Part shown: positions 1 through 64,000 of the stretch, one piece after another | How positions within the stretch are numbered: position 1 is the first letter of the stretch | How the letters are laid out: each line of letters begins with the position of its first letter | From: an uncultured Bacilli bacterium | GTDB lineage: Bacteria > Bacillota_I > Bacilli_A > RF39 > UBA660 | Length of the DNA stretch: 64,000 nucleotides | Assembly (NCBI GenBank): GCA_934155645.1 | Contig: CAKPHC010000001.1 | Coordinates: 31,015 to 95,014 of the forward strand | Reading direction: 5' to 3' | Notes under the pieces: model-generated | Seen by the model: only the letters and a program-made list of their open reading frames with translations | Told to the model about the DNA's origin: nothing | Databases searched by the model: none | Position numbers and translations under genes: made by a program

Positions 1-63
1 AGCGTCGTAGTTATTTACAACTTTTTCCAATACACGAAGTAATATATAAATATCAATCCAATA

Positions 64-1374
64 TTATTTTAGCATATAATAAGTATTTTTACCAGTGCCT
101 GATTGGATTAAAGTATTATTGCTTATCATATTGTTTAAAATATCAATAGCTCTAGTTTTAGATACATCAAGTAATGATTCTACTATTATTCTATTTATTT
201 TATTATTTTTCTTTAAATATTCAATAATTTGTTCTTCTTGTGTTAAATTAGTTGGTAGAGTTTTGACGCTATCATTTTCAATATAATTGACATTATATAA
301 AGTTACTTTGAATACATTTTCGGTATCCAATATTAATGGTTGCTTATCAAAGCCTTTATATGATTCAATGATTCTTCCAATACCAGTTCCGAAACTTTCT
401 ACGTATTTTAATCTATAAAATATATTTGCTAAATTAGGATTTCTTGATTCGGAAACACCATTGTATAAATCTTCTATATTAAGACCCTTGATTAATCCAC
501 CTAAAGATGTAATTTCAAAATGATCATCAAATAATGATATTAATATACTACCCGTAAAATGATAATCACGATGTATAACAGCATTTAATAAAGATTCTCT
601 AATTGCATATTCTGGATAATCTCTTGTATCAATTCTCTCTAAACCTATAATTTTTCCTTTAGTTTTGTTATATAAATCTAAATATTCAAATGTATCATTT
701 ACTTGCTTTAGTACTGAACCAGTAAATTCTTTTCTGTCTTTAAATTCTAATTTGCTATTTCCGTTAAAAATAGCACATTTTATTGAATAAGGGCATTCAT
801 CTGATAAAAGCAACCCTAAATTAGTATATTTATTATTTAAATTAACAATATTTAATGCTTTAAATTTATTATCATTAATTTCTATGTTGTGGTTTTTAAA
901 AATATTTTTCAAATATTCAAAGTGTAAATCTTGAACACTTGAAACATTATTTTCAAAAGAATTGCTATTACTTTCTATTAGCATCTTTTTTATAACTTCT
1001 TCACTTGCTTGTACTGATGCGTTTCCGTGTCTTAAATAAACACCTGCCGATTTTAAACCTTTATCAGATAAATAATATGGTTTATTTGGTGCTTCACTAA
1101 TTTTAACTATAATTATATCTTTATCTTCAATTCTTTCTATATATATTTTAGTATAAAGCGTTAAATCTGATTTAATACCTTCACGTATCATTCCGCTCAA
1201 TGATTCTAAATCTTTATTAGCATCTTTTAAGCCAATAACATTTCCACCGTCATCAATGCCAATATAAATAGTTCCATTATTAGTATTAGCGAATGCAACA
1301 ATTTCTTTTTTTATATCTTTAGTTAATTCAACTTTTAATTCAGTATTTTGATCTTCTATGTACATTTTTATCAC
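64..1374 (-). CDS. Putative transcriptional regulator with an AlbA_2/Schlafen-like N-terminal domain and a RecG-C-terminal-like (HATPase_c_4) domain
   Basis: 436-aa ORF. The N-terminus (VAFANTNNGTIYIGIDDGGNVIGL) resembles the divergent AAA/Schlafen AlbA_2 domain. The C-terminal region resembles the RecG-like helicase C-terminal HATPase fold. A good RBS (AGGTGA) lies upstream. Confidence 0.55.
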   Translation of the reverse strand: MIKMYIEDQNTELKVELTKDIKKEIVAFANTNNGTIYIGIDDGGNVIGLKDANKDLESLSGMIREGIKSDLTLYTKIYIERIEDKDIIIVKISEAPNKPYYLSDKGLKSAGVYLRHGNASVQASEEVIKKMLIESNSNSFENNVSSVQDLHFEYLKNIFKNHNIEINDNKFKALNIVNLNNKYTNLGLLLSDECPYSIKCAIFNGNSKLEFKDRKEFTGSVLKQVNDTFEYLDLYNKTKGKIIGLERIDTRDYPEYAIRESLLNAVIHRDYHFTGSILISLFDDHFEITSLGGLIKGLNIEDLYNGVSESRNPNLANIFYRLKYVESFGTGIGRIIESYKGFDKQPLILDTENVFKVTLYNVNYIENDSVKTLPTNLTQEEQIIEYLKKNNKINRIIVESLLDVSKTRAIDILNNMISNNTLIQSGTGKNTYYMLK

Positions 1375-1413
1375 CTAATAATATTATATACAAAAATAAA
1401 AATATTATCAATT

Positions 1414-1446
1414 GATTCGACCACTTTTCGACCGCTTTTCGACCAG
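1414..1446 (-). promoter_or_regulatory. Three phased direct repeats (GGTCGAAAAG, 11-bp period) upstream of the regulator gene, followed by a -10 TATAAT and an RBS
   Basis: TTCGACC occurs at 1416, 1427 and 1438 on the plus strand. The repeats are relatively GC-rich and sit immediately 5' of the 64..1374 gene. Confidence 0.4.
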
Positions 1447-1461
1447 CACTGTTTTTTGTAT

Positions 1462-1495
1462 TAAAAAATCGAACTAAAAAGTTCGACTAAATATC
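1462..1495 (-). terminator. Intrinsic terminator after the tRNA-Gly/tRNA-Cys pair
   Basis: On the minus strand: AGTCGAAC-TTTTTA-GTTCGA followed by TTTTTTAATAC. Confidence 0.45.
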
Positions 1496-1499
1496 AATT

Positions 1500-1573
1500 T
1501 GGAGCGGACAAGGAGAATTGAACTCCCGCCTCGACCTTGGCAAGGTCGCATTCTACCACTAAACCATGTCCGC
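1500..1573 (-). tRNA. tRNA-Gly (anticodon GCC)
   Basis: The reverse complement reads GCGGACATGGTTTAGTGGTAGAATGCGACCTTGCCAAGGTCGAGGCGGGAGTTCAATTCTCCTTGTCCGCTCCA. It has a cloverleaf, GTTCAATTC T-loop and an encoded CCA. Confidence 0.85.
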
Positions 1574-1578
1574 ATTTA

Positions 1579-1652
1579 TGGAGGGCCTAGTCGGATTTGA
1601 ACCAACGATCAGGGAGTTGCAGTCCCACGCCTTACCACTTGGCTATAGACCC
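1579..1652 (-). tRNA. tRNA-Cys (anticodon GCA)
   Basis: The reverse complement reads GGGTCTATAGCCAAGTGGTAAGGCGTGGGACTGCAACTCCC...GGTTCAAATCCGACTAGGCCCTCCA. The D- and T-loops are typical of tRNA-Cys. Confidence 0.8.
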
Positions 1653-1703
1653 ATCATATTTATTCACTTGCAAATATTATTTTACACTAAACAGACTAAG
1701 TTG

Positions 1704-2159
1704 TCAATTTAAAATGTATGCAAATAAATTTAAATATGATGCAAATAAAACCCATAATAAGTAAGGAATCTGTAAAAATGCAGCTACTCTATTTTTTGAA
1801 TAAAACTTAACAATCATCGTTACAACTAAAGCTAATAAAATAAGAATCCAAATAAATGCTAATAGTCTTAACTTAAATACAAAGAAAATAATTGGCCATA
1901 AAAGATTAACAACTAATTGTATATAATAGATTGATTTAGTGTCAAAATCCATTAATACATTACTATCAATTATTCCATAAGAAATTCCCATTAACAAATA
2001 AAGAATAGTCCAAACAATTGGAAACACAAATCCTGGTGGTGCTAAAGGTGGCTTATTTAACATATTATAATCCATCGATGAAGAAATTAATAATCCCACT
2101 ACTCCACCTAATACTAATGGAATTAAAATACTTTTAATATAAATCTTTACTTTATTCAT
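1704..2159 (-). CDS. tspO: TspO/MBR family tryptophan-rich sensory protein
   Basis: Contains PPLAPPGFVFPIVWTILYLLMG and W-rich transmembrane helices. The start was moved to the internal MNKVK, which has a perfect RBS (AGGAGGAG). Confidence 0.7.
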   Translation of the reverse strand: MNKVKIYIKSILIPLVLGGVVGLLISSSMDYNMLNKPPLAPPGFVFPIVWTILYLLMGISYGIIDSNVLMDFDTKSIYYIQLVVNLLWPIIFFVFKLRLLAFIWILILLALVVTMIVKFYSKNRVAAFLQIPYLLWVLFASYLNLFAYILN

Positions 2160-2224
2160 AGCTCCTCCTATTATTATTCTATTAGAATAAGAAGGAAATA
2201 TGTAAAAAATAGTTACCAACGTAA

Positions 2225-3823
2225 CTATCTCAAAATATAAGTATAAATTTTATCCATGATTATAAAATCCAAATAAATATTATCAGCATTTAGCGTTTCA
2301 CCTGCTATTTCATAATACTTATAATCATTAACAGCACTTGGTGTTACATTAGCCATATTAAAACTTTGATTATATTCTTTACCATCTATTACATATCTAA
2401 TATGTCCAAATTCTGACAATAAATTACTGTTTAACTTTTCATTATAAATATTAGAATCAATATCTATATTAGCATTAATCTTTATTATAAAAGCATTATA
2501 ACTAGTATTTACAGTAGGTACAATAAAATCTTTGAATGTGTAACACTCTTTTTTACATTGTTTATATTCATAAGTAAATCTATTAGCAATTTCAAAATTA
2601 TTAATTGTTATACTACTATTACCTAAAATAGTTTTATTAAAAGTTAATTTCTCTCCTATTTTTGCTTCATTAACTTTAGTTTGTTTTTTTATAGTAAGTG
2701 GATTCAAATTAATTCTTTTATTAATGTAAATTCTTTCACCGTTATTAACTTTATAACCACTAGTATACTCTAAAACTTTATTACTTTTAGCTAAATCTTT
2801 ATCTACTTTAAATATAACAATAAATACAGTCTCTTTACCACTATCAACAGTAATATCACTAGATGTAGTACCTAGTCCTAAAAAATAGTTTTTATCTTTT
2901 ATATCAACTTGGTATATTTTATCTTTAATAATTAAACTAAATTTCTTTAATGCAAAAGTAATACTTTCTTTTGAATCATTTTTTACTTTTACTCTTGCTA
3001 CAGTATAACTATTTTTATTTTTAGTTATATCATTACCAAAATCATCTGTATCTAATTGATAACTATTTAGAACAGTTAATTTTAATCCAAAAGAACTTAT
3101 AACTTCATTTTCTTTATAAACTCTATTTTTTACATAAAAATTATTATGTAAAATAACACCACTAATTACAAGAACAATTCCTGTTACTAACATAATTAAA
3201 ACTCTATTTTCCTTAAAAACATACTTTGCATTACGCATTCTTCTACGAAATCTAGTTTTAACATCAAAATTATCAATATCTATATCAAGTTCAAATTCTT
3301 CATTATCATTTTCTGTAGCTTGTAACTCCATTAAATCCTTTTGAAAGTTAAACTTTTTAATATTAAAACCAATAGCTCTTACAAGTGATATTAACAAAAA
3401 TGGAACTTGCCCTAATACCATTACTAATAAGGAATCTCTTCCTATTCTAAGTAATAAAACATCTACTTTATTAAATGCAATACTGTTTAACTGTACACTT
3501 ACAAATATCAAATCTAAAAACAAAACAATATAATAAGCAATCAAAATTAAATAATACTTTAATGGCTTATCCTTGGCTCTCATTAACATAAAAATAATAA
3601 AACTAAACATTATAGCTAAGAATATTGCCAAATAAATATAAGGCCCTAAATATATTTCAGATAAGTTATCTATAACATCATATGTTCTTGCATCAATATA
3701 ACTATTTAGGAAAGATAAAAGTTTATTAGTTTTTAAAACAATAAAAAGCAATATAGCAGTTAGTATTAAATGAATTAACTTAAAGTGCTTTATCAAAAAC
3801 GCATACGGTTTTCTTAATATCAT
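2225..3823 (-). CDS. Polytopic membrane protein with a large C-terminal extracytoplasmic domain (hypothetical)
   Basis: 532 aa. Several N-terminal transmembrane segments are followed by a soluble domain. A strong RBS (AAGGAGGAT) is present. Confidence 0.5.
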   Translation of the reverse strand: MILRKPYAFLIKHFKLIHLILTAILLFIVLKTNKLLSFLNSYIDARTYDVIDNLSEIYLGPYIYLAIFLAIMFSFIIFMLMRAKDKPLKYYLILIAYYIVLFLDLIFVSVQLNSIAFNKVDVLLLRIGRDSLLVMVLGQVPFLLISLVRAIGFNIKKFNFQKDLMELQATENDNEEFELDIDIDNFDVKTRFRRRMRNAKYVFKENRVLIMLVTGIVLVISGVILHNNFYVKNRVYKENEVISSFGLKLTVLNSYQLDTDDFGNDITKNKNSYTVARVKVKNDSKESITFALKKFSLIIKDKIYQVDIKDKNYFLGLGTTSSDITVDSGKETVFIVIFKVDKDLAKSNKVLEYTSGYKVNNGERIYINKRINLNPLTIKKQTKVNEAKIGEKLTFNKTILGNSSITINNFEIANRFTYEYKQCKKECYTFKDFIVPTVNTSYNAFIIKINANIDIDSNIYNEKLNSNLLSEFGHIRYVIDGKEYNQSFNMANVTPSAVNDYKYYEIAGETLNADNIYLDFIIMDKIYTYILR

Positions 3824-3959
3824 AACCTTATCCTCCTTATTCTAGTATTAGTATACATTATTTTTATCTTAAAAAAAAGAATATTCATAAATATTCTTAA
3901 TAATTGACAAATACTTTTATTTTATCCGGTTATTTAATTTTAGGTCAAAAAAATAGTGC

Positions 3960-5177
3960 TTATTTAAAATAAACACTATAAATATTATTATAATTATATT
4001 GAAATTCTTTACTACTTAAAATTATCTTAGTACCAGTATCATTATACCTATACAAAGAAGTACCATCAATATAGTAAATATTATCATTTACAACTTGTAT
4101 TTCTTTAGCATTAGCATTATGAAATAAGAATATTCTTTTAGTTAAGTCCTTCTTATAAACTTTATAAAAATCATTGTTACTGTTACGATAATAATAGTAT
4201 TTATCAGATTCAAAAGCTTCTACATAATTATCTTTTATCGAATATTTCTTTGCAAACTTAATTTCAGTATTAGAAAATTCATATATGTTTTTAGTAGACC
4301 ATTCTTCACCATCATAATATTGACCGTTTGTATTCTTATCACCTACTATACGGTAACTTTTCTTAAATGGATTAATTTCATATTGTACAAAATTACTTTT
4401 ATCAAATATATATAACTTATTATCTACTACTCCATTTACATATAAATTAGTAGAAATATTATCTTCTAAACGTAAATTATCAATGCTTTCATCTTCCATA
4501 TTGATAATTAAAAAAGCGGAATATTCAGGTTTCTTTTCATATTTTGGCAATATATAATACTTACCAATTAAAGTACCTAAATCATTGTGATAAACATCAT
4601 AATTAGAAAATGCTATTCTACTATTTTTACTTCTGTTTATTTTAACAAGTCTTTTATATGTATATACAATAACATTTTCATTATCTTCAAAGTTTTCCTT
4701 ATATACATCCATCAAACTAACAACAGATGACTTACTAGAAGATACATACTTATTTTTATCAAACTTATATAGAGTATTAATAAATTCATCTAAATTATAT
4801 TTATCTTTAATACTAGCATAAGAACGTTGTTCTCCATTAACATCACAAATTATATCACTCTTAACTTCTTTTATATAACTAGGTGATATACAAGTTAACT
4901 CATCTTTTTCATAAACCTTTATATCATTAATAACTTTTTTCTGCTTATTAAAAATATTATCAATATCAAAAACAAATTCCTTATCATCATATTTTACTTT
5001 AAAAAAGTAATAATCATTATCCTTTGTTTTAGAGTACTCTTCGTAAACAGTAGCATCTTTAGAATTAATACTTATAGAATAATCTAACTTATGCTCCTTT
5101 TTAAAGAAAGTTACCCCAAATTGAAATATCAATAATAATATACCTAGTACTATTACAAAATTAAATATTTTCTTCAT
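3960..5177 (-). CDS. Secreted Tyr/Asn/Lys-rich hypothetical protein
   Basis: 405 aa with an N-terminal signal-peptide-like segment (KKIFNFVIVLGILLLIF). Confidence 0.45.
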   Translation of the reverse strand: MKKIFNFVIVLGILLLIFQFGVTFFKKEHKLDYSISINSKDATVYEEYSKTKDNDYYFFKVKYDDKEFVFDIDNIFNKQKKVINDIKVYEKDELTCISPSYIKEVKSDIICDVNGEQRSYASIKDKYNLDEFINTLYKFDKNKYVSSSKSSVVSLMDVYKENFEDNENVIVYTYKRLVKINRSKNSRIAFSNYDVYHNDLGTLIGKYYILPKYEKKPEYSAFLIINMEDESIDNLRLEDNISTNLYVNGVVDNKLYIFDKSNFVQYEINPFKKSYRIVGDKNTNGQYYDGEEWSTKNIYEFSNTEIKFAKKYSIKDNYVEAFESDKYYYYRNSNNDFYKVYKKDLTKRIFLFHNANAKEIQVVNDNIYYIDGTSLYRYNDTGTKIILSSKEFQYNYNNIYSVYFK

Positions 5178-5237
5178 ACTACCACCATTATTAGTATATC
5201 AAAAAAATAGTTGCTATAACAACTATTTTTAATTTAA

Positions 5238-5684
5238 CTATTTATCTTTCTTTTCTTTACTTGGGTAAAGTTTCTTTGCTTCCATCATATATGATGAAAT
5301 AGCAGTTTCAATTTCATCTAAAGCACGTTTGTCTATATTAGATAAAGTTACAAATTCTTTAACAGTATCAATATATATTTTACCCCAAATCATACTAGAT
5401 AAAACTTTTAAATCATTGAACATATCAGGTGTAATAGAATCTAAGAAATAACCAAATACCGCTCTTTTTCTACCAATCAATATTCTTTTATTAGTAAGAG
5501 TTACAACTGCAGTTGAAAATATATCTAATGAACTAGAACTCTTTTGAGCAGCAAAAGCATAAATTACATGTTCATCAGGATTCATATACTTTTCTACTAT
5601 TTTAGAGTTAGCTTTTAATCTCCATGCAACTGTCATTGGATATTTACTTTTGAATTCTTTTACTTTTTTATATACAGCACCCAT
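5238..5684 (-). CDS. Small bacterial PH-domain-like protein (hypothetical)
   Basis: 148 aa. The LTNKRILIGRK motif is typical of bPH-type folds. RBS GAGGAAT. Confidence 0.35.
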   Translation of the reverse strand: MGAVYKKVKEFKSKYPMTVAWRLKANSKIVEKYMNPDEHVIYAFAAQKSSSSLDIFSTAVVTLTNKRILIGRKRAVFGYFLDSITPDMFNDLKVLSSMIWGKIYIDTVKEFVTLSNIDKRALDEIETAISSYMMEAKKLYPSKEKKDK

Positions 5685-5687
5685 ATA

Positions 5688-6215
5688 TTATTCCTCAACT
5701 TTATTTATTTCAGTATATGTTCCAATTAATGAAACTAATTCTGTTAAGTTTATATTACCAAGATTCATATCTAATAATTTACCATCTTTTACAAGTAGAA
5801 TTGTAGGAGTTCTAACACCATCAACACTATATCTTTCTTCTTGAACAGAACCATATAATGAATATACTTCATCTGCTTCAGCATTAGTAATACTGCTAGT
5901 ATTTAAATAATTAACAGTAAAGTCATAATCATTAACTAATTGTTTCATAATAGGTTCTTGTTTTTGACAGTAACCACATGTAGGACTAGCTAAATAGATT
6001 AATGATACTTCACTACCATTTAATAAGGTTTTGTATTCAGTCATATCTATATTATTTAATGATACTTCTTTCTTTACACAAGTTCCACAATTTTTTAATT
6101 CAGGAATTACAAATGCAAGTCCAAACACTAAAATTAAAGATAAAATAACAATAATTACTGTTTGAATCTTTTCTAGTTTTGTTCTTCCCTCTACATTATT
6201 AGTTTTCTTTTCCAT
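5688..6215 (-). CDS. Membrane-anchored thioredoxin-like thiol:disulfide oxidoreductase (TlpA/ResA-like)
   Basis: An N-terminal transmembrane segment is followed by the CGYC active-site motif (ASPTCGYCQKQEP). RBS AAGGAGG. Confidence 0.7.
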   Translation of the reverse strand: MEKKTNNVEGRTKLEKIQTVIIVILSLILVFGLAFVIPELKNCGTCVKKEVSLNNIDMTEYKTLLNGSEVSLIYLASPTCGYCQKQEPIMKQLVNDYDFTVNYLNTSSITNAEADEVYSLYGSVQEERYSVDGVRTPTILLVKDGKLLDMNLGNINLTELVSLIGTYTEINKVEE

Positions 6216-6343
6216 AATAACCTCCTTAATACCCTTTTATTATAACATAATTAATAATTTTATTACTACGTTTTTCACCATTTTTTCAAAATCACTCATA
6301 AATAATTAAAAATAATAATAAAATTTAAAGCAAGGAGGCAGAA

Positions 6344-7255
6344 ATGACAATAGGAATACCAAACGCACTTCTATATCATAAATACAAAGATTTATGGATT
6401 AATTTTTTTAAAGAATTAAAAATAAATGTTTTAATAAGTAATAAAACCACCAAAAGAACTCTAGAGGAAGGAATCAAATATGCTCAAGATGAAGCATGCT
6501 TATCATTAAAAATATACTTAGGACATGTAAAAGAACTAATTAATAAAGTTAATTACATATTAGTACCAAGGATTATTAGTATCAATCCCCATGAAAAAAC
6601 ATGTACTAACTTTGCCCTTCTATATGACTTAATCAACAACACTTTTAACTGTAAAATACTTAACTATAATATTGATGTTGATAAAAAGAATTATGAAATA
6701 GATTCATTTATCGAAATGGGTAAAACTTTAGGAAAAAGTAAAAGAGAAAGCAAAAAAGCTTATTTAATTGCTAAAGAAAAAGAACAAGAAGCACTAGATA
6801 AAAGATTAAGAAGGCAATTACTTGAATTAAAAAGTCCTTATCCTAAAATACTTATAGCAGCACATCCCTATAACTTATATGATGAATTAATTGGAATACC
6901 AATAATTAATTTTTTAAGAAAGAATAAAATTACACCTATATTTTCTGACATTTATAATAATATTAAAACTAATTACGAGTGTAGTTATATAAGCAATTCT
7001 ATTTATTGGACTTATAACAAAGAATTACTAGCAGCAATTACTCATTATAAAAATAAAATAGATGGAATAATTCTTATAAGTTCATTTCCATGTGGACCAG
7101 ATTCATTAAGTAATGAAATGATTACTAATAAGATAAATAACATTCCTATTCTATCCATTATTATAGATGAATTAAATAACTCGAGTGGATTAATTACAAG
7201 ATTAGAAAGTTTTATAGATATCATTAATATGAAAAGAGGAATAACAAATGGATAA
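6344..7255 (+). CDS. CoA-enzyme-activase-associated DUF2229-like protein (2-hydroxyglutaryl-CoA dehydratase D-component-like)
   Basis: First gene of a three-gene module with overlapping stop/start codons. N-terminal MTIGIPNALLYH...DEACLSLKIYLGH. Confidence 0.5.
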   Translation: MTIGIPNALLYHKYKDLWINFFKELKINVLISNKTTKRTLEEGIKYAQDEACLSLKIYLGHVKELINKVNYILVPRIISINPHEKTCTNFALLYDLINNTFNCKILNYNIDVDKKNYEIDSFIEMGKTLGKSKRESKKAYLIAKEKEQEALDKRLRRQLLELKSPYPKILIAAHPYNLYDELIGIPIINFLRKNKITPIFSDIYNNIKTNYECSYISNSIYWTYNKELLAAITHYKNKIDGIILISSFPCGPDSLSNEMITNKINNIPILSIIIDELNNSSGLITRLESFIDIINMKRGITNG

Positions 7256-8324
7256 TCGAAAAGTAAGTTTTCCTCATTTAGGAAATTATTATATTCCTAT
7301 AAATTATTTATTAAATAAATTGTTAAAAATAAAAGTAATACCTTCTCCACCAATTACAAAAAGAACAATTGAATTAGGAAGTAAATACAGCCCAGACCAA
7401 GTATGTTTGCCTTTTAAATATAACTTAGGTAACTTTATTGAAGCATTAGAAAACGGTGCAAATATATTGATACAAGCTGGTGGTGGATGTAGATACGGTT
7501 ATTATGCTGAAGTTCAAGAAACTATATTAAAAAAGCTAGGATACGATTTTGAATTCTATACTTTAGTAAACACAGATAAATTCACAGTAAAATACTTATA
7601 TCAAACTTTTAAATCAATAAATCCTAATCTTTCTTTTATAAAATTCGCATACTACACTCTTCTTACCTTATTAATGATTAATTATATGGATAATATCGAT
7701 GATTACATTAGAAAAAATATTGGATTTGAAGTTTATAAAGATAGTTTTACTAATATGCAACGAAAGATGTTTAAAAGTTTTACTAATTCAAACAGTTTTA
7801 TTAAATTAACAACAAAATATTTAAAATATAAAAGAAAGTTTAAGAAAATAAAAATTAATAAGCCAAAGAATTGTTTAAAAGTTGGTGTTATAGGAGAATT
7901 ATATACATCAATGGAACCTTTCTCTAGTTATTTCATTGAAAGAGAATTAGCTAAAATGAATATCGAAGTAAAAAGATTTACAAATGTAACTTATCTTTTA
8001 ATAAAGAAAAAACATCATACTAAAAAGATGCTTAAATATGTAAAAGAATACATGAAATATACTATTGGTGCGGATGGATTAGATAATATTTACCGGACTA
8101 AAAAACTAATAAATGAAGGATATGATGGTTTAATTCATATAAAGCCGTTCGGATGTACTCCTGAAATTGGAGCTATTCCAATAATTAAAAAAGTTTGTTC
8201 CAATTACAAGATGCCAATTATATTTTTCTCTTTTGACACCCAAACCAGTGAAGAAGGAATAAAAACTAGATTAGAAGCTTTTTATGATATGTTGAAAATG
8301 AGTAAGGAGGATAAAAATGAATAA
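7248..8324 (+). CDS. Second DUF2229-like activase-associated protein
   Basis: Overlaps both neighbouring genes. Contains the conserved PDQVCLPFKYNLGN motif and a GCTPEIGA motif. Confidence 0.5.
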   Translation: MDNRKVSFPHLGNYYIPINYLLNKLLKIKVIPSPPITKRTIELGSKYSPDQVCLPFKYNLGNFIEALENGANILIQAGGGCRYGYYAEVQETILKKLGYDFEFYTLVNTDKFTVKYLYQTFKSINPNLSFIKFAYYTLLTLLMINYMDNIDDYIRKNIGFEVYKDSFTNMQRKMFKSFTNSNSFIKLTTKYLKYKRKFKKIKINKPKNCLKVGVIGELYTSMEPFSSYFIERELAKMNIEVKRFTNVTYLLIKKKHHTKKMLKYVKEYMKYTIGADGLDNIYRTKKLINEGYDGLIHIKPFGCTPEIGAIPIIKKVCSNYKMPIIFFSFDTQTSEEGIKTRLEAFYDMLKMSKEDKNE

Positions 8325-9270
8325 ATGTGCATTAGGTATAGACATTGGTTCTATTTCTACTAAAGGTGTTATTATAGATGAAAATAACAATATAATTAAA
8401 AGTGCTTATATTGAAACTAAAGGTAACCCTATCGCTGCGGTTAAAGAATTAATTACTATTTTAAAGGAAAATTTTGATAGGAATTTGTATAAAATTGTTC
8501 ATGTTGGTACAACTGGTTCAGCTAGAAGATTAATTGGTACTATTCTTGGTGCTGATACAATTAAAAATGAAATAACTGCTCATGCTATAGGTACTATATC
8601 AAAATATCCAAATGTTAGAACTATACTAGAAATAGGTGGACAGGATTCTAAAATTATTTTAATTGAAAATCAAATAGTAACAGACTACGCAATGAATACT
8701 TTATGTGCTGCAGGAACAGGTGCATTTTTATCAAGTCAGGCCAAAAGATTAGGTGTAGATGTAAATGATTTTGGTACTATTGCCCTATCATCCAAAAATC
8801 CAACTAAAATAGCAGCAAGATGTACTGTTTTTGCTGAATCTGATTTAGTTCATAAAGCTGGTTGTGGTTATAAAAAAGAAGATATTATTGCAGGTTTATG
8901 TTACAGTGTTGCTAACAATTATTTAAATAATGTTGGTAAAGGTAAAAAGATACTTCCGCCTATTATTTTTCAAGGTGGTGTAAGTAAAAATATCGGAGTA
9001 CAAAAAGCATTCAAAGATATTTTAAAAGAAGATATAATTGTTGATAAAAATGGACATTTAATGGGAGCATTAGGTATTGCAATTCTATCATGGAAAAGTA
9101 AGTATGAAAATGAATTTAATTTTGAAATAGTCAATACCAATTTTGAAACCAAAGGTTTAGAATGTCCAAAATGTCCTAATCATTGTGAAATAATATGTAT
9201 AAAAAAAGAAAATGAATTATTAGATGCTTGGGGTAATCGTTGTGAAAACGGTCTATCCAATTTATACTAA
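8317..9270 (+). CDS. BadF/BadG/BcrA/BcrD (HgdC-type) ATPase, CoA-substrate-specific enzyme activase
   Basis: ALGIDIGSISTKGVIID acetate/sugar-kinase fold and an ASKEL-like ATP site. The C-terminus carries a Cys cluster, CPKCPNHCEIIC. Confidence 0.65.
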   Translation: MNKCALGIDIGSISTKGVIIDENNNIIKSAYIETKGNPIAAVKELITILKENFDRNLYKIVHVGTTGSARRLIGTILGADTIKNEITAHAIGTISKYPNVRTILEIGGQDSKIILIENQIVTDYAMNTLCAAGTGAFLSSQAKRLGVDVNDFGTIALSSKNPTKIAARCTVFAESDLVHKAGCGYKKEDIIAGLCYSVANNYLNNVGKGKKILPPIIFQGGVSKNIGVQKAFKDILKEDIIVDKNGHLMGALGIAILSWKSKYENEFNFEIVNTNFETKGLECPKCPNHCEIICIKKENELLDAWGNRCENGLSNLY

Positions 9271-9290
9271 TCATCATTTTCTTTTTAATT

Positions 9291-11513
9291 TTATTCATCA
9301 AAGAAATCATCAAAGAATTTATTATCTTCAACTTCTTCTTCAAGTGTAATTGAAGGGGCATCTTTTTTAGGTATTTCTGCTTCTTTTTCCGATACAACTT
9401 CAGTTGGTTTTACAGGTACCTCTTCAACTACTTTATCTTCTTTAAGAGGTTCTATTTTTTCAATAGGTTTTATATTTTCTGTAATAAATGTATTATTTAC
9501 TACTGGAGTTACATCTGGCTTAACTTCAACCGTTGGTTGTGGTTTAAGAATAGTTGGTTTTTTTTCATTTTCAGCCAATTTAGCACGACGCTCTTCTTCT
9601 TCAATTTCTGCAATTTTAGCATCAATCTTCTTAAGGAAATCATCCATATCAAGCTCTGGAGCATTTTTCTTGTTATCCTTAGGAATAGTATTCATACCAC
9701 CAAAATTATTAGGAGAAGTTGGCATGCTTTGGAATGGATTCATTGGAGCCATACCTGGCATCATTCCACCTTGTGGAGCGCCACCATTATCCATCATCTC
9801 TTTTATCTTTTCTTGACGTTTTTGTTTTACAAATTCCCTAACATCAAATACCGCAACCGGTTTCTTCTTCCTTTCAGGATATTCAATAGGTCCATAACTC
9901 TTGCCCCAGTCTATTTTAAAGTCAGGAGTAAAAGATGTTTTAAATGGTTGCATACGCATTCTTAAAACTATTTGATCAAATTGTTTCATACGTTGCAAAT
10001 CACTTACTGTTACAAGTGGTGTTGAAGCCGTTTTATCATCTTTTTTAGACTTAACTTCACCACATAATTTACTAATTTCCTCTAGTGCTGCTAATTCTGT
10101 AGATATCAAATAAATTAAGTTACCACAGTTACCTTTAATAGTTTCAGCATTTTCAGCACCATATACTTGTTTTAATTGTGCAAAGTTTTGAATAATCATT
10201 GTAAATCTTATTTGTCTAGAACGAGCTGCTGTAATCATTGTTGTTACATCTTTTAAAGGTGGCATGTTAGCAAACTCATCTAGTAAGAAGTTAGTTCTAC
10301 AAGGTAATTTACCACCATTTGATTGAGCAACATCTATTAATGTTTCATAACATTGTTTTACGAAGATAGTTGCAAGTGAATGGTAAGTTTTCTTTTCATC
10401 TTGAATAATTATAAATACAGCTGTTTTTTGTTTACCAATAGACTCTAATTCAAAGTCACTATATGATAACATCTCTGATAAATTCTCACGTGATGAGAAT
10501 AATTTAATCTTTTGTTTAAATACTGCAATAATACTACCCTTAGTTTCATTTGGAGCCATGATAGTACCACTGGCATTTATATAAGCAGCACTATTAGGAT
10601 CTTTCATATTAAAGTATTCTTTTACATAAGTAGAAGCGCCACATTTATCTTCACCAACAGTAGTAGTTAAGCTGATACTATTAATATTAATTTTATCTTC
10701 TGTAGTATCTTCAAACATACCTAATGCTAAACCAGAGAAATAGTCAGCAGAAGTTTTTTCCCAGAATGGGTCAGCATTACCATTATTCTCTTCATATAGA
10801 ATATTTAATGCTAAGTCATCTAGTAACTCTATTGCTTTATCTTGGTTACCACTTTTATATAATCTGTAAGGTAATGTTAATGGGTTCCATGCATTACCTC
10901 TTTGAGGATTACGGAAGTTAAGTAAAATTATGTTATATCCTTTAGCTTTTAACATACTGCCGGTTTTTTCAAACAACTCACCTTTAGGGTCAGTACAAAT
11001 AATAGATTCACCCTTTTTAGCAAGTATTTTAATTGTAGGTAAGATAGTACTAACAGTTTTACCTGAACCAGTAGCACCAATTACTAAGTTATGATATTCA
11101 CCATCATCAACCCAAAGTTCACCGTTCTTACTAATTAAAGGAATACCAGCATAATCAGCCTTCTCATCAGATGGATGTACACATTTTAGTACTTTTTTCA
11201 TTTCTTTTTCTTTAGCCCATCTACTATAACCTTTATCCTTTTTATTCATTGTGAATCCTACACCTTCTTCACGTTCAAAGAAATATGAAGATACACTTGC
11301 AAAAAGTGCCGCTAAAGCAACTATATAAAATATTATAGTTGTAAATATATAATCAGGTCCAAAAGCTGGAAATGGATTAAGTCCTGCTAGTCTTCCTTCA
11401 CTTGCTAGCATTGGTAAATTAACAACACCAAGTGCTACTACATATAAAAGGAAAACAGCAAATATTGCAAAAATTAATACATCTTGTGGTTCAGCTCTAA
11501 ATTTAAATTTCAT
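9291..11513 (-). CDS. Type IV secretion coupling protein (VirD4/TraG/PcfC-like T4CP)
   Basis: 740 aa with two N-terminal transmembrane helices and the Walker A motif VIGATGSGKTVS. The unusual C-terminal tail has a Pro/Met/Gly-rich segment, a Lys/Glu-rich segment, and ends FFDDFFDE. Confidence 0.75.
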   Translation of the reverse strand: MKFKFRAEPQDVLIFAIFAVFLLYVVALGVVNLPMLASEGRLAGLNPFPAFGPDYIFTTIIFYIVALAALFASVSSYFFEREEGVGFTMNKKDKGYSRWAKEKEMKKVLKCVHPSDEKADYAGIPLISKNGELWVDDGEYHNLVIGATGSGKTVSTILPTIKILAKKGESIICTDPKGELFEKTGSMLKAKGYNIILLNFRNPQRGNAWNPLTLPYRLYKSGNQDKAIELLDDLALNILYEENNGNADPFWEKTSADYFSGLALGMFEDTTEDKININSISLTTTVGEDKCGASTYVKEYFNMKDPNSAAYINASGTIMAPNETKGSIIAVFKQKIKLFSSRENLSEMLSYSDFELESIGKQKTAVFIIIQDEKKTYHSLATIFVKQCYETLIDVAQSNGGKLPCRTNFLLDEFANMPPLKDVTTMITAARSRQIRFTMIIQNFAQLKQVYGAENAETIKGNCGNLIYLISTELAALEEISKLCGEVKSKKDDKTASTPLVTVSDLQRMKQFDQIVLRMRMQPFKTSFTPDFKIDWGKSYGPIEYPERKKKPVAVFDVREFVKQKRQEKIKEMMDNGGAPQGGMMPGMAPMNPFQSMPTSPNNFGGMNTIPKDNKKNAPELDMDDFLKKIDAKIAEIEEEERRAKLAENEKKPTILKPQPTVEVKPDVTPVVNNTFITENIKPIEKIEPLKEDKVVEEVPVKPTEVVSEKEAEIPKKDAPSITLEEEVEDNKFFDDFFDE

Positions 11514-11531
11514 AATATTCCTTCTTTCAGT

Positions 11532-12251
11532 TTAGTCATTATCCAATTTTCTTCTCTTATTAAATAAGAATAGTACAATCATAACTACTAATATCAAGAG
11601 AATTATACCAATAGTTTCAAAAATCTTCAATACTTTTTCATCTTGTTGCTTTTGTTCCTCAGATTTTTCAGCAATCTTCTTAGTATTAATCTTCAAATAT
11701 AAATTTTTATTATCAAAATTGTTTTTTGTAACGGTCCAACTATATACGTTATTGGACACTTTATCAGCGTTATTGTCCTCTACCTTATACTTTGTTTTTA
11801 TGTTAATTGTAACTTCATATAAATTGTCAAAGTTTTCTATACACAAAAATTCTTTACTAGTAGACAAAACTATGTATCTATCATTATTGTAAACTTGAAA
11901 ATATTTATAACAACTATTTGCAATATAAGATTTAGAATAATCACTTATACTAAAAGTATTGGTATATTTAATACCTAGTCTATTATTGGAATCTATTTTC
12001 TCTTTCAAATAATACTTATACTGTGGATTAGGGTCTTCTGTATCACCATTTTGTTCATCTTTAAGTACACCTGTTTTTATATTAAGATTATCTTCTATTT
12101 GTTTCTCAATTTCATAATCATAATATAGGTTTTCCTCATACACTTGAAGTTCTTCTTTAATTTCATCACTTTTTATCTCAATATTATATTGAGCACTACA
12201 ACCAGTAAGTAAAAGAACTGAGCATATAATAAATAATATATTTTTTTTCAT
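11532..12251 (-). CDS. Lipoprotein with a C-terminal transmembrane anchor (T4SS-associated, hypothetical)
   Basis: The start was moved to MKKNILFIICSVLLLTGC, which has a lipobox. RBS AGGAGAG. The gene lies between the hydrolase and the T4CP. Confidence 0.5.
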   Translation of the reverse strand: MKKNILFIICSVLLLTGCSAQYNIEIKSDEIKEELQVYEENLYYDYEIEKQIEDNLNIKTGVLKDEQNGDTEDPNPQYKYYLKEKIDSNNRLGIKYTNTFSISDYSKSYIANSCYKYFQVYNNDRYIVLSTSKEFLCIENFDNLYEVTINIKTKYKVEDNNADKVSNNVYSWTVTKNNFDNKNLYLKINTKKIAEKSEEQKQQDEKVLKIFETIGIILLILVVMIVLFLFNKRRKLDND

Positions 12252-12262
12252 AGACTCTCCTA

Positions 12263-14410
12263 TTAAGTTATCTTTAAATAGCAAATAAAATTATATTTAA
12301 TTGTTTCCATACTGATATTTTTAAAATGTTGGCATCCATTTTCTTCACATATAATTGAACGTTTCCTTAATTTGTCAGAACCACTATAATTCCACAACTG
12401 ACTTGAAGTAGTAAAACCGGCTTTTGCAAGGCTACCAAACGAAATACCTGCTTCGGAAATATCTATTGAAATAATATTACCATTACTATCACGATATACC
12501 GCCTCTACTACAGCAACGTGTCCATATTTATGCTTATCACTATTCCAAGATATTATAGAACCCGCTCTTAACGTAGAATCGTTAGGATTATAACTATGTT
12601 CAAATTGTTGATAATCATCGGCTGTACAAAAGCCATTACCATCACCACCATTAGTCACATATTTGTACATATTTTGCAATCCCATAGTAGCAATTATTTC
12701 ATTAGTTCTTCTAACAGCATACCAAGCACATTCTCCCTCATAAGAACCCAAACCAGCAAATCCTTTTGATAAATCTGCAGTAGCAGCATAATAATACAAG
12801 TTATCAATAGTAGCTCTACTTACACGTTTTAAGTAACCGTTTTCATCTTTTACTAATCCTTCCGTAGCACCCACTGTTATAACTACTTTATCAGAATAGT
12901 ATTTTTCTATTATTTCCTCGTAAGTTAAACCGTTCTCAGCATCATACCATGCTCCTAATTGGCTCATTCCTATACAACCAGCATTTGAAGAGGTATCATT
13001 AACGTAAGATTCTATATCAAAATACGATAAATTTTTAGGAATAGAAAGTGTGTGACTACCAAGTTTATTGTGCATATCATAAGAAAAATCAGCAGTACAT
13101 GAAGAATTATTACATTTAACATTACAACTTGAACTTTTAGATGGGAATGTAGTAAATGATGCATAAAAAGGTTTATCATCAAGTGATATATATCTTCCCA
13201 TAGTATCATCAACCGCTTCTACAACTAAAGGATTGTCCTCATATCCTTCTTTATACTTTTGAATATTTTTATTAGTTAATTCGCGAGTACAATTATTAGT
13301 AACATTTAATGCTAAACTTCTTGAAACAACTGCTTGAGCTTTTAGTGCTTCTATCGGAACATCCTTGTCCCCAAGTTCAGCATATACAACTCCTTTAATA
13401 TAATCTTCTAAATCCATAGTTACGCCATCAACAGTAATACCTTTATTACAAACAGAAACAGCAGTAACAAAAGATTGCTTATCCATTACTTTATAATAAG
13501 AATATATTTCTGAAATAATATCTGCTATTTTTTTCTTATTTTCATCACTAGCTTCATCATCTTTATTTGGCATATATTCATTATAATAATTAAATATAAA
13601 GCCTTCATCAATTAAATTCCAATAGTAAACACTACCACTATTATCATCATCAATTCTTCCCTCTTCTATTGATAATGAATAACTCTCTTCAACATCATCC
13701 AAAACACAATTGTTATTTGTTTCATTCAGAAAATCATCATTACTAGCAATTTTTCTTATTGTTGATGAGTCATCAGAACAAGTTTTAGTAGTCATTATTT
13801 GATATTTAGCTAATTTAGAAACTTGATTTTTCATATATGCTATATTTTTGGAGTTTGATGAGTCATTTTCTATATCTTCCATATCGTTGTATGCTATTAA
13901 AGTTGCAAGAATTAAGTTTCCGTCTAATTCAGCTGTACGACGATATGAACTAACTACCTCAGTAATCTCATTTCTTAAGTCTTCATAGATATCAGTCGCA
14001 TCACCAATACCACCAAAAGCATCTTTACTAAAGATTAAAATAAAGAAAAGAAGAATTATTAAAAAAGGACCTGCTATTAAAGGAATATTCTTAATTAAAG
14101 TTTTTCTAATTATTACTTTTGTTCCTTCTACTGCACCCTGACTAATAGTGGGTGCACTACTTGCAGCATTTAACGCTTCTTCACCAGTACTACTGTTTAA
14201 TAACTGTTCAGTAGCAGCTTCTGGAACACCATAAGCTTGTGCTGCTTTCTTGATTCCTGTCTTAATTAATTCTTTCTTTATTCCATTTTTAGGATTAGCA
14301 TTTTGCTTAGCACGTGGGTCAAAAGAAGGTGATGATTTTACAGCATTATTCAAACCACCATTATATCCATTATTAACATTAATTTTTGGTTTTTTTGAAT
14401 CCATAGCCAT
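12263..14410 (-). CDS. T4SS-associated peptidoglycan hydrolase with a SpoIID/LytB-like domain and a C-terminal CHAP domain
   Basis: Has an N-terminal transmembrane segment. The PIEALKAQAVVSRSLAL motif matches the SpoIID signature. The C-terminal GECAWYAVRR...YGHVAVVE is a CHAP Cys/His pair. Confidence 0.7.
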   Translation of the reverse strand: MAMDSKKPKINVNNGYNGGLNNAVKSSPSFDPRAKQNANPKNGIKKELIKTGIKKAAQAYGVPEAATEQLLNSSTGEEALNAASSAPTISQGAVEGTKVIIRKTLIKNIPLIAGPFLIILLFFILIFSKDAFGGIGDATDIYEDLRNEITEVVSSYRRTAELDGNLILATLIAYNDMEDIENDSSNSKNIAYMKNQVSKLAKYQIMTTKTCSDDSSTIRKIASNDDFLNETNNNCVLDDVEESYSLSIEEGRIDDDNSGSVYYWNLIDEGFIFNYYNEYMPNKDDEASDENKKKIADIISEIYSYYKVMDKQSFVTAVSVCNKGITVDGVTMDLEDYIKGVVYAELGDKDVPIEALKAQAVVSRSLALNVTNNCTRELTNKNIQKYKEGYEDNPLVVEAVDDTMGRYISLDDKPFYASFTTFPSKSSSCNVKCNNSSCTADFSYDMHNKLGSHTLSIPKNLSYFDIESYVNDTSSNAGCIGMSQLGAWYDAENGLTYEEIIEKYYSDKVVITVGATEGLVKDENGYLKRVSRATIDNLYYYAATADLSKGFAGLGSYEGECAWYAVRRTNEIIATMGLQNMYKYVTNGGDGNGFCTADDYQQFEHSYNPNDSTLRAGSIISWNSDKHKYGHVAVVEAVYRDSNGNIISIDISEAGISFGSLAKAGFTTSSQLWNYSGSDKLRKRSIICEENGCQHFKNISMETIKYNFICYLKIT

Positions 14411-14443
14411 ACTATCACCACCTACTTATAAACTATTTAATTA

Positions 14444-16240
14444 TTATAGTCCTCCTCCACTACCGAAAGATGCTAATTCTTCTGGAGTTACAATTATATT
14501 AATTCTCATACGACGATGTCCGCATACAAATAACGCTTCACCTTGAGAATAACGTTTAATACTTTCTTTTTCATTATCATTTAAATCAACTAATTTCGCT
14601 AAATCTTCAGCAGCTTGTTTCTTAAGTCCCATGATTATGTAATAAGATGCATTATCAAATATTGCTTTACCTTGAGTAATTACAGAAGGAGTTGCAAAGT
14701 CACTAGGTTGTTGAGTAATTATAATAGAACCAGTATTATATTTTCTAGCACGGCGTTGGACTTGTGCTAAGAAATCAGCACCTAATGAGTTATTATCACC
14801 TAATAATACATGAGCTTCATCTACCATAAGGATTGTATCCAAATCACGATTTAAGCAAAGTCCCCAAGCATATTTTAATATGTTGAAGAAAAGTGCGTTT
14901 CTAATGTTTGCTTCAGCATTCATTAATTCTTTTATATTGAAAGTGATAAAATCACTATCATGTGTAATTGTTGTATGACCATCAAAGTAATATTTTAAAT
15001 CATTAGTTAATGGTCTTACTTTTAATTCAAGACGTTCCATAATATCTTTTTCATGAGTATGGTCAGTCATAGACATAAGTCTACCTTTTATAGTTGCGTA
15101 CACATCACTAAATGTTGGATAATCTTTTGCTGTAAAGTTATAGAAGTCTTTATCAAAATCTATACCAAAACGACGATATGTATCTTGAACTACTTCACTA
15201 AACAATGTAAGTACATCTTCTTCAATTGAAGGGTCATAATACTTCATAAATGCTTTTAAGAATTGAAGAGTTCTAGTAAGTACTGTATACCCTAGTCCTT
15301 GTTTAATTTCATCTTCATCAGCATCTATTACTATTTGAAGTGGATTAATCATACCATATTCTCCACCTTTACCAAGGTCAATAGTATCTCCACCAAATGC
15401 TTTAGTCATATCTTCAAGTTCGTTTTCAGGGTCGATTGCTACTATTTGACATCCATTACGAATATGCCCACGAAGCAATAACTTAGCAGCAGTAGATTTA
15501 CCACTACCTGATGTACCAAGTAATATAAGGTTAGCATTATTTCTGTTATTTTCCTTCTTAATTTTATATAAGAATTGGTTAAATAGAATTACACCCCCAG
15601 AGAAATCAACACCAAGTAATGTAGATAATCCTGGGTCTTTAATACTATCGAAAATAAATGGATACATTGCTGCAATAGTAATTGAAGGAATTGGTGTACC
15701 AATACGATCTTCTATATCTTGTTTAGGGAATATTGGTATTATTGATTTTAATACCTTTTCTTGTTCAAATCTTAATGAAACAGCTTTTAATTCCATTGCA
15801 TCAAGATAGTTTTTAACATTAACTTTCTTTAATTCCAAATCTTCTTTAGTATCAGCTGTAATCATAATGTGCATTTGGAAATCAAAGATTCTTGCTTGAC
15901 TTCCAGCTAACATTGTTACGAAATATTCTAGTGATTCATAGTCTAATCTAATTCTCTCTTGAATAGTACGATCACGTTCTTCTTGATATCTAGTCTTAAG
16001 TTCAGCAATTTGCTTATTTAACATCTTAGATACTGTTGAAAATGGTACTGGAATATGTTTAATAACTACTTTAATGCCTGGCATTGTAGTAAGTGTAGAT
16101 AAGTATCCTGGTGCTATAAACTTAGGATAAGATACTACACTTAATATAGTTGCATATTTATCACTTATAAAGAAATCACTATACCCAAAGCTAAGTCCTT
16201 TTGGAGCAATTTGTGATTTAAAATTCATTGAACTACTCAT
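14444..16240 (-). CDS. VirB4/TrsE/PrgJ-family conjugal transfer ATPase (C-terminal 598 aa)
   Basis: Walker A ILLGTSGSGKSTAAKLL and Walker B ILMVDEAH. Confidence 0.8.
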   Translation of the reverse strand: MSSSMNFKSQIAPKGLSFGYSDFFISDKYATILSVVSYPKFIAPGYLSTLTTMPGIKVVIKHIPVPFSTVSKMLNKQIAELKTRYQEERDRTIQERIRLDYESLEYFVTMLAGSQARIFDFQMHIMITADTKEDLELKKVNVKNYLDAMELKAVSLRFEQEKVLKSIIPIFPKQDIEDRIGTPIPSITIAAMYPFIFDSIKDPGLSTLLGVDFSGGVILFNQFLYKIKKENNRNNANLILLGTSGSGKSTAAKLLLRGHIRNGCQIVAIDPENELEDMTKAFGGDTIDLGKGGEYGMINPLQIVIDADEDEIKQGLGYTVLTRTLQFLKAFMKYYDPSIEEDVLTLFSEVVQDTYRRFGIDFDKDFYNFTAKDYPTFSDVYATIKGRLMSMTDHTHEKDIMERLELKVRPLTNDLKYYFDGHTTITHDSDFITFNIKELMNAEANIRNALFFNILKYAWGLCLNRDLDTILMVDEAHVLLGDNNSLGADFLAQVQRRARKYNTGSIIITQQPSDFATPSVITQGKAIFDNASYYIIMGLKKQAAEDLAKLVDLNDNEKESIKRYSQGEALFVCGHRRMRINIIVTPEELASFGSGGGL

Positions 16241-16791
16241 AGTGCCACCACCGTTCCGAATTCTGTTGTTTTACCACCATTCAAGAAATTATCAAGAATA
16301 ATTCTTAAATCTTCATTACTTGTTTGACTAGATAAAAGTCCACATGCAGATAAAGAGTTAATTAACATTCTAATACGTTTTTGAATTAAGTCTAAGTTAT
16401 TCTCTTTAAATAGAATATAGTACTCAGTATCAACAACATTATTATTCATAAATCCGTTTCCTTTTTGTATATCCTCACTAATCAATTTTCTAATTGCAGG
16501 GGAATTAGTTTGATTATACAAAAGCTGTAATTGTGACATATACACAGAAATATCTACAGGTCTATCAGCAACTATTAACCAGAATTCAAAATCTATTTGG
16601 TTATAGAAATTCTTCAAATTCATTAATACATTTGTTTGAGAGTCCTCATCTAATATAAAGATATTTCTTGGTGCTATTTTAACACCAGTTACTTTTAATT
16701 GATTATCTAGGATAATCATTCCATTGGTAATTGATTGAATTGGAACCCAATCCTCAGTATACTTACTTGTTACCATCTTGTTCTTCGCCAT
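16237..16791 (-). CDS. Probable N-terminal domain of VirB4, encoded as a separate 184-aa ORF
   Basis: A soluble protein between the VirB3-like and VirB4 genes. It has an ATGA stop/start overlap with the VirB4 ORF. Together the two ORFs total about 780 aa, the usual Gram-positive VirB4 length. Confidence 0.45.
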   Translation of the reverse strand: MAKNKMVTSKYTEDWVPIQSITNGMIILDNQLKVTGVKIAPRNIFILDEDSQTNVLMNLKNFYNQIDFEFWLIVADRPVDISVYMSQLQLLYNQTNSPAIRKLISEDIQKGNGFMNNNVVDTEYYILFKENNLDLIQKRIRMLINSLSACGLLSSQTSNEDLRIILDNFLNGGKTTEFGTVVAL

Positions 16792-17107
16792 ATTTATTAC
16801 ACCAACCTTTCCAATAATACCTTTGTCTATTTACAAAGAAATACTCATATATATCAGTTAATAAAACCAATACATTATGCTGATACGGTATAGGGATTAC
16901 TAAGAATCCTGTAATAGCAGCAGGAGCAACTACCGCTACTGCAACTATCCAATTTGTCAACATTCCTTGGAATATTAACATAAGTAAAAATGTTATCCCT
17001 ACTCCAGTTCCAAATATTGCTAAATCTATTCCTCGAAAAAATCCGAATATTAGTTTTCCTCGGTTAGAGTTAGCAGGTATTAAATAATTGTTATTATTTT
17101 CCACCAA
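16763..17107 (-). CDS. VirB3/PrgI-like small two-transmembrane T4SS protein
   Basis: About 114 aa with two hydrophobic helices, immediately upstream of VirB4. The start is probably TTG or GTG after an AAGGAGAG RBS. Confidence 0.45.
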   Translation of the reverse strand: MVENNNNYLIPANSNRGKLIFGFFRGIDLAIFGTGVGITFLLMLIFQGMLTNWIVAVAVVAPAAITGFLVIPIPYQHNVLVLLTDIYEYFFVNRQRYYWKGWCNKYGEEQDGNK

Positions 17108-17136
17108 TATCACTCTCCTTTTTATTCATATATATA

Positions 17137-18798
17137 TTATCTGGATAAATCATCACGACTTACGTGAGCTTTTTCTGGATTTGCTCTTCCCTTAGCTTTA
17201 TAAGATGCCTTAGTAATTCTTCCACGTTTATAATCAGGTCTAGCAGTTTTTTTATCGGCAGCCAATTTTTCTCTATATGATTTATGATTATAAGTATCAT
17301 TAGCTTTATCCATTTTATTGTAGTTGCTTTCAGCAATAGCAGCTTGAGATTCGGCTTCGTACATAATTTGTCTTGCCTTTTCTTCAGTAACATCGTTACC
17401 CATTAGGTCAACATAATGACCAGTTTGGTTACCAGCCGTCCAGTTATCTCTAGCTTCAGTAGCCAGTCCTTTCATTTCAATCATGTTATTCTTAGCTTGA
17501 TCAGCTGTGGCATCACTAATATTAAGTTTTTTACCAGCAGCAGATAATTGTGCTTTGGTTGCAGATGATTGAAGTGCAGCCAAGATACCACTCTTAGCTT
17601 TAGGATCCCCAGTTCTTGCTTGTAACGCAGTATCACCGGCAGTTCGCCATGCGCTAGCTTTCTTTCCGGTCATACCGCCTTGAATACCGGCACTTGCTCC
17701 AGAAAACAATCCTGTAACAGCGCCTCTAAATCCTCTACCAGATATAGCACCTGATACAATACCTGCCCCTGCTCCTAAAACTCCACCAGTAAAGGCAGCC
17801 AAGCCTCCGCTTGTATCTTTATCATGTTTGATTCCTAATGCATCTTTAACAAAGTTAGGCGCATCTTTAGCAAACATTAATAACGCTATTATTAAGAATA
17901 CATACAAATATCCTTTTCTAATTGCATCCGTAGGTAATGTAGCAGGGTCTAATAATGTATCATTAGCCAAAGCAGATAAAAGAAGTAATACTATATAAAC
18001 AATTCCTAATCTTACAAATATATCTAAAAATGTTGAAGTTAATTGTTTAGTCCAAGAAGCAAAAGCTCCATCTTTAGATGATTTTGGATCTATATAACTC
18101 ATGATAGGTATAGGAGCCATCATTTCTAAGATAAACATCTTAAATAGTCGCATACCAATCTTTATAGTCATTGATACAAGAATAATTACAATAGCAATTC
18201 CTGTAACAAATGCCGTAAAGGAATTAAAATTATAAGCATAATATCCATCTATTTTATCAGCATAGGTAGACATCATTATTTCAACCGCATCATCACCAGG
18301 TTTTATCGGATCAGGTGCATCCTCGCATCCAGAACAAGGTGTATAAAACGCAGCTAGTGCAGTTGAAGCAAGTAAATTAGCATTATCTGCAACATCACCA
18401 GAATTATCAGTAGCTTGTCCTAAAATAACTTTTGGAAGCATTGGAATAAATACTTCTTGTGCCCTGTTTAATAGTGGAAAAACCATCGGTAAAATAATGA
18501 TTAACGCTAACATAGTAACAGTTCTAGCAATTAACTTACCAGCACCTTTTTCTTTATCTACCATAGTGTCCGGATTAACTAAATATTTTAAGAACGAAAT
18601 AGTCAATTTAAATACCATAAATATCGCTAAAAAAGCATATATACGATTGTAAATATCACCAACCAAACCTTCAGTTAGTTTTAAATTTGCTATATCAAAT
18701 ATACCTTGCATAATGAATTCTATCAAAGAATACACACAATAATTAAGACCAGCAAACAATCCCCTAAGTCCGGTCATAAACCAGTTAGCTTCTTGCAT
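17137..18798 (-). CDS. VirB6/TrbL-like polytopic T4SS channel protein with a Gly/Ala-rich and charged C-terminal tail
   Basis: About 553 aa with many transmembrane helices followed by a hydrophilic tail. The start was moved to ATG (MQEANWF) after a GGTGGT RBS. It abuts the stop of the upstream gene. Confidence 0.55.
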   Translation of the reverse strand: MQEANWFMTGLRGLFAGLNYCVYSLIEFIMQGIFDIANLKLTEGLVGDIYNRIYAFLAIFMVFKLTISFLKYLVNPDTMVDKEKGAGKLIARTVTMLALIIILPMVFPLLNRAQEVFIPMLPKVILGQATDNSGDVADNANLLASTALAAFYTPCSGCEDAPDPIKPGDDAVEIMMSTYADKIDGYYAYNFNSFTAFVTGIAIVIILVSMTIKIGMRLFKMFILEMMAPIPIMSYIDPKSSKDGAFASWTKQLTSTFLDIFVRLGIVYIVLLLLSALANDTLLDPATLPTDAIRKGYLYVFLIIALLMFAKDAPNFVKDALGIKHDKDTSGGLAAFTGGVLGAGAGIVSGAISGRGFRGAVTGLFSGASAGIQGGMTGKKASAWRTAGDTALQARTGDPKAKSGILAALQSSATKAQLSAAGKKLNISDATADQAKNNMIEMKGLATEARDNWTAGNQTGHYVDLMGNDVTEEKARQIMYEAESQAAIAESNYNKMDKANDTYNHKSYREKLAADKKTARPDYKRGRITKASYKAKGRANPEKAHVSRDDLSR

Positions 18799-18799
18799 A

Positions 18800-19183
18800 C
18801 TAACCACCAACCTTTTCTAATCCACAAGTAGGATCATCAACGATTTTACCTTTAATACCAGCTACATTGATTAAAACTCTTACTATAAGTGGTACAAAGA
18901 ATATTGCAACTGCCGCAATTGCACGTTTAACAACTCTTGATGTAGCAGTTTTAATTTGCTTATCATCGCCTGCTAAAACAGCTTGTCCTAAATCCACTGA
19001 ACATAAAACAATTAACAAAATAGGTACTAATATTCTTATCCAATCAATTATTTCATTTATAAATTCATACGCATCAGCTGTAAAAATTCCATCACAAGAG
19101 ACAGCATAAACCGGTTTAACTGTTAAAAACGTTAAACACATAACTATAAAAATTACTTTTTTTAGTATCTTTTCTCTTAACAT
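18800..19183 (-). CDS. VirB2/TrbC-like T4SS pilin-like protein (paralog 1)
   Basis: 127 aa with a signal peptide and two transmembrane helices separated by DLGQAVLAGDDKQIKTATSRVVKRAIAA. It is a paralog of 20469..20810. Confidence 0.5.
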   Translation of the reverse strand: MLREKILKKVIFIVMCLTFLTVKPVYAVSCDGIFTADAYEFINEIIDWIRILVPILLIVLCSVDLGQAVLAGDDKQIKTATSRVVKRAIAAVAIFFVPLIVRVLINVAGIKGKIVDDPTCGLEKVGG

Positions 19184-19221
19184 ACGTCACCTCAAGATAA
19201 ATAATCAATCATATTATAGCA

Positions 19222-19253
19222 CAAAAAAAATAATAACAAAACATTTTGTTATT
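19222..19253 (-). terminator. Intrinsic terminator inside the T4SS cluster
   Basis: A perfect palindrome, AATAACAAAA-C-ATTTTGTTATT, followed by a T8 run on the minus strand. Confidence 0.55.
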
Positions 19254-19265
19254 ATTTTTAATTAA

Positions 19266-20384
19266 TTATTTAACAATATATGGGTCATCAAACGTTCCAG
19301 TACCAGATACATAAGAAACATTTGGGTCTAAATAAGCTACTAATCTCAATCCTCTTGTTGTCTTAGGATATGCAACTTCCATTTTATCCCTTACATAATA
19401 AACATCTTCACTATTGTCAGAAACACCAGTAATTGTCCACCATTCATCGTAGAAATCTGAAAGAATATAATTGTAATTATAACAAGAATCATCTAATGCT
19501 TTCACACAATTACCATCCAAGCTAGCATTCATATAATCATAAGTTGGTAATAATGTAAAATATTGATTTTCAAGTATTTTTGAACACTCTGCACTTCCAT
19601 CTCTAGAAGTATCATCAAGAGCACGTTTACCAATACAAGCATTATGGGTGGTAATTAATCTTTTTATTTTTAAGAAAGTATCTTTAGTATCAGTAATTTG
19701 AGATTGTATAAAATCATTTACCCTGCTAACTTCATAATCATTAATACCATAATAATGACCAGTTTCAGTATTATAACGATCATCCCACAAAGTTCTTGCT
19801 AATTCAGGTGAACCAAGAACTTGAATTCTTCCATCTTCAAATACCTTAACTACCTGCCAAATATAATCTCCAACCTTAATGTTATTATTCAATTTTTCAC
19901 CTTTAAATACAAATACCTTAGTAGTTGTATCAGGATTCATTGGGTCAACTTGTTCTTCTTCATACAAACCATTACCAGAAGTAACAATTGTACTAGTAAG
20001 TTTTTTAAATAAAGCCCCAGTAGTATAATTGTTTCCACAATCAACAGATCCTTTATATGAATAACCATTAGGAATTTTTGTAACGTGTAACTTACCAGAA
20101 CATGTAACACCTTTCTTAGTATACTTAGATAAATCTCTCATATATCCGTTAGATACTAAAACACTTACATCAATAGTATCAGTTCCAGTTTCTGGAAGCT
20201 TACTTGGATTATCAGTATAATAAGCTTCTCCTGCTGTAGCAATTTTATCTTCCAAATCACTGTAACTTAAATTTTTACTCTTTCCACCGACTAATAGCAA
20301 CGTAATAATTATAACCAACAAAATCACTATCATTACTGATGATAACATAATAATCATTTTTTTATTCAATTTCATTTTCTTCAC
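19266..20384 (-). CDS. Membrane-anchored surface protein with a DUF6273-like C-terminal region
   Basis: 372 aa with an N-terminal transmembrane segment. The C-terminus (WWTITGVSDNSEDVYYVRD...TRGLRLVAYL) resembles the C-termini of 37723..39372 and 59299..60399. Confidence 0.45.
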   Translation of the reverse strand: MKKMKLNKKMIIMLSSVMIVILLVIIITLLLVGGKSKNLSYSDLEDKIATAGEAYYTDNPSKLPETGTDTIDVSVLVSNGYMRDLSKYTKKGVTCSGKLHVTKIPNGYSYKGSVDCGNNYTTGALFKKLTSTIVTSGNGLYEEEQVDPMNPDTTTKVFVFKGEKLNNNIKVGDYIWQVVKVFEDGRIQVLGSPELARTLWDDRYNTETGHYYGINDYEVSRVNDFIQSQITDTKDTFLKIKRLITTHNACIGKRALDDTSRDGSAECSKILENQYFTLLPTYDYMNASLDGNCVKALDDSCYNYNYILSDFYDEWWTITGVSDNSEDVYYVRDKMEVAYPKTTRGLRLVAYLDPNVSYVSGTGTFDDPYIVK

Positions 20385-20468
20385 CTTTGCTTTTCTAAGA
20401 AGATTATATCAAATATAAATAAAAAAAACAAACATATATTTAAAATATGCTTGCAAATTCTTTTTTAA

Positions 20469-20810
20469 TTACGCATTACCTATAGTAGACGCCTTACCAG
20501 ACCAGCAGCTCCAGAAATTAGCTTTAATTACTCCATCACTACTTTTACCAGAATCTCCTACCATGTTAATTAATAAATTAACTAATAATGGTACGAAGAA
20601 TACTGCGATAGCAGCAATTGCTCTTTTAACTAATTTAGATGTAGCTCCTTTAATTTCCTTATCATCACTTGCTAATACAGCTTTACCTAAATCAATAGAA
20701 CCCATAATAATTAATAAAACTGGAATGGCCCATTGAATAATAGTTAAAACAGATTTAAGAAATGTGATAAGTGGATTTAACTCATCACAAACAGTAGCTA
20801 AAAATAACAT
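20469..20810 (-). CDS. VirB2/TrbC-like T4SS pilin-like protein (paralog 2)
   Basis: 113 aa. Contains PVLLIIMGSIDLGKAVLASDDKEIKGATSKLVKRAIAAIAVFFVPLLVNLLIN, the same motif as paralog 1. Perfect RBS AAGGAGGAA. Confidence 0.5.
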   Translation of the reverse strand: MLFLATVCDELNPLITFLKSVLTIIQWAIPVLLIIMGSIDLGKAVLASDDKEIKGATSKLVKRAIAAIAVFFVPLLVNLLINMVGDSGKSSDGVIKANFWSCWSGKASTIGNA

Positions 20811-20836
20811 ATCATTTCCTCCTTTTTCTTAATTAA

Positions 20837-20865
20837 ATCATACTTTATTCTACAAATATTGTCAA
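20837..20865 (-). promoter_or_regulatory. Sigma-A type promoter for VirB2-like paralog 2
   Basis: On the minus strand: TTGACA, a 17-nt spacer, then TATGAT. Confidence 0.45.
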
Positions 20866-20896
20866 CAATATTAGTATTTATTAACACATATTTACA

Positions 20897-21874
20897 TTAT
20901 TTTCTAACTAATCCTAGCTTAACTAAAAAGTCCGTAAGCATAGGTTTACTAGAACGATCATCAAGTGGTTTTATTACACTAAATACTTTAATACCAGTCT
21001 CATATTCAAAAGTATCTAAGTTACCTCCTGCTACTAAAGTTTTATTAAGTACTACTTTCTGACCTTTCAATTTATTAAGTGCATTACCATCTAATTTTAA
21101 TAATTTATTCAATTTCAAAATAGATGGTTCAACTAAATATATAACATCATCACATACATTAGGATCACAATCATTCAAATCAATTACTACTACATTATAA
21201 TTACGGGCTTTTAAAAGCTCACGCATCAAATCTTGTTTACTAACTGATATTAAAGAATTATCGTTAAAATACATAAACTCACGCTTATTTACTTCTAGTG
21301 CTAATACACTAACACCATGTATAGTTTCTAGTTCTCTTTTCATTAAATAAGTTAATGTTGTAGCACCAGCATTTTGAGTAACATTTTTAATACCTATTAT
21401 TCTACTAACTGGAACAGCTTGCATAGGTCCACTAGCAACAACTTGAGTTGGTGCTTGAACATTACCAACCACAACCGGTCCAGTTGCAACGGGTTCTAAT
21501 TGATGAAGATGTGCAACATCCTTATATGTATTAGGATGATCAATTAAATAAACAATTTCCTCATACGTTTTACCAAAATTATAAAATCCCATAGAAATTA
21601 ATTTTGAAATAAAACTAGGATTATTAACAGAATTGTCATTAGGTAAAAGTAAAATAATCTTATCTACAGGTAAAGCAATAGATAGTTTTTGATAATTAAC
21701 TATATCGTGATAATTTTTTATTGCCGTTACATCTAAAATCATTCTTCCAAAGAAAAAATTAGAGAACTGACTAATAATTTCATCTATATCATACTCACCA
21801 CGTAAAGTTTTAATAATCTCTATATCTAAACCCGATAAAAGTGCTTCTTGCTGATTTGTTATTAAAACATTCAT
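20897..21874 (-). CDS. CpaE/TadZ-like protein (receiver-like N-domain plus degenerate ParA/MinD ATPase fold)
   Basis: 325 aa with a GIKNVTQNAGATTLTYLM deviant P-loop, in a Tad-locus context. Confidence 0.5.
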   Translation of the reverse strand: MNVLITNQQEALLSGLDIEIIKTLRGEYDIDEIISQFSNFFFGRMILDVTAIKNYHDIVNYQKLSIALPVDKIILLLPNDNSVNNPSFISKLISMGFYNFGKTYEEIVYLIDHPNTYKDVAHLHQLEPVATGPVVVGNVQAPTQVVASGPMQAVPVSRIIGIKNVTQNAGATTLTYLMKRELETIHGVSVLALEVNKREFMYFNDNSLISVSKQDLMRELLKARNYNVVVIDLNDCDPNVCDDVIYLVEPSILKLNKLLKLDGNALNKLKGQKVVLNKTLVAGGNLDTFEYETGIKVFSVIKPLDDRSSKPMLTDFLVKLGLVRK

Positions 21875-21885
21875 TTAATCACCCT

Positions 21886-22278
21886 CTAATAATCTTTCTG
21901 TGTACATGTAAAATCATCATCTAATTTATCAGTAAATACTGTATCAACCAATCTAGTTTCACCACTGATAGGTATTGATAGTTTAGTTCTTACTAACGGA
22001 ACTTGAAAATCAATATAAACTTTTACTGAATATATTGCACCCTTCTCTGTCATAGTTGCTGATATTACATAATCACCATTATATCCTAATCTTTTAACCA
22101 TTGTACTTATATCAGTACATGATCCATATCCTTCATTTTGTTCAATCGCATTAATAATCGCATTTTTATATCGGAATACTCTTCCGTAATTGATGACTAT
22201 AGCCATAAATCCTATGTAAACAGTTAAGAAAACTAACACTATTTGTAATAATAACGTTCCACCTACGGATTCTCTCAC
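21886..22278 (-). CDS. TadE-like pseudopilin or minor pilin
   Basis: 130 aa. The N-terminus MRESVGG|TLLLQIVLVFL is prepilin-like. GTG start with a GAGGTGA RBS. Confidence 0.35.
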   Translation of the reverse strand: MRESVGGTLLLQIVLVFLTVYIGFMAIVINYGRVFRYKNAIINAIEQNEGYGSCTDISTMVKRLGYNGDYVISATMTEKGAIYSVKVYIDFQVPLVRTKLSIPISGETRLVDTVFTDKLDDDFTCTQKDY

Positions 22279-22312
22279 TATTAATCACCTCTTTCATTAC
22301 ATAACTTAATAA

Positions 22313-22477
22313 TTAACCATTATATGTACCGTTAATTTCAGTATTGTCATTATTGTTCCATCTATTTTGAATAGAATTTAATATATTAGGTACAAACAAA
22401 GTAACGAATGCTAGAATAGCTGCTACCGCCATAATAGTTACTAATGTCATGTTTAATTCTCCAGTCGCTTCTTTCAT
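22313..22477 (-). CDS. Flp/Fap-type pilin (54 aa), absent from the ORF track
   Basis: Translates to MKEATGELNMTLVTIMAVAAILAFVTLFVPNILNSIQNRWNNNDNTEINGTYNG. It has a short charged leader, one hydrophobic helix and a polar tail, with an AAAGGAG RBS. It lies between the TadC and TadE-like genes. Confidence 0.5.
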   Translation of the reverse strand: MKEATGELNMTLVTIMAVAAILAFVTLFVPNILNSIQNRWNNNDNTEINGTYNG

Positions 22478-22546
22478 TCTAAGAACAACTCCTTTCTATT
22501 ATCTACATTAATAATTATAACCAATTCTAAACTTTATATCAATAGT

Positions 22547-23335
22547 TTATATTCCAAAAAGCATTATAGTTGACAACAATAATATAAGCATAGTGCCACC
22601 GCCAGTAACAACTAGCATAATCATTGTACGTCTTTCCATATTACTTAATCTATTTTTATATTTTACTTCTCTTGCTTTATTTTGTAAGTTAGAAACAGAC
22701 CTAGAAAACATCAATAATTGTTGATATTTATTCTCTTGTGCACCAAGACTTAATCGATATAGTAACCTCATCATACGCATAGAATCCCTTACTGGATACT
22801 TAATAGCAAAATCCATATAAGGTTGAATAGATGAATCACCAGCGTCAATCTTTGCTATCATTTCCTTCAATCCTGGTTTAAATATATCAGGAGCATCTTC
22901 AACTGATCTAGAAATTGCTACCGGAACCGTATAATTCTGGCAAAGAATTTCTAAGCTTTTTAAATAATATGGAAGCATTTGATCAATCTCATGCATATAT
23001 CTTTTATAATACTTTTTTAAAGACATGTATTGTGATTTAAATATTAAAAATGCCACTAGAATTACAGCAATAAAATTTATAAAACTAGCATTAGTAATAA
23101 ATAATATCATTGCAAACATTATTCCAAAGAAAGTATTTCTAAGACGAGTATTAAATAATTGATTAGGATCAACTTTATCACCATATTTGGCACTTACATA
23201 AAAGTCATAATCCTTTTCTTTTAAACCTTTTAAGTAAATATCATTTTCAGCTATGAAAGTTCTAGTATCAACTCTTTTGGTATAAACTAACATAATCATA
23301 ATTAGAATACCTATTATAAATATTTCTAAAAACAT
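22547..23335 (-). CDS. TadC-like (T2SS-F family) inner-membrane pilus assembly protein
   Basis: 262 aa polytopic membrane protein. It overlaps the TadB-like gene (TAATG) and is downstream of CpaF. Confidence 0.5.
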   Translation of the reverse strand: MFLEIFIIGILIMIMLVYTKRVDTRTFIAENDIYLKGLKEKDYDFYVSAKYGDKVDPNQLFNTRLRNTFFGIMFAMILFITNASFINFIAVILVAFLIFKSQYMSLKKYYKRYMHEIDQMLPYYLKSLEILCQNYTVPVAISRSVEDAPDIFKPGLKEMIAKIDAGDSSIQPYMDFAIKYPVRDSMRMMRLLYRLSLGAQENKYQQLLMFSRSVSNLQNKAREVKYKNRLSNMERRTMIMLVVTGGGTMLILLLSTIMLFGI

Positions 23336-24234
23336 TACTCAGCACCTACATTCTCGTTATAATATTTTTCTCCAGATAGAAGAAAATAACTGTTAAATAA
23401 AACTATTATATGTAAGCTTATTGTAACTATTGGGTCAGTTAATAACTGTTGATATACTTCAACCCCCAACAAGTACTGAACTAACATTACTAGTAAATAT
23501 AACATAATACCATACTGAACGAATTGTTTATGGAATCCTTGTCTATCTACTCTATCACGATATACACCTTCAACTAACATATCTATATCTTGTAACATAT
23601 TTTCAAGTACTTCTGTAGTATCACGTGAACCCTCTTTAGTAATTTGCAAAAATAACTGATGCATATTTCTAGTCATATAGAAATCATATTTACTATTCAT
23701 ATATTCTATTGATTTATCTACATCACCATTTTGATAAGCCATATCTATCATAACTTTTACATCAGATAAAACTGGGTCTTGTAATACACCAGATGAATAC
23801 ACACCTTCTAAAGCTTTAACAAAGCTTTGAGTAGTTTGAAACTCCATTATTGTATTAGTAACATATACTTGTATTTGTTCAAATATAAATTCACTATATA
23901 TTCTCTTACAACGTAAATATGTTAAGTATGGAACCATTGCAACAACTAATATCGTATATATAATAGATATTATAGGATTATAGAAATATAAATAAGAAAT
24001 TAAGAATGCTGCACCTGCAAAAGTTGCTATTTGAATCATATATTGCTTAGGTGTATATTCTTGACCTAATTCTTTTACTTTTTCACGAACCACTTTAAAA
24101 GAATAAGGTGCATACTTATTATAAATATTACCAGTCTGTGTAACAACAAATGTATATAGAGATTCACCCTTTTTATTACGATACAAAATAATAAATATAA
24201 ATATTACTAATGCAATTATTAACTCTATAGCCAT
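23335..24234 (-). CDS. TadB-like (T2SS-F family) inner-membrane pilus assembly protein
   Basis: 299 aa membrane protein, paired with the TadC-like gene. RBS AGAGGTGGT. Confidence 0.5.
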   Translation of the reverse strand: MAIELIIALVIFIFIILYRNKKGESLYTFVVTQTGNIYNKYAPYSFKVVREKVKELGQEYTPKQYMIQIATFAGAAFLISYLYFYNPIISIIYTILVVAMVPYLTYLRCKRIYSEFIFEQIQVYVTNTIMEFQTTQSFVKALEGVYSSGVLQDPVLSDVKVMIDMAYQNGDVDKSIEYMNSKYDFYMTRNMHQLFLQITKEGSRDTTEVLENMLQDIDMLVEGVYRDRVDRQGFHKQFVQYGIMLYLLVMLVQYLLGVEVYQQLLTDPIVTISLHIIVLFNSYFLLSGEKYYNENVGAE

Positions 24235-24255
24235 TTATTACCACCTCTTTCTCTT

Positions 24256-25533
24256 TTAAATTAATTCTTCAACAACCGAATTATTTGTAGGTACTTTATC
24301 ACCTAAATTAACAAATAAATCATCAACATTTACCCCTTGTCCTTCAAGATAATCTCTTAAATATTTAGAAGGTAATTTATATGTTTCACTACCACTTACA
24401 GTTTTACGATAAATAGTATTGTGACCAGCATTATTATTATCATCAACAAAGAACTCTGTTACTTCACAAATTTCTCTTCTAAATCGTTTTTCAACTGGAT
24501 CAAATCTACCTCTTACATTAACACCTAATTGAACATAACGATGAATTGTTTTTAAGAATTGATCAACATCAATATTAGATTCCAACAAACTATACATACG
24601 ATGCGGAATACTCTCTGCCTTATCAGAGTGAATTGTTGATAAGATATTATGTCCTGATGATATAGAGTTACGTACAGCAGTAACTGCTTCAGCGCTACGA
24701 ACCTCTGATAATAAAATCCATTTAGGATTTTGTCTCATACAAGTTACCAAAACATCAGAATATGATGCAATATTATTAGTTTTCATCGCAACTATATCAC
24801 GATGTGGAAAAATTCTATCTAAATGAAGTTCTAGTGTATCCTCTATTGTTATAATTTTTTCATTATCAGCTGTATGAGCAGCTAAATACTTAACCAACTC
24901 AGTTTTACCAGAACCAGTCTCACCACTTACAATAATATTACAATGACCTTTAACCGCTCTAATTAAAAACTCATGTATATTTAAAGTTACATATCTATCT
25001 GCTAATAACTTATCCTTTTCAAGTCTAATCTTAGCAGGTGTTTTACGAAATACTGCTGCTATACCATTTCTTGCTATAGAATCATGTACAAAATTCATAC
25101 GAAGTTCAGCAGATTCACTATCCAAAAATGGATGTGCCATATTAAAAGTTTTACCCATTACATTAGAACATTGGAAAGCTATTTTTTCTATTAACGAATC
25201 GTTTATTTCTGTTTCATCAGAACGATAAACTCCTTTATCTAAACTCTTTAACCAAACTTGTCCACCATTACTATAAGAAATATCGGTAATATTATCATCT
25301 TGTAAATACTTTTTTAAAGGTCCAAAATCTATATTAGAAAATAAATTATCATTTCTTAAATAATTATCATTTATTTCTCTTGGCTGATGAGCTTGTTGAA
25401 CAGTTGATACACTAGGTTGTCTTAATTCTTCTAAAGGAGTTGGCCCAACATCTTGTTTAGGAACCAAAGAGGGAGTAGAGACGTTATCCTGAGTTTTATA
25501 TGCTATACCTTGTAAATTCATTCCCTCATTCAT
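24256..25533 (-). CDS. CpaF/TadA pilus assembly ATPase (VirB11/GspE superfamily)
   Basis: Walker A NIIVSGETGSGKTELVKYLAAH and a typical T2SS-E fold. RBS AAGGAG. Confidence 0.8.
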   Translation of the reverse strand: MNEGMNLQGIAYKTQDNVSTPSLVPKQDVGPTPLEELRQPSVSTVQQAHQPREINDNYLRNDNLFSNIDFGPLKKYLQDDNITDISYSNGGQVWLKSLDKGVYRSDETEINDSLIEKIAFQCSNVMGKTFNMAHPFLDSESAELRMNFVHDSIARNGIAAVFRKTPAKIRLEKDKLLADRYVTLNIHEFLIRAVKGHCNIIVSGETGSGKTELVKYLAAHTADNEKIITIEDTLELHLDRIFPHRDIVAMKTNNIASYSDVLVTCMRQNPKWILLSEVRSAEAVTAVRNSISSGHNILSTIHSDKAESIPHRMYSLLESNIDVDQFLKTIHRYVQLGVNVRGRFDPVEKRFRREICEVTEFFVDDNNNAGHNTIYRKTVSGSETYKLPSKYLRDYLEGQGVNVDDLFVNLGDKVPTNNSVVEELI

Positions 25534-25534
25534 C

Positions 25535-26440
25535 TTACTCTACTCCTTCTTTTTTATTATTGTTTGTTGTATTACTATCTGTTTTATCATCAGTATTATC
25601 CTTAGTTGGATCATTATTTTCTATAATTTCATCCTCAGGAATATAAATACTCTTCTCTTCAATAAAATCTTTTAAATATTCATTACTTACTTTAGTAACA
25701 ACACCTTCAGTAGTATTTCCATCAAATCCAGTAGTATTAGGTACAGGAATAATATCAATTTTATACTGAGTACTTAAGTTACCAATAGATGCTGCTTTAC
25801 GTAATAACAAATGTATATCTTCTTTAACAGAGAAAATAATTGTAGCAGGTATTCTTGCTTCTTCACTGTTCTCAAAAACATTTAAACCATTAGATGTTTT
25901 AACCGCTCTTACTAAAACGTTAGATACCAACTTTCCTACCATAACTTTGGTATTACCATCAGCATCAGTAGTAATTGTTTGCATATAGATATCTATATAA
26001 TTACCAGGTAAGATAGAATTACTATAAGAAGTAGTTATATTAACTCCTAAATAGTACAATGTCTCATCAATAGGCATATCATAAAGTGCTGCATCAGGTA
26101 ATTCTTCTTTCTTTACTACAGTACCTTTATAGAACATACTTCCTTTAGGAATAACTGTATTAGCACTAGAATAGTAATTAATTAATTGGTTAACATTAGT
26201 AATTACATTTTCATCTATTGCTGCTCTTGCTATTTCTTTATACCCAATCATATCCTTAGTAATCTCAGTTCTAGGTTGTATCATTTTAATAGCATATGGA
26301 ACTTTAACAGGATTAACAGCATCTTTAACACGCCAGTTATACCCTACAAAAATAACAGCAATAATTAGTAATCCACAAAGTATTGTTACTGTATTTTTGT
26401 TTTTTAGAAACATTTTAAACTTTAAACCTAAATTATTCAT
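25535..26440 (-). CDS. CpaB/RcpC-like Flp pilus assembly protein
   Basis: An N-terminal transmembrane segment is followed by SAF-like and RcpC-like regions (ATIIFSVKEDIHLLLRKAAS). Confidence 0.55.
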   Translation of the reverse strand: MNNLGLKFKMFLKNKNTVTILCGLLIIAVIFVGYNWRVKDAVNPVKVPYAIKMIQPRTEITKDMIGYKEIARAAIDENVITNVNQLINYYSSANTVIPKGSMFYKGTVVKKEELPDAALYDMPIDETLYYLGVNITTSYSNSILPGNYIDIYMQTITTDADGNTKVMVGKLVSNVLVRAVKTSNGLNVFENSEEARIPATIIFSVKEDIHLLLRKAASIGNLSTQYKIDIIPVPNTTGFDGNTTEGVVTKVSNEYLKDFIEEKSIYIPEDEIIENNDPTKDNTDDKTDSNTTNNNKKEGVE

Positions 26441-26455
26441 TTCTCCATCTCCTTA

Positions 26456-26962
26456 TTATTCTTTAAATTTATCTTCTAATATAGCACTAAGAGTATTTAC
26501 TATCTCTGCTGAATCAGTTTCATAGTTGATAGAATCATTTTTCTTAAGTACTTTAGATAACCAATTATATTTTTCTCTTGCTGTAATAGTTACTGTTACT
26601 TTAGGCGGACATTCATCAATGTCATCAAAACTTATTTTATAATCACGATTGTTAGTAGCAGACTCTGCAAATCTTCTTACAAAACTTTCAACAAATTTTT
26701 CTTTAACTATTCTAACTGTACCAGGAATACCAGAAATGCAATGCATAGAGTCAGGGTCAGTTATTTCTGTTACTCCATCATAACCTACTCCCATACGATA
26801 CGCTTGATAATCTATAGCGTCAATCATTGAAGCTTCAGTTACTTCTTTTAAAATGTAATACATATCTTCATTACTTACTGTAATATTTCCAAATAAGTTA
26901 ATTAACACTATTCCTAAAAGTCCTAATACAAGGAATAAATATCCCCATACTGATGACTGCAT
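26456..26962 (-). CDS. Small membrane-anchored protein, possible Tad pseudopilin or assembly factor
   Basis: 168 aa with an N-terminal transmembrane segment. RBS AAGGGAG. Confidence 0.3.
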   Translation of the reverse strand: MQSSVWGYLFLVLGLLGIVLINLFGNITVSNEDMYYILKEVTEASMIDAIDYQAYRMGVGYDGVTEITDPDSMHCISGIPGTVRIVKEKFVESFVRRFAESATNNRDYKISFDDIDECPPKVTVTITAREKYNWLSKVLKKNDSINYETDSAEIVNTLSAILEDKFKE

Positions 26963-26981
26963 TATATCTACTCCCTTTCTA

Positions 26982-29960
26982 TTATTGAGGAATTGTCTCT
27001 ACAACAGTAAAGTATGAACGAAATCCTCCTACACTTGTATCATTAGAATGTATAAACATACTCTCATATTTTCCATTTAAATTATATTCGTTAACTCGTA
27101 CATAGTCAATATAAGCATTCTTATTTTTTATAGAATTGTACTCTTTTGTATTCTTTTTTATCTCATTTATTCTATCTTGATTTAACTCTACTACATACTC
27201 CGGCTGTGCTGTACTATCTAAGATTGGATTTAATAAATCATCGGTTATGTATATCTCTTTTCCAAACCAGTTATATCCAGGTCTTCTATTATTTGGAAAC
27301 GGATCTCTTAATGATATTGGTCTATATATATAATCACATGTTATTCCTAAGCAATTGTTATCTTTCTTTACTGAAAGACAATCATTTACACAACTTGCTA
27401 CACTGTTATATCCATCCTTCAAATAGTTAGATTCAATTTTACAATAATTTATTACTGCTTTTTCATCACTAGACGAAAAGTTTGGATTGTGTTTACAACT
27501 ATTATTTCCACTTGAACATGAATCAAAGCATTCTCTTTCACTTCCGTAATTTGCTGTATCACTTATCCAGTTTGTTCTACAGTAGTCTCTTATCTTGTCA
27601 TACTCTGCTGCTTTATATAATCTTGTACATGTATTTTCTTCATCACTCGGATTACCTCTTTGATATTTACATGTTGCTACAATATTATTGTCTATTGCTA
27701 TCGCTCCAAATAATCTTATGTTTTCTGATATTGGTGAATATATTGTGTTTCCATTTAGTATATATCCTCTAGTAGATAAGCCATATGTTATTCCTACATT
27801 GTTCTTGTTTTCTATTAATAATTCATACTTATCTTCTCTTTCAACTATTGAACATGATACCGGAGACTCTACTACATATCTACATGTATTGGTTGCATTT
27901 AAATTACTGCTTCCTTTATTTACTTTTACTTCTGTTTTATATGTATCTTTCTTTATCTTTAAATCTGTATAATATTCATGATATGGTCCATCATTTTCTG
28001 TATCACATTTTCCATTAGCGTTAACATCATACATCTTACCTGTTCCTGCACTTATACATACTGCTGGTAATTTATATGCTGTTTTATTCTTAGAAGTTGT
28101 TTTTATTAATCCATATATTGATTGATATGTTACTTGCCCATTACTGTATAATGGCACTCTATTACTTCCTCCTGCTGTTACTACCACATCATTATTTAGT
28201 AAATTTATTGTCTTTGATGGTACCAACTGTTTAGTTGTTTTTCTATTGCTTGCATTAGCATCATTGCTATTTGTTATATCTATCGTTATTGTTGCATTAC
28301 TTGAATCATATTTATATTTATTATCCAAGTCCTTAACCCATGTTGAATTTGATTCTATACTTTGAAAATTCTTTAAAATTTCTTTTAACTTAGTTCTTTC
28401 TGCTTCAGTATAACTACTTGCATAGTCAAACTTCCACTTTGCTAATTCAAATGTCATCTGACATGTCTTTTCTCCACTTAGTACTGGAGTGTATGTAAAT
28501 CCTGTTCCTGGTGTTAATGTTGTTGGTAAGCTATTACCATAGCTTATTGTACTTGATTCACTACAATTTGAACGATAGTAATTACTTGTATTCGCTTTTG
28601 TACATGTGCTTAAACTAGAGCTTGTATCAGCATCACACTCTGTACTTACACCAGAACTTGATTGATTGGCATTACAACTACTAAATCCAGGATCACTATA
28701 TCCACAAGTTGCAATGCACGTTTTCTTCTCACCTGAATTATCGCTTGCTGCTTGACAATAGTCTTCAGCGCAACTTAACAAGTTATCTCCACTTTTTCCT
28801 GAACATGTTTGCTTACATGTCTGCACTGTTCTTTCTAAACTACATGTTGCTACTTCATTTCCATTCGCATTATAAACCGCTCCATATATTGCTGCGTCTT
28901 TATATGTTCCACGATATATATTATTTTTTACATTATGTTTTAACAAATTTCTATTATTTTTTATATCATAATAAACGGTTTCAGCACCTGCGCCTTGAAC
29001 ATTTAATGTATATGTTCTTTTATCAGTTGCTTCTGTTATTGTACAAGAAACTGGTAATGTATAATTACCTAACCAAAACACATTTATTCCATGTCCTTCT
29101 TTACTTGTTACTTTTTTAACATTATTTATTCTGTTTCGAGTTTCGCCTTCATTCCATACGCTTGTATTCAATCCTTTATCTTTAGTTATCAAATATACTA
29201 AATTACCTATAAATTTATATTTATCATCACCAGTTTGACGTTTTGCTACAATTGAATTAGGAACAAATAGATATAACCACTGAGTTACTGACCCTGCTAA
29301 TTTTCCATCAGTTCCTAACCAACTAGCAATTTCATACGCAGTCCCAAAATAATAATTGCTATTAGCTTTAAACAACAATGCTGGCTCAATTGTAATATAT
29401 AAATTACCAACATCACTTTCCTTTAAATTTTCTACTCCATTACCCTTAAACTCACTTTTTATAGCTCCTAGCACTAAAGTTTTATTACCACTATTAAGCT
29501 CAAACGCTTCTTTAACCTTAGCCTCAATTGCGTTCCAGTTACCATCTTCTTTTTCAGTAAATACTTTAGGAAAAATTATTGAAGTTTTCTTAGAAACAAC
29601 TCCTCTTTTATCAAATTTACCAGGGTTACCTCCAAATTGTTGATACGCTACTTTCCCTTTTTGTGCCGAAGCATAATTAGTTACATAAGTTAAACAATCG
29701 CTATTTGTACCATTAGCGCAATAATTATTAGATCCATAATAAGTAACATTATTACCATCATATTTATACAAAGATAATCTTACAGCAAAAGACTCTACAT
29801 CACTAGGATAACTCCAATCACATCCACGTGCTGAAGAAGCACAACCACCAGGAGTAGTTGTACTATTACCTCCTCCAGTATTTCCAGCAAAAACATTACT
29901 ATTACCAAATAAAATTATTATCAAAATAAATATCATAAAAAAATTAATTATTTTTTTCAT
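26982..29960 (-). CDS. Giant (about 990 aa) secreted cysteine-rich protein, candidate adhesin or tip protein of the pilus/T4SS cluster
   Basis: Has a signal peptide and about 45 Cys, with many CxnC pairs. I recognise no domain. It is the second gene of the minus-strand operon. Confidence 0.5.
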   Translation of the reverse strand: MKKIINFFMIFILIIILFGNSNVFAGNTGGGNSTTTPGGCASSARGCDWSYPSDVESFAVRLSLYKYDGNNVTYYGSNNYCANGTNSDCLTYVTNYASAQKGKVAYQQFGGNPGKFDKRGVVSKKTSIIFPKVFTEKEDGNWNAIEAKVKEAFELNSGNKTLVLGAIKSEFKGNGVENLKESDVGNLYITIEPALLFKANSNYYFGTAYEIASWLGTDGKLAGSVTQWLYLFVPNSIVAKRQTGDDKYKFIGNLVYLITKDKGLNTSVWNEGETRNRINNVKKVTSKEGHGINVFWLGNYTLPVSCTITEATDKRTYTLNVQGAGAETVYYDIKNNRNLLKHNVKNNIYRGTYKDAAIYGAVYNANGNEVATCSLERTVQTCKQTCSGKSGDNLLSCAEDYCQAASDNSGEKKTCIATCGYSDPGFSSCNANQSSSGVSTECDADTSSSLSTCTKANTSNYYRSNCSESSTISYGNSLPTTLTPGTGFTYTPVLSGEKTCQMTFELAKWKFDYASSYTEAERTKLKEILKNFQSIESNSTWVKDLDNKYKYDSSNATITIDITNSNDANASNRKTTKQLVPSKTINLLNNDVVVTAGGSNRVPLYSNGQVTYQSIYGLIKTTSKNKTAYKLPAVCISAGTGKMYDVNANGKCDTENDGPYHEYYTDLKIKKDTYKTEVKVNKGSSNLNATNTCRYVVESPVSCSIVEREDKYELLIENKNNVGITYGLSTRGYILNGNTIYSPISENIRLFGAIAIDNNIVATCKYQRGNPSDEENTCTRLYKAAEYDKIRDYCRTNWISDTANYGSERECFDSCSSGNNSCKHNPNFSSSDEKAVINYCKIESNYLKDGYNSVASCVNDCLSVKKDNNCLGITCDYIYRPISLRDPFPNNRRPGYNWFGKEIYITDDLLNPILDSTAQPEYVVELNQDRINEIKKNTKEYNSIKNKNAYIDYVRVNEYNLNGKYESMFIHSNDTSVGGFRSYFTVVETIPQ

Positions 29961-30001
29961 GTCTTTGTTTCCTTTCATTATTTTAAATTTCTTTCCATTA
30001 T

Positions 30002-30697
30002 CTATATTTTAATCTTTACTCTTTTTTTCTTTTTAATAGTTTTAATTACTACCAATATAACAATTACAATAATTACTATAATAGAAGGAATAACTATTAA
30101 TAAATTATTAGTAATAAATGCCAAAATTATAGAAACAATACTTTTATCATTTTTTTTATTTGAATTATCTACTAAACTTTTTCTATATTTTTCAACTTGA
30201 GTTTTAAAATAATCTTCCGAATCAATTACTCCGCCATAATACTTTTGGCATAATGCAAACTCTTCAATACCTTTACACTCTTCTCTTTGTGAATAATCAT
30301 TATAGTATGGAAGTGTAATACTTTTAGTTATAATCTTATTATCTGGACATTTGGTTTCATTTGAAGTATACAAAGTGAAATCATACTTAGTACCTTCGTT
30401 TACACTTCTTAGAACTCTTATTCCATCATGTTCTAAATCATCCATATATTTAAATTCTTGACCATCAGAATCTACAATATAAAAATCTTTATCAAAATTA
30501 GTTATTAAAACATTAAAATAATATAAATGATTTTCATTGTATGTAGAATCATACAAATCATAAGTTACTTTGATATTAATTGCTTTTTCTTTCAAACTGT
30601 TTAATTCTTTATTACTACATGTCTCAGCATTAACCCTAGTAGTAACAAAAAAGCAAAGAAATAATAATACTATTTTTAACCAAATATTCTTCTTCAT
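30002..30697 (-). CDS. Secreted protein with a C-terminal transmembrane anchor (hypothetical, first gene of the cluster)
   Basis: 231 aa with a signal peptide and a C-terminal hydrophobic segment followed by KKKKRVKIKI. Confidence 0.45.
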   Translation of the reverse strand: MKKNIWLKIVLLFLCFFVTTRVNAETCSNKELNSLKEKAINIKVTYDLYDSTYNENHLYYFNVLITNFDKDFYIVDSDGQEFKYMDDLEHDGIRVLRSVNEGTKYDFTLYTSNETKCPDNKIITKSITLPYYNDYSQREECKGIEEFALCQKYYGGVIDSEDYFKTQVEKYRKSLVDNSNKKNDKSIVSIILAFITNNLLIVIPSIIVIIVIVILVVIKTIKKKKRVKIKI

Positions 30698-30814
30698 AGT
30701 GAACCCCTTCTATTATGATATTACTATTTATAGTATACTATAAAGGTAAAAAAAAAACAACGTTTTATTGAGTTAAGTCTTAAGGTGTGTTATTATAAAA
30801 CAAGAGGTGTTTAT

Positions 30815-31240
30815 ATGAAAAAAATATTATCAATAACTGTTTTATTAATATCTATTTTATTATTAACCGGATGTGGTTCTAGTAACGATAAATATTTAGA
30901 AGAAATATCTTATGATGAACTTAAAGAATTAGTAGAAAACAAAGAAACTTTTATATTAGAGGTATACCAAGATGGTTGTCGTCACTGTGCAGTATTCACT
31001 CCTCGTTTTAAAAAAGTTTTAAAAGAGTATAACATTACTGCTAAAGCAATTAACTTTGCTAAAATAACCCAAGAAGAATATGATGAATTCAGCTTAGAAT
31101 ACGGTAAAAACATTGGTACTCCTACAGTTATGTTCTTTGTAGAAGGAAATGAAAAAACTAAAATAAATCGTCTTGTTGGTGAACCTAGCGAAAAAGAAAT
31201 AATTAGAAAATTAAAACAAAATGGTTATATTGAAAAATAA
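30815..31240 (+). CDS. Thioredoxin-fold lipoprotein (CxxC)
   Basis: Lipobox LLTGC. Redox motif CRHC. The start was moved to MKKILS. Confidence 0.6.
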   Translation: MKKILSITVLLISILLLTGCGSSNDKYLEEISYDELKELVENKETFILEVYQDGCRHCAVFTPRFKKVLKEYNITAKAINFAKITQEEYDEFSLEYGKNIGTPTVMFFVEGNEKTKINRLVGEPSEKEIIRKLKQNGYIEK

Positions 31241-31261
31241 AAAATTAAAGAATCTGACTTT

Positions 31262-32188
31262 CTAATCAGATTCTTTTTTTTGAAATAAACTATTTATATT
31301 TTTCTTAGGCATCATTATTTTTACGTTTTGTTTTATTGTAATATCATAATCCTTAGTATCATCTTCTAATCTTTCACCATCGACACACCAAGATGAAACC
31401 TTTTTCTTAAAGTTAACCTTTAAATGATTAGTTTTATGAAAATAAACACCAGGTACTTTTGTAATATCATTAGTTCTTAAATAATACAAAGTCTTCAATA
31501 TGTCTTTCTTTCTAGTTAAATTACAGAAAAGCACTTCAAACTTACCATCATCTAGTTTTACATCGTTATAAAAATTATTTATTCCTGCAATTCTATTAGC
31601 GTTAGAAACAATCAAAAACGAATAAAGTCCATGATAAGTTTCATCACCAACAGTATAAGATAATTCATATAATTTAGTACTATTTCTAAATTCCTTAACA
31701 CCATTTACTAAATATGCCAAATAACCCAATTTCTTTTTTAATTCTCTACTAGTTTCATAAGGAACGTTCATAAACTTACCAAAACCTGCTACATAAGTAA
31801 ACGGTTTACCATTTACACAACAGATATCAATATTTCTTACTTCACCCTCTAATAAAAGTTTCAAATTATTAATTACATCTTTACCATATCCAAACATAGC
31901 TCCTATATCATTAGTAGTACCAAGTGGAATATGTGCTAGTAACAATTTATCTTCTCTTAAAAAGTTCCCTGTCATAGCTTCATTAAAAGTTCCGTCTCCC
32001 CCTACTGTTACTATTAAATCAACTGGTTCCATACTAGAAACTAATTCCGTAATATGTCCTTTATACTTTGAAAAAATAATTTCAGGGTCGTATTCATAAT
32101 CCATAAGAATATCTAAATACTCTGCCAAAAAGTTTCTTTTAATATTTTTACCACTATTAGGATTATATATAACTACACACTTCTTCAT
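31262..32188 (-). CDS. Diacylglycerol kinase catalytic-domain lipid kinase (YegS/BmrU/DagK family)
   Basis: IYNPNSGK...VTVGGDGTFNE motif. Confidence 0.7.
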   Translation of the reverse strand: MKKCVVIYNPNSGKNIKRNFLAEYLDILMDYEYDPEIIFSKYKGHITELVSSMEPVDLIVTVGGDGTFNEAMTGNFLREDKLLLAHIPLGTTNDIGAMFGYGKDVINNLKLLLEGEVRNIDICCVNGKPFTYVAGFGKFMNVPYETSRELKKKLGYLAYLVNGVKEFRNSTKLYELSYTVGDETYHGLYSFLIVSNANRIAGINNFYNDVKLDDGKFEVLFCNLTRKKDILKTLYYLRTNDITKVPGVYFHKTNHLKVNFKKKVSSWCVDGERLEDDTKDYDITIKQNVKIMMPKKNINSLFQKKESD

Positions 32189-32245
32189 TATACATTTCCC
32201 CTTTCACCATAATTATATAGATTTTATAAAGAGAAATCAATTATC

Positions 32246-33382
32246 TTACTTCTTGTTCTTTAAATTATTGTAAGTAGTTTTAACAAAGTCATTTATTTCA
32301 TCTAACTTACCTTCAATATCCTTAAGAAGAATATATTGATTTAAGAATCTATCCTTATTATGAAGAGGATATTTAATTTTAAAATATGTATCACCATTTA
32401 AGTAATCAGTTAAAAATCTAATTGCAAGCTCATAAGTTAATATTTTGATAGATAAGCCAATATAATTAACTTCATCACGGGTAAGAAAACTATAAGTTTC
32501 CTCTAAAAAACCCTTTAAGTATGCTTTAGTTAAATCAAGATTTAAAAATATTTTATCCTTATCTGTTTCATCTTCAAAAGAATTAGAACAAGCTGATCTT
32601 ATTCCATCCCCTATATCATATAAAACAGAACCAGGCATAACAGTATCTAAATCAATAATAGCCATGCATTGATTAGTACTTTTATCAATTAAAACATTAT
32701 TTAACTTAGTATCATTATGAGTTACTCTAAGAGGAATACTTTTACCTAAATTATCTGTTATAACGCTACACTCTTTAATTTTAGATATTAAATCAACTAT
32801 TTCATAAGAAAAATCATATGCTCTTAAAGTAATTTTATTTTCAATACTTTCAAGCAAGTCATTAAATCTTTTCTTAGTATTATGAAAATCTGTTATAGTC
32901 TCAGTAAGTAGACTAGGAGAAAAATCATTTAATAATCTTTGAAAATATCCAAAATTTTTACCGGTTTCATATGCAAGTTTTAAGGCATCATCACTATCTT
33001 TGAAATTATCGTAACTAATACAATTATCGATAAAATGAAATGCACGGTAATACTCTTTTTCACCGTCTTCATTAATATATGTATACATATTTAATCCATC
33101 ATTAGTTTTAACTATCGTTAAAGTTTTATGATTATAGTCATCTGCATCCTTTAACTTTTTACTAATGTGATTTGTTACTAATTCAATATTTCTCATAACT
33201 AAATATGGTTCATTAAAAACATTAGAATTAATTTTTTGTAACAAATACTTTACTTGTTTATTGTCATTTATATATGTCAAAATATATGTTTTATTAATAT
33301 TTCCTTGATTATTTTCCACAACTTCTTCAAGTATACCCTCAAATGCAAAATTATTAATTATCTTTTTTAACTTATCGTTCAT
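32246..33382 (-). CDS. Phosphotransferase-family protein (APH/choline-kinase/CotS-like fold)
   Basis: HNDTKLNNVL catalytic loop and the IDLD metal-binding motif. Confidence 0.55.
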   Translation of the reverse strand: MNDKLKKIINNFAFEGILEEVVENNQGNINKTYILTYINDNKQVKYLLQKINSNVFNEPYLVMRNIELVTNHISKKLKDADDYNHKTLTIVKTNDGLNMYTYINEDGEKEYYRAFHFIDNCISYDNFKDSDDALKLAYETGKNFGYFQRLLNDFSPSLLTETITDFHNTKKRFNDLLESIENKITLRAYDFSYEIVDLISKIKECSVITDNLGKSIPLRVTHNDTKLNNVLIDKSTNQCMAIIDLDTVMPGSVLYDIGDGIRSACSNSFEDETDKDKIFLNLDLTKAYLKGFLEETYSFLTRDEVNYIGLSIKILTYELAIRFLTDYLNGDTYFKIKYPLHNKDRFLNQYILLKDIEGKLDEINDFVKTTYNNLKNKK

Positions 33383-33483
33383 TTTACCACCTACTTAAAT
33401 TATATAGAAGCTAGAGAAAAAATGTCTAGTAATTTGTAAATTATATCTTGATTAATTTACATAAAAATTATGAAGTGTTATAA

Positions 33484-35136
<1,653 letters not shown>

Positions 35137-35160
35137 AACACAATCGTTCTATTTTTTTTA

Positions 35161-35607
35161 TTAAATTCTTTCTTTTAATAATACTTTATCTTTATCTTGC
35201 TTATTATCAAAGACTAAAAACCTCTGATATTCAGATGAGATTACTTTATTATTTCTAAAAACTCTAGTATATGTTCTTAATTTATTTCTTACTTTATCCT
35301 TATCATCTAACTCTAAAGTATTAATATAATTAGCAACACTAAATATAACACTATATGAATTTAAGGCATCATTTCTCTTTAAACTTAAATAATCATTATC
35401 ATAGTATTGAACTAATTCTTTCAACTCCATTATATTTCTACATGAATTTAATGGTTTATCAGAAATAATCATCTCTGTTAAAACTTCTAAAACCCTTATA
35501 TCTTCATCTACTGCTTCAGTTAAAATATTTGCAAAAACATGACTGTAACTATCAATAAATTTAACTTTTTCTTTAATTTCAGTTGTCATTATAAATCCTC
35601 CAGACAA
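35161..35607 (-). CDS. Hypothetical cytoplasmic protein
   Basis: 148-aa ORF with no recognisable motif. Confidence 0.35.
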   Translation of the reverse strand: MSGGFIMTTEIKEKVKFIDSYSHVFANILTEAVDEDIRVLEVLTEMIISDKPLNSCRNIMELKELVQYYDNDYLSLKRNDALNSYSVIFSVANYINTLELDDKDKVRNKLRTYTRVFRNNKVISSEYQRFLVFDNKQDKDKVLLKERI

Positions 35608-35661
35608 GAGAATATTATATCTTAAAGAAAAAAGAAAAGCAATAAATAGAAATTTAATTTA

Positions 35662-37284
35662 TTAATTGGCTTCTATATATTTCTTTCCTAGTTTTTTAAC
35701 ATAAACTTTAATTTTTTCTTCACTCATCTTTTTCCAATTATTTTCATTATAATACCAATTGAAATCGGCACTATTACTTAAATAACATCCTTCAAATAAA
35801 GTATTTCTAATATTGAATAATTGGTAAGGCAACCTAATAACCGCATAATAATCAGTAAAATCATATTGTTCTTTATTTTCTTTTGAGAAAATAGAGGCAG
35901 TGCTATAGTTTCGTGTATATATTCTAGTATGTTCTTCTAAAGTATTATAATTTTTTCTCCAAGATTCCCCTATTTTATAAATGTCTTCCAACTCATCACC
36001 ACTAGAATCACTTGAAGTAATAATCTCCCATCCAGTCATAGATAAATCTTCACTACTATTATGATGATTACTATAAGTAACTTTGGATACTACTCCATAA
36101 AATCCTAAAGCATAAGCTTTTTTTCTTACAGCTGGCCAAGAAGAATCTCCCATAGTCATACCATAACTCTCATCTTCTCTTAACATTAAGACTTTTAAGC
36201 CATGCTCTTCATATCTCTTTTTTTCATATAAAGACTGTTCCAAATTAAGTTTTCGCTCATCAATAGTAGAATTAAGAGCACCAGAGTCACTACCACCATG
36301 TCCTGGGTCTATTAAAATATCATACTTATACTCAAAGTCTTCTACCTTTATCTTTACATTATCATTATCATAATTAAAACTAATTAACTTATCCCCTATT
36401 TTAGCTCTTACTATACGATATTGCATTTCTAATCTATTAACTGCTTTTTCATCTATTTTAGAATTAATCCACATATAATAAGTACCGTTCTTTAAATTAG
36501 ACAAATCAATACTTCCATCATAGTAATAATCATCAATTTTATTCATTTCATAACTAATACATTTCTTTTTATTATCTTCACATAGTTTCATCTTAAATGT
36601 ACCATTATTATCCTTAACATATCCCGTAATAGAAATACCATTATCTATAAACTTCATAGAAGTAATTAAATTAGATTCCAATATCCCTGTTATATCATTT
36701 ACAATATCATCTACTGGCAAAACATTTACAATTCTTGTTTTCTTAGACGTATTACCACTAGTATCTGTTACTTGATATATTACTTCATATCTTCCAACTA
36801 AATTAGTATTAACATAATTCTCTATTTTTAATTTATTACTAGCTTTTTCATCATAATTATCAACAACATTACATCCTAAATCATTATAAGTACTTCCCAC
36901 AGTAACAGATACTTCTTCTTCACCATTTAAAGTAATTACAGGAGCTTGGATATCTTTAACTTCTACTTCTCTTTTTAAAGTCATTTCTTTATCTTTATAC
37001 TTAATCTTATAAGTTACTTCATAAGTACCTATTTTATTTATATCTACTAAAGATGTATCAATAACTACATCATTAGATAAATCCTTGTCATTAATATATG
37101 CCTTAACACCTAGGTCATTATAACTTTCATATATATTTAAAGTAACAGAAGAATCACCAATTAGTTTAAATGTAAAAATCATACTCTTTAAAAAGAAGTA
37201 TAATAAACCACTAGCCACTATCAACATAGTACCTAAAATTGCAATAAATATTAATATATTCTTCTTATTAAAAAAATCCTTCAT
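35662..37284 (-). CDS. Membrane-anchored N-acetylmuramoyl-L-alanine amidase (Amidase_3) with N-terminal Ig-like repeats
   Basis: DILIDPGHGGSDSGA motif. Two Ig-like repeats (YEVTYK...TDTSGN). Confidence 0.65.
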   Translation of the reverse strand: MKDFFNKKNILIFIAILGTMLIVASGLLYFFLKSMIFTFKLIGDSSVTLNIYESYNDLGVKAYINDKDLSNDVVIDTSLVDINKIGTYEVTYKIKYKDKEMTLKREVEVKDIQAPVITLNGEEEVSVTVGSTYNDLGCNVVDNYDEKASNKLKIENYVNTNLVGRYEVIYQVTDTSGNTSKKTRIVNVLPVDDIVNDITGILESNLITSMKFIDNGISITGYVKDNNGTFKMKLCEDNKKKCISYEMNKIDDYYYDGSIDLSNLKNGTYYMWINSKIDEKAVNRLEMQYRIVRAKIGDKLISFNYDNDNVKIKVEDFEYKYDILIDPGHGGSDSGALNSTIDERKLNLEQSLYEKKRYEEHGLKVLMLREDESYGMTMGDSSWPAVRKKAYALGFYGVVSKVTYSNHHNSSEDLSMTGWEIITSSDSSGDELEDIYKIGESWRKNYNTLEEHTRIYTRNYSTASIFSKENKEQYDFTDYYAVIRLPYQLFNIRNTLFEGCYLSNSADFNWYYNENNWKKMSEEKIKVYVKKLGKKYIEAN

Positions 37285-37332
37285 ACTTCTATTCTACCTC
37301 AGTTCAATTATAACATGTAGAAAAGAAAAAAA

Positions 37333-37365
37333 TAAGTACAAGTTAATGTACTTATGATTTTTACA
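37333..37365. terminator. Bidirectional hairpin terminator
   Basis: AAGTACA-AGTTAAT-GTACTT flanked by T and A runs. Confidence 0.4.
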
Positions 37366-37458
37366 TTATATCACCTAATTGCAAAAAAACAAACGCCCTT
37401 TCGATAATATTTACCTACTAACACGCTTGTTCTCAGTTACTTCTATTTAGCATTACTG

Positions 37459-37659
37459 CTAGGAAAATACTTGTTTCTTCAAGAATCGTTTTACCATAAC
37501 TTTCGTTATAAACTCATCCACAATCTGAAGGAATTCCAGAGGACGCACGCCATTCTCATTGTCCACGTTACCGTTGTCATTGACGTTCCACACGTTAGAG
37601 TCAGAGTTGAAGGGCCTATTGTAGCATTTCCCTATATATATAAATTTTATATATACCAT
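37459..37659 (-). pseudogene. Orphan C-terminal DUF6273-like fragment, a partial duplicate of the 3' end of the upstream gene
   Basis: Encodes ...NSDSNVWNVNDNGNVDNENGVRPLEF, paralogous to ...SNASVWNVGPADRLDIVGVVDDDGVRPVINL of 37723..39372. It lacks the N-terminal two-thirds. It is GC-rich like the parent segment. Confidence 0.5.
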
Positions 37660-37722
37660 ATTTTTAGAAGGCCAGTTGCAAAGGGTTTTGCAACTGGCTT
37701 TATTAGATTTTAGATAAAGGTT

Positions 37723-39372
37723 TTAGTTAACTTTCATAACATACGGATTATTAAGAGTTCCGTTTCCTCCATCAATGATTTCTGCAGTAGATTTCAGATT
37801 GATGACCGGGCGCACGCCATCGTCATCGACGACGCCGACGATGTCAAGTCTATCAGCAGGACCGACATTCCACACGCTAGCGTTAGAGCCAGAGCGTAAG
37901 GGCGACATTGTCCAATAATGAGAATCAGTATACAAGTAATATTCAGTATTTTCGTTATAAGCTACCCCACCTGCATATGCTACTTCATCTGCTGTTATTA
38001 AGCCAATTGGATAAGTTAGTGCTTTATTTCCTTTTGTTGAAGTTGCTGTTGTATATAAATCATTACTTTGTGGACATTTAAATTGTGGTGTTTTATTTAA
38101 ATCAAGTCTATAATAAGCACCGTAAATAGTAATACCATCACCAATGTCAAAACCACTTCTATCTCCACAAAATCCTATATCTACTAAATATGATGAATAA
38201 GTACTTAAATTTGCACTATACCATGTATCTATTGTTGTTTTTATTGCACTTGAATTGGTATTTTTATGAGTTTCAGCATATGTCGATGCACCTGTTGTTC
38301 CATACATATACCCTACATATGTAGCATCATTAGAGTTAGTATTAAACGCACTATTACCTATTGAATCTTGTTTGATTAATCTTATACTTCCATCTTCATT
38401 TATTCTTACTATTCGCCACAAAATTTCTTTTTTTCCCCATGTAGCGTATTCATTTGTATATGTTGTGCCTTCAAATTGAGAACACTTTTCACCATTTACA
38501 TCTCCTGAAATAATTGCACCTACACCATTTCTAGCAAGACAAACCTTTGATTCCTTACATTGACTCTCATTTGTCGTTGGATATTCACCTGCACCATTAA
38601 CATAGACAACCTCATTTCCATTATAAGTACATACATTTACTTTTCCAAATGATACATAGTTATTCTCCACTGCTCCTCTAAAGTAATATGTTGTTTTATT
38701 ATCTTCGGTATTTGTACTTGTATAATATAGTCCTTTTCCATTTGTATCACTACTTATTTGTGAAAAATCTATATTTGTATCAGGCTGTGCTGTATTATCT
38801 TTTAATATTGCTGCTGATAATCTTGTTGTTTTTATTATAGGGTTTTCTGGTGTCACGGTTTCGCTCATATCTTGTACATAATTAATATCAATGGTTAAAG
38901 TATTATCTGTTAAGGCTGGTTGAGTTGTTACATTAGAATCATAACTAATTGTTACGTTAAATGTAGAGGTTTGAGATTTTGCTAATTTGTCTCCTTTTTT
39001 TATTCCGGTTATTTCAAATTTAATAGCATCACTTCCAGTTTCACTTGCTGTTATATCATTTATTATTGCATCTAATGTTCCTTGATTTGCTACTGTTATT
39101 TTGTAGATTATCTTGTCACCTGGACTTTTTAAATCTACATTAAATGTTGCATTTGTTCCTTCTGCTGTTGGTACTTTGGTAATAGTTACTCCACTTGTTT
39201 TAGATACTTCTTCTATTTTAGTAAATAGTACTTTCCAAGTTGATGTAATATTTGCTGTACCATTAATAGTTAAGTTTGTTGCAAACGCTGCATACCCTAT
39301 TGCCATTACACATATTAAACAGCACATCGTTATCATAATTATTTTCTTACTCTTCATATACTTCTCTTCCAT
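37723..39372 (-). CDS. Surface protein with a TasA/camelysin (SipW-cognate) like N-terminal domain and a DUF6273-like C-terminus
   Basis: Leader KKIIMITMCCLICVMAIGYAAFATNLTINGTA. The ATFNVDLKSPGDKIIYKITVANQGTLDA motif resembles TasA/CalY. C-terminal YWTMSP...VWNV...GVRPVINL. RBS GGAGAGAG. Confidence 0.55.
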   Translation of the reverse strand: MEEKYMKSKKIIMITMCCLICVMAIGYAAFATNLTINGTANITSTWKVLFTKIEEVSKTSGVTITKVPTAEGTNATFNVDLKSPGDKIIYKITVANQGTLDAIINDITASETGSDAIKFEITGIKKGDKLAKSQTSTFNVTISYDSNVTTQPALTDNTLTIDINYVQDMSETVTPENPIIKTTRLSAAILKDNTAQPDTNIDFSQISSDTNGKGLYYTSTNTEDNKTTYYFRGAVENNYVSFGKVNVCTYNGNEVVYVNGAGEYPTTNESQCKESKVCLARNGVGAIISGDVNGEKCSQFEGTTYTNEYATWGKKEILWRIVRINEDGSIRLIKQDSIGNSAFNTNSNDATYVGYMYGTTGASTYAETHKNTNSSAIKTTIDTWYSANLSTYSSYLVDIGFCGDRSGFDIGDGITIYGAYYRLDLNKTPQFKCPQSNDLYTTATSTKGNKALTYPIGLITADEVAYAGGVAYNENTEYYLYTDSHYWTMSPLRSGSNASVWNVGPADRLDIVGVVDDDGVRPVINLKSTAEIIDGGNGTLNNPYVMKVN

Positions 39373-39404
39373 TTCTCTCTCCGTATTTTATTTTATCTAT
39401 ACTC

Positions 39405-39436
39405 ATTATACCCCCCCCCCCCTAGGAGTTTTGCAA
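39405..39436 (-). promoter_or_regulatory. Promoter with a G12 homopolymer in the -35/-10 spacer (TTGCAA, 20 nt, TATAAT), a candidate phase-variation switch
   Basis: The plus strand has 12 consecutive C at 39411-39422. On the minus strand this reads TTGCAAAACTCCTAG(G12)TATAAT, about 30 nt upstream of the RBS and ATG. Confidence 0.6.
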
Positions 39437-39498
39437 GTGAAATGTTATCATTTTTTAGACCGTTAATGTAAAGGTATAAATTTCCTAAATTTTAGCAA

Positions 39499-39523
39499 TT
39501 AAAAAAGCAACTTTCGTTGCCTT
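39499..39523 (-). terminator. Intrinsic terminator after the LemA gene
   Basis: GGCAAC-GAAA-GTTGC followed by TTTTTT on the minus strand. Confidence 0.5.
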
Positions 39524-39530
39524 ATGTTTA

Positions 39531-40070
39531 CTATAACTTTACTTTAACATTTTGTTTTTCTTTTTCTTCTACTTTAAATAAGTCTTGTTTTTCAAAGCCA
39601 AATATCTTAGCTACAATATTAGATGGTACAGATTCAACTAAATTATTAAATCTAGTTACACAACTATTATAATCAAGTCTTGCATTATTAATACTATTTT
39701 CAACTTCAATTAAACTGTTTTGTAAACTTAAGAACTGTTCATTAGCTTTTAATTCAGGATAAGCTTCCGCTAGTGCCATAACAGGGCCAAATTTCTTATT
39801 AATCTTTTCTGCCTCTTCTACACTGAAACCATTATCATTATAACTATTTCTTAGTTTGACTAATTCTTCCAAAGTACTCTTTTCATGCTTTGCATATCCT
39901 TTTACACACTCGATTATATTAGGTAGTAAATCAAATCTTCTTTTTAACAAAACATCTATTGCTGACGCTGACTCTTTTACTGAATTATTAACTCTTATAA
40001 AACTATTGTAACCAGCAATCATTACAACCATTAAAATTATTACAATCACTAAACATATATTAATTATCAT
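39531..40070 (-). CDS. LemA family protein
   Basis: An N-terminal transmembrane segment followed by GYNSFIRVNNSVKESASAIDVLLKRRFDLLPN. Confidence 0.7.
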   Translation of the reverse strand: MIINICLVIVIILMVVMIAGYNSFIRVNNSVKESASAIDVLLKRRFDLLPNIIECVKGYAKHEKSTLEELVKLRNSYNDNGFSVEEAEKINKKFGPVMALAEAYPELKANEQFLSLQNSLIEVENSINNARLDYNSCVTRFNNLVESVPSNIVAKIFGFEKQDLFKVEEKEKQNVKVKL

Positions 40071-40082
40071 TATACTTTCCCC

Positions 40083-40577
40083 TTACTGCTCCTTAATAAT
40101 CATTTTATTTATATAGCCATCTGCACCATATTCAAATGATACTTCATAATTAACTAAATCAAACCCTTCAAAATCTTTTAAAAGTGCTTTTATTTTAACT
40201 ATTTCTTGAGAAGAAGTACCATAAGAAGTATCGTTATAAAAAACTTCTATCAAGTGTTTATTATTTGTTTTATTATTAGTCACAACATCATCCAAAGTCC
40301 AAGAAACACTTGCTTTAGATGAAGTACCAGCGCTACTTTCATACTTGTAATTAAAGGTTTCTTTTTCGGCTTCTTTTTTTAATTCTTCTTGTTCTTTTTC
40401 TATTTTCTCTTTTTGTTTCCTTATTTCTTCTTTAATTGCTTCTTTTTCTTTTCTTTCTGCTTCTTTTTTCATTTTAACATCATTACCAATTCTTAGTGCT
40501 AAAGTTACAGTAGCTGCTATAAGTATTACAATAAAAATATATAATACATATTTTCTCTTTATAGTATTGTTTTTCAT
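40083..40577 (-). CDS. Membrane-anchored protein with a Lys/Glu-rich coiled region (hypothetical)
   Basis: 164-aa ORF. Confidence 0.4.
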   Translation of the reverse strand: MKNNTIKRKYVLYIFIVILIAATVTLALRIGNDVKMKKEAERKEKEAIKEEIRKQKEKIEKEQEELKKEAEKETFNYKYESSAGTSSKASVSWTLDDVVTNNKTNNKHLIEVFYNDTSYGTSSQEIVKIKALLKDFEGFDLVNYEVSFEYGADGYINKMIIKEQ

Positions 40578-40635
40578 ATTAACTCCTTTTCCTATACTCT
40601 ATTATTATCTTATCATAATAAAATAAAAAAATGAA

Positions 40636-42861
40636 CTAATTATTATTTTTTAGTTCATTATATAAAATACAAATTAATACTGGTAATGTAAATACACACG
40701 GTAATACATATCTAAAATAAGTATTAGCAGGACTTACTACACATACTAAGATAAACGTTAATGAAGGTAATAACGTAACTATATACTTCTTCATTTTATT
40801 AACTATTAGCATTCCTATTAATAAAATATGAATCCATACTACCATACCAATATTAGCAATAGTACCTATTACTGGAATATAAGGAAAAGCTTCAGCAATA
40901 CCTTTTAATCCAACTCTTAAATAAGATAAACTATTATAATGATAATCAAAACCTGCTTCAGGTAGTTTATGATTTAAATCAGTATATACATACCATGCAC
41001 TTGTATTAGGATAAAAATATCCATACGTATTATTTATAGTAGCATCAATATATACTACTGGTCTTTTAAATAAATACTTAAACCAAACCCGAAAATATTC
41101 CATTAATTCTTCATTAGTTGTATATTTGTTAAACTTATTCTTAACTGGGTCAGATAAATCAGTACGATATCGTTCACCTAAATCATCATATCCTAAGACT
41201 TTATCAATTACCTTTTTATCTTCATTACTAATTTCATCATCATAATACTTAGCTAATCTTGCAGTTTGTTGAAAAGGTACTGATAAAACTTCTCTAATAC
41301 TTGTATTAGCAATCTCATAATGAGGTAATAATACTTTATTATATTCAATATACATACCTATATTAAATACAAGTATTAAAAGAACTGGTACCCTTAATTC
41401 TTTCTTTAAAATACATATAAAAGGTAACGATAATACTATTGTATAAATTCCATTATTTCTAAATAAAATAATTAGCAATATCAAAACAGCAAATTCTATA
41501 TATTTTTTAGTACTCCATTTAAACTTTACCATGTCATACAACATAATCACATAAAGAAATACAAGTGATGAAAATATAACATCTTTTACTGCTGTCATGG
41601 CATATAAAGGAAATAAAGGAACTAAAGAATAAATACCTAAAACAATAAAAATTAATGTCTTATTTACTTTAATCTTTTTTAAATAATATACTGAATAAGC
41701 AAAAATACTTATAACAATACTTAACTGTACTATAGAATATAAAAACATTCCAAAGTTAACATTACCTATTAAATAACCAAACTTAAACAAACCACCTAAT
41801 AATAAAGTATGAATAAGTGGATTAAAATTAGTAAGAGTTACATTAGGATTTAATAATACTACACTATCCATATATCTAGTGTGCATACCAAGAACTTCTT
41901 TTATTTGATTAGCAGCATCATAATTGATAATTACTGGATAAAATGCAATTATATATGGTAAATAACACAATAAAATAACTACAAAACTAAATACAAATGG
42001 ATGTTTATCAAACAAATCAAATATTTTAGGTAACTTAGTATTACTTATTTTCTTTTTTTTTACTACATCATCAAACAAATGAATACAAGTATTAAACAAG
42101 TAATAATATCCAATAAACTTTAATATTGAGAAAATAATTAAAGTAATATTTCCTGTTACTAAAGATGCATTATGTACTACATCATAACTATATCCAAATA
42201 CCATTAATAAACTAAAAATTATTGAAATGATAGAATACGTTAATTTATTTTCAAATTTAAATAAATATTTTTTATAAAAATATATTAATAAACTTGCTAA
42301 TACAACATAAGTAATTATCATAGTGTTACTACGTGTAAATTTAAGTTTAGATGTTACTTGAAATAAAAGACTGAAAGTTGTGATTATTCCAAGTACAACA
42401 CTAATTAAATTAATGTGTTTACTCCACTCTATTTTTTTTACTTTATCATTAAAAATAAATTTTTTTTGAACAAAATAGTTAACCATAAATAGTACTATTT
42501 CGATTGGAATTTTAATAATAGTTTCATATATCTTAGTTGCATCATAAATTAAGCTTACTAACGTAGCAGATACAAACATTTGAATTACTACTAATAAATA
42601 ATATTTAACAAGTGTGGTAGCATCCATAACTTTTTCATTTTTCTTAAATACACTATTTCTATTTAATAAATAATTAATTAATGAAGAAATAATTCTAGCT
42701 AAAACGGTAGCAATTAAGATATGGCTACTTACCTTATTACCTTTTAATAAAACAGAAAATACCGTAAATAATGATAAATCTAATGCAAATGATATTCCTG
42801 CTGACACAATGTATTTTATAAATACACTATATTTTTTTATGAGTTCTAATATTTTATTCAT
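40636..42861 (-). CDS. Large polytopic membrane protein with an N-terminal GtrA-like domain (candidate surface-polymer glycosyltransferase, GtrC-like)
   Basis: 741 aa. The GtrA-type four-transmembrane N-terminus is followed by more than ten transmembrane helices. It is adjacent to a GT2 gene and a DUF2304-like gene. Confidence 0.5.
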   Translation of the reverse strand: MNKILELIKKYSVFIKYIVSAGISFALDLSLFTVFSVLLKGNKVSSHILIATVLARIISSLINYLLNRNSVFKKNEKVMDATTLVKYYLLVVIQMFVSATLVSLIYDATKIYETIIKIPIEIVLFMVNYFVQKKFIFNDKVKKIEWSKHINLISVVLGIITTFSLLFQVTSKLKFTRSNTMIITYVVLASLLIYFYKKYLFKFENKLTYSIISIIFSLLMVFGYSYDVVHNASLVTGNITLIIFSILKFIGYYYLFNTCIHLFDDVVKKKKISNTKLPKIFDLFDKHPFVFSFVVILLCYLPYIIAFYPVIINYDAANQIKEVLGMHTRYMDSVVLLNPNVTLTNFNPLIHTLLLGGLFKFGYLIGNVNFGMFLYSIVQLSIVISIFAYSVYYLKKIKVNKTLIFIVLGIYSLVPLFPLYAMTAVKDVIFSSLVFLYVIMLYDMVKFKWSTKKYIEFAVLILLIILFRNNGIYTIVLSLPFICILKKELRVPVLLILVFNIGMYIEYNKVLLPHYEIANTSIREVLSVPFQQTARLAKYYDDEISNEDKKVIDKVLGYDDLGERYRTDLSDPVKNKFNKYTTNEELMEYFRVWFKYLFKRPVVYIDATINNTYGYFYPNTSAWYVYTDLNHKLPEAGFDYHYNSLSYLRVGLKGIAEAFPYIPVIGTIANIGMVVWIHILLIGMLIVNKMKKYIVTLLPSLTFILVCVVSPANTYFRYVLPCVFTLPVLICILYNELKNNN

Positions 42862-42862
42862 A

Positions 42863-43237
42863 CTACTTTTTTCCTTGATGTTTTAATATTGCAACTTCTT
42901 GTGCTAAAGAAGCTATTTTAGTTTTTTGGTCTGATACTATTTCAGTTAATACAAAAGTAATAAATAGTAATAATCCAAATCCTAAGTAAAAAATAAAGTT
43001 AGATACAGTTTTAATTCCGACTGCATTACAAACTAATTGTAAAACATCAGGTATTAAAACAGCAATGATCATTGATAAACTAAATAATAACCAAAGTAAA
43101 GCATACTTAATCATTAATTTTCTTTTTACAACGTTATGCCATACATAAATGACAAATAATATTGCAATTATTATAAGAATTGCTACTAATCTTGCTGGCA
43201 TATTAATCATTTCCTTTCTTAACTGATGTTGCTGCAA
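42863..43237 (-). CDS. Small membrane protein (DUF2304-like)
   Basis: 124 aa with three transmembrane segments, between the GT2 gene and the GtrA-domain gene. Confidence 0.4.
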   Translation of the reverse strand: MQQHQLRKEMINMPARLVAILIIIAILFVIYVWHNVVKRKLMIKYALLWLLFSLSMIIAVLIPDVLQLVCNAVGIKTVSNFIFYLGFGLLLFITFVLTEIVSDQKTKIASLAQEVAILKHQGKK

Positions 43238-43916
43238 TAATAATTGCTAAACTAACTTTAATCATATAATAAACCGATTTTATAGGATTAATTGAACTCT
43301 TACCATTTTCTCTTTTATTCATTTTAACAGGTATTTCACTTACGTTATACCCTTTCTTTATTACCGTTACAATAGTATCCGGCTCTGGATAATCTATTGG
43401 ATAATTATTAGCAAATAATTTAATAACATTTTTATTTATAGCTCTAAATCCACTAGTAGGGTCATATATTTTTTTACCTGTTACAAATTCTATTAACCAA
43501 GATAAGAAATTAATTCCTATTCTTCTTAATTTAGTAGATTTAAAAGTACTAAGTTCACTTACAAATCTTGAGCCTATTACTATATCGTTACCTTTTTTGA
43601 TTTCATCAATTAAATCTTTTAAATAAGCTGCATCATGTTGTCCATCGCCATCAAACTGTATAGCAATATCATAATTATTATAATAAGCATATTTATAACC
43701 AGTTTGAACAGCACCTCCTATTCCTAAATTAAAAGGTAAATCTATAAAATTAATTTTATTATCTATTAAAACTTGTTTTGTATTATCACGTGAACAGTCA
43801 TTAATGACAACATAATCTAAAGTAACCCCTTTTATTTTAGTATTCATAATATTATTAACTGTTTTTAAAATGTTTTTTTCTTCGTTGTATGCTGGAATAA
43901 CTACTAATACTTTCAT
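43203..43916 (-). CDS. Family 2 glycosyltransferase (GtrB/polyprenyl-phosphate sugar transferase-like)
   Basis: VIPAYNEE...DCSRD...QFDGDGQHD motifs. Confidence 0.7.
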   Translation of the reverse strand: MKVLVVIPAYNEEKNILKTVNNIMNTKIKGVTLDYVVINDCSRDNTKQVLIDNKINFIDLPFNLGIGGAVQTGYKYAYYNNYDIAIQFDGDGQHDAAYLKDLIDEIKKGNDIVIGSRFVSELSTFKSTKLRRIGINFLSWLIEFVTGKKIYDPTSGFRAINKNVIKLFANNYPIDYPEPDTIVTVIKKGYNVSEIPVKMNKRENGKSSINPIKSVYYMIKVSLAIIIAATSVKKGND

Positions 43917-44001
43917 AATACCTCACTTCTTTTCAAAATTATTCTATCACACCAATAGAAAAAAGCAATATCTTAACTACTTCCTTGACATAAACCTAAT
44001 T

Positions 44002-44364
44002 CTATTTATTTACTTCTTTATTAATCCATTTCATAATAACACTTACAATATATTCTTGCTCATTTTTAGTTAAATTATGATTTGGCTCTATATGATGCCA
44101 CTTATATAGACAACCTCTACAACAAGTAGCAGTAGCGTGTTGAGCAATAAATACAGGGTGTCCACGCATAGGAGTTTGCTTCCCATCATTAGGTAAATTA
44201 CATGGTGCTAATCTTTTAGAAACAAAGTCTTCTGCATGACTTTTTATTTTATCAATGCCCTTTTCTTTTACATATAAAATATCTTTCTCTTTAAGTTTAA
44301 ATCCACTTCTAAATTTAGATTTTGATAGTTTTTCAAATAAGTTATCTATATTACTGTTTATCAC
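44002..44364 (-). CDS. DUF4186 family protein
   Basis: HPVFIAQHATATCCRGCLYKWHHI motif. The start was moved to an internal GTG after a GGTGA RBS. The AT-rich N-terminal extension in the ORF track is probably intergenic. Confidence 0.5.
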   Translation of the reverse strand: MINSNIDNLFEKLSKSKFRSGFKLKEKDILYVKEKGIDKIKSHAEDFVSKRLAPCNLPNDGKQTPMRGHPVFIAQHATATCCRGCLYKWHHIEPNHNLTKNEQEYIVSVIMKWINKEVNK

Positions 44365-44409
44365 TATAATCACCAAAATATATATATCAAAATAAGTATA
44401 AAATTTCAA

Positions 44410-44621
44410 TTAAAAACCCACATTACGTGGGTTTATAGTAATCAGTAGTCTCCCAGTCCTACATGTATTCTTTCGGTACAACCTACTCAGACTCGTACAA
44501 CAACGAGTGTTAGCGAAAGAAGAAAATTTTCGCCCTTAATTACTCAACTATTATTATATGGTCACCAGTCATCGTTTTTTGTCGATACTAGTAACTAATA
44601 AAATTGAAATTGATTTCTCCA
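44410..44621 (-). ncRNA. Candidate structured small RNA of about 210 nt (identity unknown, 6S-like size)
   Basis: Bounded by a consensus promoter (TTGACA, 17 nt, TATAAT at 44629-44657) and an intrinsic terminator (AAACCCACGTAATGTGGGTTTTT at 44410-44432). Internal hairpins include ACTCGT-TGTTGT-ACGAGT. The only ORF is a 17-aa reading frame. Confidence 0.35.
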
Positions 44622-44628
44622 TCTCAAT

Positions 44629-44657
44629 TAGTAATGCGTATTATACTACAAATTTTA
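44629..44657 (-). promoter_or_regulatory. Consensus sigma-A promoter (TTGACA, 17 nt, TATAAT)
   Basis: The minus strand reads TTGACAGTTTGTAAAATTTGTAGTATAAT. Confidence 0.55.
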
Positions 44658-44805
44658 CAAACTGTCAACAATACACATTACACATTTAGTATATAGTATA
44701 TAAATAGATTTTTCAATCAATTGTTAAATTAATTTAACTCTATTTACATTACTTATCACACATTTATAATAAAAAAGCATCGATTTCTCAATGCTAAATT
44801 CAATA

Positions 44806-44881
44806 TGGTGGAGCATAGCGGGATCGAACCGCTGACCTCCACGGTGCAAACGTGGCGCTCTCCCAGCTGAGCTAATGCCCC
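44806..44881 (-). tRNA. tRNA-Ala (anticodon TGC)
   Basis: The reverse complement reads GGGGCATTAGCTCAGCTGGGAGAGCGCCACGTTTGCACCGTGGAGGTCAGCGGTTCGATCCCGCTATGCTCCACCA. A downstream hairpin terminator lies at about 44765-44790. Confidence 0.9.
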
Positions 44882-44947
44882 ATACGAGTTGTAATTCAAC
44901 TCAGTGATAACATCATAACACTTAGAATATTAAGTTGTCAATACATT

Positions 44948-45457
44948 TTAATCTAAAATAATAAAATCTTTATCTTTATGAGGCTCTTCAAACAACAAAT
45001 CACGATAATTTTGCTGTCTTAAAGCTTCATATACTACTATTGCAACACAATTAGATAGATTTAATGCCCTAACATTACTTGTCATCGGAATACGCATACA
45101 TCTATCTAAATCATGTCTTAATATTCCTTTTGGAATACCAGTTGATTCTTTACCAAATATTAAGTAAATATTCTCATCCTTGTTAGAATAATCAAAACTA
45201 GTATGAGGTTTATGACCATATCTAGTAAAATAATAATACGTTCCTTTATTCTTACTTGCAAAATCATCAAAATTCTTATAAACAGTATAATCTAATTTAT
45301 CTATATAATTAACACCACTTCTTATTAAATGCTTTTCATCAAGTGAAAAACCAAGTGGTTCAATCAAATGTAATTTGGTACCAGTAGCAACACAAGTACG
45401 CATAATATTACCAGTATTGCCAGGTATTTCTGGTTCATATAATACAACATTTAACAT
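44948..45457 (-). CDS. trmL: tRNA (cytidine/uridine-2'-O)-methyltransferase TrmL (SpoU family)
   Basis: MLNVVLYEPEIPGNTGNIMRTC motif and SPOUT-fold motifs. Confidence 0.8.
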   Translation of the reverse strand: MLNVVLYEPEIPGNTGNIMRTCVATGTKLHLIEPLGFSLDEKHLIRSGVNYIDKLDYTVYKNFDDFASKNKGTYYYFTRYGHKPHTSFDYSNKDENIYLIFGKESTGIPKGILRHDLDRCMRIPMTSNVRALNLSNCVAIVVYEALRQQNYRDLLFEEPHKDKDFIILD

Positions 45458-45460
45458 TTT

Positions 45461-46000
45461 TTAATCACCTTGTACTTCGTATTCATCTAATATTTGTTCA
45501 ATATCACTTATTAATAAATTACTGTTTGCAGTTCTACTCTTAAAATCTATTACTTTACCATCTTCAAATAACATTATAGCAGGATAAGAATATATCTTAT
45601 TACCAGTAACATATTTATCATTTAATTCTTTTAATAATAATTCTTTATCTTGAACATCTGTAATATTAAAGTATACAATTTTATCTTTTAAATGCCTTGT
45701 TTGGATTATTTTCTTTAAATCAAGTTCTAGATTTCTACAATCTTCATTATCAGCAACACCCATATAAATAATTACTGATTGATTATCATTTATATAATTA
45801 TGAACTTCATTATATCTAACTTCACTAATAACTCCTTTTAAAACTGGAATAGTTTTAGCATAATCTTGATATGACATATACCAACTTCTTAAGAAAAACG
45901 CTAAAGCAATTGAAATAACAAATATTATTCCTACAATAACATAATTCTTCTTAGGAATTACTTTTTTCTCTTCTTTAATTATCTTCTTACTCTTAACCAT
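45461..46000 (-). CDS. Membrane-anchored thioredoxin-fold protein without a CxxC motif (hypothetical)
   Basis: The start was moved to MVKSKKII. It has one transmembrane segment and a thioredoxin-like YPAIMLFEDGK motif. Confidence 0.4.
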   Translation of the reverse strand: MVKSKKIIKEEKKVIPKKNYVIVGIIFVISIALAFFLRSWYMSYQDYAKTIPVLKGVISEVRYNEVHNYINDNQSVIIYMGVADNEDCRNLELDLKKIIQTRHLKDKIVYFNITDVQDKELLLKELNDKYVTGNKIYSYPAIMLFEDGKVIDFKSRTANSNLLISDIEQILDEYEVQGD

Positions 46001-46080
46001 ATAATCATATCCTTTCACATATATTAGTATAACAAAAAAATGATGAAAAAACAAATTAGTTTTCATCATTTTAATTTATA

Positions 46081-47892
46081 TTATTGGTTTTTAGCATCTG
46101 CCTTTTTTCTTAATTCTGTATTTAGAATTCTTTTTCTAATTCTTATACTTAAAGGTGTAATTTCTACTAATTCGTCTGAATTAATATAGTCTAGTGCATA
46201 TTCCAAAGGAATTGGTCTAGGGCGTTTTAATACTACTGTTTTATCACTACCAGCAGCACGCATATTAGTTAATTGTTTACCTTTTACAACGTTAACTGCT
46301 AAGTCATTATCTCTATTATGTTCACCAACTACCATACCTTCGTAAACTTCAGTACCTGGTTCAATAAACATAACACCACGTTCTTCAAGTGAACCTAATG
46401 CATAAGCTGTTGCTTTACCATTTTCCATAGAAACAAGAACACCAATACTACGTTCTCCTACTTCTACATTAGCAACTGGACGATATTCTTTAAATGTATG
46501 GTTAATAATACCATAACCTTTAGTTAATGTTAAAAAGTTTGTAGTAAATCCAATTAATCCACGTGAAGGGATAGTATAAACAATCTTAACTTGTCCATTA
46601 ACATTAGTCATACTTTCCATAATAGCACCACGAGTACCTAATTGTTCAATAACTGTACCTATTGTATCTTCAGGAGCATCAATCATTAATTCTTCATATG
46701 GTTCCATTTTAACACCATTTTCTTCTTTAACAATTACTGCAGGTTTTGATACTTGTAATTCAAATCCTTCTCTACGCATATTCTCAATTAAAATACCTAA
46801 GTGTAGTTCACCACGTCCTGATACAATCCATGACTCACTATCATTTTGTTTAACTTTTAAACTTACATCTCTTTGTGTTTCTTTAATTAAACGTTCTTCT
46901 ATTTTTCTTGCTGTTAATATTTTACCTTCTCTACCAACAAATGGAGAAGTATTAACACCAAAAGTCATTTGAAGAGTTGGTTCATCTATATGTAATATTG
47001 GTAATGGATTTCTTTTTCCTACTTCACATAAAGTTTCACCTACTGAAATATCCATAAGTCCTGCTACAGCACATATATCTCCTGCTTCTGCTTCTTCTAT
47101 TTCAATTCTTTTTAATCCTAGGTATCCAAATAGTTTTTGTACTCTAAATTGTTTAACTGAACCATCAAGTCTCATACAATCAACCATTTGGCCTACTCTA
47201 ATTTTACCATTATGAACTCTACCAATACCAATTCTTCCTACATAATCATTATAATCTAATAATGCTGGTTGGAATTGTAAATCAAGATTAGGGTCCCCAC
47301 TTGGTGCAGGTATCTCACTAATAATTAAATCAAGTAATTCAGTAAATCCTGGTGTTTGTGTACTTAAATCATCACTTAAACTACAAGTTCCATTAATAGC
47401 AGATGCATAAACTACTTTAAAGTCTAGCCAATCTTCATCAGCACCTAAGTCAATAAACAAATCTAATACTTCATCAAGTACTTCTTTACATCTTGCAGAT
47501 TCTTTATCTACCTTGTTAATTACAACAATTGGTTTTACATGTGCTTCTAGTGCTTTCTTTAATACGAATCTAGTTTGAGGCATAGTACCTTCATAAGCAT
47601 CAACTACTAACAAAACACCATCAACCATGTTCATAATACGTTCTACTTCGCCACCGAAGTCAGCATGTCCAGGAGTATCTAATATATTAATACGATATCC
47701 ATTATAATCTACTGCTGTAGTTTTAGCTAAAATAGTAATACCACGTTCTTTTTCTATTTGGTTAGAATCCATAGTAACATTACTTAAATCTTCATTATCA
47801 CGAAATGTTCCACTTGTTTTTAATATTTCATCTACTAATGTAGTTTTACCATGGTCAACATGCGCTATAATTGCTATATTTCTTTTTTTCAT
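46081..47892 (-). CDS. typA: Translational GTPase BipA/TypA
   Basis: [17 protein letters not shown]...[14 protein letters not shown] motifs. The start was moved to MKKRNIAII. Confidence 0.95.
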
Positions 47893-47988
47893 AATTACAC
47901 TTCCCTCGTAAAAACTTTCTAAATTATACCACAAATTATGAGAAAATCAATATTTTAAGCATAGAAAAAATCTATATAGCATAGATTT

Positions 47989-48627
47989 TTACTTTAACTT
48001 ATAATATTCACTCTTTAACCAATTACTAAGATTATTTAAATAAGATACTTGTAATGTCTTATAAAATAATAAGTCATCATAAGAAATATTGGTACTACTA
48101 AAAAATGAATCAAAATGCAATTTTTTCAAATTATTAAGCTGCATTTCAGCGTTATTAGTTCTATCTTCATTGTTACTTATTAAGAAAGATGAATAACCAT
48201 AAAATCTTGAAATACAAGTCTCATTTTTCATTTTTGAAATTATGTTATTTAGTTCTTTTTTAGTTATTTTTTGCTTATTTCTATATTCTACTATAATATT
48301 AGGCTCAGTATAATTAACAAAATCAGTTAATTCAAGGTAACACATTCTAATGTCTTTTACTAAATCATTTAAAAATCTTTGATAATCAGCATCTTCTATC
48401 GAAAAATCAGATAATTCCCACCAAAAAAATTCTTCATTATCATAAGTTATTTCTGTCATATTATTTTTTATACTAATAAGATTATCATCATATGCTGTCC
48501 ACAAGCTATTATTTTGGTTTATCATAATTGTATCTTTGTTAATAATTTTATAAAGTAACAATATAACCATTAAAATAGCTATCGCACTTACTACTAGAAT
48601 TAAATATTTTCTTTTTTTCATAAACAA
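47989..48627 (-). CDS. Membrane-anchored hypothetical protein
   Basis: 212-aa ORF with an N-terminal transmembrane segment. Confidence 0.4.
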   Translation of the reverse strand: MFMKKRKYLILVVSAIAILMVILLLYKIINKDTIMINQNNSLWTAYDDNLISIKNNMTEITYDNEEFFWWELSDFSIEDADYQRFLNDLVKDIRMCYLELTDFVNYTEPNIIVEYRNKQKITKKELNNIISKMKNETCISRFYGYSSFLISNNEDRTNNAEMQLNNLKKLHFDSFFSSTNISYDDLLFYKTLQVSYLNNLSNWLKSEYYKLK

Positions 48628-48768
48628 CTTCTCCTTAGAAACATATTTTACACAAGACTTAAAGTTTAAATATTATAACTACATTTATTACTATAAGATT
48701 ATCATAATTTTATTATCATTACAATGTATAAAGCTAATATAAAAGTATCAATATATAATGGTGATTTT

Positions 48769-50244
48769 ATGAATAATAATTCAATCTGGTTAAAAGGAAT
48801 TAAACCAAAGTTAATGCCCCCATTAAAAACCGATATAACTACTGACATATTAATTATTGGAGGAGGTATTACAGGTATAACTACTTGTTTTTATCTAAAA
48901 GATTCTAATCTTGACATTACTCTTATAGAAAGTAATAGAATTGCTCATGCTACATCAGCTAAAACTACTGGTAAATTAACCTACTTACAAGATAATATTC
49001 CTAATAAAGTTAAAAAAATATATGGCACAAACGCCGCTAAAGATTATATAGAAAGTCAAAAATATGCAATTGAATTAGTTAAAGACAATATTTTGAATCA
49101 TAATATAAAATGTAATTTTGAAAGTAATAATTCTTACCTTTTTACAGATTTAAATACTAATATTACTAAAATTAACTCCACAATCAAAATACTATCTAAA
49201 GCCAAAATAGATTACAAAATAAGTAAAAATTTACCTATTAAATATCCTTGTAAATACAATGTAAAAGTAACTAATACAGCTGTATTCCATCCAGTTAAAT
49301 ATATCTTAGGGCTTAAAGATACCCTATTAGACAAGAAAAATATTCATATATATGAAAAAACTAAAGCAGTAAATTTAAGTAAAGATGAAGATTATTACAT
49401 AATTAAAACTAATTCTAATACTATTAAAGCTAAAAAAGTAGTACTAGCATGTCACTATCCTTTCTTCCTAGTACCAAAACTTTTCCCATTTAAAACCTAT
49501 CTAGAAAAATCCTATTTAGTAAGTGGAATTGTTGATAAAAACAAAATGTTTAACGCAATAACTATTGATGGAAAACACTCGATAAGATATTACTCATCTA
49601 ATAAAGACTATATCATATATGTAGGTAAACCCAATACCCTAGGCAATAACATGGATAATCAAAAAAACTTTAATGATATAATTTGGCATATGAAATCAAA
49701 TCTTACTAAAGATATAAAATACTACTGGTTCAATTATGATGTTATGACACCAGATAGTCTTCCTATTATTGGGTATTATGAAAAGGATAATCCTAATTTA
49801 TTAATAGGAACAGGGTATAATACTTGGGGTATGACTAACGGAAGCTTAGCTGGAAAAATACTTAGTGACTTAATACTAGGAAAAGAAAATAAGTATAGCT
49901 ATCTATTTGACCCTAATAGAGCATCATCTACTACAAAAATATTAAATACAATTGGATATAATATTGAAAATGGCATAACATACATAAAATCAAAATTAAA
50001 AAAGAAATATCCGTTCTACTCTAAAAACGTTAAAATAGAAAATCGTAACGGCTTAAGATGTGGAATTTATATTGACGAAGATAAAAAAGAACACGTTGTA
50101 TCAAATACTTGTCCTCATATGAAATGTAACCTAATATTTAATGAAATAGATAAAACTTGGGATTGTCCTTGTCATGGTTCTAGATTTGATATTGATGGAA
50201 AATCAATTAAAGGTCCAAGTGTTTATAATATAAGTATAAAATAA
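48769..50244 (+). CDS. FAD-dependent oxidoreductase with a C-terminal Rieske [2Fe-2S] domain (YhfW-like)
   Basis: Dinucleotide fold DILIIGGGITGITT. Rieske motifs CPHMKC...CPCHGSRF. Confidence 0.7.
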   Translation: MNNNSIWLKGIKPKLMPPLKTDITTDILIIGGGITGITTCFYLKDSNLDITLIESNRIAHATSAKTTGKLTYLQDNIPNKVKKIYGTNAAKDYIESQKYAIELVKDNILNHNIKCNFESNNSYLFTDLNTNITKINSTIKILSKAKIDYKISKNLPIKYPCKYNVKVTNTAVFHPVKYILGLKDTLLDKKNIHIYEKTKAVNLSKDEDYYIIKTNSNTIKAKKVVLACHYPFFLVPKLFPFKTYLEKSYLVSGIVDKNKMFNAITIDGKHSIRYYSSNKDYIIYVGKPNTLGNNMDNQKNFNDIIWHMKSNLTKDIKYYWFNYDVMTPDSLPIIGYYEKDNPNLLIGTGYNTWGMTNGSLAGKILSDLILGKENKYSYLFDPNRASSTTKILNTIGYNIENGITYIKSKLKKKYPFYSKNVKIENRNGLRCGIYIDEDKKEHVVSNTCPHMKCNLIFNEIDKTWDCPCHGSRFDIDGKSIKGPSVYNISIK

Positions 50245-50249
50245 TACGT

Positions 50250-50861
50250 CTATGTATTATTTTTTTTAATTCTAAAAAAATTCTTAAGCATTTTATAAAT
50301 CCAAGAAACAACTAAAACAGCTAATAAAATTATAATAGGTACCTTTAATCTTGAAGTAACTTGTTTTAAAATTACCCAGTTATTTCCAAGTGCATATCCA
50401 AAATAAACAAAAACAAAAGTCCAAGGAATACTACCAATAATTGTATAAAGTAAAAATCTTTTAAAAGATAATCTAGCAATTCCTATAGGAAGAGAAACTA
50501 AAGTTCTTACAATAGGAACATTTCTACCTATACATGCTGCAATAAGTCCATATTTATTAAACCAAGAATTACTCTTTTCCACTTCGTTATCTTTCATAAA
50601 AAAGTATTTTCCATATTTCATAGCAAATCCTTTACCACCAAAATATCCCATATAATAAATAATAATGGCACAGAAAACACTACCTAAAAGTCCGGTTATG
50701 AAAGCTCCCCAAAATGAAAATACACCCTGTCCTGCTAATATCCCACCAGTAGCAAGAATAAGTTCACTTGGAATTATAATTATTACCGCTTCTAATACCA
50801 TTCCTAAAAACATTCCTAAATATCCAAAATTACCAATTAAACTTAATACATAATTATCCAC
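50250..50861 (-). CDS. DedA/SNARE-associated family membrane protein
   Basis: 203 aa with four or five transmembrane segments and a DedA-like GYFGGKGF motif. Confidence 0.6.
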   Translation of the reverse strand: MDNYVLSLIGNFGYLGMFLGMVLEAVIIIIPSELILATGGILAGQGVFSFWGAFITGLLGSVFCAIIIYYMGYFGGKGFAMKYGKYFFMKDNEVEKSNSWFNKYGLIAACIGRNVPIVRTLVSLPIGIARLSFKRFLLYTIIGSIPWTFVFVYFGYALGNNWVILKQVTSRLKVPIIILLAVLVVSWIYKMLKNFFRIKKNNT

Positions 50862-50971
50862 AGTATCACCTAATTAAAATATATGATTTAATATTATTTC
50901 CATGAAACTATTTGACCATAGATATTTATTATCATATAATTGTATAAGATAGAAATAAGAAAGGAAATATT

Positions 50972-51487
50972 ATGACAGAAAAATTAGTTAACTTTTTTGT
51001 AAAACTCTTTGGAGGAAACAAAAATAATGAAATAGGAAAAATAGCAATAATAGCAATCTTATCAATGCTACCAATTATAGAACTACGTGGAGGATTAATT
51101 GCAGCAGCATTATTAAATCTAGATGGATTACTAAGTTTTATCGTATGCTATATCTTTAATCTTTTACCAATTCCATTTATTCTATTATTAATTAGATGGA
51201 TATTTAAACAATTTAAAAAGACTAAACGTCTAGGTAAAATAGTAGATAAAATGGAAGATAAGGTAGAAAAGAAAAAAGGTCAGATAGAAAAATATGGTTA
51301 TTGGGGATTATTCTTATTTGTAGCAATACCTCTTCCTGGAACTGGAGCATGGACAGGTGCTTTAATAGCAGCCATGTTAGATATGGATAAAAAGAAATCG
51401 TTCTTAGCTATTGCATTAGGCGTTGCTGGCGCTGGACTTATTATGATGATATTATCTTATGGATTATTAAAAGGAATCATTGGATAG
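50972..51487 (+). CDS. Small multidrug export-like membrane protein (Sm_multidrug_ex family)
   Basis: LPIIELRGGLIAAALL motif and four transmembrane segments. Confidence 0.5.
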   Translation: MTEKLVNFFVKLFGGNKNNEIGKIAIIAILSMLPIIELRGGLIAAALLNLDGLLSFIVCYIFNLLPIPFILLLIRWIFKQFKKTKRLGKIVDKMEDKVEKKKGQIEKYGYWGLFLFVAIPLPGTGAWTGALIAAMLDMDKKKSFLAIALGVAGAGLIMMILSYGLLKGIIG

Positions 51488-51519
51488 AAAAAACTTTACA
51501 TTTTTTGTAAAGTCTTTTT

Positions 51520-52776
51520 TTAATCTAAATAATATGAAGTATGAAGCAATACTCTACTAATTAGTTGTTCACCTTGATAAGTAGATAAATAAGTCTCATA
51601 TCCACCAGATGCAACTCTATTAGAAGTAACTATAAACTTTTTACCTTGCAATGCATTTTCATTAGACCAAATATCAATAACAACTTTATTGTTTTCAACA
51701 TACCCAACAATATATATTGGATAATCATATTGATTTTTAAATTGATAATCTACCCAATCTCCACCTACAGTAGCATCTTGTCCCTTTGAAACATAATTAA
51801 CTGCATAACCATGATTATATCTCATAACCGTTTGTAACCCGGCTAGTAATTGAGCATTATAAAGTGTAGTAGATACTTGACATACTCCACCACCACAGCC
51901 ATATCCAGAACTTGATTGAACTGGTGCTACCTTATATCCATTAGCACATGTATATGGTCCTACCACTTGCCTAAAAGAAAACAATTGGTCTTTCTCGAGC
52001 ATAACACCATTAAGTTTACTTACTGCTATTTCAATATTTTGTCCCCTATTACCATAATTATTAAAATCCGTTGAGAAAGTAGATATTTTCTTATTTATTA
52101 AAGATAATCTAGTTTCTTTCTTTTTGATTACTGACCCAGATACTTCTATATTGAAATCATTATTATCACTAATAAACTTATCTTTTTCATTATTTAAATA
52201 ACTGATTAGATTCTCCTTAGTTGTTTCAACATCCATTTTATATCCATCACTACCAGAATCAAATATTAAATTATGTTCAGCATTTAATACTAATTTTTCT
52301 TCTTTAACATCACTATTAACTTTACTTGCTAAATCCTTTATTATTAAATCAATCTTTTCATTAACAAAATTAACATCTAATGAATATTTTCTTAGTAATT
52401 CACCTTTTATCATTTTAATCTTATCAGAATATGAAGTACTTTTACTATCATCTTTTATTTTATTAATAACAGAATCAACATCTATAACCGGTTCAAAATC
52501 TTTTAATTTATATTTAACTGTTTTTCCATTATATATAAAACTTATATCTTTGTTTAACGCATTATTAACTAAATCATTAATTTTTCCCTCTAATTTATCA
52601 AAATCAATATTTGAAAAACTATAATCATTAATATAAGTACTTTTATATGTTTTATTTTGATATTCAATCATTAACTCTTTATAGTAAATAGATATAAATA
52701 ATCCTGAAGTCAGTGAGAGTACACCTATACAAGCTAAAATAATTATAACTATATATTTAGACTTCCTCTTTTGCAT
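51520..52776 (-). CDS. VanW family protein
   Basis: GGGVCQVSTTLYNA signature and an N-terminal transmembrane segment. Confidence 0.7.
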   Translation of the reverse strand: MQKRKSKYIVIIILACIGVLSLTSGLFISIYYKELMIEYQNKTYKSTYINDYSFSNIDFDKLEGKINDLVNNALNKDISFIYNGKTVKYKLKDFEPVIDVDSVINKIKDDSKSTSYSDKIKMIKGELLRKYSLDVNFVNEKIDLIIKDLASKVNSDVKEEKLVLNAEHNLIFDSGSDGYKMDVETTKENLISYLNNEKDKFISDNNDFNIEVSGSVIKKKETRLSLINKKISTFSTDFNNYGNRGQNIEIAVSKLNGVMLEKDQLFSFRQVVGPYTCANGYKVAPVQSSSGYGCGGGVCQVSTTLYNAQLLAGLQTVMRYNHGYAVNYVSKGQDATVGGDWVDYQFKNQYDYPIYIVGYVENNKVVIDIWSNENALQGKKFIVTSNRVASGGYETYLSTYQGEQLISRVLLHTSYYLD

Positions 52777-52906
52777 ACCCTCTGCTCCTATTCTATCATA
52801 TATAGTATATTATATCTTACTTTCTGTATCAATATAAAAACAATTACTTTACATCAAAAAAGAAGAAACATTACATTTCTTCCTTCATCTAACATTTATA
52901 AAATTT

Positions 52907-53266
52907 TTATTTCTTTTTACTTTTTTCTTTTTCAGTCTTATATTCTTCTTCGATTGCTCTGATATAGTTATCTGAGTAAGGATTCTTTTTAATTAAACTT
53001 ACACCTGTTGCTAAAGCTGAAACAGTTGCTGCTATAGCAATTGCAACAGAACAGTCCATACCTGCTGCTAATCCATCAACTGCTGCAAATATTGCACTTC
53101 CTGATAAAGCTCCTAAGCTTGCACAAGATACCATAATACGTTTATTTTCCCATTTTTCTTCTTTTTCCTTGTTCTCCCAGAATCTTTCAATATCATCTTT
53201 TTTAAAACTGTAATGATCTGTTAGTATCTTCGAAAAATTAACTTTCAAATTATTTACTTTTTTCAT
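52907..53266 (-). CDS. Hypothetical small protein with a hydrophobic segment
   Basis: 119-aa ORF. Confidence 0.35.
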   Translation of the reverse strand: MKKVNNLKVNFSKILTDHYSFKKDDIERFWENKEKEEKWENKRIMVSCASLGALSGSAIFAAVDGLAAGMDCSVAIAIAATVSALATGVSLIKKNPYSDNYIRAIEEEYKTEKEKSKKK

Positions 53267-53331
53267 TTTTCTCCCTCTCTCCTCACGAGATGTCTGTTAT
53301 CATACCATAAATGTCCATTTTTGTCAATTAC

Positions 53332-54615
53332 TTAGATAGTATTAAGCTCAGCATCATAAGGTAATTCTATAGTAACACTAGTACCATTATACTTTTCTGA
53401 TTCATATTTTAAAACACCGTTATGTCTATTTATTACATCAAAAGATAAATTAACACCTATTCCAGTTCCATTAAATTTAGTCGTATAGAAAGCTTCACCT
53501 AAATGATTTAATTCTTCACTAGTCATACCTATTCCATTATCACTAATAACAATTACTATCTTATTATCAATAACTTTCATACTTATGGATATAGCTAACT
53601 TTTGTCCATCTATCTTAGCTTCCATACTATTCTTTACAATGTTTATAAGTACTTGTTTTAACCTATTATAATCAGCCATAATATAAACTTCATCATCCAT
53701 TATATCAAGATTCATTTCTATATCATTATCCCTTAACAATATACCAATTGACCTTGTAAAATCTTCCAAAAGCATAACTATATCAATAATATCTTTCTCT
53801 ATTTTAACCTTAGAATAATCTAAATAATCATCCATAAGTGACAAAGTTCTATTAATTTCACTTTTAATAATAGGAATATATTTCTCTAACTTAGCTCTAT
53901 TATCAATATTAATCATATCTAAATATCCCTTACATACCGCTATTGGATTCTTTATTTCATGAGTTATTTTAAATAAAGAATTTCTAATCGTTTTTTCCTT
54001 TTCTAATTCCCTAATCGCACTATTTAATGATATAAAATCCTCTATTTTTTGAACTAACTTATAATAAAATGAACTTGCTATATAAAAGATAGATATAGTA
54101 AGAATTATTTTTAATAAATTAAACCATATATTATTTAAAGGACTTATAAAAAAGAAAGTTAAAAAAGATATATTAAAAGCTTTTAATACTGTAAAACTAT
54201 TAATTATATAACTAGAGGTAATGTTTTTTCTGTAAGATATTATATATATAAGAAAATAAGTAACATATTCAAAAATAACAAGGATAGGACTATATCCAAA
54301 CATAATCATTGAGTATATAACTAAAATAATAGATATAACTACAGCAATGCCTTTTCTTCCTTTTAAGTATGCAAATAAAAGAGGAATATTTAAAAGAATA
54401 GAAACATAGCAGTCATTTTTAAAGTATCCATATCGTGTTAATAAAAACAATGATAATAAAAGACTAAATTCAAAGTATCGATTAATTAAAATCTTATTAT
54501 TGTTTCTTTGATATGAAATACAAATAAGATATAAAAATAGCGGAAATAATAAAAGAACTGTATTTAATATATAACCATCAAAAAACCTCATATAATGCCT
54601 TCTTTCTATTAACAT
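53332..54615 (-). CDS. Sensor histidine kinase, membrane-bound orphan (KinB-like architecture)
   Basis: A multi-transmembrane N-terminus, the HisKA box ITHEIKNPIAV, and an HATPase_c domain (DNGIGM). Confidence 0.7.
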   Translation of the reverse strand: MLIERRHYMRFFDGYILNTVLLLFPLFLYLICISYQRNNNKILINRYFEFSLLLSLFLLTRYGYFKNDCYVSILLNIPLLFAYLKGRKGIAVVISIILVIYSMIMFGYSPILVIFEYVTYFLIYIISYRKNITSSYIINSFTVLKAFNISFLTFFFISPLNNIWFNLLKIILTISIFYIASSFYYKLVQKIEDFISLNSAIRELEKEKTIRNSLFKITHEIKNPIAVCKGYLDMINIDNRAKLEKYIPIIKSEINRTLSLMDDYLDYSKVKIEKDIIDIVMLLEDFTRSIGILLRDNDIEMNLDIMDDEVYIMADYNRLKQVLINIVKNSMEAKIDGQKLAISISMKVIDNKIVIVISDNGIGMTSEELNHLGEAFYTTKFNGTGIGVNLSFDVINRHNGVLKYESEKYNGTSVTIELPYDAELNTI

Positions 54616-54666
54616 TATATGAGATTAATTTGTCGAAATTTGTCGAATTGTGTCAAAATATCACGA

Positions 54667-54978
54667 TTATTTTAAATCATCAATATATTTCTTTAATTGT
54701 TTAGAATTTGGTCCTAAAATTATTTTTAATTGATTATCAATCTCTACTATTCCTTTAGCACCTAATTTCTGAATTGCTTCCTTATCTACTATTGATATAT
54801 CTTTTAAAGTTACTTTAAATCTAGATAAATTAACTTCTGTTGCTAGTATATTATCCTTTCCACCAAGGTAATCTACTAACTTATTTAATTGTAAATGTGC
54901 ATCCTTCTTTCCAGCTTTTAATACTGCTAAAAGAATGATAAACACAACTACTAAAATAATTATATATTCTATTTTCAT
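54667..54978 (-). CDS. Membrane-anchored PTS EIIB-like domain protein lacking the catalytic Cys
   Basis: KLVDYLGGKDNILATEVNLSRFKVTLKD resembles the EIIB(Glc) fold. The position of the EIIB catalytic Cys is occupied by Ser. Confidence 0.4.
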   Translation of the reverse strand: MKIEYIIILVVVFIILLAVLKAGKKDAHLQLNKLVDYLGGKDNILATEVNLSRFKVTLKDISIVDKEAIQKLGAKGIVEIDNQLKIILGPNSKQLKKYIDDLK

Positions 54979-55025
54979 CTTTCTTCACCACAATCATTAT
55001 ACTATAATATGTTATTTTTTCAAAA

Positions 55026-56651
55026 TTATTTATTACGAACTTTCTTTATAATTTGTACTAAATCTAATATAAACAATAAAACTAACAAAGATGTCATAAT
55101 GTATGGAATGTAATTCGTACCAGTGTTACTAGTAGTAGAAGTAGTATCATTATTACTTACTTTAATTCTTATTTGATATACACTGCTATTACCATCTTCA
55201 TCACTTACTATAATTTTGATAATACTTCCATCTTTTAAATTTTCATTACCAACAATCTCTGTAGTATAACCATTATCATTAAAAGCAATAATATTTAATG
55301 ACTTTTCTTTACCTATCGTTAAAGTATACTCAAATATTTCTTTATTAAATTTAATGTCATATCCATCAATTTTTAAATTATCTAGATATAATTTTTCTAA
55401 AACTTTATCCTCTTTTACGACAATTATTTTATAAATTTTCTCACTATTATCTTCTGCTTTTACTGTTATCGTTACAATATTCTTACCTATCTTAAAATTT
55501 TCATTACCAGTTATTTCTACTTTAGAAGTATCAAGTTCAGGTATAGCTTCAATATCAAGACTATCAACATCTTTTCCAACTTTATACTCATAATCAACTA
55601 CATCTTTTTCAAAGTCTATATCTTTTCCATCAATTGTTAAAGATTTCAAATATGCATTAGCATTTCTATTATCAGGTCTGTTTATAGTAATTAAATAACT
55701 CTTACTTCCACCATCTTCACTAGTAACAGTAATAGTAAATTCATTTTTGCCATACTCCAAAGTCTTTTCTCCAGTACCAGTTACAGTTACTTTCGAATTA
55801 CTAGGAGTAGCTTTAATAATTACTTTATCACTATCAACAACAGCAGTATAGTTAGTTACATTACTAGAAAACTTAGGAGATAAATTACCTTTATCAATAG
55901 TAAGATTACTTAAAGATACATCAGTACTTTTCTCTTTATTAACAGTAATTCTATAAGTTTTAGTACTTCCAGATTCAGAAGTGACTACTATTTTAAATGT
56001 TTCACTATCCTTAGTTAAAGTTTTAAGCCCAGCGCCAGTTACTGTAGCTTTAGAAGCTGCAACTGCTGAAATATTAATTTTATCAGATTTAGTATTAACT
56101 ACATAAATAGTTATATTACTCCTAAATGCAGGACTTAAACTACAATTATTACAATCACTAACACTTAAAGAACTTAAAGTATTATCATCGGAATTAAAAC
56201 TAACATTAATAGATTTATTTCCTAAAGAAACACTATTATAATTATCATCACCCATAACTATATTATTAAAACTAATTGTACTGCTACCAACAGCACCACT
56301 ACTAGCTTTAACCCTAAAAGTAGCTATTGTAAAACTACTAACTTTGTCTTTGCTTTGACGTATCAAGTTAATATCACTAACACTAAAATTAGAATCAAAA
56401 GATGTCCAATTACTTTTATCATATGATGAACTAACTATTGATAAATAATTACCAACTTTAGCCGTTCCTGCTATATCAGTCGGTACAAAATCTAAATTAC
56501 TAACTGATAAACTACAACTTGTTTCTTCATTACTATTAAGTTTTGTTTTATCACAACTAATATTAATATCATTACTTGCTAAGACACAGTCTGGTATCAA
56601 AAATAAAAATAATACTAATATAATAATTCCTACTTTATTTCTAAAACTCAT
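55026..56651 (-). CDS. Cell-surface protein with tandem cadherin-like beta-sandwich repeats and a C-terminal transmembrane anchor
   Basis: At least four repeats of LSxLxV...LSPxFxxxxxxYTAVV...TVTSEDGxSKxYxITV. Confidence 0.6.
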   Translation of the reverse strand: MSFRNKVGIIILVLFLFLIPDCVLASNDINISCDKTKLNSNEETSCSLSVSNLDFVPTDIAGTAKVGNYLSIVSSSYDKSNWTSFDSNFSVSDINLIRQSKDKVSSFTIATFRVKASSGAVGSSTISFNNIVMGDDNYNSVSLGNKSINVSFNSDDNTLSSLSVSDCNNCSLSPAFRSNITIYVVNTKSDKINISAVAASKATVTGAGLKTLTKDSETFKIVVTSESGSTKTYRITVNKEKSTDVSLSNLTIDKGNLSPKFSSNVTNYTAVVDSDKVIIKATPSNSKVTVTGTGEKTLEYGKNEFTITVTSEDGGSKSYLITINRPDNRNANAYLKSLTIDGKDIDFEKDVVDYEYKVGKDVDSLDIEAIPELDTSKVEITGNENFKIGKNIVTITVKAEDNSEKIYKIIVVKEDKVLEKLYLDNLKIDGYDIKFNKEIFEYTLTIGKEKSLNIIAFNDNGYTTEIVGNENLKDGSIIKIIVSDEDGNSSVYQIRIKVSNNDTTSTTSNTGTNYIPYIMTSLLVLLFILDLVQIIKKVRNK

Positions 56652-56821
56652 AACAATCCCTCTATTCTTTACTATCTATATAATAACAAAAAACGACATA
56701 AAAGTAAATTATTCATTATTATTAAATTAAAAGAATATTATAAATTATAGGTATTAATACGACACCAGATATAAGAAGTCGAATATCTTATAATAGAAAA
56801 AGATAAAAAGGAGTTGATTAG

Positions 56822-57232
56822 ATGGGTGAAAATTGCTGCTGCTTTACTAAAACATTAAAAATAATTGACCTACTACAACGTAGTGCAGAAAAAGAAGAAT
56901 GCTTTGATAATACTTGTAGTAGACCATTTTTAGGAGTAGAAATACCATCATTATGTCTAAACACAAGACCTATAACCTTTTATGGGTGCGATAATAACTT
57001 AATACAATTAAACTATTCTACTACTATTAATGGTGAAACAAGTACAGGTACAAGTGGCATATTTAGAATTGAAAAAGTAGATGATGGTTGTGTTGTAGTA
57101 TCTATTCTTATAGCTAATCCAGATACAGAAGATACTACTAGACCATATATAACTACTAGGAATACAGCAACTATTAATTTAGGTTGTGTATGCGCTATAA
57201 AATGTTTAGGCGATACTATCGTTGATTTATAG
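56822..57232 (+). CDS. CotY/CotZ-family cysteine-rich spore coat/exosporium protein (paralog A)
   Basis: GIFRIEKVDDGCVVVSILIA and INLGCVCAIKCLGD resemble B. subtilis CotZ. Confidence 0.6.
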   Translation: MGENCCCFTKTLKIIDLLQRSAEKEECFDNTCSRPFLGVEIPSLCLNTRPITFYGCDNNLIQLNYSTTINGETSTGTSGIFRIEKVDDGCVVVSILIANPDTEDTTRPYITTRNTATINLGCVCAIKCLGDTIVDL

Positions 57233-57247
57233 AAAGGGGGATAAAAT

Positions 57248-57664
57248 ATGTGTGGAAATAATAATGAATGTTCTTGTTCTTTTATAAAAACTTTAGAATT
57301 AATCCTTACCCTTCAACAAAAAGGTGAAGTATGTGATGTTAATAACGGTTGTAGTAAACCTTTTTTAGGACCAATATTAAATAGTGTATGTCTAAATACA
57401 AGACCAATAACACTATATAGTTGTTGTACACATGCATTATGGTCTATGCCATATACTTTAAATGGAACTCAAGGAAATAGTACAGTATTTAGAATAGAAA
57501 ACTTAGATGACAATTGTGCAACATTTAGAGTTCTAGCACCTAATCCAAATGTTGATGAACAAGAAACATTCCCTTATGTAGCAACTAATGATTACTTCAC
57601 TATTAATTTAAAATGTGTTGGTGCAATTAAATGCTTAGGTGACACATACATAAGTGGAGTATAA
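57248..57664 (+). CDS. CotY/CotZ-family cysteine-rich spore coat/exosporium protein (paralog B)
   Basis: TVFRIENLDDNCATFRVLAP and INLKCVGAIKCLGD. Confidence 0.6.
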   Translation: MCGNNNECSCSFIKTLELILTLQQKGEVCDVNNGCSKPFLGPILNSVCLNTRPITLYSCCTHALWSMPYTLNGTQGNSTVFRIENLDDNCATFRVLAPNPNVDEQETFPYVATNDYFTINLKCVGAIKCLGDTYISGV

Positions 57665-57687
57665 AAGACCTTAGGTCTTTTTCTTTT
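57664..57687 (+). terminator. Intrinsic terminator after the cotZ-like pair
   Basis: AAGACC-TTA-GGTCTT followed by TTTCTTTT. Confidence 0.55.
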
Positions 57688-57709
57688 AAAAAAAAAGCAA
57701 CTATGTTGC

Positions 57710-58045
57710 TTAAGATTTTACCTTTATCTCTACTACATCATCTAAATTAATTGTCCTACCATCATTAGTTAATAAACGTTCCCCTACTTTACCAACTAGT
57801 CTTGTATTAAATACTTCATTTCTAGTCTTAACTTCAACTGGTACATTAAATACATATTCTTTATTCTTTAACATGTTATTAACAGCACCTCTAAAACTAG
57901 TATTATCATCATATGTATTATTTTCTACACGATTATAAGTATTAGTTTGTAAATTGCTTTCATATTTAGAATAAAAAACATTTTTATTATTTTCTATTCT
58001 TTTATTAGGACTGTTCTTAAAAATAGAAGGTAATTCCTTTTTCAT
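57710..58045 (-). CDS. Hypothetical small protein, possibly sporulation-related
   Basis: 111-aa ORF with a hairpin terminator at 57688-57712. Confidence 0.35.
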   Translation of the reverse strand: MKKELPSIFKNSPNKRIENNKNVFYSKYESNLQTNTYNRVENNTYDDNTSFRGAVNNMLKNKEYVFNVPVEVKTRNEVFNTRLVGKVGERLLTNDGRTINLDDVVEIKVKS

Positions 58046-58126
58046 AACATCACTCTTTCTATAAATATATTATGTATTTGATAAATAAAGATTACTAAAA
58101 ATTGCCATAATAATAATGGTGATTAT

Positions 58127-59254
58127 ATGCATAGAAAATATAAATTAGATAAAATTTTAATCTTATGTGTTTCAATATTTTTTATAATTAGTATATTATC
58201 TATATATTCAGCATCTATGTATTTATCCCCTACTTTAGGAAATTTGGCTTTAAAACAGGGATTATGGTATTTAATAGGAGCAATTATAATATTTCTGGTT
58301 ATAAAATTTAAGAATAATCTTTTCTATAAATATAGTTGGTATATATATTTAATTAATGTCATCTTACTAGTAGGACTTCTCTTTCTAGCACCTGATATTA
58401 ATGGAAGTAAATGTTGGTATATCATTAAAGGTATAGGAAGTATTCAACCAAGTGAATTTATGAAGATATCTCTTATTTTAATTCTTGCAAAAGTAATAGA
58501 TAATTTTAAAAAGAAAAAAAGAAAAGCAACCTTAAAAGATGAATTTGTTTTGTTGATTAAAGTATTTTGTATCGTATTAATTCCAAGCATTTTAACTTTT
58601 TTAGAACCAGATACTGGTGCGGTAATTATATACTTAATTATTACTTTAACTATGTTATTTATAAGTGGTATAAGTATTATTTGGTATATAATGTTAGGAA
58701 TAATAGTAGCAATCACTGGAAGCATTTTTCTTTATTTGTATTTTGTTAAACAAGATACATTTATAAGTATCTTCGGTAGTAACTTTTTCTATCGTATGGA
58801 CCGAATCATCAATTGGAAAAGCGGTAGTGGAATGCAGTTAGAAAACTCTTTAGCCGCAATCGGATCAAGTTATATAAAAGGACATGGTTTTAATAAAACT
58901 CCACTATATTTTCCGGAAGCAGGTACAGATTTTATATTCTCGGTATATGCCTCTAACTTCGGTTTAATTGGTTCTGTATTTTTAATAGGAATTATTATGT
59001 TATTTGATTTGCACATCATAAATATTGGTAAAGAAACAGTAAATAGAATTGATAAATATGTAGTATCAGGTATTATAGGTATATTCATATATCAACAAAT
59101 TCAAAATATTGGTATGACTATAGGCATGTTACCAATAACAGGTATTACTCTTCCATTTATAAGTTATGGAGGAAGTAGCTTAATATCATATATGATTATA
59201 ATAGGTCTATTGCTAAATATTTATAATAACAAAGAAAAAAAGATAAGATATTAA
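58127..59254 (+). CDS. FtsW/RodA/SpoVE-family peptidoglycan glycosyltransferase
   Basis: A polytopic protein with SEDS motifs (PDTGA, GMLPITGITLPFISYGGSS). Confidence 0.8.
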   Translation: MHRKYKLDKILILCVSIFFIISILSIYSASMYLSPTLGNLALKQGLWYLIGAIIIFLVIKFKNNLFYKYSWYIYLINVILLVGLLFLAPDINGSKCWYIIKGIGSIQPSEFMKISLILILAKVIDNFKKKKRKATLKDEFVLLIKVFCIVLIPSILTFLEPDTGAVIIYLIITLTMLFISGISIIWYIMLGIIVAITGSIFLYLYFVKQDTFISIFGSNFFYRMDRIINWKSGSGMQLENSLAAIGSSYIKGHGFNKTPLYFPEAGTDFIFSVYASNFGLIGSVFLIGIIMLFDLHIINIGKETVNRIDKYVVSGIIGIFIYQQIQNIGMTIGMLPITGITLPFISYGGSSLISYMIIIGLLLNIYNNKEKKIRY

Positions 59255-59298
59255 AAATTATAAAAAGAATCAAACATAATGTTTGATTCTTTTGCGTT

Positions 59299-60399
59299 TT
59301 ACTTAATATCACTATAATTCATTTCAATTACTGGTCTAACTCCCACTGATGGAGTTCTAGCTCCTGCAAGGTCAAGATAACCATCACTTCTGATATTCAA
59401 ATTTGTTGTACCAGATGTAAATTCAATCCAATATGATGTTGAATATACCCAGCTAGGTGCGTTTAGGCAATAATTATTCGAAGCGTCATTAACACATCCA
59501 AGGTTCTCCAATTCTGATCCGGTTATATATCTTACATTAGTTACGTTTGCACCCAGTCTTCGCAAATATACTCTATACGTATTTAAGTGACTTTGAACAT
59601 CACCATAACCTACTCCACCATATGCAGTTACACCTTCTTTGTATCCTACTACATTTGAGTCTTGCTTACCAGTTCCTTTATATGTAGTATTAACATCTCC
59701 AGTATTTACATCCAAATTATATTTAGCAAGCGCAGCAAAAGAAGTAGTACCATTTACAGAAATTATATAGAAAGCTTCATCGCCTATTTTAAATTCTGAA
59801 CCCACCGTATATTTATCACCAACAAATTGCATAGTTATATCATTACTTGGGTTTATTGTTATATCCTCATCAGTAATAGTTTGTCCTACATCTTGAACAA
59901 AGTTTATAGACAATGTTAATTTATTATCTACATAAACTGGTTGACTAGTTATGCTAGAATCATAGTCAATTGTCACTGCAAAAAAAGTTTCATTATTACT
60001 TTTTAACTTAGTACCTTTTTTAATATTTGCTACACTAAATTTAATAGCATCACTTCCAGTTTCACCTGCAGTAATGTCATTTACTATTGCATCCAGTGTG
60101 CCTTTATTCTTTATATAAATAAAATAAATTATCTCATCACCAGGACTTTCTAAGTCAACATTAAATGTAACTGTTGTACCACTCGCTGTTGGTGCTGAAA
60201 TTTCAGTAACATTACCTGTACTGCTAAACTTTTGAATTTTAGTAAATTCTATATCCCAAGTTGACTCAATACTTGCTGTACCATTAACTGTTAATTGTGT
60301 TGCAAAAGCTGCATACGCTACTGCCATCACACATATTAAACAACACATAGTTGTTATAATTATTTTCTTTGTCTTCATATATTTTTCTTTCATCCTCAT
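59299..60399 (-). CDS. Surface protein with a TasA/camelysin-like N-domain and a DUF6273-like C-terminus (paralog of 37723..39372)
   Basis: MRMKEKYMKTKKIIITTMCCLICVMAVAYAAFATQLTVNGTA. VTFNVDLESPGDEIIYFIYIKNKGTLDA. C-terminal GVRPVIEM. The start was moved downstream of the promoter. RBS GGAGAG. Confidence 0.55.
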   Translation of the reverse strand: MRMKEKYMKTKKIIITTMCCLICVMAVAYAAFATQLTVNGTASIESTWDIEFTKIQKFSSTGNVTEISAPTASGTTVTFNVDLESPGDEIIYFIYIKNKGTLDAIVNDITAGETGSDAIKFSVANIKKGTKLKSNNETFFAVTIDYDSSITSQPVYVDNKLTLSINFVQDVGQTITDEDITINPSNDITMQFVGDKYTVGSEFKIGDEAFYIISVNGTTSFAALAKYNLDVNTGDVNTTYKGTGKQDSNVVGYKEGVTAYGGVGYGDVQSHLNTYRVYLRRLGANVTNVRYITGSELENLGCVNDASNNYCLNAPSWVYSTSYWIEFTSGTTNLNIRSDGYLDLAGARTPSVGVRPVIEMNYSDIK

Positions 60400-60427
60400 C
60401 TCTCCAAACTTTATTTTATCTATAATC

Positions 60428-60458
60428 ATTATACCCCCCCCCCCTAGGGTTTTTGCAA
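60428..60458 (-). promoter_or_regulatory. Promoter with a G11 homopolymer in the -35/-10 spacer (TTGCAA, 19 nt, TATAAT)
   Basis: Eleven C lie at 60434-60444 on the plus strand. The whole region of about 70 nt is conserved with 39405-39470. Confidence 0.6.
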
Positions 60459-60634
60459 GAAGGAAATGTTATCATTTTTTGATTTTTTTATAAAAATAGA
60501 CAATATTTACCACTTCTATACACTAGTATCTACTATCTACTAAATTATAACCCTAAATTGGGTAGAATTTTGTTGGTAAATTTTACCAATTAAAGCAATA
60601 AAAAAAGACAACCTTTTTAATTTGTTGCCTTTCA

Positions 60635-61732
60635 TTATTTATTCATAGCTTCTCTAACTTTTTTTCTATTTATTCGTTGCTTATCTTTGTATTCCTTGTC
60701 TCTTTTTCTACTTTCTTTTCTATCGATAGATGGACTAGCTAAAACTTTTTCATAAACTTCTTTTAATTGTTTACCAATTATTCTTAAGTCCCTTGAACAC
60801 GCTACTTTATAACCTTCTTCAGTTAAATCAGGTAACTTTCCTTCAAGTATATCCACTATCTTTATTTCAAATTCATCTACATCTTTTGCTTTATATACAT
60901 TAACTCCATCTTCTAACCACTCATCAAATACTGGAATATCTCTAATTAATGCTTTTTCTTTACATGCACATGCCTCTAATATTGGAATTCCTTCTGTCTC
61001 CTCTAATGTTGGGAATATATATAAATCTGCTCCATTCATCGCATTAATAATCATCTCTTGCTCAACATATCCTGCAAAAGTCAAGTTAGGAAGTTCAGTT
61101 TTAACTGCTTTTCTTATCTTATCAGGAACAGTATATAAAGGAGTAAAACCAAACCAAATAAACTTATATTGAGGTAGCCTTTTAGCTAATTCTACAAAGT
61201 CTAATATTCCTTTTCTTTCTAAATATAATCCTATTCCCATTACTACTTTATCTTCTTTTTTATATCCATAAGTCTTTCTAAAGATATCACCTAGTTTTTT
61301 ATCTGTTACAAATTTCTCTATTTCAATACCATTAGAAATAGCTGTAATATCTCTATGCATATGATATCCATCCAACAATCTTTTAGAATATGGTGTTGGA
61401 GTTATAATATGATCTCCTAACTTATAACAAGTTACTATCCATTTTTTAAAGATTGGTGCGATTTGATTAGAAAATAGAAAACTATTTCTAAAATCTTCCT
61501 CAGTTGAATGAGCATGGTATACGACCTTCTTTCCATTCTTTTTAGATGCTTGTGCTAAAGCAAAAGACTTAGGTCCATATGTATTAATATGAACTATATC
61601 ATAATCATCATCTGGATCTAAAGTATAGCTAACATTTACATAATCAAGTGCTTTCATTTGATGTTTGATAGCTTTACCTAATCCACTTTTCCCTATATGT
61701 TCAAGTCCTTCTGTATATAATAATACTTTCAT
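60635..61732 (-). CDS. Family 4 glycosyltransferase (GT4)
   Basis: GT-B fold with the EGIPILEA motif (E-x7-E region). Confidence 0.7.
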   Translation of the reverse strand: MKVLLYTEGLEHIGKSGLGKAIKHQMKALDYVNVSYTLDPDDDYDIVHINTYGPKSFALAQASKKNGKKVVYHAHSTEEDFRNSFLFSNQIAPIFKKWIVTCYKLGDHIITPTPYSKRLLDGYHMHRDITAISNGIEIEKFVTDKKLGDIFRKTYGYKKEDKVVMGIGLYLERKGILDFVELAKRLPQYKFIWFGFTPLYTVPDKIRKAVKTELPNLTFAGYVEQEMIINAMNGADLYIFPTLEETEGIPILEACACKEKALIRDIPVFDEWLEDGVNVYKAKDVDEFEIKIVDILEGKLPDLTEEGYKVACSRDLRIIGKQLKEVYEKVLASPSIDRKESRKRDKEYKDKQRINRKKVREAMNK

Positions 61733-61790
61733 TATTCACCTCTTATATTTGTTACTTTAATTATACACAGAAGATTTAAAAAAATCCATA

Positions 61791-62567
61791 CTATTTTAAA
61801 GTAGACCTTAAACTCTCAATAGCATTTTTCTCTATTCTAGAAATTTGAGCTTGGCTTATACCTAATTCACTTGCTATTTCCATTTGTGTTTTACCCATTA
61901 CAAATCTTTGGTCTAAGATAAATTTTTCCCTTTCTGCTAAGTTATCAATCGCATCACTAACAGATAACTTTACATCCAAATCATTATTTTTAATTGTCTT
62001 ATCTTCTATTTGGTCACACAAATAAATTGTATCTCCCCCATCAGAATATATAGGTTCAAAAATGCTTATAGGGTCGCGCATAGAATCTAAAGCATTAATA
62101 ACATCATAATTAGAAACGCCAAGTATTTTAGCAATTTCATCAGTAGTAGGTTCAATACCTTTCTCTAGTATAAATTCATCTTTTACTTTTAAAGTTTTAT
62201 ATGCCAAATCTTTTAAAGACCTGCTAACTCTTATACTGTTATTATCTCTCAAATATCTTCTTACTTCACCTTGAATCATAGGAACACAATAAGTAGAAAA
62301 CTTAACTCCATAAGATAAATCAAAATTATCTATGGCTTTTAAAAGTCCAATACATCCTATTTGGAATAAATCATCCATATTTTCTTCTCTTTTAGAGAAT
62401 TTCTTTAGAATTGATAATACTAGTTTTAAGTTACCATTTACTAGTTCATCTCTAACAGATTCATCTCCAGATTTTAATCTTTGGAATAATTCTTCCATTT
62501 CTTCACTACTTAATACTTTAATATTTGCTGTATTCACGCCACTGATTTCAACTTTGTGACGTGCCAT
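61791..62567 (-). CDS. sigG: Sporulation sigma factor SigG
   Basis: KVEISGVNTANIKVLSSEEMEELF...DLFQIGCIGLLKAIDNFDL...GKTQMEIASELGISQAQISRIEK is near-colinear with B. subtilis SigG. Confidence 0.85.
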   Translation of the reverse strand: MARHKVEISGVNTANIKVLSSEEMEELFQRLKSGDESVRDELVNGNLKLVLSILKKFSKREENMDDLFQIGCIGLLKAIDNFDLSYGVKFSTYCVPMIQGEVRRYLRDNNSIRVSRSLKDLAYKTLKVKDEFILEKGIEPTTDEIAKILGVSNYDVINALDSMRDPISIFEPIYSDGGDTIYLCDQIEDKTIKNNDLDVKLSVSDAIDNLAEREKFILDQRFVMGKTQMEIASELGISQAQISRIEKNAIESLRSTLK

Positions 62568-62671
62568 AATTATTTATCCCTCCCATTTTATAATGAGAGA
62601 TACTAATTTATTTTATACATTAACTTGATTATTAAAAATTAAACTTATATAATAATAAGTCAAGAAAGAAA

Positions 62672-63193
62672 GTGATATCAATGGAAGAAATAATTGAACA
62701 ATCAATAGAATATCTTAAAACTACTGAAGATAAAGACTGGGATATATTTATTAATAAACATGTTTGTATTGTTGATAACGATATCTTAAAAGAATATGTC
62801 CTAGAAGTAAGAAAAGACTTAATAAGTTGCATTAACAGAATGAAATTAACAACATTTCCTTTAGTAAGACTTAAAAAGAATTATTTTAGTATGGATAGAG
62901 TTGAAGCTTTTATATCTTATTTTAACGATGAAAAAGAATGCCTTATAAATTTGAAAAAATTCTTACGTTCTAATTATACCGATTCATCTAATCTTACACC
63001 ATGCCAAATATCTGGTTTATTAGTACATACTTTAGGTAATACTCATACTGATAACGAGAAAAGATTATTACAATCACTAAAAATAGATAATGCTTTAAAT
63101 AGTGGAATTGATGTATATATAGATGAAGAAAAAATAACACCAGTTAATCATCAATTAGTAAAAACAATTAATAGAAGGTTAAAACAAAAGTAA
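62672..63193 (+). CDS. Hypothetical cytoplasmic protein
   Basis: 173-aa ORF, divergent from sigG. Confidence 0.4.
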   Translation: MISMEEIIEQSIEYLKTTEDKDWDIFINKHVCIVDNDILKEYVLEVRKDLISCINRMKLTTFPLVRLKKNYFSMDRVEAFISYFNDEKECLINLKKFLRSNYTDSSNLTPCQISGLLVHTLGNTHTDNEKRLLQSLKIDNALNSGIDVYIDEEKITPVNHQLVKTINRRLKQK

Positions 63194-64000
63194 AAAAATG
63201 ATTGAATATTATATTTCAGCAGTTTGCTCTATGTTATGTTTAACATAACACAATCTCAACATTGATAATTTGCTTTATAGAAAAAATACAAATTAAAAGC
63301 ATCGAAATAAAATTGGTATTTTTAATTTGTAAAAATGTATCTTTCTGAAAAATATTGTTATCATTAATTATTATTTTACTAACTTTTTTTACATCGGCAT
63401 AATTCAAACAAAAATAGTTTCCGTTTTTTAAAACATATTACCAATTTGTCCTTTCTTTCATTTTTAAAATTTCATTTAAGTTAATTATTAATAAGATTTT
63501 TTTATATATAATTAATTTTCATGGAAATTCTTATTGTTTTCTGACAATTATTTGTTTTACTCAGAAAATCAAATAAAATCAATCTTTCATCTATTACAAT
63601 TGTAGATGTTTCACTAAACTTATTATCAATTTTCAAATTTGAATTACCCGAAACCAAAATTATATTTTCATTTTTTAATTTATCCAATGATTAATAATAT
63701 TGTAAGTTTTTTTTATAGGCTCACATATATATTTTAGGGTAGTTTAAATCAGCCAACTGCTTCCATACTGATTCCACGTCTAGTTTATAGAGCCATTTAT
63801 AATACTTTGTAGGTTCATTATATAATCTTTGCACTTTTGAAAAGTAGTATTTCACAGTAATTTCTTCACTTCCCAAATCTTTACTTATTTTATATTTATT
63901 ATTTTGACTATTGCTATTATTAGAAGGAATGTTATACAATTTATCATCTGGTTTCTCAACAAAATTAAATAAATACTTTGAAAAGTTCGTTAAATCATTT

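What the first reader, a model, noticed from the sequence alone, without database searches (positions are those of the whole stretch)
9291..30697. Colinear 21-kb minus-strand cluster fusing a Gram-positive conjugation-type T4SS with a complete Tad/Flp pilus module
The cluster runs in transcription order from about 30.7 kb down to 9.3 kb.
- It opens with a secreted/transmembrane protein and a 998-aa Cys-rich secreted protein.
- Next come a TadE-like gene, CpaB, the CpaF/TadA ATPase, TadB, TadC, the 54-aa Flp-like pilin, a second TadE-like gene and the CpaE/TadZ-like gene.
- Then come VirB2-like paralog 2, a DUF6273 membrane protein, VirB2-like paralog 1, the VirB6-like gene, the VirB3-like gene, VirB4 (N-terminal and C-terminal ORFs), the SpoIID+CHAP hydrolase, a lipoprotein and the VirD4-like coupling protein.
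- The genes are packed with 0-30 nt gaps or overlaps (TAATG at 23335, ATGA at 16237-16240), so they are probably co-expressed.

Known Firmicute T4SSs (Tn916, pCF10, pIP501 and pCW3 types) carry no VirB11-family ATPase and no Tad components. Tad loci normally carry no VirB4, VirD4 or VirB6. I am not aware of a described system with this composition. No relaxase, integrase or oriT-like nick site is visible in the whole 64 kb, and the flanks are housekeeping genes. The apparatus may therefore be chromosomal and domesticated for DNA or protein transfer, DNA uptake or adhesion, or it may be mobilised in trans.
Basis: partly seen in the sequence, partly recalled or inferred. Interest (0 to 1): 0.9.

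Follow-up and report, generated by a model that had tools for sequence, protein, structure and literature searches.

The report
Chromosomal conjugation-type machine with Tad-like module
An uncultured, small-genome gut bacterium carries in its chromosome a complete Gram-positive conjugation-type secretion machine joined to a pilus-assembly module; the same layout is already known on pLS20/pAW63-type plasmids, but here it has no relaxase nearby and is conserved across hundreds of related species.

Summary
The 20-gene minus-strand cluster at 9291-30697 is real. VirD4, a split VirB4, VirB6/TrbL, two VirB2-like proteins, a SpoIID+CHAP hydrolase, a CpaF/VirB11-family ATPase, a CpaB/RcpC-like protein and DUF5411 all have HMM support. 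The two "TadB/TadC" genes have no sequence-level match, but a good AlphaFold model of the first has the GspF/PilC fold, and the two families are paralogues. The "Flp", "TadE" and "TadZ" labels remain positional, and no prepilin peptidase is present.

The same layout, homologous for its ATPase, platform and core T4SS genes, sits beside a relaxase on known Gram-positive conjugative plasmids (pBMB67, pAW63/pXO2 type), and the pLS20-type plasmids (pZB18) share the core genes and the layout.

The context does appear to be new. At least 535 species-level genomes of uncultured reduced-genome Bacilli (probably order RF39) encode a close VirB4 relative. All 80 loci examined are colinear, and VirB4 is 78-98% identical across them. 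Chromosomal neighbours are shared, and I found no relaxase, integrase or flanking repeats. This resembles the exapted chromosomal T4SS of Patescibacteria.

I read it as a vertically inherited contact-dependent transfer machine of conjugative origin, with substrate unknown. It is a new variant of a known kind, of moderate-to-high interest.

The parts
30002..30697 (-). First gene of the cluster: 231-aa protein with a signal-like N-terminus and a C-terminal membrane anchor; no family assigned
   Evidence: ORF. No Pfam or NCBIfam hit. TM segments at 4-22 and 200-218. Present at the same position in L001 and L002 (31% identity in L002).
26982..29978 (-). 998-aa Cys-rich secreted protein; candidate adhesin and fast-evolving surface component
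   Evidence: 32 Cys and one N-terminal hydrophobic segment. No family hit. 1419 aa and only 29% identical in L002. It holds the position of the large surface/adhesin gene of pAW63 (CDS26), pLS20 (gene 34), pZB18 and the Paraclostridium plasmid.
26456..26962 (-). DUF5411 membrane-anchored protein
   Evidence: Pfam PF17424 at 4.7e-39. DUF5411 was reported next to CpaF and PilC/GspF in Clostridia (PMC9523054). It also occurs in the Tad-like-only locus L093.
25535..26440 (-). CpaB/RcpC-like (SAF-domain) protein with an N-terminal membrane anchor
   Evidence: RcpC at 1.7e-5. TIGR03177 pilus_cpaB at 2.9e-8. Both are below the curated cut-offs. The family HMM hits the pBMB67 SAF-domain protein at 1.2e-38 and the L091 RcpC protein at 6e-55.
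24256..25533 (-). CpaF/VirB11-family secretion ATPase
   Evidence: T2SSE at 2.8e-26. VirB11 109 bits vs TadA-conjugal 101 bits. PDB CpaF 66.8 bits vs VirB11 62 bits vs FlaI 59 bits. Walker A GETGSGKT is intact. 51-85% identical across species.
23335..24234 (-). TadB-like platform protein (single T2SSF-fold cytoplasmic domain between TM segments)
22547..23335 (-). TadC-like platform protein, paralogue of the preceding gene
   Evidence: hhalign of the two families gives probability 91.7%, E 7.7e-7, over 207 columns. The family HMM hits pBMB67 at 1e-10 and the Paraclostridium plasmid at 1.3e-4. No Pfam or PDB sequence hit.
22313..22477 (-). 54-aa pilin-like protein (short charged N-terminus, conserved Gly-Glu, one hydrophobic helix)
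   Evidence: Alignment of about 60 orthologues gives MK(A/E)A(T/S)GELN(L/M)T(V/L)(I/V)T.... There is no Flp G/xxxxEY motif. Present in 54 of 63 loci. Promoter-like TTGATA-17-TATAAT lies in the 69-nt gap upstream. Pilin status is inferred.
21886..22278 (-). 130-aa minor-pilin-like protein
   Evidence: Conserved N-terminus MR(D/E)AxGG followed by a hydrophobic helix. No family hit. Weak positional match to DUF4320 of pBMB67 (0.099).
20897..21874 (-). 325-aa cytoplasmic protein at the TadZ/CpaE position; identity unresolved
   Evidence: No Pfam, NCBIfam or PDB hit. Conserved GIKNVT..AGATT motif. Weak HMM hit (0.034) to the 'AAA family ATPase' at the same position in pBMB67. Retained next to the T4SS genes in L021, where the ATPase and platform genes are missing.
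20469..20810 (-). VirB2-like protein, paralogue 2
   Evidence: T4SS_pilin at 1.7e-5. Two TM helices. Conserved N-terminal Cys and C-terminal CW. Promoter-like TTGACA-17-TATGAT upstream.
19266..20384 (-). 372-aa membrane-anchored extracellular protein related to DUF6273
   Evidence: The window copy is below threshold. Homologues hit DUF6273 at 2.8e-5 and up to 2.3e-10. Paralogues lie downstream of VirD4 in 23 of the 149 downstream ORFs scanned (49 loci), and at window 37723-39372.
18800..19183 (-). VirB2-like protein, paralogue 1
   Evidence: T4SS_pilin at 9e-8, 32.5 bits vs cut-off 26.6.
17137..18810 (-). VirB6/TrbL-like polytopic membrane protein
   Evidence: TrbL_4 at 1.3e-6. NCBIfam pLS20_p028 family 9.7e-11, MMCAP2_0566 1.3e-9 and Mbov_0396 2.7e-7.
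16763..17113 (-). VirB3/PrgI/TcpE-like small membrane protein
   Evidence: TcpE at 0.0027. The family HMM hits the PrgI-family protein of pBMB67 at 5.4e-5 and DUF5592 of pZB18 at 8.5e-4.
16237..16791 (-). VirB4 N-terminal part as a separate ORF (TrsD-like)
   Evidence: Mbov_0397 VirB4 profile positions 98-276 at 3.3e-14. A separate ORF in 78 of 78 loci. Homologous to the separate ORF upstream of VirB4 in pBMB67 at 2e-21. The TrsD precedent is in PMC12102498.
14444..16240 (-). VirB4 ATPase (C-terminal part)
   Evidence: PDB 4AG5 at 4.8e-54. Mbov_0397 family at 5.7e-105 and CD1110 at 9e-51. Walker A and B intact. 78-98% identical in 80 species-level genomes.
12263..14410 (-). Cell-wall hydrolase (SpoIID/LytB + CHAP); strain-variable cassette
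   Evidence: Pfam and NCBIfam. Replaced by a Peptidase_M23 + Phage_lysozyme protein in L005, which has an identical VirB4.
11532..12284 (-). Lipoprotein with a C-terminal membrane anchor, at the PrgL/VirB8 position
   Evidence: Conserved lipobox LTGC. No family or PDB hit. A VirB8-like role is inferred only from gene order.
9291..11513 (-). VirD4-type coupling protein
   Evidence: T4SS-DNA_transf at 2.6e-61. CD1115 family at 300 bits vs cut-off 250. Walker A intact and two N-terminal TM segments. Present in 61 of 65 loci with enough flank.
30785..31240 (+). Divergent thioredoxin/PedC-like gene, possibly associated with the cluster (disulfide formation in the Cys-rich secreted parts)
   Evidence: Thioredoxin and PedC-like. 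Same position in L002 and next to the variant locus L091. A thioredoxin-like gene lies inside the Tad-like-only locus L093. The association is inferred.
5688..6215 (-). Second thioredoxin/PedC-like/TraF-like gene about 3 kb beyond VirD4, possibly associated
   Evidence: Pfam PedC-like, TraF and Thioredoxin (weak). A similar gene lies after VirD4 in L018. The association is inferred.

Best explanation
What it is: a chromosomally fixed, vertically inherited member of the pLS20/pAW63-class Gram-positive conjugation machinery. The host is an uncultured, reduced-genome gut member of the Bacilli, probably order RF39.

It has two sub-assemblies that also occur together on the plasmid relatives.
1. 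A type-IV-filament-like unit: CpaF/VirB11-family ATPase, two TadB/TadC-like platform paralogues, a CpaB-like protein, a tiny pilin-like subunit, a minor-pilin-like protein and DUF5411. A large, fast-evolving Cys-rich surface protein precedes it.
2. A monoderm T4SS: two VirB2-like proteins, VirB6, VirB3, a split VirB4, a cell-wall hydrolase, a lipoprotein and VirD4.

Proposed mechanism (inferred):
- The filament unit and the surface protein make and hold contact with another cell, or push a short filament through the wall.
- The hydrolase opens the peptidoglycan.
- VirD4 recruits a cytoplasmic substrate.
- VirB4, with VirB3, VirB6 and the VirB2-like proteins, translocates the substrate out of the cell into the partner.

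Because no relaxase, integrase or element boundary accompanies it, I take it to be exapted for the cell's own use rather than for moving a mobile element. My best single guess for the substrate is DNA, that is, relaxase-independent or trans-relaxase chromosomal exchange between cells. Mycoplasma chromosomal transfer through ICE-encoded T4SS is the model (from my knowledge, not tested). Protein transfer to a partner or host bacterium is the close second.

Shown: gene identities, homology to the plasmid systems, distribution, conservation, and absence of mobility genes nearby.
Inferred: filament formation, direction of transport and substrate.
The confidence figure applies to the identity and to 'contact-dependent exporter of conjugative origin'. 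The DNA-substrate step alone is about 0.4.
For: Identity of the parts:
- Pfam, NCBIfam and PDB hits.
- Paralogy of the two platform proteins.
- Intact Walker A in all three ATPases.

Same kind as the plasmid systems:
- pBMB67 has relaxase-VirD4-TrbL-PrgI-(VirB4N)-VirB4 ... SAF/CpaB-AAA ATPase-T2SS/T4P ATPase-two membrane proteins-small proteins.
- Family HMMs detect CpaB 1.2e-38, ATPase 3.4e-37, TadB-like 7e-12, TadC-like 1e-10, VirB4N 2e-21, VirB4C 8e-91 and VirD4 4e-84.
- pZB18 and a Paraclostridium plasmid are colinear.
- Literature: PMC1196294 and PMC8557374.

Chromosomal and vertical:
- At least 535 species-level genomes hold a close VirB4 relative.
- All 80 loci examined are colinear.
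- 56 of 63 loci with enough upstream flank have the platform genes, and 61 of 65 have VirD4.
- Shared flanks: thioredoxin+DAGK in the window, L002 and L021; BcrAD/HGD-D in the window, L007-L009, L011 and L040.
- Divergence is graded by gene. In L002, VirB4 is 86%, TadB-like 70%, ATPase 68%, VirB6 39% and the Cys-rich protein 29%, against neighbouring DAGK at 56%. A recent sweep would give uniform identity instead.
- Circular chromosomes of 1.3-1.5 Mb carry it (OZ006981.1, OZ006970.1).

No mobility genes:
- No relaxase, integrase or transposase family anywhere in the 64 kb.
- None among the 25 commonest families in 149 ORFs downstream of VirD4 in 49 species.
- No boundary repeats and no tRNA at the borders.
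- No near-identical DNA on plasmids.

Export rather than import: a conserved VirD4 that passes its family cut-off sits inside the operon.

Precedent for exaptation: the chromosomal, relaxase-less MPF_FATA-derived T4SS of Patescibacteria, with TrsD, VirB2 arrays and a peptidase/lysozyme after virB4 (PMC12102498).
Against: - No functional data of any kind.
- Whole genomes could not be scanned, so a relaxase, an oriT or a prepilin peptidase elsewhere is not excluded. Unrecognised relaxase families exist; as I recall, the pLS20 relaxase was recognised only late.
- The pilin-like protein lacks the Flp motif and no A24 peptidase is in the window, so filament formation is unproven.
- The ATPase cannot be assigned to CpaF rather than VirB11.
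- Seven of 63 loci have the T4SS genes without the ATPase/platform genes within 10 kb. A Tad-like unit exists without T4SS genes in L093. The two halves are therefore separable and need not work together.
- G+C is slightly higher in the cluster (0.29-0.35) than in the flanks (0.22-0.27). An old foreign origin would also produce this.
- No formal co-phylogeny with the species tree was made.
- The RF39 assignment rests on record titles and my memory of GTDB. NCBI says only 'Bacilli incertae sedis'.
Confidence: 0.6

Rival explanations
1. Host-interaction or 'feeding' apparatus of an epibiotic or parasitic lifestyle, as in Saccharibacteria. The filament unit and the variable adhesin attach the small-genome cell to a host bacterium. 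The T4SS delivers proteins, or opens a conduit, and so supports growth. DNA transfer is not its purpose.
For: [quoted passage not shown] Strain L005 has exactly M23+lysozyme at that place.
- Reduced genomes of 1.3-1.5 Mb. RF39 is described as highly auxotrophic (PMC12306168).
- The surface parts evolve fast: the Cys-rich protein is 29% identical, the hydrolase is swapped between strains, and VirB6 is 23-59% identical.
- Conservation of the motors exceeds that of the neighbouring housekeeping genes.
Against: - There is no evidence that these bacteria attach to other cells.
- They keep wall and division genes and possibly spore-coat genes, unlike typical epibionts.
- In Saccharibacteria the T4CP is unlinked and not essential. 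Here VirD4 is tightly linked and conserved, as in DNA-transfer systems.
- The closest relatives with known function are conjugative plasmids.
Confidence: 0.2
2. DNA-uptake (competence) or DNA-scavenging machine. A Tad-like pilus captures DNA and the T4SS channel imports it, as ComB does in Helicobacter and Ced does in Sulfolobales. This would supply nucleotides and alleles to a reduced genome.
For: - Tad loci are needed for transformation in Micrococcus luteus (cited in PMC5696575) and for DNA uptake in Liberibacter (PMC8513845, listed).
- T4SS-type importers exist: Ced (PMC9905601) and ComB (listed). VirB4 has a weak CedD hit at 2.3e-9.
- RmuC in 25, and staphylococcal-nuclease homologues in 4, of the 149 ORFs scanned downstream of VirD4 in 49 loci.
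Against: - From my knowledge, known importers (ComB, Ced) lack a VirD4 coupling protein. Here VirD4 is in the operon in 61 of 65 loci and passes its family cut-off.
- All detectable homologues with known function are exporters on conjugative plasmids.
- RmuC and nuclease adjacency may be plain synteny.
Confidence: 0.12
3. It is simply the transfer region of an integrative conjugative element (or its recent remnant). The relaxase, oriT and integrase lie outside the window, and the high identities reflect recent spread among gut Bacilli.
For: - Every functionally known relative is on a mobile element with a MOBP relaxase.
- The best VirB4 and VirB6 family matches are Mycoplasma ICE proteins.
- G+C is slightly above that of the flanks.
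- The hydrolase cassette is exchanged between strains.
Against: - No relaxase, integrase or transposase in 64 kb, nor recurrently downstream in 49 species.
- No boundary repeats or boundary tRNA.
- Same chromosomal neighbours in genomes whose housekeeping proteins are only 44-64% identical.
- Per-gene identities range from 29% to 86% within one genome pair, which a recent transfer would not give.
- At least 535 species genomes hold a close VirB4 relative.
- Nearest plasmid proteins are only about 30% identical.
Confidence: 0.08
4. Two independent systems that merely sit side by side: an adhesive Tad-like pilus for colonisation, and a separate T4SS.
For: - T4SS-only loci flanked by housekeeping genes (L038 and others).
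- A Tad-like-only locus (L093).
- A variant with CpaB, platform and TadZ-like genes but no ATPase (L091).
- Candidate internal promoters.
- For the C. acnes plasmid the authors left open whether the Flp pili and the conjugation genes are linked.
Against: - Same order and strand in 56 of 63 species, and no non-colinear locus.
- The same pairing occurs within single conjugation operons or tra regions of unrelated plasmid families.
- The TadZ-like gene stays with the T4SS genes in L021 when the ATPase and platform genes are lost.
Confidence: 0.08

Closest known systems
tra region of the pAW63 / pXO2 / pBT9727 / pBMB67 plasmids of the Bacillus cereus group
   Same: It contains VirD4, TrbL/VirB6, PrgI/VirB3, a VirB4 preceded by a separate N-terminal-like ORF, a SAF/CpaB protein, a small AAA ATPase, a T2SS/T4P/T4SS ATPase followed by two membrane proteins and small proteins, and a large surface protein. 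All are on one strand. Family HMMs from the window's lineage detect eight of these. The presence of VirB11, VirB4 and VirD4 was published in 2005.
   Different: - The plasmids are conjugative and carry a MobP3 relaxase next to VirD4.
- The two modules are separated by about 8 kb of other genes, and VirD4 comes first.
- Protein identities are only about 24-33%.
- The window's system is chromosomal, contiguous, without a relaxase, and has two VirB2-like genes.
Conjugation operon of the pLS20 family (Bacillus) and pLS20_p028-type plasmids such as E. faecium pZB18
   Same: The order is adhesin - small TM protein - VirB11-like ATPase (gene 37) - 268-aa and 243-aa membrane proteins with the same TM topology - 120-aa and 47-aa single-TM proteins - small two-TM protein - VirD4 - VirB6 - VirB3-like - VirB4 - VirB8 - VirB1. 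The VirB6 hits the pLS20_p028 family.
   Different: - It is plasmid-borne with its own relaxase and regulation.
- It has no CpaB gene, and no gene between the small pilin-like genes and the VirB2-like gene where the window has its TadZ-like gene.
- Genes 38-41 are listed as 'unknown', and the paper says there are no pilus homologues.
- Homology of the platform-like proteins to the window's is weak (0.029 to 1.3e-4).
Chromosomal T4SS of Patescibacteria (Saccharibacteria and relatives)
   Same: It is of MPF_FATA ancestry, chromosomal, lineage-wide and mostly without a relaxase. [quoted passage not shown] It occurs in bacteria with reduced genomes.
   Different: - It belongs to a different phylum.
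- The T4CP is usually unlinked.
- Type IV pili are encoded elsewhere and are of another type.
- No CpaF/VirB11-type module is reported next to virB4.
- Whether the two T4SS clades are specifically related was not tested here.
Mycoplasma integrative conjugative elements (Mbov_0396/0397, MMCAP2_0566 families)
   Same: These are the best NCBIfam matches for VirB4 (352 bits over profile positions 294-889, plus the N-terminal ORF over 98-276) and among the best for VirB6. From my knowledge, they too have no recognised relaxase, and they support chromosomal transfer.
   Different: - Scores are below the family cut-offs (352 vs 590 bits).
- VirB4 is one protein there.
- From my knowledge, the elements are mobile through a DDE recombinase and have no CpaF/VirB11 module.
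Tad/Flp (type IVc) pilus systems, e.g. Caulobacter Cpa and Aggregatibacter Tad
   Same: Both have a CpaF-family ATPase, two single-domain platform paralogues (TadB/TadC arrangement), CpaB/RcpC, a very small pilin-sized subunit and a minor-pilin-like protein.
   Different: - No Flp G/xxxxEY motif and no TadV/CpaA peptidase nearby.
- The platform proteins are undetectable by the T2SSF HMM.
- TadZ is unverified.
- The ATPase is not clearly CpaF rather than VirB11.
- The module is embedded in a T4SS operon.
Conjugative elements that pair a T4SS with a type IV pilus: IncI1 R64 thin pilus, and the Cutibacterium acnes linear plasmid with a tad locus
   Same: One element encodes both a T4SS and a type-IV-filament machine. 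In R64 the pilus is needed for mating in liquid (as cited in PMC12102498). The C. acnes plasmid has a tad locus next to VirB4, FtsK-like and TcpC genes.
   Different: - R64 is Gram-negative, with a type IVb pilus and an MPF_I T4SS.
- In C. acnes the link between the two systems is untested.
- Both are plasmids.

Membership tests
Type IV secretion system, monoderm (MPF_FATA-like) class | VirB4-family ATPase | tested here: met
   PDB 4AG5 at 4.8e-54. Mbov_0397 VirB4 at 5.7e-105, CD1110 at 9e-51 and TIGR00929 at 9e-25. All are below the equivalog cut-offs, but the match is unambiguous at superfamily level.
Type IV secretion system, monoderm (MPF_FATA-like) class | VirD4-type coupling protein | tested here: met
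   NCBIfam CD1115 family at 300.3 bits vs cut-off 250. Pfam T4SS-DNA_transf at 2.6e-61.
Type IV secretion system, monoderm (MPF_FATA-like) class | VirB6-like polytopic protein, VirB3/PrgI-like protein, and a cell-wall hydrolase next to VirB4 | tested here: met
   TrbL_4 at 28.4 vs 27 bits, and SpoIID+CHAP. pLS20_p028 at 9.7e-11. VirB3-like is weak only: TcpE at 0.0027 and PrgI of pBMB67 at 5.4e-5.
Type IV secretion system, monoderm (MPF_FATA-like) class | VirB8-like (PrgL/TcpC/TraM) protein | tested here: inconclusive
   The lipoprotein at the PrgL position has no Pfam or PDB sequence hit.
Conjugative element (plasmid or ICE) | Relaxase (MOB) and oriT linked to the T4SS | tested here: not met
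   No relaxase family in any ORF of the 64-kb window, nor among the 25 commonest families downstream of VirD4 in 49 species. The rest of the genome could not be searched.
Conjugative element (plasmid or ICE) | Integrase/recombinase and att repeats at the borders, often at a tRNA gene | tested here: not met
   No integrase or transposase family (same calls). No border repeats. tRNA genes lie only at 1.5 kb and 44.8 kb. The flanks are syntenic housekeeping genes.
pAW63/pXO2/pBMB67- and pLS20-class conjugation machinery | T4SS genes together with a VirB11/CpaF-family ATPase followed by two membrane proteins and small single-TM proteins, preceded by a large surface protein | tested here: met
   Annotated regions of pBMB67, pZB18 and the Paraclostridium plasmid. 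HMM homology for eight components in pBMB67. Matching sizes and topologies in the pLS20 family.
Tad/Flp (type IVc) pilus | CpaF/TadA-clade ATPase | tested here: inconclusive
   VirB11 109 bits vs TadA-conjugal 101 bits vs TrbB 96 bits. CpaF 66.8 bits vs VirB11 62.3 bits vs FlaI 59 bits. No phylogeny was made.
Tad/Flp (type IVc) pilus | Two platform proteins TadB and TadC, each with one T2SSF domain | tested here: met
Tad/Flp (type IVc) pilus | Flp prepilin with the G/xxxxEY processing motif | tested here: not met
   The conserved N-terminus is MK(A/E)A(T/S)GELN(L/M)T(V/L)(I/V)T in about 60 orthologues, with no EY.
Tad/Flp (type IVc) pilus | Dedicated prepilin peptidase (TadV/CpaA, peptidase A24) | tested here: not met
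   None in the cluster or anywhere in the 64-kb window by Pfam. The rest of the genome is not testable with these tools.
Tad/Flp (type IVc) pilus | TadZ/CpaE (ParA/MinD-like) localisation protein and CpaB/RcpC | tested here: inconclusive
   CpaB is below threshold in the window but clear at family level (RcpC in L091; SAF protein of pBMB67 at 1.2e-38). The TadZ-like protein has no hit at all, only a weak positional match at 0.034.
Exapted chromosomal T4SS of the Patescibacteria type | Lineage-wide chromosomal presence, no linked relaxase, TrsD-like split of VirB4, VirB2-like gene array | tested here: met
   for the window's lineage. The features are as described in PMC12102498. Phylogenetic membership of that clade was not tested, so this is 'works like', not 'is a member of'.

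The most novel reading that the evidence does not exclude
The gut order that carries this locus (probably RF39) depends on this machine for an obligate cell-to-cell lifestyle. One form is attachment to and exploitation of other gut bacteria, as in Saccharibacteria. The other is routine relaxase-independent chromosomal exchange that keeps a shrinking genome viable. This would explain both its extreme conservation and why the group resists cultivation. A corollary is that the 'VirB11 module' of pLS20/pAW63-class Gram-positive conjugation systems is really a Tad-like filament machine, so this class of Gram-positive conjugation uses a type-IV-filament organelle.
Probability: 0.25. Interest if true: 0.85.

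Novelty: new variant of a known kind. Interest (0 to 1): 0.6.

Why it matters
RF39-like Bacilli are widespread in human and animal guts, have very small genomes and many auxotrophies, and remain largely uncultured.

- **Lifestyle clue.** A conjugation-derived machine is kept in the chromosome of hundreds of species. Its motors are more conserved than the neighbouring housekeeping genes, while its surface parts evolve fast. This points to frequent contact with other cells, and it gives concrete targets for co-culture design, imaging and metatranscriptomics.
- **Second case of exaptation.** After Patescibacteria, this would be a second instance of a monoderm conjugation system taken over by a reduced-genome lineage.
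- **Testable prediction for a genetic model.** The unnamed genes after 'VirB11' in pLS20/pAW63-type plasmids would be TadB/TadC-like platform proteins of a filament machine.

Tried and rejected
- **Sequence-level proof of TadB/TadC.** Pfam on 12+12 family members, PDB profile searches, Pfam on 10 distant representatives and tblastn against plasmids all gave nothing. Only structure and profile-profile comparison worked.
- **First hhalign of the two platform families.** With 12 sequences each it gave only 18% probability. With 67 sequences each, including plasmid homologues, it gave 91.7%.
- **TadZ-like protein and lipoprotein.** PDB profile searches found nothing, so both remain unassigned.
- **afdb50 fold library.** It was not available.
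- **Promoter and terminator scan.** Uninformative: fewer promoter-like sites than in shuffles.
- **Megablast of the cluster against plasmids.** No match.
- **Organism name from exact protein clusters.** No names came back.
- **Literature searches.** RF39 with T4SS or pili returned nothing relevant.
- **Frameshifted VirB4.** I rejected this reading because the split is present in 78 of 78 loci and in pBMB67.
- **Recent ICE.** I rejected this as the main reading. The reasons are under the rival explanations.

Full report
**1. The observation**

The window has a low G+C content (0.22-0.35). Twenty consecutive ORFs on the minus strand fill 9291-30697. Intergenic distances run from -29 to +34 nt. 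The exceptions are four gaps of 69-86 nt, which lie in front of the 54-aa gene, the two VirB2-like genes and the 372-aa gene. Two of these gaps hold good promoter-like sites, although that scan as a whole was no better than shuffled sequence.

Several genes have direct family support.
- VirD4 scores Pfam 2.6e-61 and passes the curated NCBIfam CD1115 cut-off.
- The 598-aa ORF is a VirB4. It matches PDB 4AG5 at 4.8e-54 and the Mycoplasma-ICE VirB4 profile at 5.7e-105.
- The 184-aa ORF before it matches positions 98-276 of that same 894-position profile. The pair is therefore a split VirB4.
- VirB6/TrbL, two VirB2-like T4SS_pilin proteins and a SpoIID+CHAP hydrolase also have hits.
- So do a T2SSE ATPase and DUF5411.
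- The CpaB/RcpC assignment is below threshold in this copy but clear at family level.

All three ATPases keep Walker A motifs. No ORF in the 64 kb matches a relaxase, integrase or transposase family. The flanks are ordinary genes: CTP synthase, DAG kinase, thioredoxins, CoA-enzyme activase, BipA, glycosyltransferases, FtsW/RodA and a sigma factor.

**2. The Tad-like half**

The 299-aa and 262-aa 'TadB/TadC' proteins have no detectable family.
- Pfam found nothing in 12 members of each family.
- Profile searches of PDB sequences found nothing.
- Pfam found nothing in ten distant representatives.
- The public annotations say 'hypothetical protein'.

The cluster therefore encodes two paralogous single-domain GspF-fold platform proteins next to a secretion ATPase and a CpaB-like protein. 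That is the Tad/archaeal-type arrangement.

Three things remain unproven.
- The ATPase scores the same as CpaF, VirB11 and FlaI.
- The 54-aa protein has a strongly conserved MK(A/E)A(T/S)GELN(L/M)T... start and one helix, but no Flp motif.
- The 130-aa, 168-aa and 325-aa proteins cannot be tied to TadE or TadZ.

No prepilin peptidase is in the window. 'Tad-like' is justified. 'Complete Tad/Flp module' is not.

**3. Distribution**

The same proteins, unchanged, occur on many human-gut metagenome contigs with the same neighbours. A diverged MAG (GCA_017525035, L002) has the same 20-gene order behind the same thioredoxin and DAG-kinase genes.

A scan of one genome per species found at least 535 genomes encoding a close VirB4 relative. 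The best 80 are 78-98% identical. Their titles include 'uncultured Bacilli/Tenericutes bacterium', 'Mycoplasma sp. CAG:877', 'Clostridium sp. CAG:710' and Candidatus Onthousia. Two are circular chromosomes of 1.31 and 1.52 Mb. I take this to be the order RF39. That rests on my memory of GTDB, since NCBI says only 'Bacilli incertae sedis'.

Findings in those 80 loci:
- Gene order is colinear in all of them.
- VirB4 is split in 78 of 78.
- 56 of 63 loci with enough upstream sequence have both platform genes, and 54 have the ATPase and the small pilin-like gene.
- 61 of 65 loci with enough downstream sequence have VirD4.

Divergence is strongly gene-specific. Against L002, VirB4 is 86% identical, the platform protein 70%, the ATPase 68%, VirB6 39% and the Cys-rich protein 29%. 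The neighbouring DAG kinase is 56% and the thioredoxin 44%. This pattern, together with the shared flanks within sub-groups, points to long vertical descent under strong constraint on the motors and fast change at the surface. A recent sweep would not produce it.

Among strains of one species, the hydrolase plus lipoprotein is replaced by an M23+lysozyme protein plus two small genes (L005).

The two halves are separable.
- Seven loci have only the T4SS genes. In one case these are flanked by a P-type ATPase and BipA.
- A more distant locus has only ATPase-platform-platform-small-small-thioredoxin-large protein-DUF5411, followed by housekeeping genes (L093).
- Another locus has CpaB, the platform genes and the TadZ-like gene, but no ATPase (L091).

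Downstream of VirD4 in 49 species, the recurrent families among 149 ORFs are RmuC (25), a VTT/DedA domain (23) and DUF6273 (23), followed by housekeeping genes. No relaxase or integrase appears. No direct repeats bound the cluster.

**4. Comparison with known systems**

The decisive result came from annotated plasmids. The nearest plasmid VirB4 proteins are only 30% identical, and the nearest ATPases are 28-32% identical. But they lie in the same architecture.

- **pBMB67.** This Bacillus thuringiensis plasmid carries the following genes on one strand: MobP3 relaxase, VirD4, TrbL, PrgI, a 228-aa ORF, VirB4, a surface protein, a SAF-domain protein, a small AAA ATPase, a T2SS/T4P/T4SS ATPase, two hypothetical membrane proteins, and small proteins including DUF4320. 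HMMs built from the window's lineage detect eight of these genes:
  - SAF protein, 1.2e-38
  - ATPase, 3.4e-37
  - the two membrane proteins, 7e-12 and 1e-10
  - the 228-aa ORF as the VirB4 N-terminal part, 2e-21
  - VirB4, 8e-91
  - VirD4, 4e-84
  - PrgI, 5e-5
- **pZB18 and a Paraclostridium plasmid.** Both are of the pLS20_p028 type. Both run adhesin - small proteins - CpaF/VirB11 - about 270 aa - about 240 aa - 120 aa - small proteins - VirB2-like - VirD4 - VirB6 - VirB3-like - VirB4 - hydrolase.
- **Literature.** The pAW63 paper of 2005 describes VirB11, VirB4 and VirD4 homologues in a 42-kb tra region (PMC1196294). The pLS20-family paper of 2021 notes that these plasmids have a VirB11 homologue, contrary to the general statement about Gram-positive T4SSs. 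It lists the next four genes as unknown membrane proteins, with the topologies I find here (PMC8557374). A Cutibacterium acnes plasmid with a tad locus beside VirB4, FtsK and TcpC genes has also been described (PMC5696575).

In the papers I could read, the genes after 'VirB11' have not been recognised as TadB/TadC-like platform proteins.

**5. What is new, and the closest functional analogue**

The chromosomal, relaxase-less, lineage-wide version was not found in the literature searches I ran. Its closest analogue is the T4SS of Patescibacteria, which shares these features (PMC12102498):
- derived from MPF_FATA;
- chromosomal;
- mostly without a relaxase;
- a TrsD protein resembling the VirB4 N-terminus;
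- VirB2 arrays that may be interrupted by a non-pilin gene;
- in Southlakia, peptidase and lysozyme genes after virB4 that are essential for epibiotic growth.

The window's system differs in two ways. It keeps VirD4 in the operon, and it carries the filament module alongside.

**6. Mechanism**

I commit to a contact-dependent exporter of conjugative origin, kept for the cell's own use.
- The filament unit and the variable Cys-rich surface protein establish contact or cross the wall. The flanking PedC-like thioredoxins may help fold the Cys-rich protein.
- The hydrolase opens the peptidoglycan.
- VirD4 recruits the substrate.
- VirB4, VirB3, VirB6 and the VirB2-like proteins translocate it.

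A conserved, operon-linked VirD4 argues for export, since from my knowledge known importers lack it. For the substrate I favour DNA at about 0.4. The grounds are that all relatives of known function move DNA, and that the nearest protein families are those of Mycoplasma ICEs. From my knowledge, those elements have no recognised relaxase yet drive chromosomal transfer. Protein delivery in a host-dependent lifestyle is the main rival at about 0.2. DNA uptake, a hidden ICE and two unrelated neighbouring systems are less likely.

None of the functional steps is shown. What is shown is the identity of the parts, their homology to the plasmid systems, the distribution and the lack of nearby mobility genes.

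**7. Verdict**

This is a new variant of a known kind. Interest is about 0.6, because it gives a concrete, testable handle on the biology of a large uncultured gut lineage and on an overlooked filament module in Gram-positive conjugation.

Noticed in passing
window 11532-14410, compared with L005:11831-14918: Among strains whose VirB4 is identical, the SpoIID+CHAP hydrolase plus 239/250-aa lipoprotein is replaced by a Peptidase_M23+Phage_lysozyme protein (689 aa) plus two genes of about 167 aa. The neighbouring genes stay 98-100% identical. This is a cassette swap inside an otherwise fixed operon.
   Followed up: partly
window 5688-6215 (-), 30785-31240 (+), 45461-46069 (-): There are three PedC-like/thioredoxin-fold genes in 64 kb, two of them bracketing the cluster. 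Similar genes sit beside or inside the related loci L002, L018, L091 and L093. They may serve disulfide formation in the Cys-rich secreted parts. The VirB2-like proteins have a conserved N-terminal Cys and a C-terminal 'CW'.
   Followed up: partly
L022, L027, L028, L031, L041-L046, L052, L058-L068 and others, about 16.5-21.5 kb (downstream of VirD4): In many related species the operon is followed on the same strand by a recurrent trio: a DUF6273 protein (about 400 aa, paralogue of window 19266-20384), a VTT/DedA-domain protein and RmuC. Four of the 149 ORFs scanned are staphylococcal-nuclease homologues. The window's species has CoA-enzyme activase genes there instead.
   Followed up: partly
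L091:8717-14539 and L092: This is a distant variant locus: PedC-like thioredoxin, RcpC/CpaB, TadB-like, TadC-like and TadZ-like (40% identical to the window's), then a 582-aa ORF. It has no ATPase or pilin-like gene and sits among ribosomal-protein genes.
   Followed up: partly
window 56822-57664 (+), 58127-59254 (+), 61791-62567 (-): Two CotZ-like spore-coat genes, an FtsW/RodA/SpoVE gene and a sigma-70-family factor lie close together. These may be sporulation genes in a reduced-genome lineage. The homologous genes are annotated in L088.
   Followed up: no
window 35662-39372 (-): A surface amidase with two bacterial Ig-like domains (540 aa) lies next to a 549-aa DUF6273 protein. The latter is weakly similar to the cluster's 372-aa protein and shares its C-terminal G.GT...PY ending.
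   Followed up: partly
window 64-1374 (-) and L089:12459-15269: A Schlafen/AlbA_2 + HATPase_c_4 protein sits at the window's left edge. In L089, a same-species contig that extends beyond that edge, a DNA methylase follows it. This may be a defence or restriction-related islet beside tRNA-Gly and tRNA-Cys.
   Followed up: no
L094 (pBMB67 59.2-64.7 kb), L095 and L096 (genes after CpaF/VirB11): On known conjugative plasmids, the ORFs after the 'VirB11' gene are annotated as hypothetical, or listed as 'unknown' in the pLS20 family. In pBMB67 both are homologous to the window's TadB/TadC-like platform proteins. In the two pLS20-type plasmids only the second ORF gives a weak hit. The first window protein has a GspF/PilC fold. 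This suggests an unrecognised type-IV-filament module in this class of Gram-positive conjugation systems.
   Followed up: partly
window 20811-20896 and 22478-22546: The two larger intergenic gaps, in front of the VirB2-like gene and the 54-aa pilin-like gene, each contain a near-consensus -35/-10 pair (11 of 12 matches). This fits extra expression of structural subunits, although the scan overall was at chance level.
   Followed up: no

Follow-up and report, generated by a model that had tools for sequence, protein, structure and literature searches.

Analysis of a 64-kb window, that is the whole stretch of DNA under study, indicates that a 54-codon gene on the minus strand (22313..22477) probably specifies the major subunit of a thin surface fibre that resembles type IV filaments (Tad-like) in uncultured small-genome gut Bacilli. 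Its sequence would place the protein outside the classical Flp family, in a new group of pilin-like subunits whose signal is atypical. The Tad-like module containing this gene lies inside a complete T4SS cluster, a context that was missed in the preliminary description of this DNA. The Bacilli carrying the family, which we take to be the RF39 of GTDB, are uncultured and auxotrophic, and abundant in the gut microbiota of humans and animals.

Identification of the gene and of its expression signals

All the features described here are on the minus strand. The 54-codon ORF is as initially proposed, with an ATG at 22477, a stop codon ending at 22313 and a translation identical to the one quoted. 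The architecture ascribed to the product also holds: it is a genuine small protein, in which a short polar leader precedes a single long hydrophobic helix and a polar tail. After the leader, MKEATG, and the invariant ELNMT comes a hydrophobic helix that spans about 20 residues and ends at the conserved Pro30, then a variable polar tail; the stretch directly after MKEATG is ELNMTLVTIMAVAAILAFVTLFVP. The Shine-Dalgarno sequence AAAGGAG is present (22489..22495), but it is located 11 nt before the ATG rather than 8 nt as had been stated; in orthologous loci, AGGAG is conserved at 8-11 nt. A sigma-70-type promoter, TTGATA-17-TATAAT (22514..22542), has 11 of 12 consensus matches. Its position is conserved: 67 of 80 loci retain 10 or more of the 12 matches there, versus 6% of random windows taken from the same 80 loci. 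The gene is thus predicted to have its own conserved, near-consensus strong promoter.

Translation from Met10, which an internal GGAG precedes by 8 nt, was considered and rejected. This GGAG varies (GGT, GGC, GGG), unlike the upstream AGGAG, which is kept, and residues 1-9 are conserved at the protein level; the start is therefore assigned to Met1. The gene had been called unannotated. This is true only of the first-stage ORF track, which had a 60-aa minimum. Elsewhere it is a called gene: the identical protein occurs in 195 blocks of public assemblies, where its name, if any, is "hypothetical protein". No match to the ORF was found in a plasmid collection, at either the DNA or the protein level.

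The window has 27% GC and contains many antisense ORFs of 40-60 aa, so that ORF length alone is unremarkable. Short ORFs being this common, a chance ORF or a gene mis-called in AT-rich DNA had to be envisaged. However, residues 1-8 vary only synonymously in 81 genes, the Shine-Dalgarno sequence and the promoter are conserved, and the synteny is conserved across 80 genomes. The ORF stands above chance because of this conservation across relatives, and the conservation data already refute the chance reading, whose probability we regard as negligible. By these comparative signs, the ORF is a real gene translated from Met1.

A large family with an invariant N-terminus

Uncultured gut Bacilli encode relatives of the 54-aa protein in no fewer than 80 species-level genomes, and a relative of the gene was found in all 80 fetched genome loci. 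There are 267 word-indexed homologues and 682 related protein clusters at 50% identity (E<=1e-3). That a family of 682 clusters has no Pfam or NCBIfam model represents an annotation gap.

Residues 1-14, MKEATGELNMT[VLI][VI]T, are almost invariant while their codons vary synonymously, and would make a handy sequence marker. Among 81 distinct genes, codons 2-8 each show 2-4 synonymous codons with 0-1 amino-acid changes. Over codons 2-14, pairwise differences amount to 14832 synonymous versus 3859 non-synonymous, whereas the relation is reversed over codons 15-30 (11551 versus 28203). The synonymous excess in codons 2-14 argues for purifying selection on residues 1-14. In 354 distinct members of 46-103 aa (median 59, versus 54 in the window), the N-terminus is invariant and the C-terminal tail hypervariable. 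Cysteines, absent from 221 of the 354, are found only after residue 40, in even number in 132 members and in odd number in one. Their even number and their position past residue 40 argue for an oxidising, external location of the tail. In many carrier genomes, the gene is present in 2-3 tandem copies.

Part of the leader recurs in the neighbouring gene. The pattern M[KR][ED][AS]x[GS] followed by a hydrophobic helix is common to 2-4 adjacent genes per locus, including the family of the 130-aa protein encoded next to the 54-aa protein (21886..22278). This candidate minor pilin carries the leader M[RK][ED][AS]xG and a hydrophobic helix. In the 64-kb window, the Met-start form of the pattern is found in the 54-codon ORF only; the 130-aa gene has the pattern with GTG as its start codon. 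In the AF2 model (pLDDT 81), the 130-aa protein has a helix at 5-47 and a second one at 54-64, then four strands. This predicted layout, a long N-terminal helix followed by a beta-sheet, looks pilin-like; the model has no significant fold match in the PDB. The gene had been labelled TadE-like, a label that the profiles do not sustain, with no Pfam match and hhalign values versus TadE (PF07811) of 0.7-3.6%. A local TadE HMM found only genes of one locus, L060, and not the 130-aa family. Altogether, the sequence comparisons support the presence of pilin hallmarks in the 54-aa family: invariant N-terminus, hypervariable tail with paired cysteines, tandem paralogues, own strong promoter, and a leader pattern common with the next gene.

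Relationship to known pilins

The 54-aa protein had been described as the major Flp pilin. In several respects it is similar to Flp/Fap type IVc pilins (PF04964; Caulobacter PilA, Aggregatibacter Flp1), which are 50-80-aa prepilins made of a leader, a helix and a short tail. Like them, it is small, with a single hydrophobic helix and a short tail, its gene is located beside genes for a CpaF/TadA-type ATPase and CpaB, and tandem paralogues are common. The last five residues of its leader fit the pattern [KR]-[DEN]-x-x-G found before the cleavage Gly in most of eight annotated Flp pilins; in both cases the leader ends in [KR][DE]xxG.

Membership of the Flp family is, however, not upheld. The window protein has no PF04964 match at E<=10, none of 51 members matches this model, and Pfam and NCBIfam scans of the ORF returned only noise, without significant similarity to any pilin family. 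Likewise, a profile search against PDB sequences gave only ATP synthase b and stannin, as single-helix noise. The canonical Flp of locus L060 was retrieved by an HMM derived from real Flp pilins, whereas the 54-aa family was not. In hhalign comparisons, the 54-aa family versus Flp pilins reached 0.3-17.8%, that is at most 18%; the best score, 22.0 (17.8%), is nevertheless above all 30 column-shuffled controls (maximum 15.4). The genome of L060 contains a canonical Tad locus (Flp ..G|QALVEY..) alongside a member of the 54-aa family, which shows the two to be distinct lineages.

The nearest, sub-threshold signal comes from archaeal type IV pilins (PF07790, Pilin_N), the only pilin family with any Pfam signal and the most often matched one. 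It is weakly matched by 11 of 51 members (best E 0.0053, below the gathering threshold). These pilins are similar in having a very short leader ended by Gly, with Glu at +5 not required. However, the scores largely reflect the hydrophobic helix, the hosts here are bacterial, and a FlaK/PibD-type peptidase was not seen. With VirB2/TrbC T4SS pilins (PF04956/PF18895), the family shows no match; it has a single helix and not a two-helix hairpin.

As noticed earlier, the putative processing site is atypical: the junction is TG|ELNMT, without G|XXXXEY. A feature of class III signals is observed, namely a short polar N-terminal leader ended by Gly and followed by at least 20 hydrophobic residues. In contrast with Flp pilins, ELNMT[VL] and not xxxxEY follows the Gly, and the leader has only 6 residues and is itself invariant. 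After TG|ELNMT[VLI][VI]T, EY is absent from all 81 genes and 354 proteins, and no other ORF of the 64-kb window starts with G|XXXXEY. Two observations count against a pilin: Glu is at +1 after Gly6 while +5, a Glu in type IV and Flp pilins, is occupied by Thr11 in 78 of 81 genes, and the leader is more conserved than is usual for cleaved leaders.

The 64-kb window contains no recognisable A24 prepilin peptidase, and thus none of the TadV type, nor did a motif search and a local A24 HMM reveal one in 80 related loci that extend up to 20 kb. By comparison, several fetched proteobacterial Tad loci have a peptidase next to or near flp, unlike the surroundings of the 54-aa gene. A membrane protein of the cluster was considered as the peptidase and rejected (hhalign versus A24 0.2%). 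If the protein is cut after Gly6, the predicted semi-tryptic N-terminal peptide would be ELNMTLVTIMAVAAILAFVTLFVPNILNSIQNR, and with a cut after Asn9 it would start with MTLVT; the predicted tail peptide is WNNNDNTEINGTYNG.

A Tad-like module inside a T4SS cluster

The gene order DUF5411-CpaB-ATPase-299-262-pilin-130-325, where numbers are protein lengths, is kept in about 72 of 80 loci. The Tad-type neighbourhood initially recognised is borne out for the ATPase and CpaB. The ATPase (24256..25533) is a T2SSE-family secretion ATPase of the CpaF/TadA/VirB11 type (PF00437, E 2.8e-26), which also matches VirB11, TadA and TrbB models, all under the equivalog cut-offs. The CpaB/RcpC homologue (25535..26440), a Tad component, aligns with annotated CpaB over 164 columns (hhalign 95.5%, E 1.4e-8) and matches TIGR03177 (E 2.9e-8) and PF16976 (E 1.7e-5), both under cut-offs. 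Profile comparison thus confirms the homology to CpaB, and T2SSE membership of the ATPase is clear.

Two polytopic membrane proteins are encoded between the ATPase and the 54-aa gene. The 262-aa protein (22547..23335) occupies the position of a platform protein and the 299-aa protein (23335..24234) is a possible second one. Both have the right size, position and topology, but hhalign versus T2SSF reaches only 2-8% (4% for the 262-aa protein). A local T2SSF HMM run on 4048 ORFs gave E values of 2.9e-4 (the best) to 0.011 for orthologues of the 262-aa protein, and Pfam returned nothing beyond a PF00482 match of 2 of 35 members, at E 1.5. These T2SSF signals are faint at best and do not justify the earlier name of TadC-like for the 262-aa gene. 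The two proteins were rejected as paralogues, since hhalign aligns only the N-terminal TM helix (21%). Foldseek of the 299-aa model against the PDB returned nothing, as did PDB searches with sequences and profiles of the 299-, 262- and 325-aa proteins; the representative search and the structure prediction rested on shallow alignments.

The 325-aa protein (20897..21874) has a degenerate P-loop, ..GIKNVTQNAGATTL.., and its profile weakly resembles that of the ParA-like domain of TadZ/CpaE. For its family, hhalign gives 40.8% (E 2.8e-4) in the P-loop region, in which the Walker Lys is replaced (..NAGATT..). The protein has no Pfam or PDB sequence match, and may possibly be a TadZ relative. On the other side of CpaB are a DUF5411 protein with an N-terminal TM helix (26456..26962) and a predicted secreted Cys-rich protein of 998 aa (26982..29978), a poorly conserved candidate adhesin without known domain. 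The DUF5411 family has been reported beside CpaF and PilC in Clostridia (PMC9523054).

The T4SS genes comprise two VirB2-like T4SS_pilin genes (PF18895; 20469..20810 and 18800..19183) and a core region (9291..18810). The latter contains TrbL/VirB6-like (17137-18810) and TcpE/VirB3-like (16763-17113) genes, a TraC-like protein of 184 aa, a VirB4-like ATPase (14444-16240), a SpoIID+CHAP wall hydrolase (12263-14410), a 250-aa protein and a VirD4 coupling protein (9291-11513). No relaxase was found in the T4SS cluster. In 5 loci, the ATPase module is not within 10 kb upstream while the 54-aa gene still accompanies the T4SS genes, an observation that counts against a pilin.

Proposed mechanism and alternative functions

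Considering these properties, the following mechanism may be envisaged. The 54-aa gene would be transcribed from its own strong promoter, and the precursor would enter the membrane via its single hydrophobic helix, leaving the variable tail outside. M-K-E-A-T-G | E-L-N-M-T would be a class-III-type signal, either cut after Gly6 by a peptidase encoded elsewhere or retained as a handle for the machinery. With the assistance of CpaB and the TadZ-like protein, the T2SSE ATPase would then act via the two membrane proteins encoded next to it and pull subunits from the membrane. Their helices would stack into a filament exposing the hypervariable, often disulphide-bonded tails at its surface, and the 130-aa protein and the extra paralogues of other genomes could be minor or tip subunits. 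Because the module sits in a relaxase-less T4SS cluster, the fibre would probably provide the cell-to-cell contact needed by the T4SS. In this scheme, we infer that the subunits polymerise, whether and where they are cleaved, that the two membrane proteins act as a platform and that the fibre is linked with T4SS function.

The main competing idea is that the protein is retained in the membrane without polymerising, as a small bitopic part of either the T4SS or the ATPase platform (stabiliser, assembly factor or surface-exposed variable antigen). Such a role would agree with the gene always being found with the T4SS half (130, 325, VirB2-like, VirB6, VirB4), even in the 5 loci lacking the ATPase module in the 10 kb upstream. 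An entire N-terminus kept invariant, "leader" included, is what a retained interaction surface would show; moreover, no peptidase was found in the window or the 80 loci, no platform protein is recognisable, and two VirB2-like pilins are already encoded in the cluster. However, filament subunits, and not stoichiometric machine parts, typically show tandem arrays, a hypervariable disulphide-bonded tail, a strong promoter of their own and a leader pattern that recurs in a larger protein with a pilin-like layout. CpaB and the T2SSE ATPase are components of filament assembly. We therefore consider a bitopic component unlikely, while giving it appreciable weight.

It is still less probable that the protein is a divergent bona fide Flp-family (type IVc) pilin, with a TadV/CpaA peptidase gene at another place in the genome and orthologues of TadA, TadB and TadC carrying out cleavage and assembly, respectively. 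Size, architecture, the ATPase and CpaB neighbourhood, the leader end and the hhalign score exceeding 30 of 30 shuffled controls would agree with such a pilin. Against it stand the absence of PF04964 matches in 51 members, the local Flp HMM finding the Flp of L060 and missing the 54-aa family, the lack of G|XXXXEY in all 354 members and the coexistence of both lineages in L060; in addition, unlike in Flp/Fap Tad loci, homology to TadB, TadC and TadE is not demonstrable here. As for a precursor of a secreted or modified peptide (RiPP-, bacteriocin- or pheromone-like), whose conserved N-terminus would serve as leader or signal and whose variable, Cys-rich tail would form the product, it appears very improbable. 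A conserved N-terminus, a hypervariable and often Cys-rich C-terminus and tandem paralogues do fit many precursor families, but a hydrophobic helix of 20-25 residues in the conserved part is atypical for their leaders. Furthermore, the cluster contains no modification enzyme, C39 peptidase or ABC exporter, most members (221/354) are Cys-free, and the gene is strictly associated with those of the secretion ATPase and the T4SS.

Implications and comparison with other systems

A fibre subunit of this kind would be lineage-wide, highly expressed, surface-exposed, antigenically variable and tied to a secretion system, which would make it a prime candidate for the interactions of these Bacilli with other cells. 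It would also widen the range of class III signals to an invariant leader of 6 residues followed by Glu at +1 and by Thr at +5, and offer a further case of a Tad-like module built into a monoderm (single-membrane) T4SS. A broader and distinctly tentative proposal, which we hold to be rather doubtful as a whole, is that an entire order of uncultured small-genome gut Bacilli keeps a core chromosomal, relaxase-less T4SS fused to a Tad-like filament. The MKEATG|ELNMT family (no Glu5, no EY) would be the major subunit, either handled by a non-canonical peptidase or uncleaved, and the system would serve attachment and DNA or protein exchange with cells. If so, it would be a tool of a dependence-related lifestyle, parallel to the T4SS of Patescibacteria.

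In the latter, relaxase-less chromosomal T4SSs of the MPF-FATA type with arrays of VirB2-like pilins have been described (PMC12102498). The likeness extends to small genomes, chromosomal VirB4, VirB6 and VirB3-like proteins, PF18895 pilins and the lack of a relaxase. In contrast, the 54-aa pilin-like family is not VirB2-like; in the text of that study, "Tad" and "CpaB" are absent and VirB11 is given for one Gram-negative-type cluster only. In the literature on RF39 with pili, T4SS, Tad or conjugation, no description of the present system was found.

The closest annotated relatives of the ATPase (about 29% identity) belong to CpaF/VirB11 modules of Gram-positive conjugation plasmids, such as E. 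faecium pZB18 (NC_016967.1), C. perfringens NZ_CP073071.1 and plasmids of Listeria and Bacillus. Neither a VirB11-like ATPase nor a pilin is mentioned in the papers on pCP13 and pCS1. Similarly to the cluster studied here, the ATPase gene of these modules is followed by genes for two membrane proteins of 235-276 aa and for a protein of 120 aa whose N-terminal part forms a TM helix; VirD4, TrbC/VirB2 and a single-helix protein of 50 aa are encoded nearby. The plasmid modules are, however, mobile, whereas the present cluster is chromosomal, relaxase-less and conserved across the whole lineage, and homology is clear for the ATPase alone. The 50-aa plasmid protein was rejected as a homologue of the 54-aa protein (hhalign 0.3%). 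The corresponding values are 24% for the 130-aa versus the 120-aa protein and 18% for DUF5411 versus a 122-aa plasmid protein.

Conservation of the pilin-like gene

The pilin-like ORF lies on the minus strand, with its ATG at 22477 and the end of its stop codon at 22313, exactly where the preliminary description had placed a 54-codon frame; its product is MKEATGELNMTLVTIMAVAAILAFVTLFVPNILNSIQNRWNNNDNTEINGTYNG. The Shine-Dalgarno sequence, AAAGGAG, at 22495..22489 (-), is separated from the ATG by 11 nt, not by 8 nt as claimed there. The window has a GC content of 27% and contains dozens of antisense ORFs of 40-60 aa. A 54-codon ORF is by itself unremarkable in such a context, and the case for a gene therefore rests on conservation. 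Among 5.8 billion proteins searched by word index, 267 relatives were found, each 46-81 aa long, the named ones being 'hypothetical protein' from Bacilli MAGs, and 682 clusters matched the family profile at E<=1e-3 in an exhaustive search of 1.84 billion cluster representatives. Scanning one genome per species confirmed 227 stretches encoding the family, of which 80 loci were kept for comparison. Their hosts are uncultured gut 'Bacilli', 'Tenericutes' and 'Mollicutes' MAGs, Clostridium sp. CAG:451, and Ca. Onthousia, Scybalousia and Coprovivens, these last placed by NCBI as Bacilli incertae sedis; the carriers presumably belong to the GTDB order RF39. The gene had been presented as unannotated. 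It is indeed absent from the first-stage ORF track, but public assemblies already contain the identical protein as a called gene, in 195 blocks and on contigs of up to 0.2-1 Mb; the term thus reflects only the 60-aa threshold of that track.

When 81 distinct genes are compared, each of codons 2-8 varies among 2-4 synonymous forms, with 0-1 amino-acid changes. Pairwise differences over codons 2-14 amount to 14832 synonymous versus 3859 non-synonymous, a ratio that is reversed over codons 15-30 (11551 versus 28203). Orthologues carry AGGAG 8-11 nt 5′ of Met1. A start at Met10, using the GGAG within codons 5-7, was considered and rejected, this GGAG being lost in GGT, GGC and GGG variants. Retention of the upstream AGGAG together with loss of the internal one makes the start at Met1 secure, and these data argue firmly for a real gene translated from that codon.

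Organization of the gene cluster

All genes from 9291 to 30697 are on the minus strand. This chromosomal cluster of 21 kb, with housekeeping genes on both sides, combines a monoderm-type T4SS with an ATPase/CpaB module; neither relaxase nor integrase was seen in it. Its upstream part encodes a 231-aa secreted, C-terminally anchored protein (30002-30697) and a 998-aa Cys-rich secreted protein (26982-29978), both with no Pfam match, a DUF5411 protein (26456-26962, E 4.7e-39), a CpaB/RcpC-like protein recognized by hhalign homology (25535-26440), a T2SSE ATPase (24256-25533; PF00437 E 2.8e-26, VirB11, TadA and TrbB models giving similar scores) and two polytopic membrane proteins with no Pfam match, of 299 aa (23335-24234) and 262 aa (22547-23335). 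After the pilin-like gene (22313-22477) come a 130-aa protein (21886-22278) and a 325-aa protein (20897-21874), both with no Pfam match, a VirB2-like T4SS_pilin protein of 113 aa (20469-20810, PF18895), a 372-aa protein (19266-20384, no Pfam match), a second VirB2-like T4SS_pilin protein of 127 aa (18800-19183, PF18895), a TrbL/VirB6-like protein (17137-18810, PF19597), a TcpE/VirB3-like protein (16763-17113, PF12648, weak), a 184-aa TraC-like protein (16237-16791, PF26593, weak), a VirB4-like ATPase (14444-16240, PF19044 and PF12846), a SpoIID+CHAP wall hydrolase (12263-14410, PF08486 and PF05257), a 250-aa protein (11532-12284, no match) and a VirD4 coupling protein (9291-11513, PF02534 E 2.6e-61). 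The order ATPase-299-262-pilin-130-325 is kept in 72-78 of the 80 loci. VirB6 and VirB4 are reached within the fetched 10 kb in 49-51 of them; for VirB4 the median identity is about 80%.

The 998-aa protein at the head of the cluster is poorly conserved (found by BLAST in 11/80 loci) and varies from 906 to 998 aa among near-identical strains; it is likely a variable adhesin. In many genomes (e.g. L005, L018, L019, L028 and L040 among the fetched loci), the second VirB2-like protein finds its best match in a larger secreted protein (380-500 aa), not in a small pilin of about 127 aa. Elsewhere, the window starts with a Schlafen AlbA_2 plus HATPase_c_4 protein (64-1374) and carries three tRNA genes, two of them adjacent (1503-1652; 44809-44881).

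Relationship of the neighbours to Tad proteins

Reference alignments and HMMs were built from annotated proteobacterial Tad loci on plasmids. As a positive control, they recover a canonical Firmicute-type Tad locus inside one of the related loci, L060, with a Flp pilin (..GKRG|QALVEYILI..), two TadE, a TadZ with KGGVGKTT, CpaF and T2SSF. This Tad locus (L060:15336-19491) lies a few kb downstream of the MKEATG-type pilin array of the same MAG; thus, the two systems coexist and are distinct. With the same references, the 301-aa CpaB/RcpC-like family proves to be a true homologue of CpaB, with which it aligns over 164 columns (hhalign 95.5%, E 1.4e-8). For the 325-aa family, the alignment with the ParA-like domain of TadZ/CpaE (40.8%, E 2.8e-4) is only suggestive of a relationship. 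Its P-loop is degenerate, NAGATT instead of GxGKTT, and replacement of the Walker A lysine (..NAGATTL..) in a ParA/MinD-like core suggests a non-catalytic scaffold like TadZ.

The preliminary description had set the gene between TadC-like and TadE-like genes, labels that the comparisons leave unproven. Five orthologues of the 262-aa protein come just under the true T2SSF matches in a local HMM search of 4048 ORFs (E 2.9e-4 to 0.011), but the family reaches 2-4% in hhalign, and Pfam T2SSF only at E 1.5 in 2/35 members. The 299-aa family reaches 6-8% in hhalign against the Tad references and matches nothing in Pfam or in a PDB sequence search; Foldseek of the PDB with its all-helical AF2 model (pLDDT 73) found nothing. 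Both proteins have an N-terminal TM, one or two more TM, a soluble helical domain of about 135 residues and C-terminal TM helices. Such size and topology fit TadB and TadC, a resemblance and not a proof. TadE similarity is absent from the 130-aa family by Pfam and hhalign. In its AF2 model (pLDDT 81, pTM 0.69), helices 5-47 and 54-64 are followed by strands 70-76, 81-93, 98-107 and 123-126, a predicted order that is that of a type IV pilin; Foldseek gave no significant PDB neighbour. The search for a prepilin peptidase proposed at the outset, run by motif and HMM, found no A24 member in the window or in any of the 80 loci.

Family membership and leader

The pilin-like protein had been described as Flp-type. 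PF04964 matches neither it nor any of 51 diverse members, the Flp HMM that finds the true Flp of L060 does not match the family, the family lacks the G|XXXXEY motif, and profile-profile comparison gives a probability of no more than 18%. The best local alignment to Flp, sub-threshold, reaches 17.8% (score 22.0), and 30/30 column-shuffled controls stay at or below 2.3% (score 15.4). The only pilin family touched is the archaeal Pilin_N (PF07790; 11/51 members, best E 0.0053, below threshold). Hence by every test available the family appears not to be Flp. What stands of the pilin interpretation is a resemblance to Tad-type pilins, as far as architecture and context go: the sequences point to a new family of pilin-like subunits with a Tad-like context and an atypical signal.

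The 130-aa family starts with M-[RK]-[ED]-[AS]-x-G and then a hydrophobic helix (MRESVGGTLLLQIV.., MRDAIGQVFTLQ.., MKEAIGQTISLQ..), a six-residue pattern shared with the MKEATG of the pilin-like protein. Each 20-kb locus has 2-4 genes with this pattern followed by a hydrophobic stretch, and these genes are always adjacent. In the 64-kb window the pilin-like ORF is the sole match, the 130-aa gene being missed because it starts with GTG. Leaders of most of eight annotated Flp pilins end with [KR]-[DN]-E-x-G, followed by ATAIEY. K-E-A-T-G fits the looser [KR]-[DEN]-x-x-G, which favours Gly6|Glu7 as processing site, the TG|E junction already put forward. However, the sub-threshold alignment to Flp uses another register, pairing Glu7 with the leader Glu and Asn9 with Gly. 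Moreover, cleaved leaders are usually far less conserved than residues 1-6 of this family, so that the N-terminus may be retained.

Filament subunit or membrane component

The family consensus begins with M-K-[EA]-A-[TS]-G-E-L-[NS]-[ML]-T-[VLI]-[VI]-T, followed by about 16 hydrophobic residues up to a nearly invariant Pro30 and by a hardly conserved tail of 15-70 residues. Cysteines are absent from 221 of the 354 distinct members; 132 others have 2, 4 or 6 and one has an odd number, and all these cysteines are located beyond residue 40. Such a distribution is the signature of disulphide bonds and places the tail outside the cytoplasm. At least 15 loci contain tandem paralogues, two or three in number, of which the last often ends with CP[YFW][KR]G. 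A promoter, TTGATA-17-TATAAT, at 22542..22514 (-), is found within the 69-nt intergenic region 5′ of the gene; 67/80 loci have one with at least 10/12 matches at an equal distance from the ATG, as compared with 6% of random 90-nt windows from these loci. Thioredoxin-fold genes bracket the cluster (5688-6215, TraF/Thioredoxin; 30785-31240, Thioredoxin/PedC-like), and their products may help to form disulphides in the 998-aa Cys-rich protein and in the Cys-paired tails of the pilins.

A major filament subunit is expected to combine an invariant N-terminus and a variable, exposed tail with tandem gene copies and a strong promoter of its own, and the protein is probably, though by no means certainly, a polymerising one. 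Counter-evidence comes from five loci (L016, L058, L060, L063 and L072) where the 10 kb upstream of the pilin array lack the ATPase module, whereas the array, the 130-aa, the 325-aa and the T4SS genes remain together. These loci keep alive the idea of a non-polymerising membrane component of the T4SS, which we consider rather unlikely because the genes form tandem arrays, the disulphide-bonded tail diversifies, the promoter is private and the 130-aa neighbour is pilin-like. A true but divergent Flp is still less probable, given the negative family searches and motif; minor alternatives share the rest.

Comparison with other systems

The closest annotated relatives of the ATPase, at about 29% identity, are 'CpaF/VirB11 family' proteins of Gram-positive conjugative plasmids from E. 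faecium (pZB18), Listeria, Bacillus and C. perfringens. There, as here, the ATPase gene precedes those for two membrane proteins (235-276 aa) and for a 120-aa protein carrying a TM helix at its N-terminus; VirD4, a TrbC/VirB2 gene and a gene for a 50-aa protein with a single helix are nearby. Profile similarities are weak (24% for the 130-aa versus the 120-aa protein, 18% for DUF5411 versus a 122-aa protein) and fall to 0.3% between the 50-aa protein and the pilin-like family. A secretion ATPase with two membrane partners in a monoderm T4SS cluster is therefore not confined to this lineage; what is unique to it is the pilin family and the lineage-wide presence of the cluster on the chromosome, with no relaxase. 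DUF5411 has been described as a neighbour of CpaF and PilC in predicted clostridial pilus operons (PMC9523054), and Patescibacteria have a similar relaxase-less T4SS with arrays of VirB2-like pilins (PMC12102498). The literature searched gave no description of this T4SS/pilin-like system in RF39. In two of the plasmids (L096, NZ_CP073071.1; L097, NC_016967.1, pZB18), the small genes of the analogous arrangement are all annotated as hypothetical, and a CPBP intramembrane protease gene is located upstream.

Follow-up and report, generated by a model that had tools for sequence, protein, structure and literature searches.

A poly-G tract between the -35 and -10 hexamers in a secreted-protein gene family of low-GC gut Bacilli: a candidate phase-variation switch

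The run of 12 G residues that separates the -35-like and -10 hexamers of a putative surface protein gene in the 64-kb window (the whole stretch of DNA analysed) is probably a functional transcription switch, of either the phase-variation or the rheostat type, that operates by slipped-strand mispairing and separately for each paralogue. In the proposed mechanism, the G run would be the variable element of a sigma-A-type promoter cassette, with the order TTGnnA, 8 nt, Gn, TATAAT, short leader, RBS and signal peptide, which would head members of a secreted or surface DUF6273/C-lectin-like multigene family in a low-GC, spore-forming gut lineage. Slipped-strand mispairing in replication would add or remove a single G, and the distance from the -35 to the -10 hexamer would thereby vary over about 17-20 nt, with G9-G10 as the ON state and the G12 (20 nt) and G11 (19 nt) of the window as OFF or weak states. 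With such shifts in spacing, each paralogue would undergo independent, heritable switching or grading of its promoter strength, and the cells of one clone would come to differ in the family members that they express.

The cassette of the first window gene (copy 1), for which the minus strand reads cacTTGCAAaactcctaGGGGGGGGGGGGTATAATgagtatagataaaataaaatacGGAGAGAGaaATGgaagagaagtatATGaag, was located between the LemA gene and the coding region and comprised the following features.

39531..40070: LemA gene, upstream of copy 1
39504..39523, minus strand: intrinsic terminator of the upstream LemA gene
39439..39456, minus strand: 18-nt box AAAAAATGATAACATTTC just 5' of the copy 1 -35, an optional cassette part
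39431..39436, minus strand: -35-like hexamer TTGCAA (coordinates verified)
39423..39430, minus strand: non-G part of the spacer, AACTCCTA, 8 nt
39411..39422, minus strand: G12 homopolymer (C12 on the plus strand), the proposed slippage-prone tract setting the -35/-10 spacing
39405..39410, minus strand: -10 hexamer TATAAT
39373..39404, minus strand: short conserved leader (..TATAGATAAAATAAAATAC) including the RBS, predicted to be unstructured (fold z-score -0.06)
39375..39382, minus strand: RBS GGAGAGAG
37723..39372, minus strand: copy 1 gene, 549 aa, with an N-terminal signal/anchor helix, an Ig-like beta-sandwich and a large C-terminal putative DUF6273 (C-lectin-like) domain

An earlier note on this DNA had placed G12 between TTGCAA and TATAAT with a spacer of 20 nt, and both points were verified from the coordinates; the RBS, which it had put about 25 nt past TATAAT, is separated from that hexamer by 22 nt. 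Copy 1 could start at either of two ATG codons, 39372 (MEEKY...) or 39357 (MKSKK...). Because the LemA gene ends in a terminator, the copy 1 cassette constitutes a separate transcription unit shielded from read-through. In their present state, neither of the two window loci gave another minus-strand promoter in a standard scan for promoters with 16-18-nt spacers.

A run of this kind is extremely non-random, as had been claimed for a genome GC content of about 25%; the GC content of the window was measured at 27.5% rather than 25%, and the number of C/G runs of 12 or longer expected in 64 kb ranged from 2e-5 with independent bases to 6e-5 under a first-order Markov model. Apart from the C12 at 39411-39422 and a C11 at 60434-60444, the window contained no C/G run longer than 5, and outside the cassette tracts no G/C run of 7 or more was detected in about 370 kb comprising the window and the clade loci. 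The composite pattern TTGCAAAANNCCTAGGGGGGGG matched the window twice, versus no match in 100 shuffles. The two window tracts (G12 and G11) and those of the relatives (G10-12) all have a poly-G length in the range for slippage, about 8 or more.

The C11 run belonged to a second cassette, spanning 60428-60458 on the minus strand, which was absent from the finding of the earlier note, as was the multigene-family context. It reads cttcTTGCAAaaaccctaG11TATAATgattatagataaaataaagtttGGAGAG..ATG and comprises the following.

60453..60458, minus strand: -35-like hexamer TTGCAA, copy 2
60434..60444, minus strand: G11 homopolymer, copy 2 (spacer AAACCCTA + G11 = 19 nt)
60428..60433, minus strand: -10 hexamer TATAAT, copy 2
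59299..60393, minus strand: copy 2 paralogue gene, likely start MKEKYMKTKK at 60393

The proteins of copy 2 and copy 1 shared 62% identity over the N-terminal 175 aa and differed in the C-terminal part. When the two loci were aligned, similarity began abruptly at box AAAAAATGATAACATTTC just 5' of the -35, with none further upstream, and covered the -35, spacer, tract, -10, leader, RBS and signal peptide; the paralogues therefore share one promoter-plus-signal-peptide cassette. The box itself, which includes an extended -10-like TGATAACAT and is a possible UP-like element or site for a regulator, was found in three cassettes only (window 39439-39456, window 60463-60480 and contig L006 9917-9934).

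The protein predicted for copy 1 gave only a sub-threshold Pfam match to DUF6273 (PF19789) and nothing significant in NCBIfam. An AlphaFold2 model based on a 63-sequence alignment had a mean pLDDT of 82.7 and showed a hydrophobic N-terminal helix corresponding to a signal peptide, probably cleaved at A-F-A, followed by a beta-sandwich of Ig-like type (residues 43-162) and a large C-terminal domain; a Foldseek search against the PDB returned only weak Ig-like matches. It is plausible that the product is a surface protein, in the sense of being secreted and having a ligand-binding fold. Of the description "TasA-like/DUF6273 surface protein" given previously, DUF6273 was recovered only below the Pfam threshold, and the TasA-like label found no support from Pfam, NCBIfam or the fold search, none of which gave a match to the TasA/camelysin (Peptidase_M73) family.

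Of the 8000 candidates scored, at least 4611 were related to the copy 1 protein at E<=1e-5; almost all of these came from gut metagenome assemblies (Hadza and others), and single long contigs bore at least 4-5 family members; no record matched the exact copy 1 protein with either start codon. Sixteen cassettes with a pure tract were read in the window copies and the related gut-metagenome contigs.

Window copy 1: -35 TTGCAA, G12, spacer 20 nt
Window copy 2: -35 TTGCAA, G11, spacer 19 nt
L002: -35 TTGCAA, G10, spacer 18 nt
L003: -35 TTGCAA, G12, spacer 20 nt
L005, L007 and L014: -35 TTGCCA; G10, G11 and G10; spacers 18, 19 and 18 nt
L006: -35 TTGTCA, G11, spacer 19 nt
L011: -35 TTGCCA, G11, spacer 19 nt
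L016: -35 TTGCTA, G11, spacer 19 nt
L017, L018, L019 and L020, tandem downstream gene: -35 TTGCCA; G11, G10, G10 and G10; spacers 19, 18, 18 and 18 nt
L026 and L027: -35 TTGCTA; G11 and G10; spacers 19 and 18 nt

The 16 tracts were thus G10 (seven), G11 (seven) and G12 (two). The -35 was always TTGnnA, TATAAT was invariant, and the tract lay exactly between both hexamers in 16/16, with the G run on the coding strand in every cassette. The non-G part of the spacer was always 8 nt with TA at its end, this end being CTA in 16/16 pure-tract cassettes, not in that of gene P0110 (see below). When metagenomes were scanned with the flanks fixed and the tract left free, the 3 true family matches all had a pure G run and the 6 chance matches had none. 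Pattern scans of viral contigs gave no match, and a scan of genome contigs with a strict pattern (optional box plus TTGCAA) gave only a chance match inside a reverse-transcriptase gene (L001). No G tract was present in P0069 and its upstream neighbour (L021-L025); at the homologous position P0069 had TTCAAT-17 nt-TATAAT (L021 5921-6001 and the 3850-4029 region, tract-less members), a promoter that looks like a constitutive version.

Variation in tract length was observed in three strain pairs, each representing the same locus with an identical protein in different samples and together covering two orthologous loci of relatives.

L017 versus L019: 11,598 bp, 99.90% identity, 11 mismatches, 1 indel (G11 versus G10 in the tract)
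L017 versus L020: 7,981 bp, 99.80% identity, 15 mismatches, 1 indel (in the tract)
L026 versus L027: 7,447 bp, 99.95% identity, 3 mismatches, 1 indel (in the tract)

A difference of one G in the tract was thus the sole indel in three pairs that were 99.8-99.95% identical over 7.4-11.6 kb, the lengths being short-read metagenome consensus values, whose reliability is lowest in long G runs (coverage of L027 was only about 3.5x). L005 and L007, a more diverged pair (99.1%), also differed by indels in T7-8 and A6 runs. The same four samples, L017 to L020, carried an interrupted tract, GGGGGAGGGGG (G5AG5), in the promoter of P0110, a well-conserved gene present on 17 contigs; this tract (L017 9986-9996, total length 11, spacer 19 nt) was identical in 4/4 samples, while the pure tract of the tandem gene downstream was G10 or G11 across them. 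Invariance of G5AG5 is as expected from a slippage mechanism that requires an unbroken run, and the P0110 promoter looks like a naturally locked version of the switch. At the syntenic loci of two different species, L002 and L006, the flanks were about 81% identical and the tracts pure (G10 and G11). Several positions varied in the 8-nt stretch beside the tract while the tract stayed pure, which argues for selection on purity, i.e., on mutability. The slippage-prone tract proposed earlier is supported by the single-G differences between strains at the orthologous loci of relatives and by the constancy of the interrupted tract.

Assemblies frequently ended at these loci. Contig L004 was broken inside the tract, at its start, which hints at mixed tract lengths within one population, and the 1-kb low-coverage contig L028 had a noisy tract, GGAGGGGGGGT. 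Seven contigs of the same species as the window, recognised by a 99%-identical PyrG, ended before the copy 1 promoter, their ends falling at the relic of a template repeat (TR, described below), at the copy 1 stop codon or some 1 kb inside that gene; those of L029-L033 corresponded to about 37415-38418 of the window. Since contigs repeatedly break at a family gene, a TR relic or a G tract, short-read assemblies under-represent these loci. An IS element with HTH_28 and rve transposase genes was present beside pyrG in L029 (11702-12942) and L033 (2798-4038), at a site equivalent to about 35140 of the window, from which it is absent.

Same-species contigs (98% nucleotide identity) were recovered from several metagenomes. 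Sporulation genes were found both in the window (sigG-like, spoVE) and in relatives (spoIIP, yabP, yqfD), and together with the low GC content they point to a spore-forming Firmicute. The nearest PyrG relatives that bear a name were about 80% identical and are labelled 'MAG: Bacilli bacterium' by NCBI. Upstream of the family locus in L017 (145-5889) were genes for large N_methyl (prepilin-type) and Flg_new repeat proteins, and the window possessed at about 22500-30000 a gene cluster including a 998-aa ORF, in a region for which the counterpart in the same-species contig L029 had T2SSE and DUF5411; these genes suggest a type IV pilus-like surface machinery near the family loci.

The family genes occupied varied genomic positions. 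Proteins 91-93% identical to that of copy 1 were encoded in three contexts, downstream of LemA in the window, of an acyltransferase in L002 and of RecO in L016, and those at the syntenic loci L002 and L006 were only about 65% alike. Within the species, the family gene was 92.6% identical versus 98.4% for the flanks. The varied contexts, together with a gene that diverges more than its flanks, suggest that cassettes are exchanged between expression loci.

A further link was found to diversity-generating retroelements (DGRs), for which DUF6273 is a described target domain (PMC10743442). The family gene of L006, which has a G11 promoter, was followed downstream by bAvd and an RVT_1 reverse transcriptase (RT), and its C-terminus contained a 97-nt variable repeat (VR) that pairs with a TR 285 nt downstream; 17/17 mismatches between VR and TR were at TR adenines. 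The region was arranged as follows.

L006 10001-13938: DGR region
L006 11521-11617: VR
L006 11806-11902: TR
L006 12075-12419: bAvd
L006 12403-13938: RT
Window 37512..37640, minus strand: relic DGR template repeat (TR), downstream of copy 1, with flanks nearly matching the L006 TR

This member of the family thus appears to be targeted by a live, intact-looking DGR, and a G11 promoter and an intact DGR coexist on the same gene at the sequence level. Internally, the window relic lacked 6 nt at one place and 15 nt at another, and the 64-kb window contained neither RT nor Avd; an adenine-only VR/TR pair accompanied by RT and Avd, the mark of a DGR target, was found in L006 and not in the window. 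TR-like remnants also occurred in L002, L003, L004 and L011. L006 is thus like the DGR variable proteins with a C-lectin/DUF6273 fold, such as the phage tentaclins and T. denticola TvpA, in possessing VR/TR, Avd and RT, whereas window copy 1 differs from them in having a degraded TR only, with no RT or Avd.

The likely state of a given promoter would depend on its spacer length. TTGnnA-Nx-TATAAT pairs were counted on both strands of 224 kb of the clade for x=12-24, with the G-tract cassettes left out, and peaked at x=17, with 19 occurrences versus 1-9 at other spacings; the sigma-A of the organism therefore appears to have the usual 17-nt preference, and a 20-nt spacer is plausibly OFF or weak. 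We infer that TTGCAA and TATAAT are the hexamers actually used and that the best length would be G9, with G10 (18 nt) still usable and G11-G12 (19-20 nt) poor, in which case copy 1 (G12) and copy 2 (G11) are predicted to be weak or OFF. No G9 consensus, with a 17-nt spacer, was observed among the 16 tracts, all spacers being 18-20 nt, and the 19-nt spacer of the G5AG5 promoter on a conserved gene may mean that the functional optimum is not 17 or that an activator is required. If the G·C tract has an A-like geometry, with less rise per base pair, the optimum could lie at 10-11 G instead, or the majority of paralogues may simply be OFF in the majority of cells. Inspection by eye led us to reject both sigma-54 (for TTGCA) and a MerR-type regulator (for a CCTAGG palindrome), the required partner elements being absent or not conserved across the cassettes.

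The tract might instead be a static promoter element, either the site of a family regulator or a stiff, A-form-like spacer with an 18-20-nt geometry, whose length differences would reflect neutral drift or consensus error. We consider this unlikely. It would accommodate the narrow band of lengths (10-12) without the canonical 17-nt state and the total length of 11 that G5AG5 keeps on a gene conserved in 17 contigs, and the optional conserved box 5' of the -35 hints at additional regulation. However, a binding site needs no unbroken homopolymer, yet purity persists across paralogues and species where neighbouring spacer bases vary; the single G is the only indel in three near-identical pairs from independent assemblies, and the tract that does not vary is the interrupted one. 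A distinctly less probable reading is that the 5' cassette, tract included, chiefly provides a block of homology, or a hotspot, at which coding cassettes recombine or undergo gene conversion between expression loci, the G run being incidental to transcription. The 91-93% identical proteins in three contexts, the limited likeness (about 65%) of the syntenic proteins of L002 and L006, and the excess divergence of the family gene within the species (92.6% vs 98.4%) are all in keeping with it, but recombination does not account for the purity of the G run, its exact placement between the hexamers or its variation in length alone. Moreover, this reading is compatible with the switch, to which shuffling may be an additional layer.

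An action at the RNA level, through a 5'UTR made from an upstream promoter, reiterative transcription or a G-quadruplex, is very improbable. The G run is always on the coding strand, and 3 cassettes have a weak extended -10-like TGATAACAT upstream; this element is nevertheless missing from most cassettes, and in several loci the T-run of a terminator directly abuts the -35. In addition, the leader and promoter RNA folded no better than shuffled sequences (z = -0.06, -0.53 and +1.40), and Rfam gave no match at the cassette, its only matches in the window being three tRNAs. Sequencing or assembly artefact, for example the poly-G of two-colour chemistry, is the least credible explanation of all. 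Poly-G artefacts do exist in two-colour Illumina data, contig L004 breaks in the tract and the tract of low-coverage L028 is noisy. The tract is, however, internal, the conserved sequences on either side of it are the same in the window as in more than 15 independent assemblies (different projects, different assemblers), and it occurs at one promoter position only, by which an artefact is effectively refuted. Slipped-strand switching at the promoter therefore stays the preferred explanation.

A broader and more tentative possibility, on which we would not rely, is that these C-lectin/DUF6273 ligand-binders vary at two or three tiers, namely poly-G switching, DGR rewriting and cassette shuffling. 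Slippage in the poly-G tract would switch each paralogue independently; in strains that keep RT and Avd, the DGR would rewrite the binding tip of the protein, each gene having its own TR copy; and coding cassettes would be shuffled between expression loci via the conserved 5' promoter/signal-peptide block. As a corollary, the working ON spacing may be non-canonical (18-19 nt) owing to the geometry of the G·C tract.

Phase variation by simple sequence repeats is textbook knowledge for a small number of pathogens, namely Neisseria, Haemophilus, Campylobacter, Helicobacter, Treponema and mycoplasmas, while in gut commensals attention has been almost wholly on invertible promoters and, more recently, on epigenetic switches. 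No literature report was found of a homopolymer promoter switch in gut Firmicutes/Bacilli or of one coupled to DGR targets, nor of a poly-G promoter in front of a DGR target gene. If confirmed, the switch would add to the microbiome a second source of heterogeneity within clones, one that is easily missed, and would provide a search signature for metagenomes, a pure G10+ between TTGnnA and TATAAT in a genome of <30% GC; it would also serve as a warning that short-read assemblies systematically break or mis-size poly-G loci.

In organisation, the family is closest to the vlp genes of Mycoplasma hyorhinis, a member of the Mollicutes, which are placed within the class Bacilli in the GTDB taxonomy. 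The vlp genes form a lipoprotein family with a conserved 5' block of promoter and signal peptide and a divergent mature region, in which a poly-A in the -35/-10 spacer switches each gene independently, 17 being the ON length, and thereby yields combinatorial surface variation; the lipoproteins also vary in size through tandem repeats, without a DGR link. The tract described here is poly-G, whereas that of vlp is poly-A.

The proposed mechanism is that of tp0126 of T. pallidum, a gene for a surface or secreted OmpW homologue with a poly-G between the -35 and -10 of a sigma-70-type promoter, for which it has been established experimentally that tract length varies within and between isolates and sets transcription, with an optimum at 17-nt spacing (PMC7864442). 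As in the present family, several members of a T. pallidum family, tprE/G/J/F/I/L, have their own poly-G tract (PMC7864442). T. pallidum is, however, a spirochaete of about 53% GC, in contrast to a Gram-positive-type gut commensal of 27% GC; its working lengths are about 7-11 G (for tpr, 8 or fewer being ON) versus G10-12 here; and the proteins are unrelated, the whole promoter-to-signal-peptide cassette being conserved here over a much larger family. According to PMC7864442 and PMC6389960, the poly-G of N. meningitidis porA constitutes the -35/-10 spacer, a mechanism established experimentally, and slippage in the G/C homopolymers of the porA and opc promoters leads to high, intermediate or no expression of the surface protein. 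These are single genes of a proteobacterial pathogen, whereas a paralogous family with a common cassette is found here, and the poly-C of opc overlaps the -35, whereas the present tract fills the spacer. Thus, the mechanism proposed is one already known from tp0126 and porA, and what is new is the gut commensal-type Bacilli host, the size of the family, a G tract at 27% GC and the link to a DGR-type lectin fold.

Follow-up and report, generated by a model that had tools for sequence, protein, structure and literature searches.

The DNA analysed here, hereafter the window, is a stretch of 64,000 nt from an uncultured Bacilli bacterium. It contains two paralogous genes on the minus strand, locus B and locus A, each preceded by a promoter with a long G homopolymer between its -35 and -10 hexamers. 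The two promoters lie 21 kb apart. The features of both loci are as follows.

60453..60458, minus strand: -35 hexamer of locus B, TTGCAA, read directly in the sequence
60445..60452, minus strand: non-repeat part of the locus B spacer, AAACCCTA, 8 nt, by direct reading
60434..60444, minus strand: G11 homopolymer of locus B, the proposed slippage-prone switch, by direct reading, run count and shuffles
60428..60433, minus strand: -10 hexamer of locus B, TATAAT, by direct reading
60400..60405, minus strand: ribosome-binding site (RBS) of locus B, GGAGAG, 6 nt 5' of ATG 60393
59299..60393, minus strand: coding sequence of locus B, 364 aa from ATG 60393, with an N-terminus that aligns with MEEKYMK of the family
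59263..59293, minus strand: terminator hairpin after locus B, common to the convergent FtsW/SpoVE-like gene
60490..60594, minus strand: optional module of ~105 nt, located 5' of the -35 hexamer and 3' of the terminator of the upstream glycosyltransferase gene
39405..39436, minus strand: paralogous promoter of locus A, by direct reading and alignment with locus B
37723..39372, minus strand: coding sequence of locus A, 549 aa, with the same N-terminal module and a longer C-terminal region

Promoter architecture and surroundings

On the minus strand, from 60458 to 60428, the locus B promoter reads TTGCAA-AAACCCTA-GGGGGGGGGGG-TATAAT. The -35 hexamer is near-consensus, the -10 hexamer is perfect, and the tract is situated exactly between them. 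The spacer is 19 nt long, and 11 of these nucleotides are G. The hexamers, the G11 tract and the 19-nt spacer had been described in the first-pass annotation of this DNA, and direct reading reproduced all of them. In locus A, TTGCAA (39436-39431) is followed by AACTCCTA (39430-39423), G12 (39422-39411) and TATAAT (39410-39405), which gives a spacer of 20 nt. By established consensus sequences, the hexamers of both loci are of the sigma-A type and do not follow a sporulation-sigma consensus. A sporulation-sigma promoter, considered on account of the SigG-, SpoVE- and CotZ-like neighbours, was thus rejected.

The two promoter tracts are the only G/C runs of 6 nt or longer in the 64-kb window, the GC content of which is 27.5%. 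The string CCTA-G11-TATAAT was found in none of 100 dinucleotide-preserving shuffles. Simple-sequence repeat (SSR) phase variation in a promoter spacer is associated with repeat lengths of about 8 or more, and both G11 and G12 are in this range. The repeat is between the -35 and -10 hexamers of the promoter of the gene, as judged from sequence only.

On the plus strand of the window, C accounts for 16.5% and G for 10.9%, a strong asymmetry, and the minus strand carries almost every long ORF. The whole window is probably on one replichore, with its genes co-oriented with replication, and the coding strand is the one that bears both G tracts. Among A/T homopolymers, only one in the window reaches 10 nt, namely the intergenic A10 at 30748-30757, ~30 nt upstream of an ORF that begins at 30785. 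Error rates at the read level could be calibrated on this A10.

A sigma-70 scan with spacers of 16-18 nt found no other promoter-like site on the gene strand of either intergenic region, from the upstream terminator to the start codon. The poly-G promoters themselves were not called, because their spacers are 19 and 20 nt; this fits both window copies being outside the optimal spacing. Many family loci have the terminator T-run of the preceding gene immediately next to the -35 hexamer (e.g., TTTTTTTA-TTGCCA), which leaves no room for another promoter. At locus B, the ~105-nt module is located there. It holds an imperfect inverted repeat (60495-60512 / 60574-60591) and a TATAAT. The module is missing in a 98-99% identical strain (L028), whose terminator T-run abuts the -35 hexamer. 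Similar modules (GGnAAAATTTACCAA...TTATAAT) precede the paralogs L086, L089/L007, L005, L006 and L011. A regulatory site, a weak second promoter and a small insertion are all conceivable for the module, and its TATAAT could in principle supply transcription that is independent of the tract.

No inverted repeats bracket either promoter; the sole pair is that of the module, which is wholly upstream of the -35 hexamer. An inverton was therefore rejected. The search against Rfam revealed no known RNA element in the 5'UTR, and only three tRNAs in the window. The promoter pattern had 0 matches in the IMG/VR viral contigs, and thus there is no sign of phage origin.

Locus B is ringed by sporulation-type genes (56822-57664, 61791-62567 and 58127-59254). 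Such neighbours include two tandem genes for CotZ-like cysteine-rich proteins, a SigG/SigF-like sigma factor and a protein of the FtsW/RodA/SpoVE family. Because SigG-like, FtsW/SpoVE-like and CotZ-like genes are present in the window, the host, an uncultured low-GC gut member of Bacilli, is probably a spore-former. Two more large predicted surface proteins are encoded near the family genes, at 55026-56651 and 35662-37284. One has cadherin-like beta-sandwich repeats and a C-terminal transmembrane (TM) segment, and the other has Ig-like surface domains and Amidase_3. There is no homopolymer tract upstream of either gene.

Coding sequences and the predicted product

The start in the ORF track, ATG 60429, sits inside the -10 box and therefore cannot be on the transcript. 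The first-pass annotation had discarded this start with good reason, and had placed the real one at MRMKEKYMK (60399). There are three in-frame ATGs after GGAGAG, at 60399, 60393 and 60378. ATG 60399 directly adjoins GGAGAG, and ATG 60393 is 6 nt past it. The sequence MKEKYMKTKK... from 60393 matches MEEKYMK(T/S)KK of locus A and most homologs, residue for residue. By its RBS spacing and the family alignment, ATG 60393 is the most likely start codon of locus B, and it lies two codons 3' of the one proposed before. This is a minor correction.

No family in Pfam or NCBIfam matched the locus B protein. The AlphaFold2 model, based on an alignment of 32 sequences, has a mean pLDDT of 81.6. Residues 2-31 (MKTKKIIITTMCCLICVMAVAYAAFA) form a hydrophobic, signal-like helix at the N-terminus that includes an AxA-like site. 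A flexible linker then leads to a beta-sandwich at residues ~48-167, which is followed by a mixed alpha/beta domain at the C-terminus. The structural matches comprised dozens of C-type lectin domains and PapD/MSP/ASH-like sandwiches. In our reading of the model, the lectin-like matches would correspond to the C-terminal domain and the sandwich matches to residues 48-167. Foldseek against PDB yielded only non-significant beta-sandwich matches, and a profile search of the PDB sequences yielded no match. The C-terminus of the locus A protein ends in a DUF6273-like GVRPVI segment; the match to DUF6273 has E=1.1e-4, just under the Pfam cut-off.

From these features, we predict that the locus B protein is exported and has a lectin-like binding domain. 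Its surface location and its binding role are suggested by these predictions. The N-terminus, MKTKKIIITTMCCLICVMAVAYAAFATQ, is without the [LVI][ASTVI][GAS]C lipobox, and neither LPXTG nor a C-terminal TM segment was detected in the protein. Since neither a cell-wall anchor nor a lipobox or C-terminal TM segment was found, the protein described as "surface" may be no more than secreted. The family N-terminus, composed of a K-rich segment, 20 hydrophobic residues and YAAFAT, is not a canonical class III signal.

The promoter cassette in related sequences

The region containing the promoter and the 5'UTR (60485-60394 in locus B and 39462-39373 in locus A) is 82% identical between the two loci over 94 columns. 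The homology begins ~25 nt upstream of the -35 hexamer and is lost further upstream. The first 540 nt of the coding sequences are 69% identical, with 59% at third codon positions. The proteins show 63% identity over residues 1-180, and nothing significant beyond. The higher identity of the promoter and 5'UTR (82%) than of third codon positions (59%) indicates selection on the cassette. The earlier proposal that the promoter and the 5' part of the gene were duplicated together is confirmed by this conserved promoter/5'UTR cassette of ~90 nt and by the alignable start of the coding sequence.

The search for homologs of the locus B protein identified 206 sequences at E ≤0.001. The best 120 of the 206 are all unnamed, and metagenome assemblies at ENA, NCBI or JGI are the source of nearly all of them. 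A scan with one genome per species found 19 loci, all in four metagenome-assembled genomes (MAGs) labelled "uncultured Bacilli bacterium". The four MAGs were derived from Hadza human gut, two Brazilian samples and rabbit. Upstream regions were drawn from this genome scan, from look-ups of exact proteins and from a metagenome scan with a degenerate promoter pattern (G7 to G16). The exact protein of locus B is on record in 14 contigs, P0002 in 10 and P0063 in 22, and one place was compared for each. The exact locus A protein sequence is not on record.

In total, ~30 homologous promoters with a tract in the same position were collected, from at least four MAG species and many metagenome contigs. 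They have a common layout: the -35 hexamer, 7-8 non-repeat bases ending in CCT(A), the G tract, TATAAT, a 5'UTR of TATAGATAAAATAA...GGAG, and ATG. Among these ~30 promoters, the -35 hexamer is TTGCAA, TTGCCA, TTGAAA or TTGCTA. The non-repeat part of the spacer is AATCCCTA, AACTCCTA, ATTCCCTA or the 7-nt AATTCCT. TATAAT is invariant in all tract-bearing promoters of the family, and the GGAG-type RBS motif is kept at the same place across the family.

The tract is G10 in 6, G11 in 14, G12 in 3 and G13 in 1 of the 24 tabulated promoters. The corresponding spacers are 17 nt (1), 18 nt (5), 19 nt (16) and 20 nt (2). The copies beyond this tabulation, five in number (listed as L001, L010 and L086-L090), do not fall outside these ranges. 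Within 202 kb of DNA of the lineage, 29 of the 30 G/C runs of 7 nt or longer lie in the spacer of a family promoter.

Several family members have no long tract. Their spacers are fixed, at 18 nt in L003 (2430-2500), 18 nt in L015, where only G5 is left, and 17 nt in L020. These three look like locked versions of the promoter. In the rabbit MAG, one copy (L021, 2440-2500) has only GGG and a spacer of 11 nt; either this promoter is dead or the homopolymer collapsed during assembly.

One Hadza MAG contains at least nine family copies over two contigs, eight of them with tracts. The description of a "small surface-protein family" in the first-pass annotation does not hold as to size, and "surface" is a prediction for a protein in which no anchor motif was found. 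The family shares the N-terminal ~180 aa. The C-terminal parts vary and include short or long DUF6273-like regions, Laminin_G_3 and LRR_5. In L089 (1-418), a family member is positioned directly 3' of a gene for prepilin peptidase (Peptidase_A24).

The tract length differs between sequences that are otherwise nearly or completely identical. L089 (ENA ERZ27287052) and L007 (Hadza MAG CAKOWQ01), which are independent assemblies, can be aligned over 2,683 nt with 0 mismatches and a single 1-nt gap. Their sole difference is G10 versus G11. For the orthologs of locus B, the tract is G11 in the window, in L084 (identical) and in L001 (98%), and G10 in L028 (flanks 98-99%). The locus 3' of a DUF421 gene has G11 in L080, G10 in L088 and G11 in L090, with flanks 91-92% identical. 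For genes of the locus A type, the tract lengths are G12 in the window, G10 in L086 (93% aa identity) and G11 in L087 (91%). Within one MAG, the near-identical paralogous cassettes L009 and L010 have G11 and G10, respectively, and the further paralogs L008, L012, L013 and L014 have G10, G13, G12 and G12. All of these lengths are consensus values from mostly short-read assemblies, for which one-base errors in G10-G12 are possible. It is on such consensus lengths that variation between otherwise identical genomes is observed. A long repeat, its position in the spacer and length differences between relatives, which are the features of SSR promoter-spacer phase variation that a sequence can display, are all present here.

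The poly-G promoter is at the very end of four contigs, or no more than ~25 nt from it (L001:1-25, L016:1-47, L038:7955-7986 and L074:5903-5958). Such ends may reflect assembly breaks due to the repeated cassette or a poor or heterogeneous coverage of the homopolymer, and are no evidence of heterogeneity.

A separate repeated element, outside the window, was observed in ~45 JGI contigs (in L022-L083) from a few JGI projects. It has the structure TGTGTATCAATGGTTTTTACATCTC-TTGACA-AATTTCT-G7..G10-TATAAT-AAGGTTGTGGTATAATATAACAAAGTTTGAAAAGTAGAAAACTAT (e.g., L023:5222-5249 and L057:2407-2435). The poly-G length differs between copies, with spacers of 14-17 nt. Prepilin-type proteins (GFTLIELLVVVAIIAILAAMLLP) are among those encoded 3' of this element, which may constitute a second, independent family of poly-G promoter repeats in another organism.

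Length-switch interpretation, alternatives and related systems

We consider it probable that the G11 tract is a slippage-driven length switch, which sets the strength of a sigma-A promoter for the gene of a secreted or surface binding protein. This interpretation is strongly backed by the comparison of relatives. The tract, which makes up most of the spacer of this sigma-70-type promoter, would be a hypermutable simple-sequence repeat. [quoted passage not shown] Promoter strength would change with it, either as ON/OFF or in a graded manner. Transcription would start ~7 nt past TATAAT. Switching would be reversible and of high frequency within a clone. Since each paralog has its own tract, a population would consist of cells with different combinations of expressed family members.

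Because relatives without the tract sit at 17-18 nt, the ON state would correspond to these lengths, that is, G9-G10 at locus B, with G11 and G12 weak or OFF. In the window, where the spacers are 19 and 20 nt, both promoters are probably weak/low or OFF. With these presumed ON lengths, most family copies in any one assembly would be OFF, and it is usual in contingency families that most copies are OFF. The ON length is uncertain, because 19 nt is the commonest spacer and no G9 (17 nt) copy of the type with the 8-nt non-repeat part was seen. The promoter may tolerate a spacing of 18-19 nt.

It is unlikely that the G tract is instead a static, conserved element of the spacer, such as a regulator site or a structural element setting the basal strength, which changes on an evolutionary time scale only. 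The narrow range of lengths, G10-G13 with G11 commonest, is what such an element would produce, and CCCTA in the non-repeat part of the spacer is conserved too. However, two assemblies of 2.68 kb are identical apart from the tract, and the tract length also differs between near-identical paralogous cassettes in one MAG. G/C homopolymers of 10 nt or longer are slippage-prone in every bacterium examined, which is established knowledge (PMC5084427, PMC7864442). Relatives which lost the tract nonetheless hold their hexamers at 17-18 nt, indicating that the conserved function is the spacing and not the G sequence.

The tract could also vary and act by another route, through regulator binding or open-complex formation, or its effect could be masked by a promoter in the upstream module; we regard this as quite improbable. 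The opc and tprL tracts do act by non-spacing mechanisms (PMC7864442), a module with TATAAT recurs in several paralogs, and 19 nt as the commonest spacer is odd if most copies need expression. Against this, the upstream TATAAT lacks a usable -35 hexamer at a distance of 16-18 nt and went uncalled in the scan, and the module is missing in many family members as well as in the 98-99% identical strain. The position of the tract exactly between near-consensus hexamers, together with the tract-less relatives at 17-18 nt, also argues for an effect through spacing. The idea that the poly-G is an artefact of sequencing or assembly, for example from two-colour chemistry, is hardly credible. Homopolymer lengths are error-prone, and L001, L016, L038 and L074 end at or near the tract. 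Nevertheless, the tract is internal with conserved sequence on both sides, it occupies the same position in independent assemblies of different studies and hosts (Hadza, Brazilian, rabbit, and ENA and JGI human gut), and it is found upstream of one gene family only. The artefact explanation is effectively refuted.

The length switch proposed here resembles several known systems. In Mycoplasma hyorhinis, the vlp genes reportedly have a homopolymer (poly-A) in each promoter spacer and are switched ON and OFF in combinations, as is said to have been described by Citti and Wise in 1995. In GTDB, mycoplasmas are placed in the class Bacilli, to which the present MAGs also belong. As in vlp, which encodes variable surface proteins, the family here is a multigene family with a conserved cassette of promoter, 5'UTR and signal peptide, and with a homopolymer for each copy. 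The vlp tracts are poly-A, and the genes are clustered and encode repeat-bearing lipoproteins, whereas the present tracts are poly-G, and the genes are dispersed and show no lipobox. The variable parts here are folded C-terminal domains (C-type-lectin-like/DUF6273, Laminin_G_3 and LRR_5). Membership in the Vlp-type lipoproteins was rejected on these grounds, the absence of a lipobox and the folded C-terminal domain; the proposed working of the switch is like that of vlp.

The porA gene of Neisseria meningitidis and tp0126 of Treponema pallidum have poly-G between the -35 and -10 hexamers, with the best expression at 17 nt (PMC7864442). The porA tract is ~9-11 G, and expression is maximal at 17 nt and falls with a change in length (PMC7864442; PMC5084427 citing van der Ende 1995). 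Like porA, the loci here have a G homopolymer within a sigma-70-type promoter spacer, upstream of a gene for a surface protein, although the surface location is predicted here. In contrast to porA, which is a single-copy gene of a Gram-negative pathogen, they form a dispersed multigene family of uncultured low-GC, probably spore-forming gut Bacilli. The spacers observed here are 17-20 nt with 19 nt commonest.

In T. pallidum, tp0126 and tprE/G/J/L are several paralogous surface-protein genes, each with its own upstream poly-G (PMC7864442), and the family here is similar in this respect. Another similarity to the Treponema poly-G genes is that wrong ORF starts were corrected after the promoter was recognised (PMC7864442). 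The tpr tract, however, overlaps or adjoins the -10 hexamer or the transcription start site and leaves the spacing unchanged, and the organisms and proteins are unrelated to those here. Neisseria opc and Bordetella fim2/fim3 have poly-C promoter tracts, which exert a graded "volume control" of a surface protein (PMC7864442). The opc/fim tract overlaps the -35 hexamer or an activator site and acts with a regulator, whereas the tract here is cleanly between the hexamers.

The mechanism itself is well known. For gut Bacilli or Erysipelotrichia-like lineages, no description of a homopolymer promoter switch was found in the literature searched. The work on phase variation in the gut has mostly dealt with DNA inversions in Bacteroidales and, lately, with epigenetic switching (methylation). 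Whether this is the first simple-sequence "contingency" family in commensal spore-forming gut Firmicutes, with a portable cassette, independent switching and a combinatorial repertoire of adhesins or receptors, is a proposition that we believe and doubt in equal measure. The portable cassette would comprise the -35 hexamer, poly-G, the -10 hexamer, the 5'UTR, the signal peptide and the beta-sandwich of ~170 aa. It would have been recombined before different ligand-binding C-terminal domains (C-type-lectin-like/DUF6273, Laminin-G and LRR) at many chromosomal sites, with at least nine copies per genome. If this is true, the repertoire would be of the kind found in the mycoplasma Vlp or neisserial Opa systems, and would come on top of the inverton variation of gut Bacteroidales.

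There are also practical consequences. Gene calls of the family made automatically start inside the -10 box, and assemblies may break at or near poly-G loci. If the switch is confirmed, the tract length would be a simple marker that can be read straight from metagenomic reads. Confirmation would also mean that uncultured low-GC spore-formers use pathogen-style contingency loci for secreted or surface binding proteins, possibly under pressure from host IgA, phages or changing glycan ligands.
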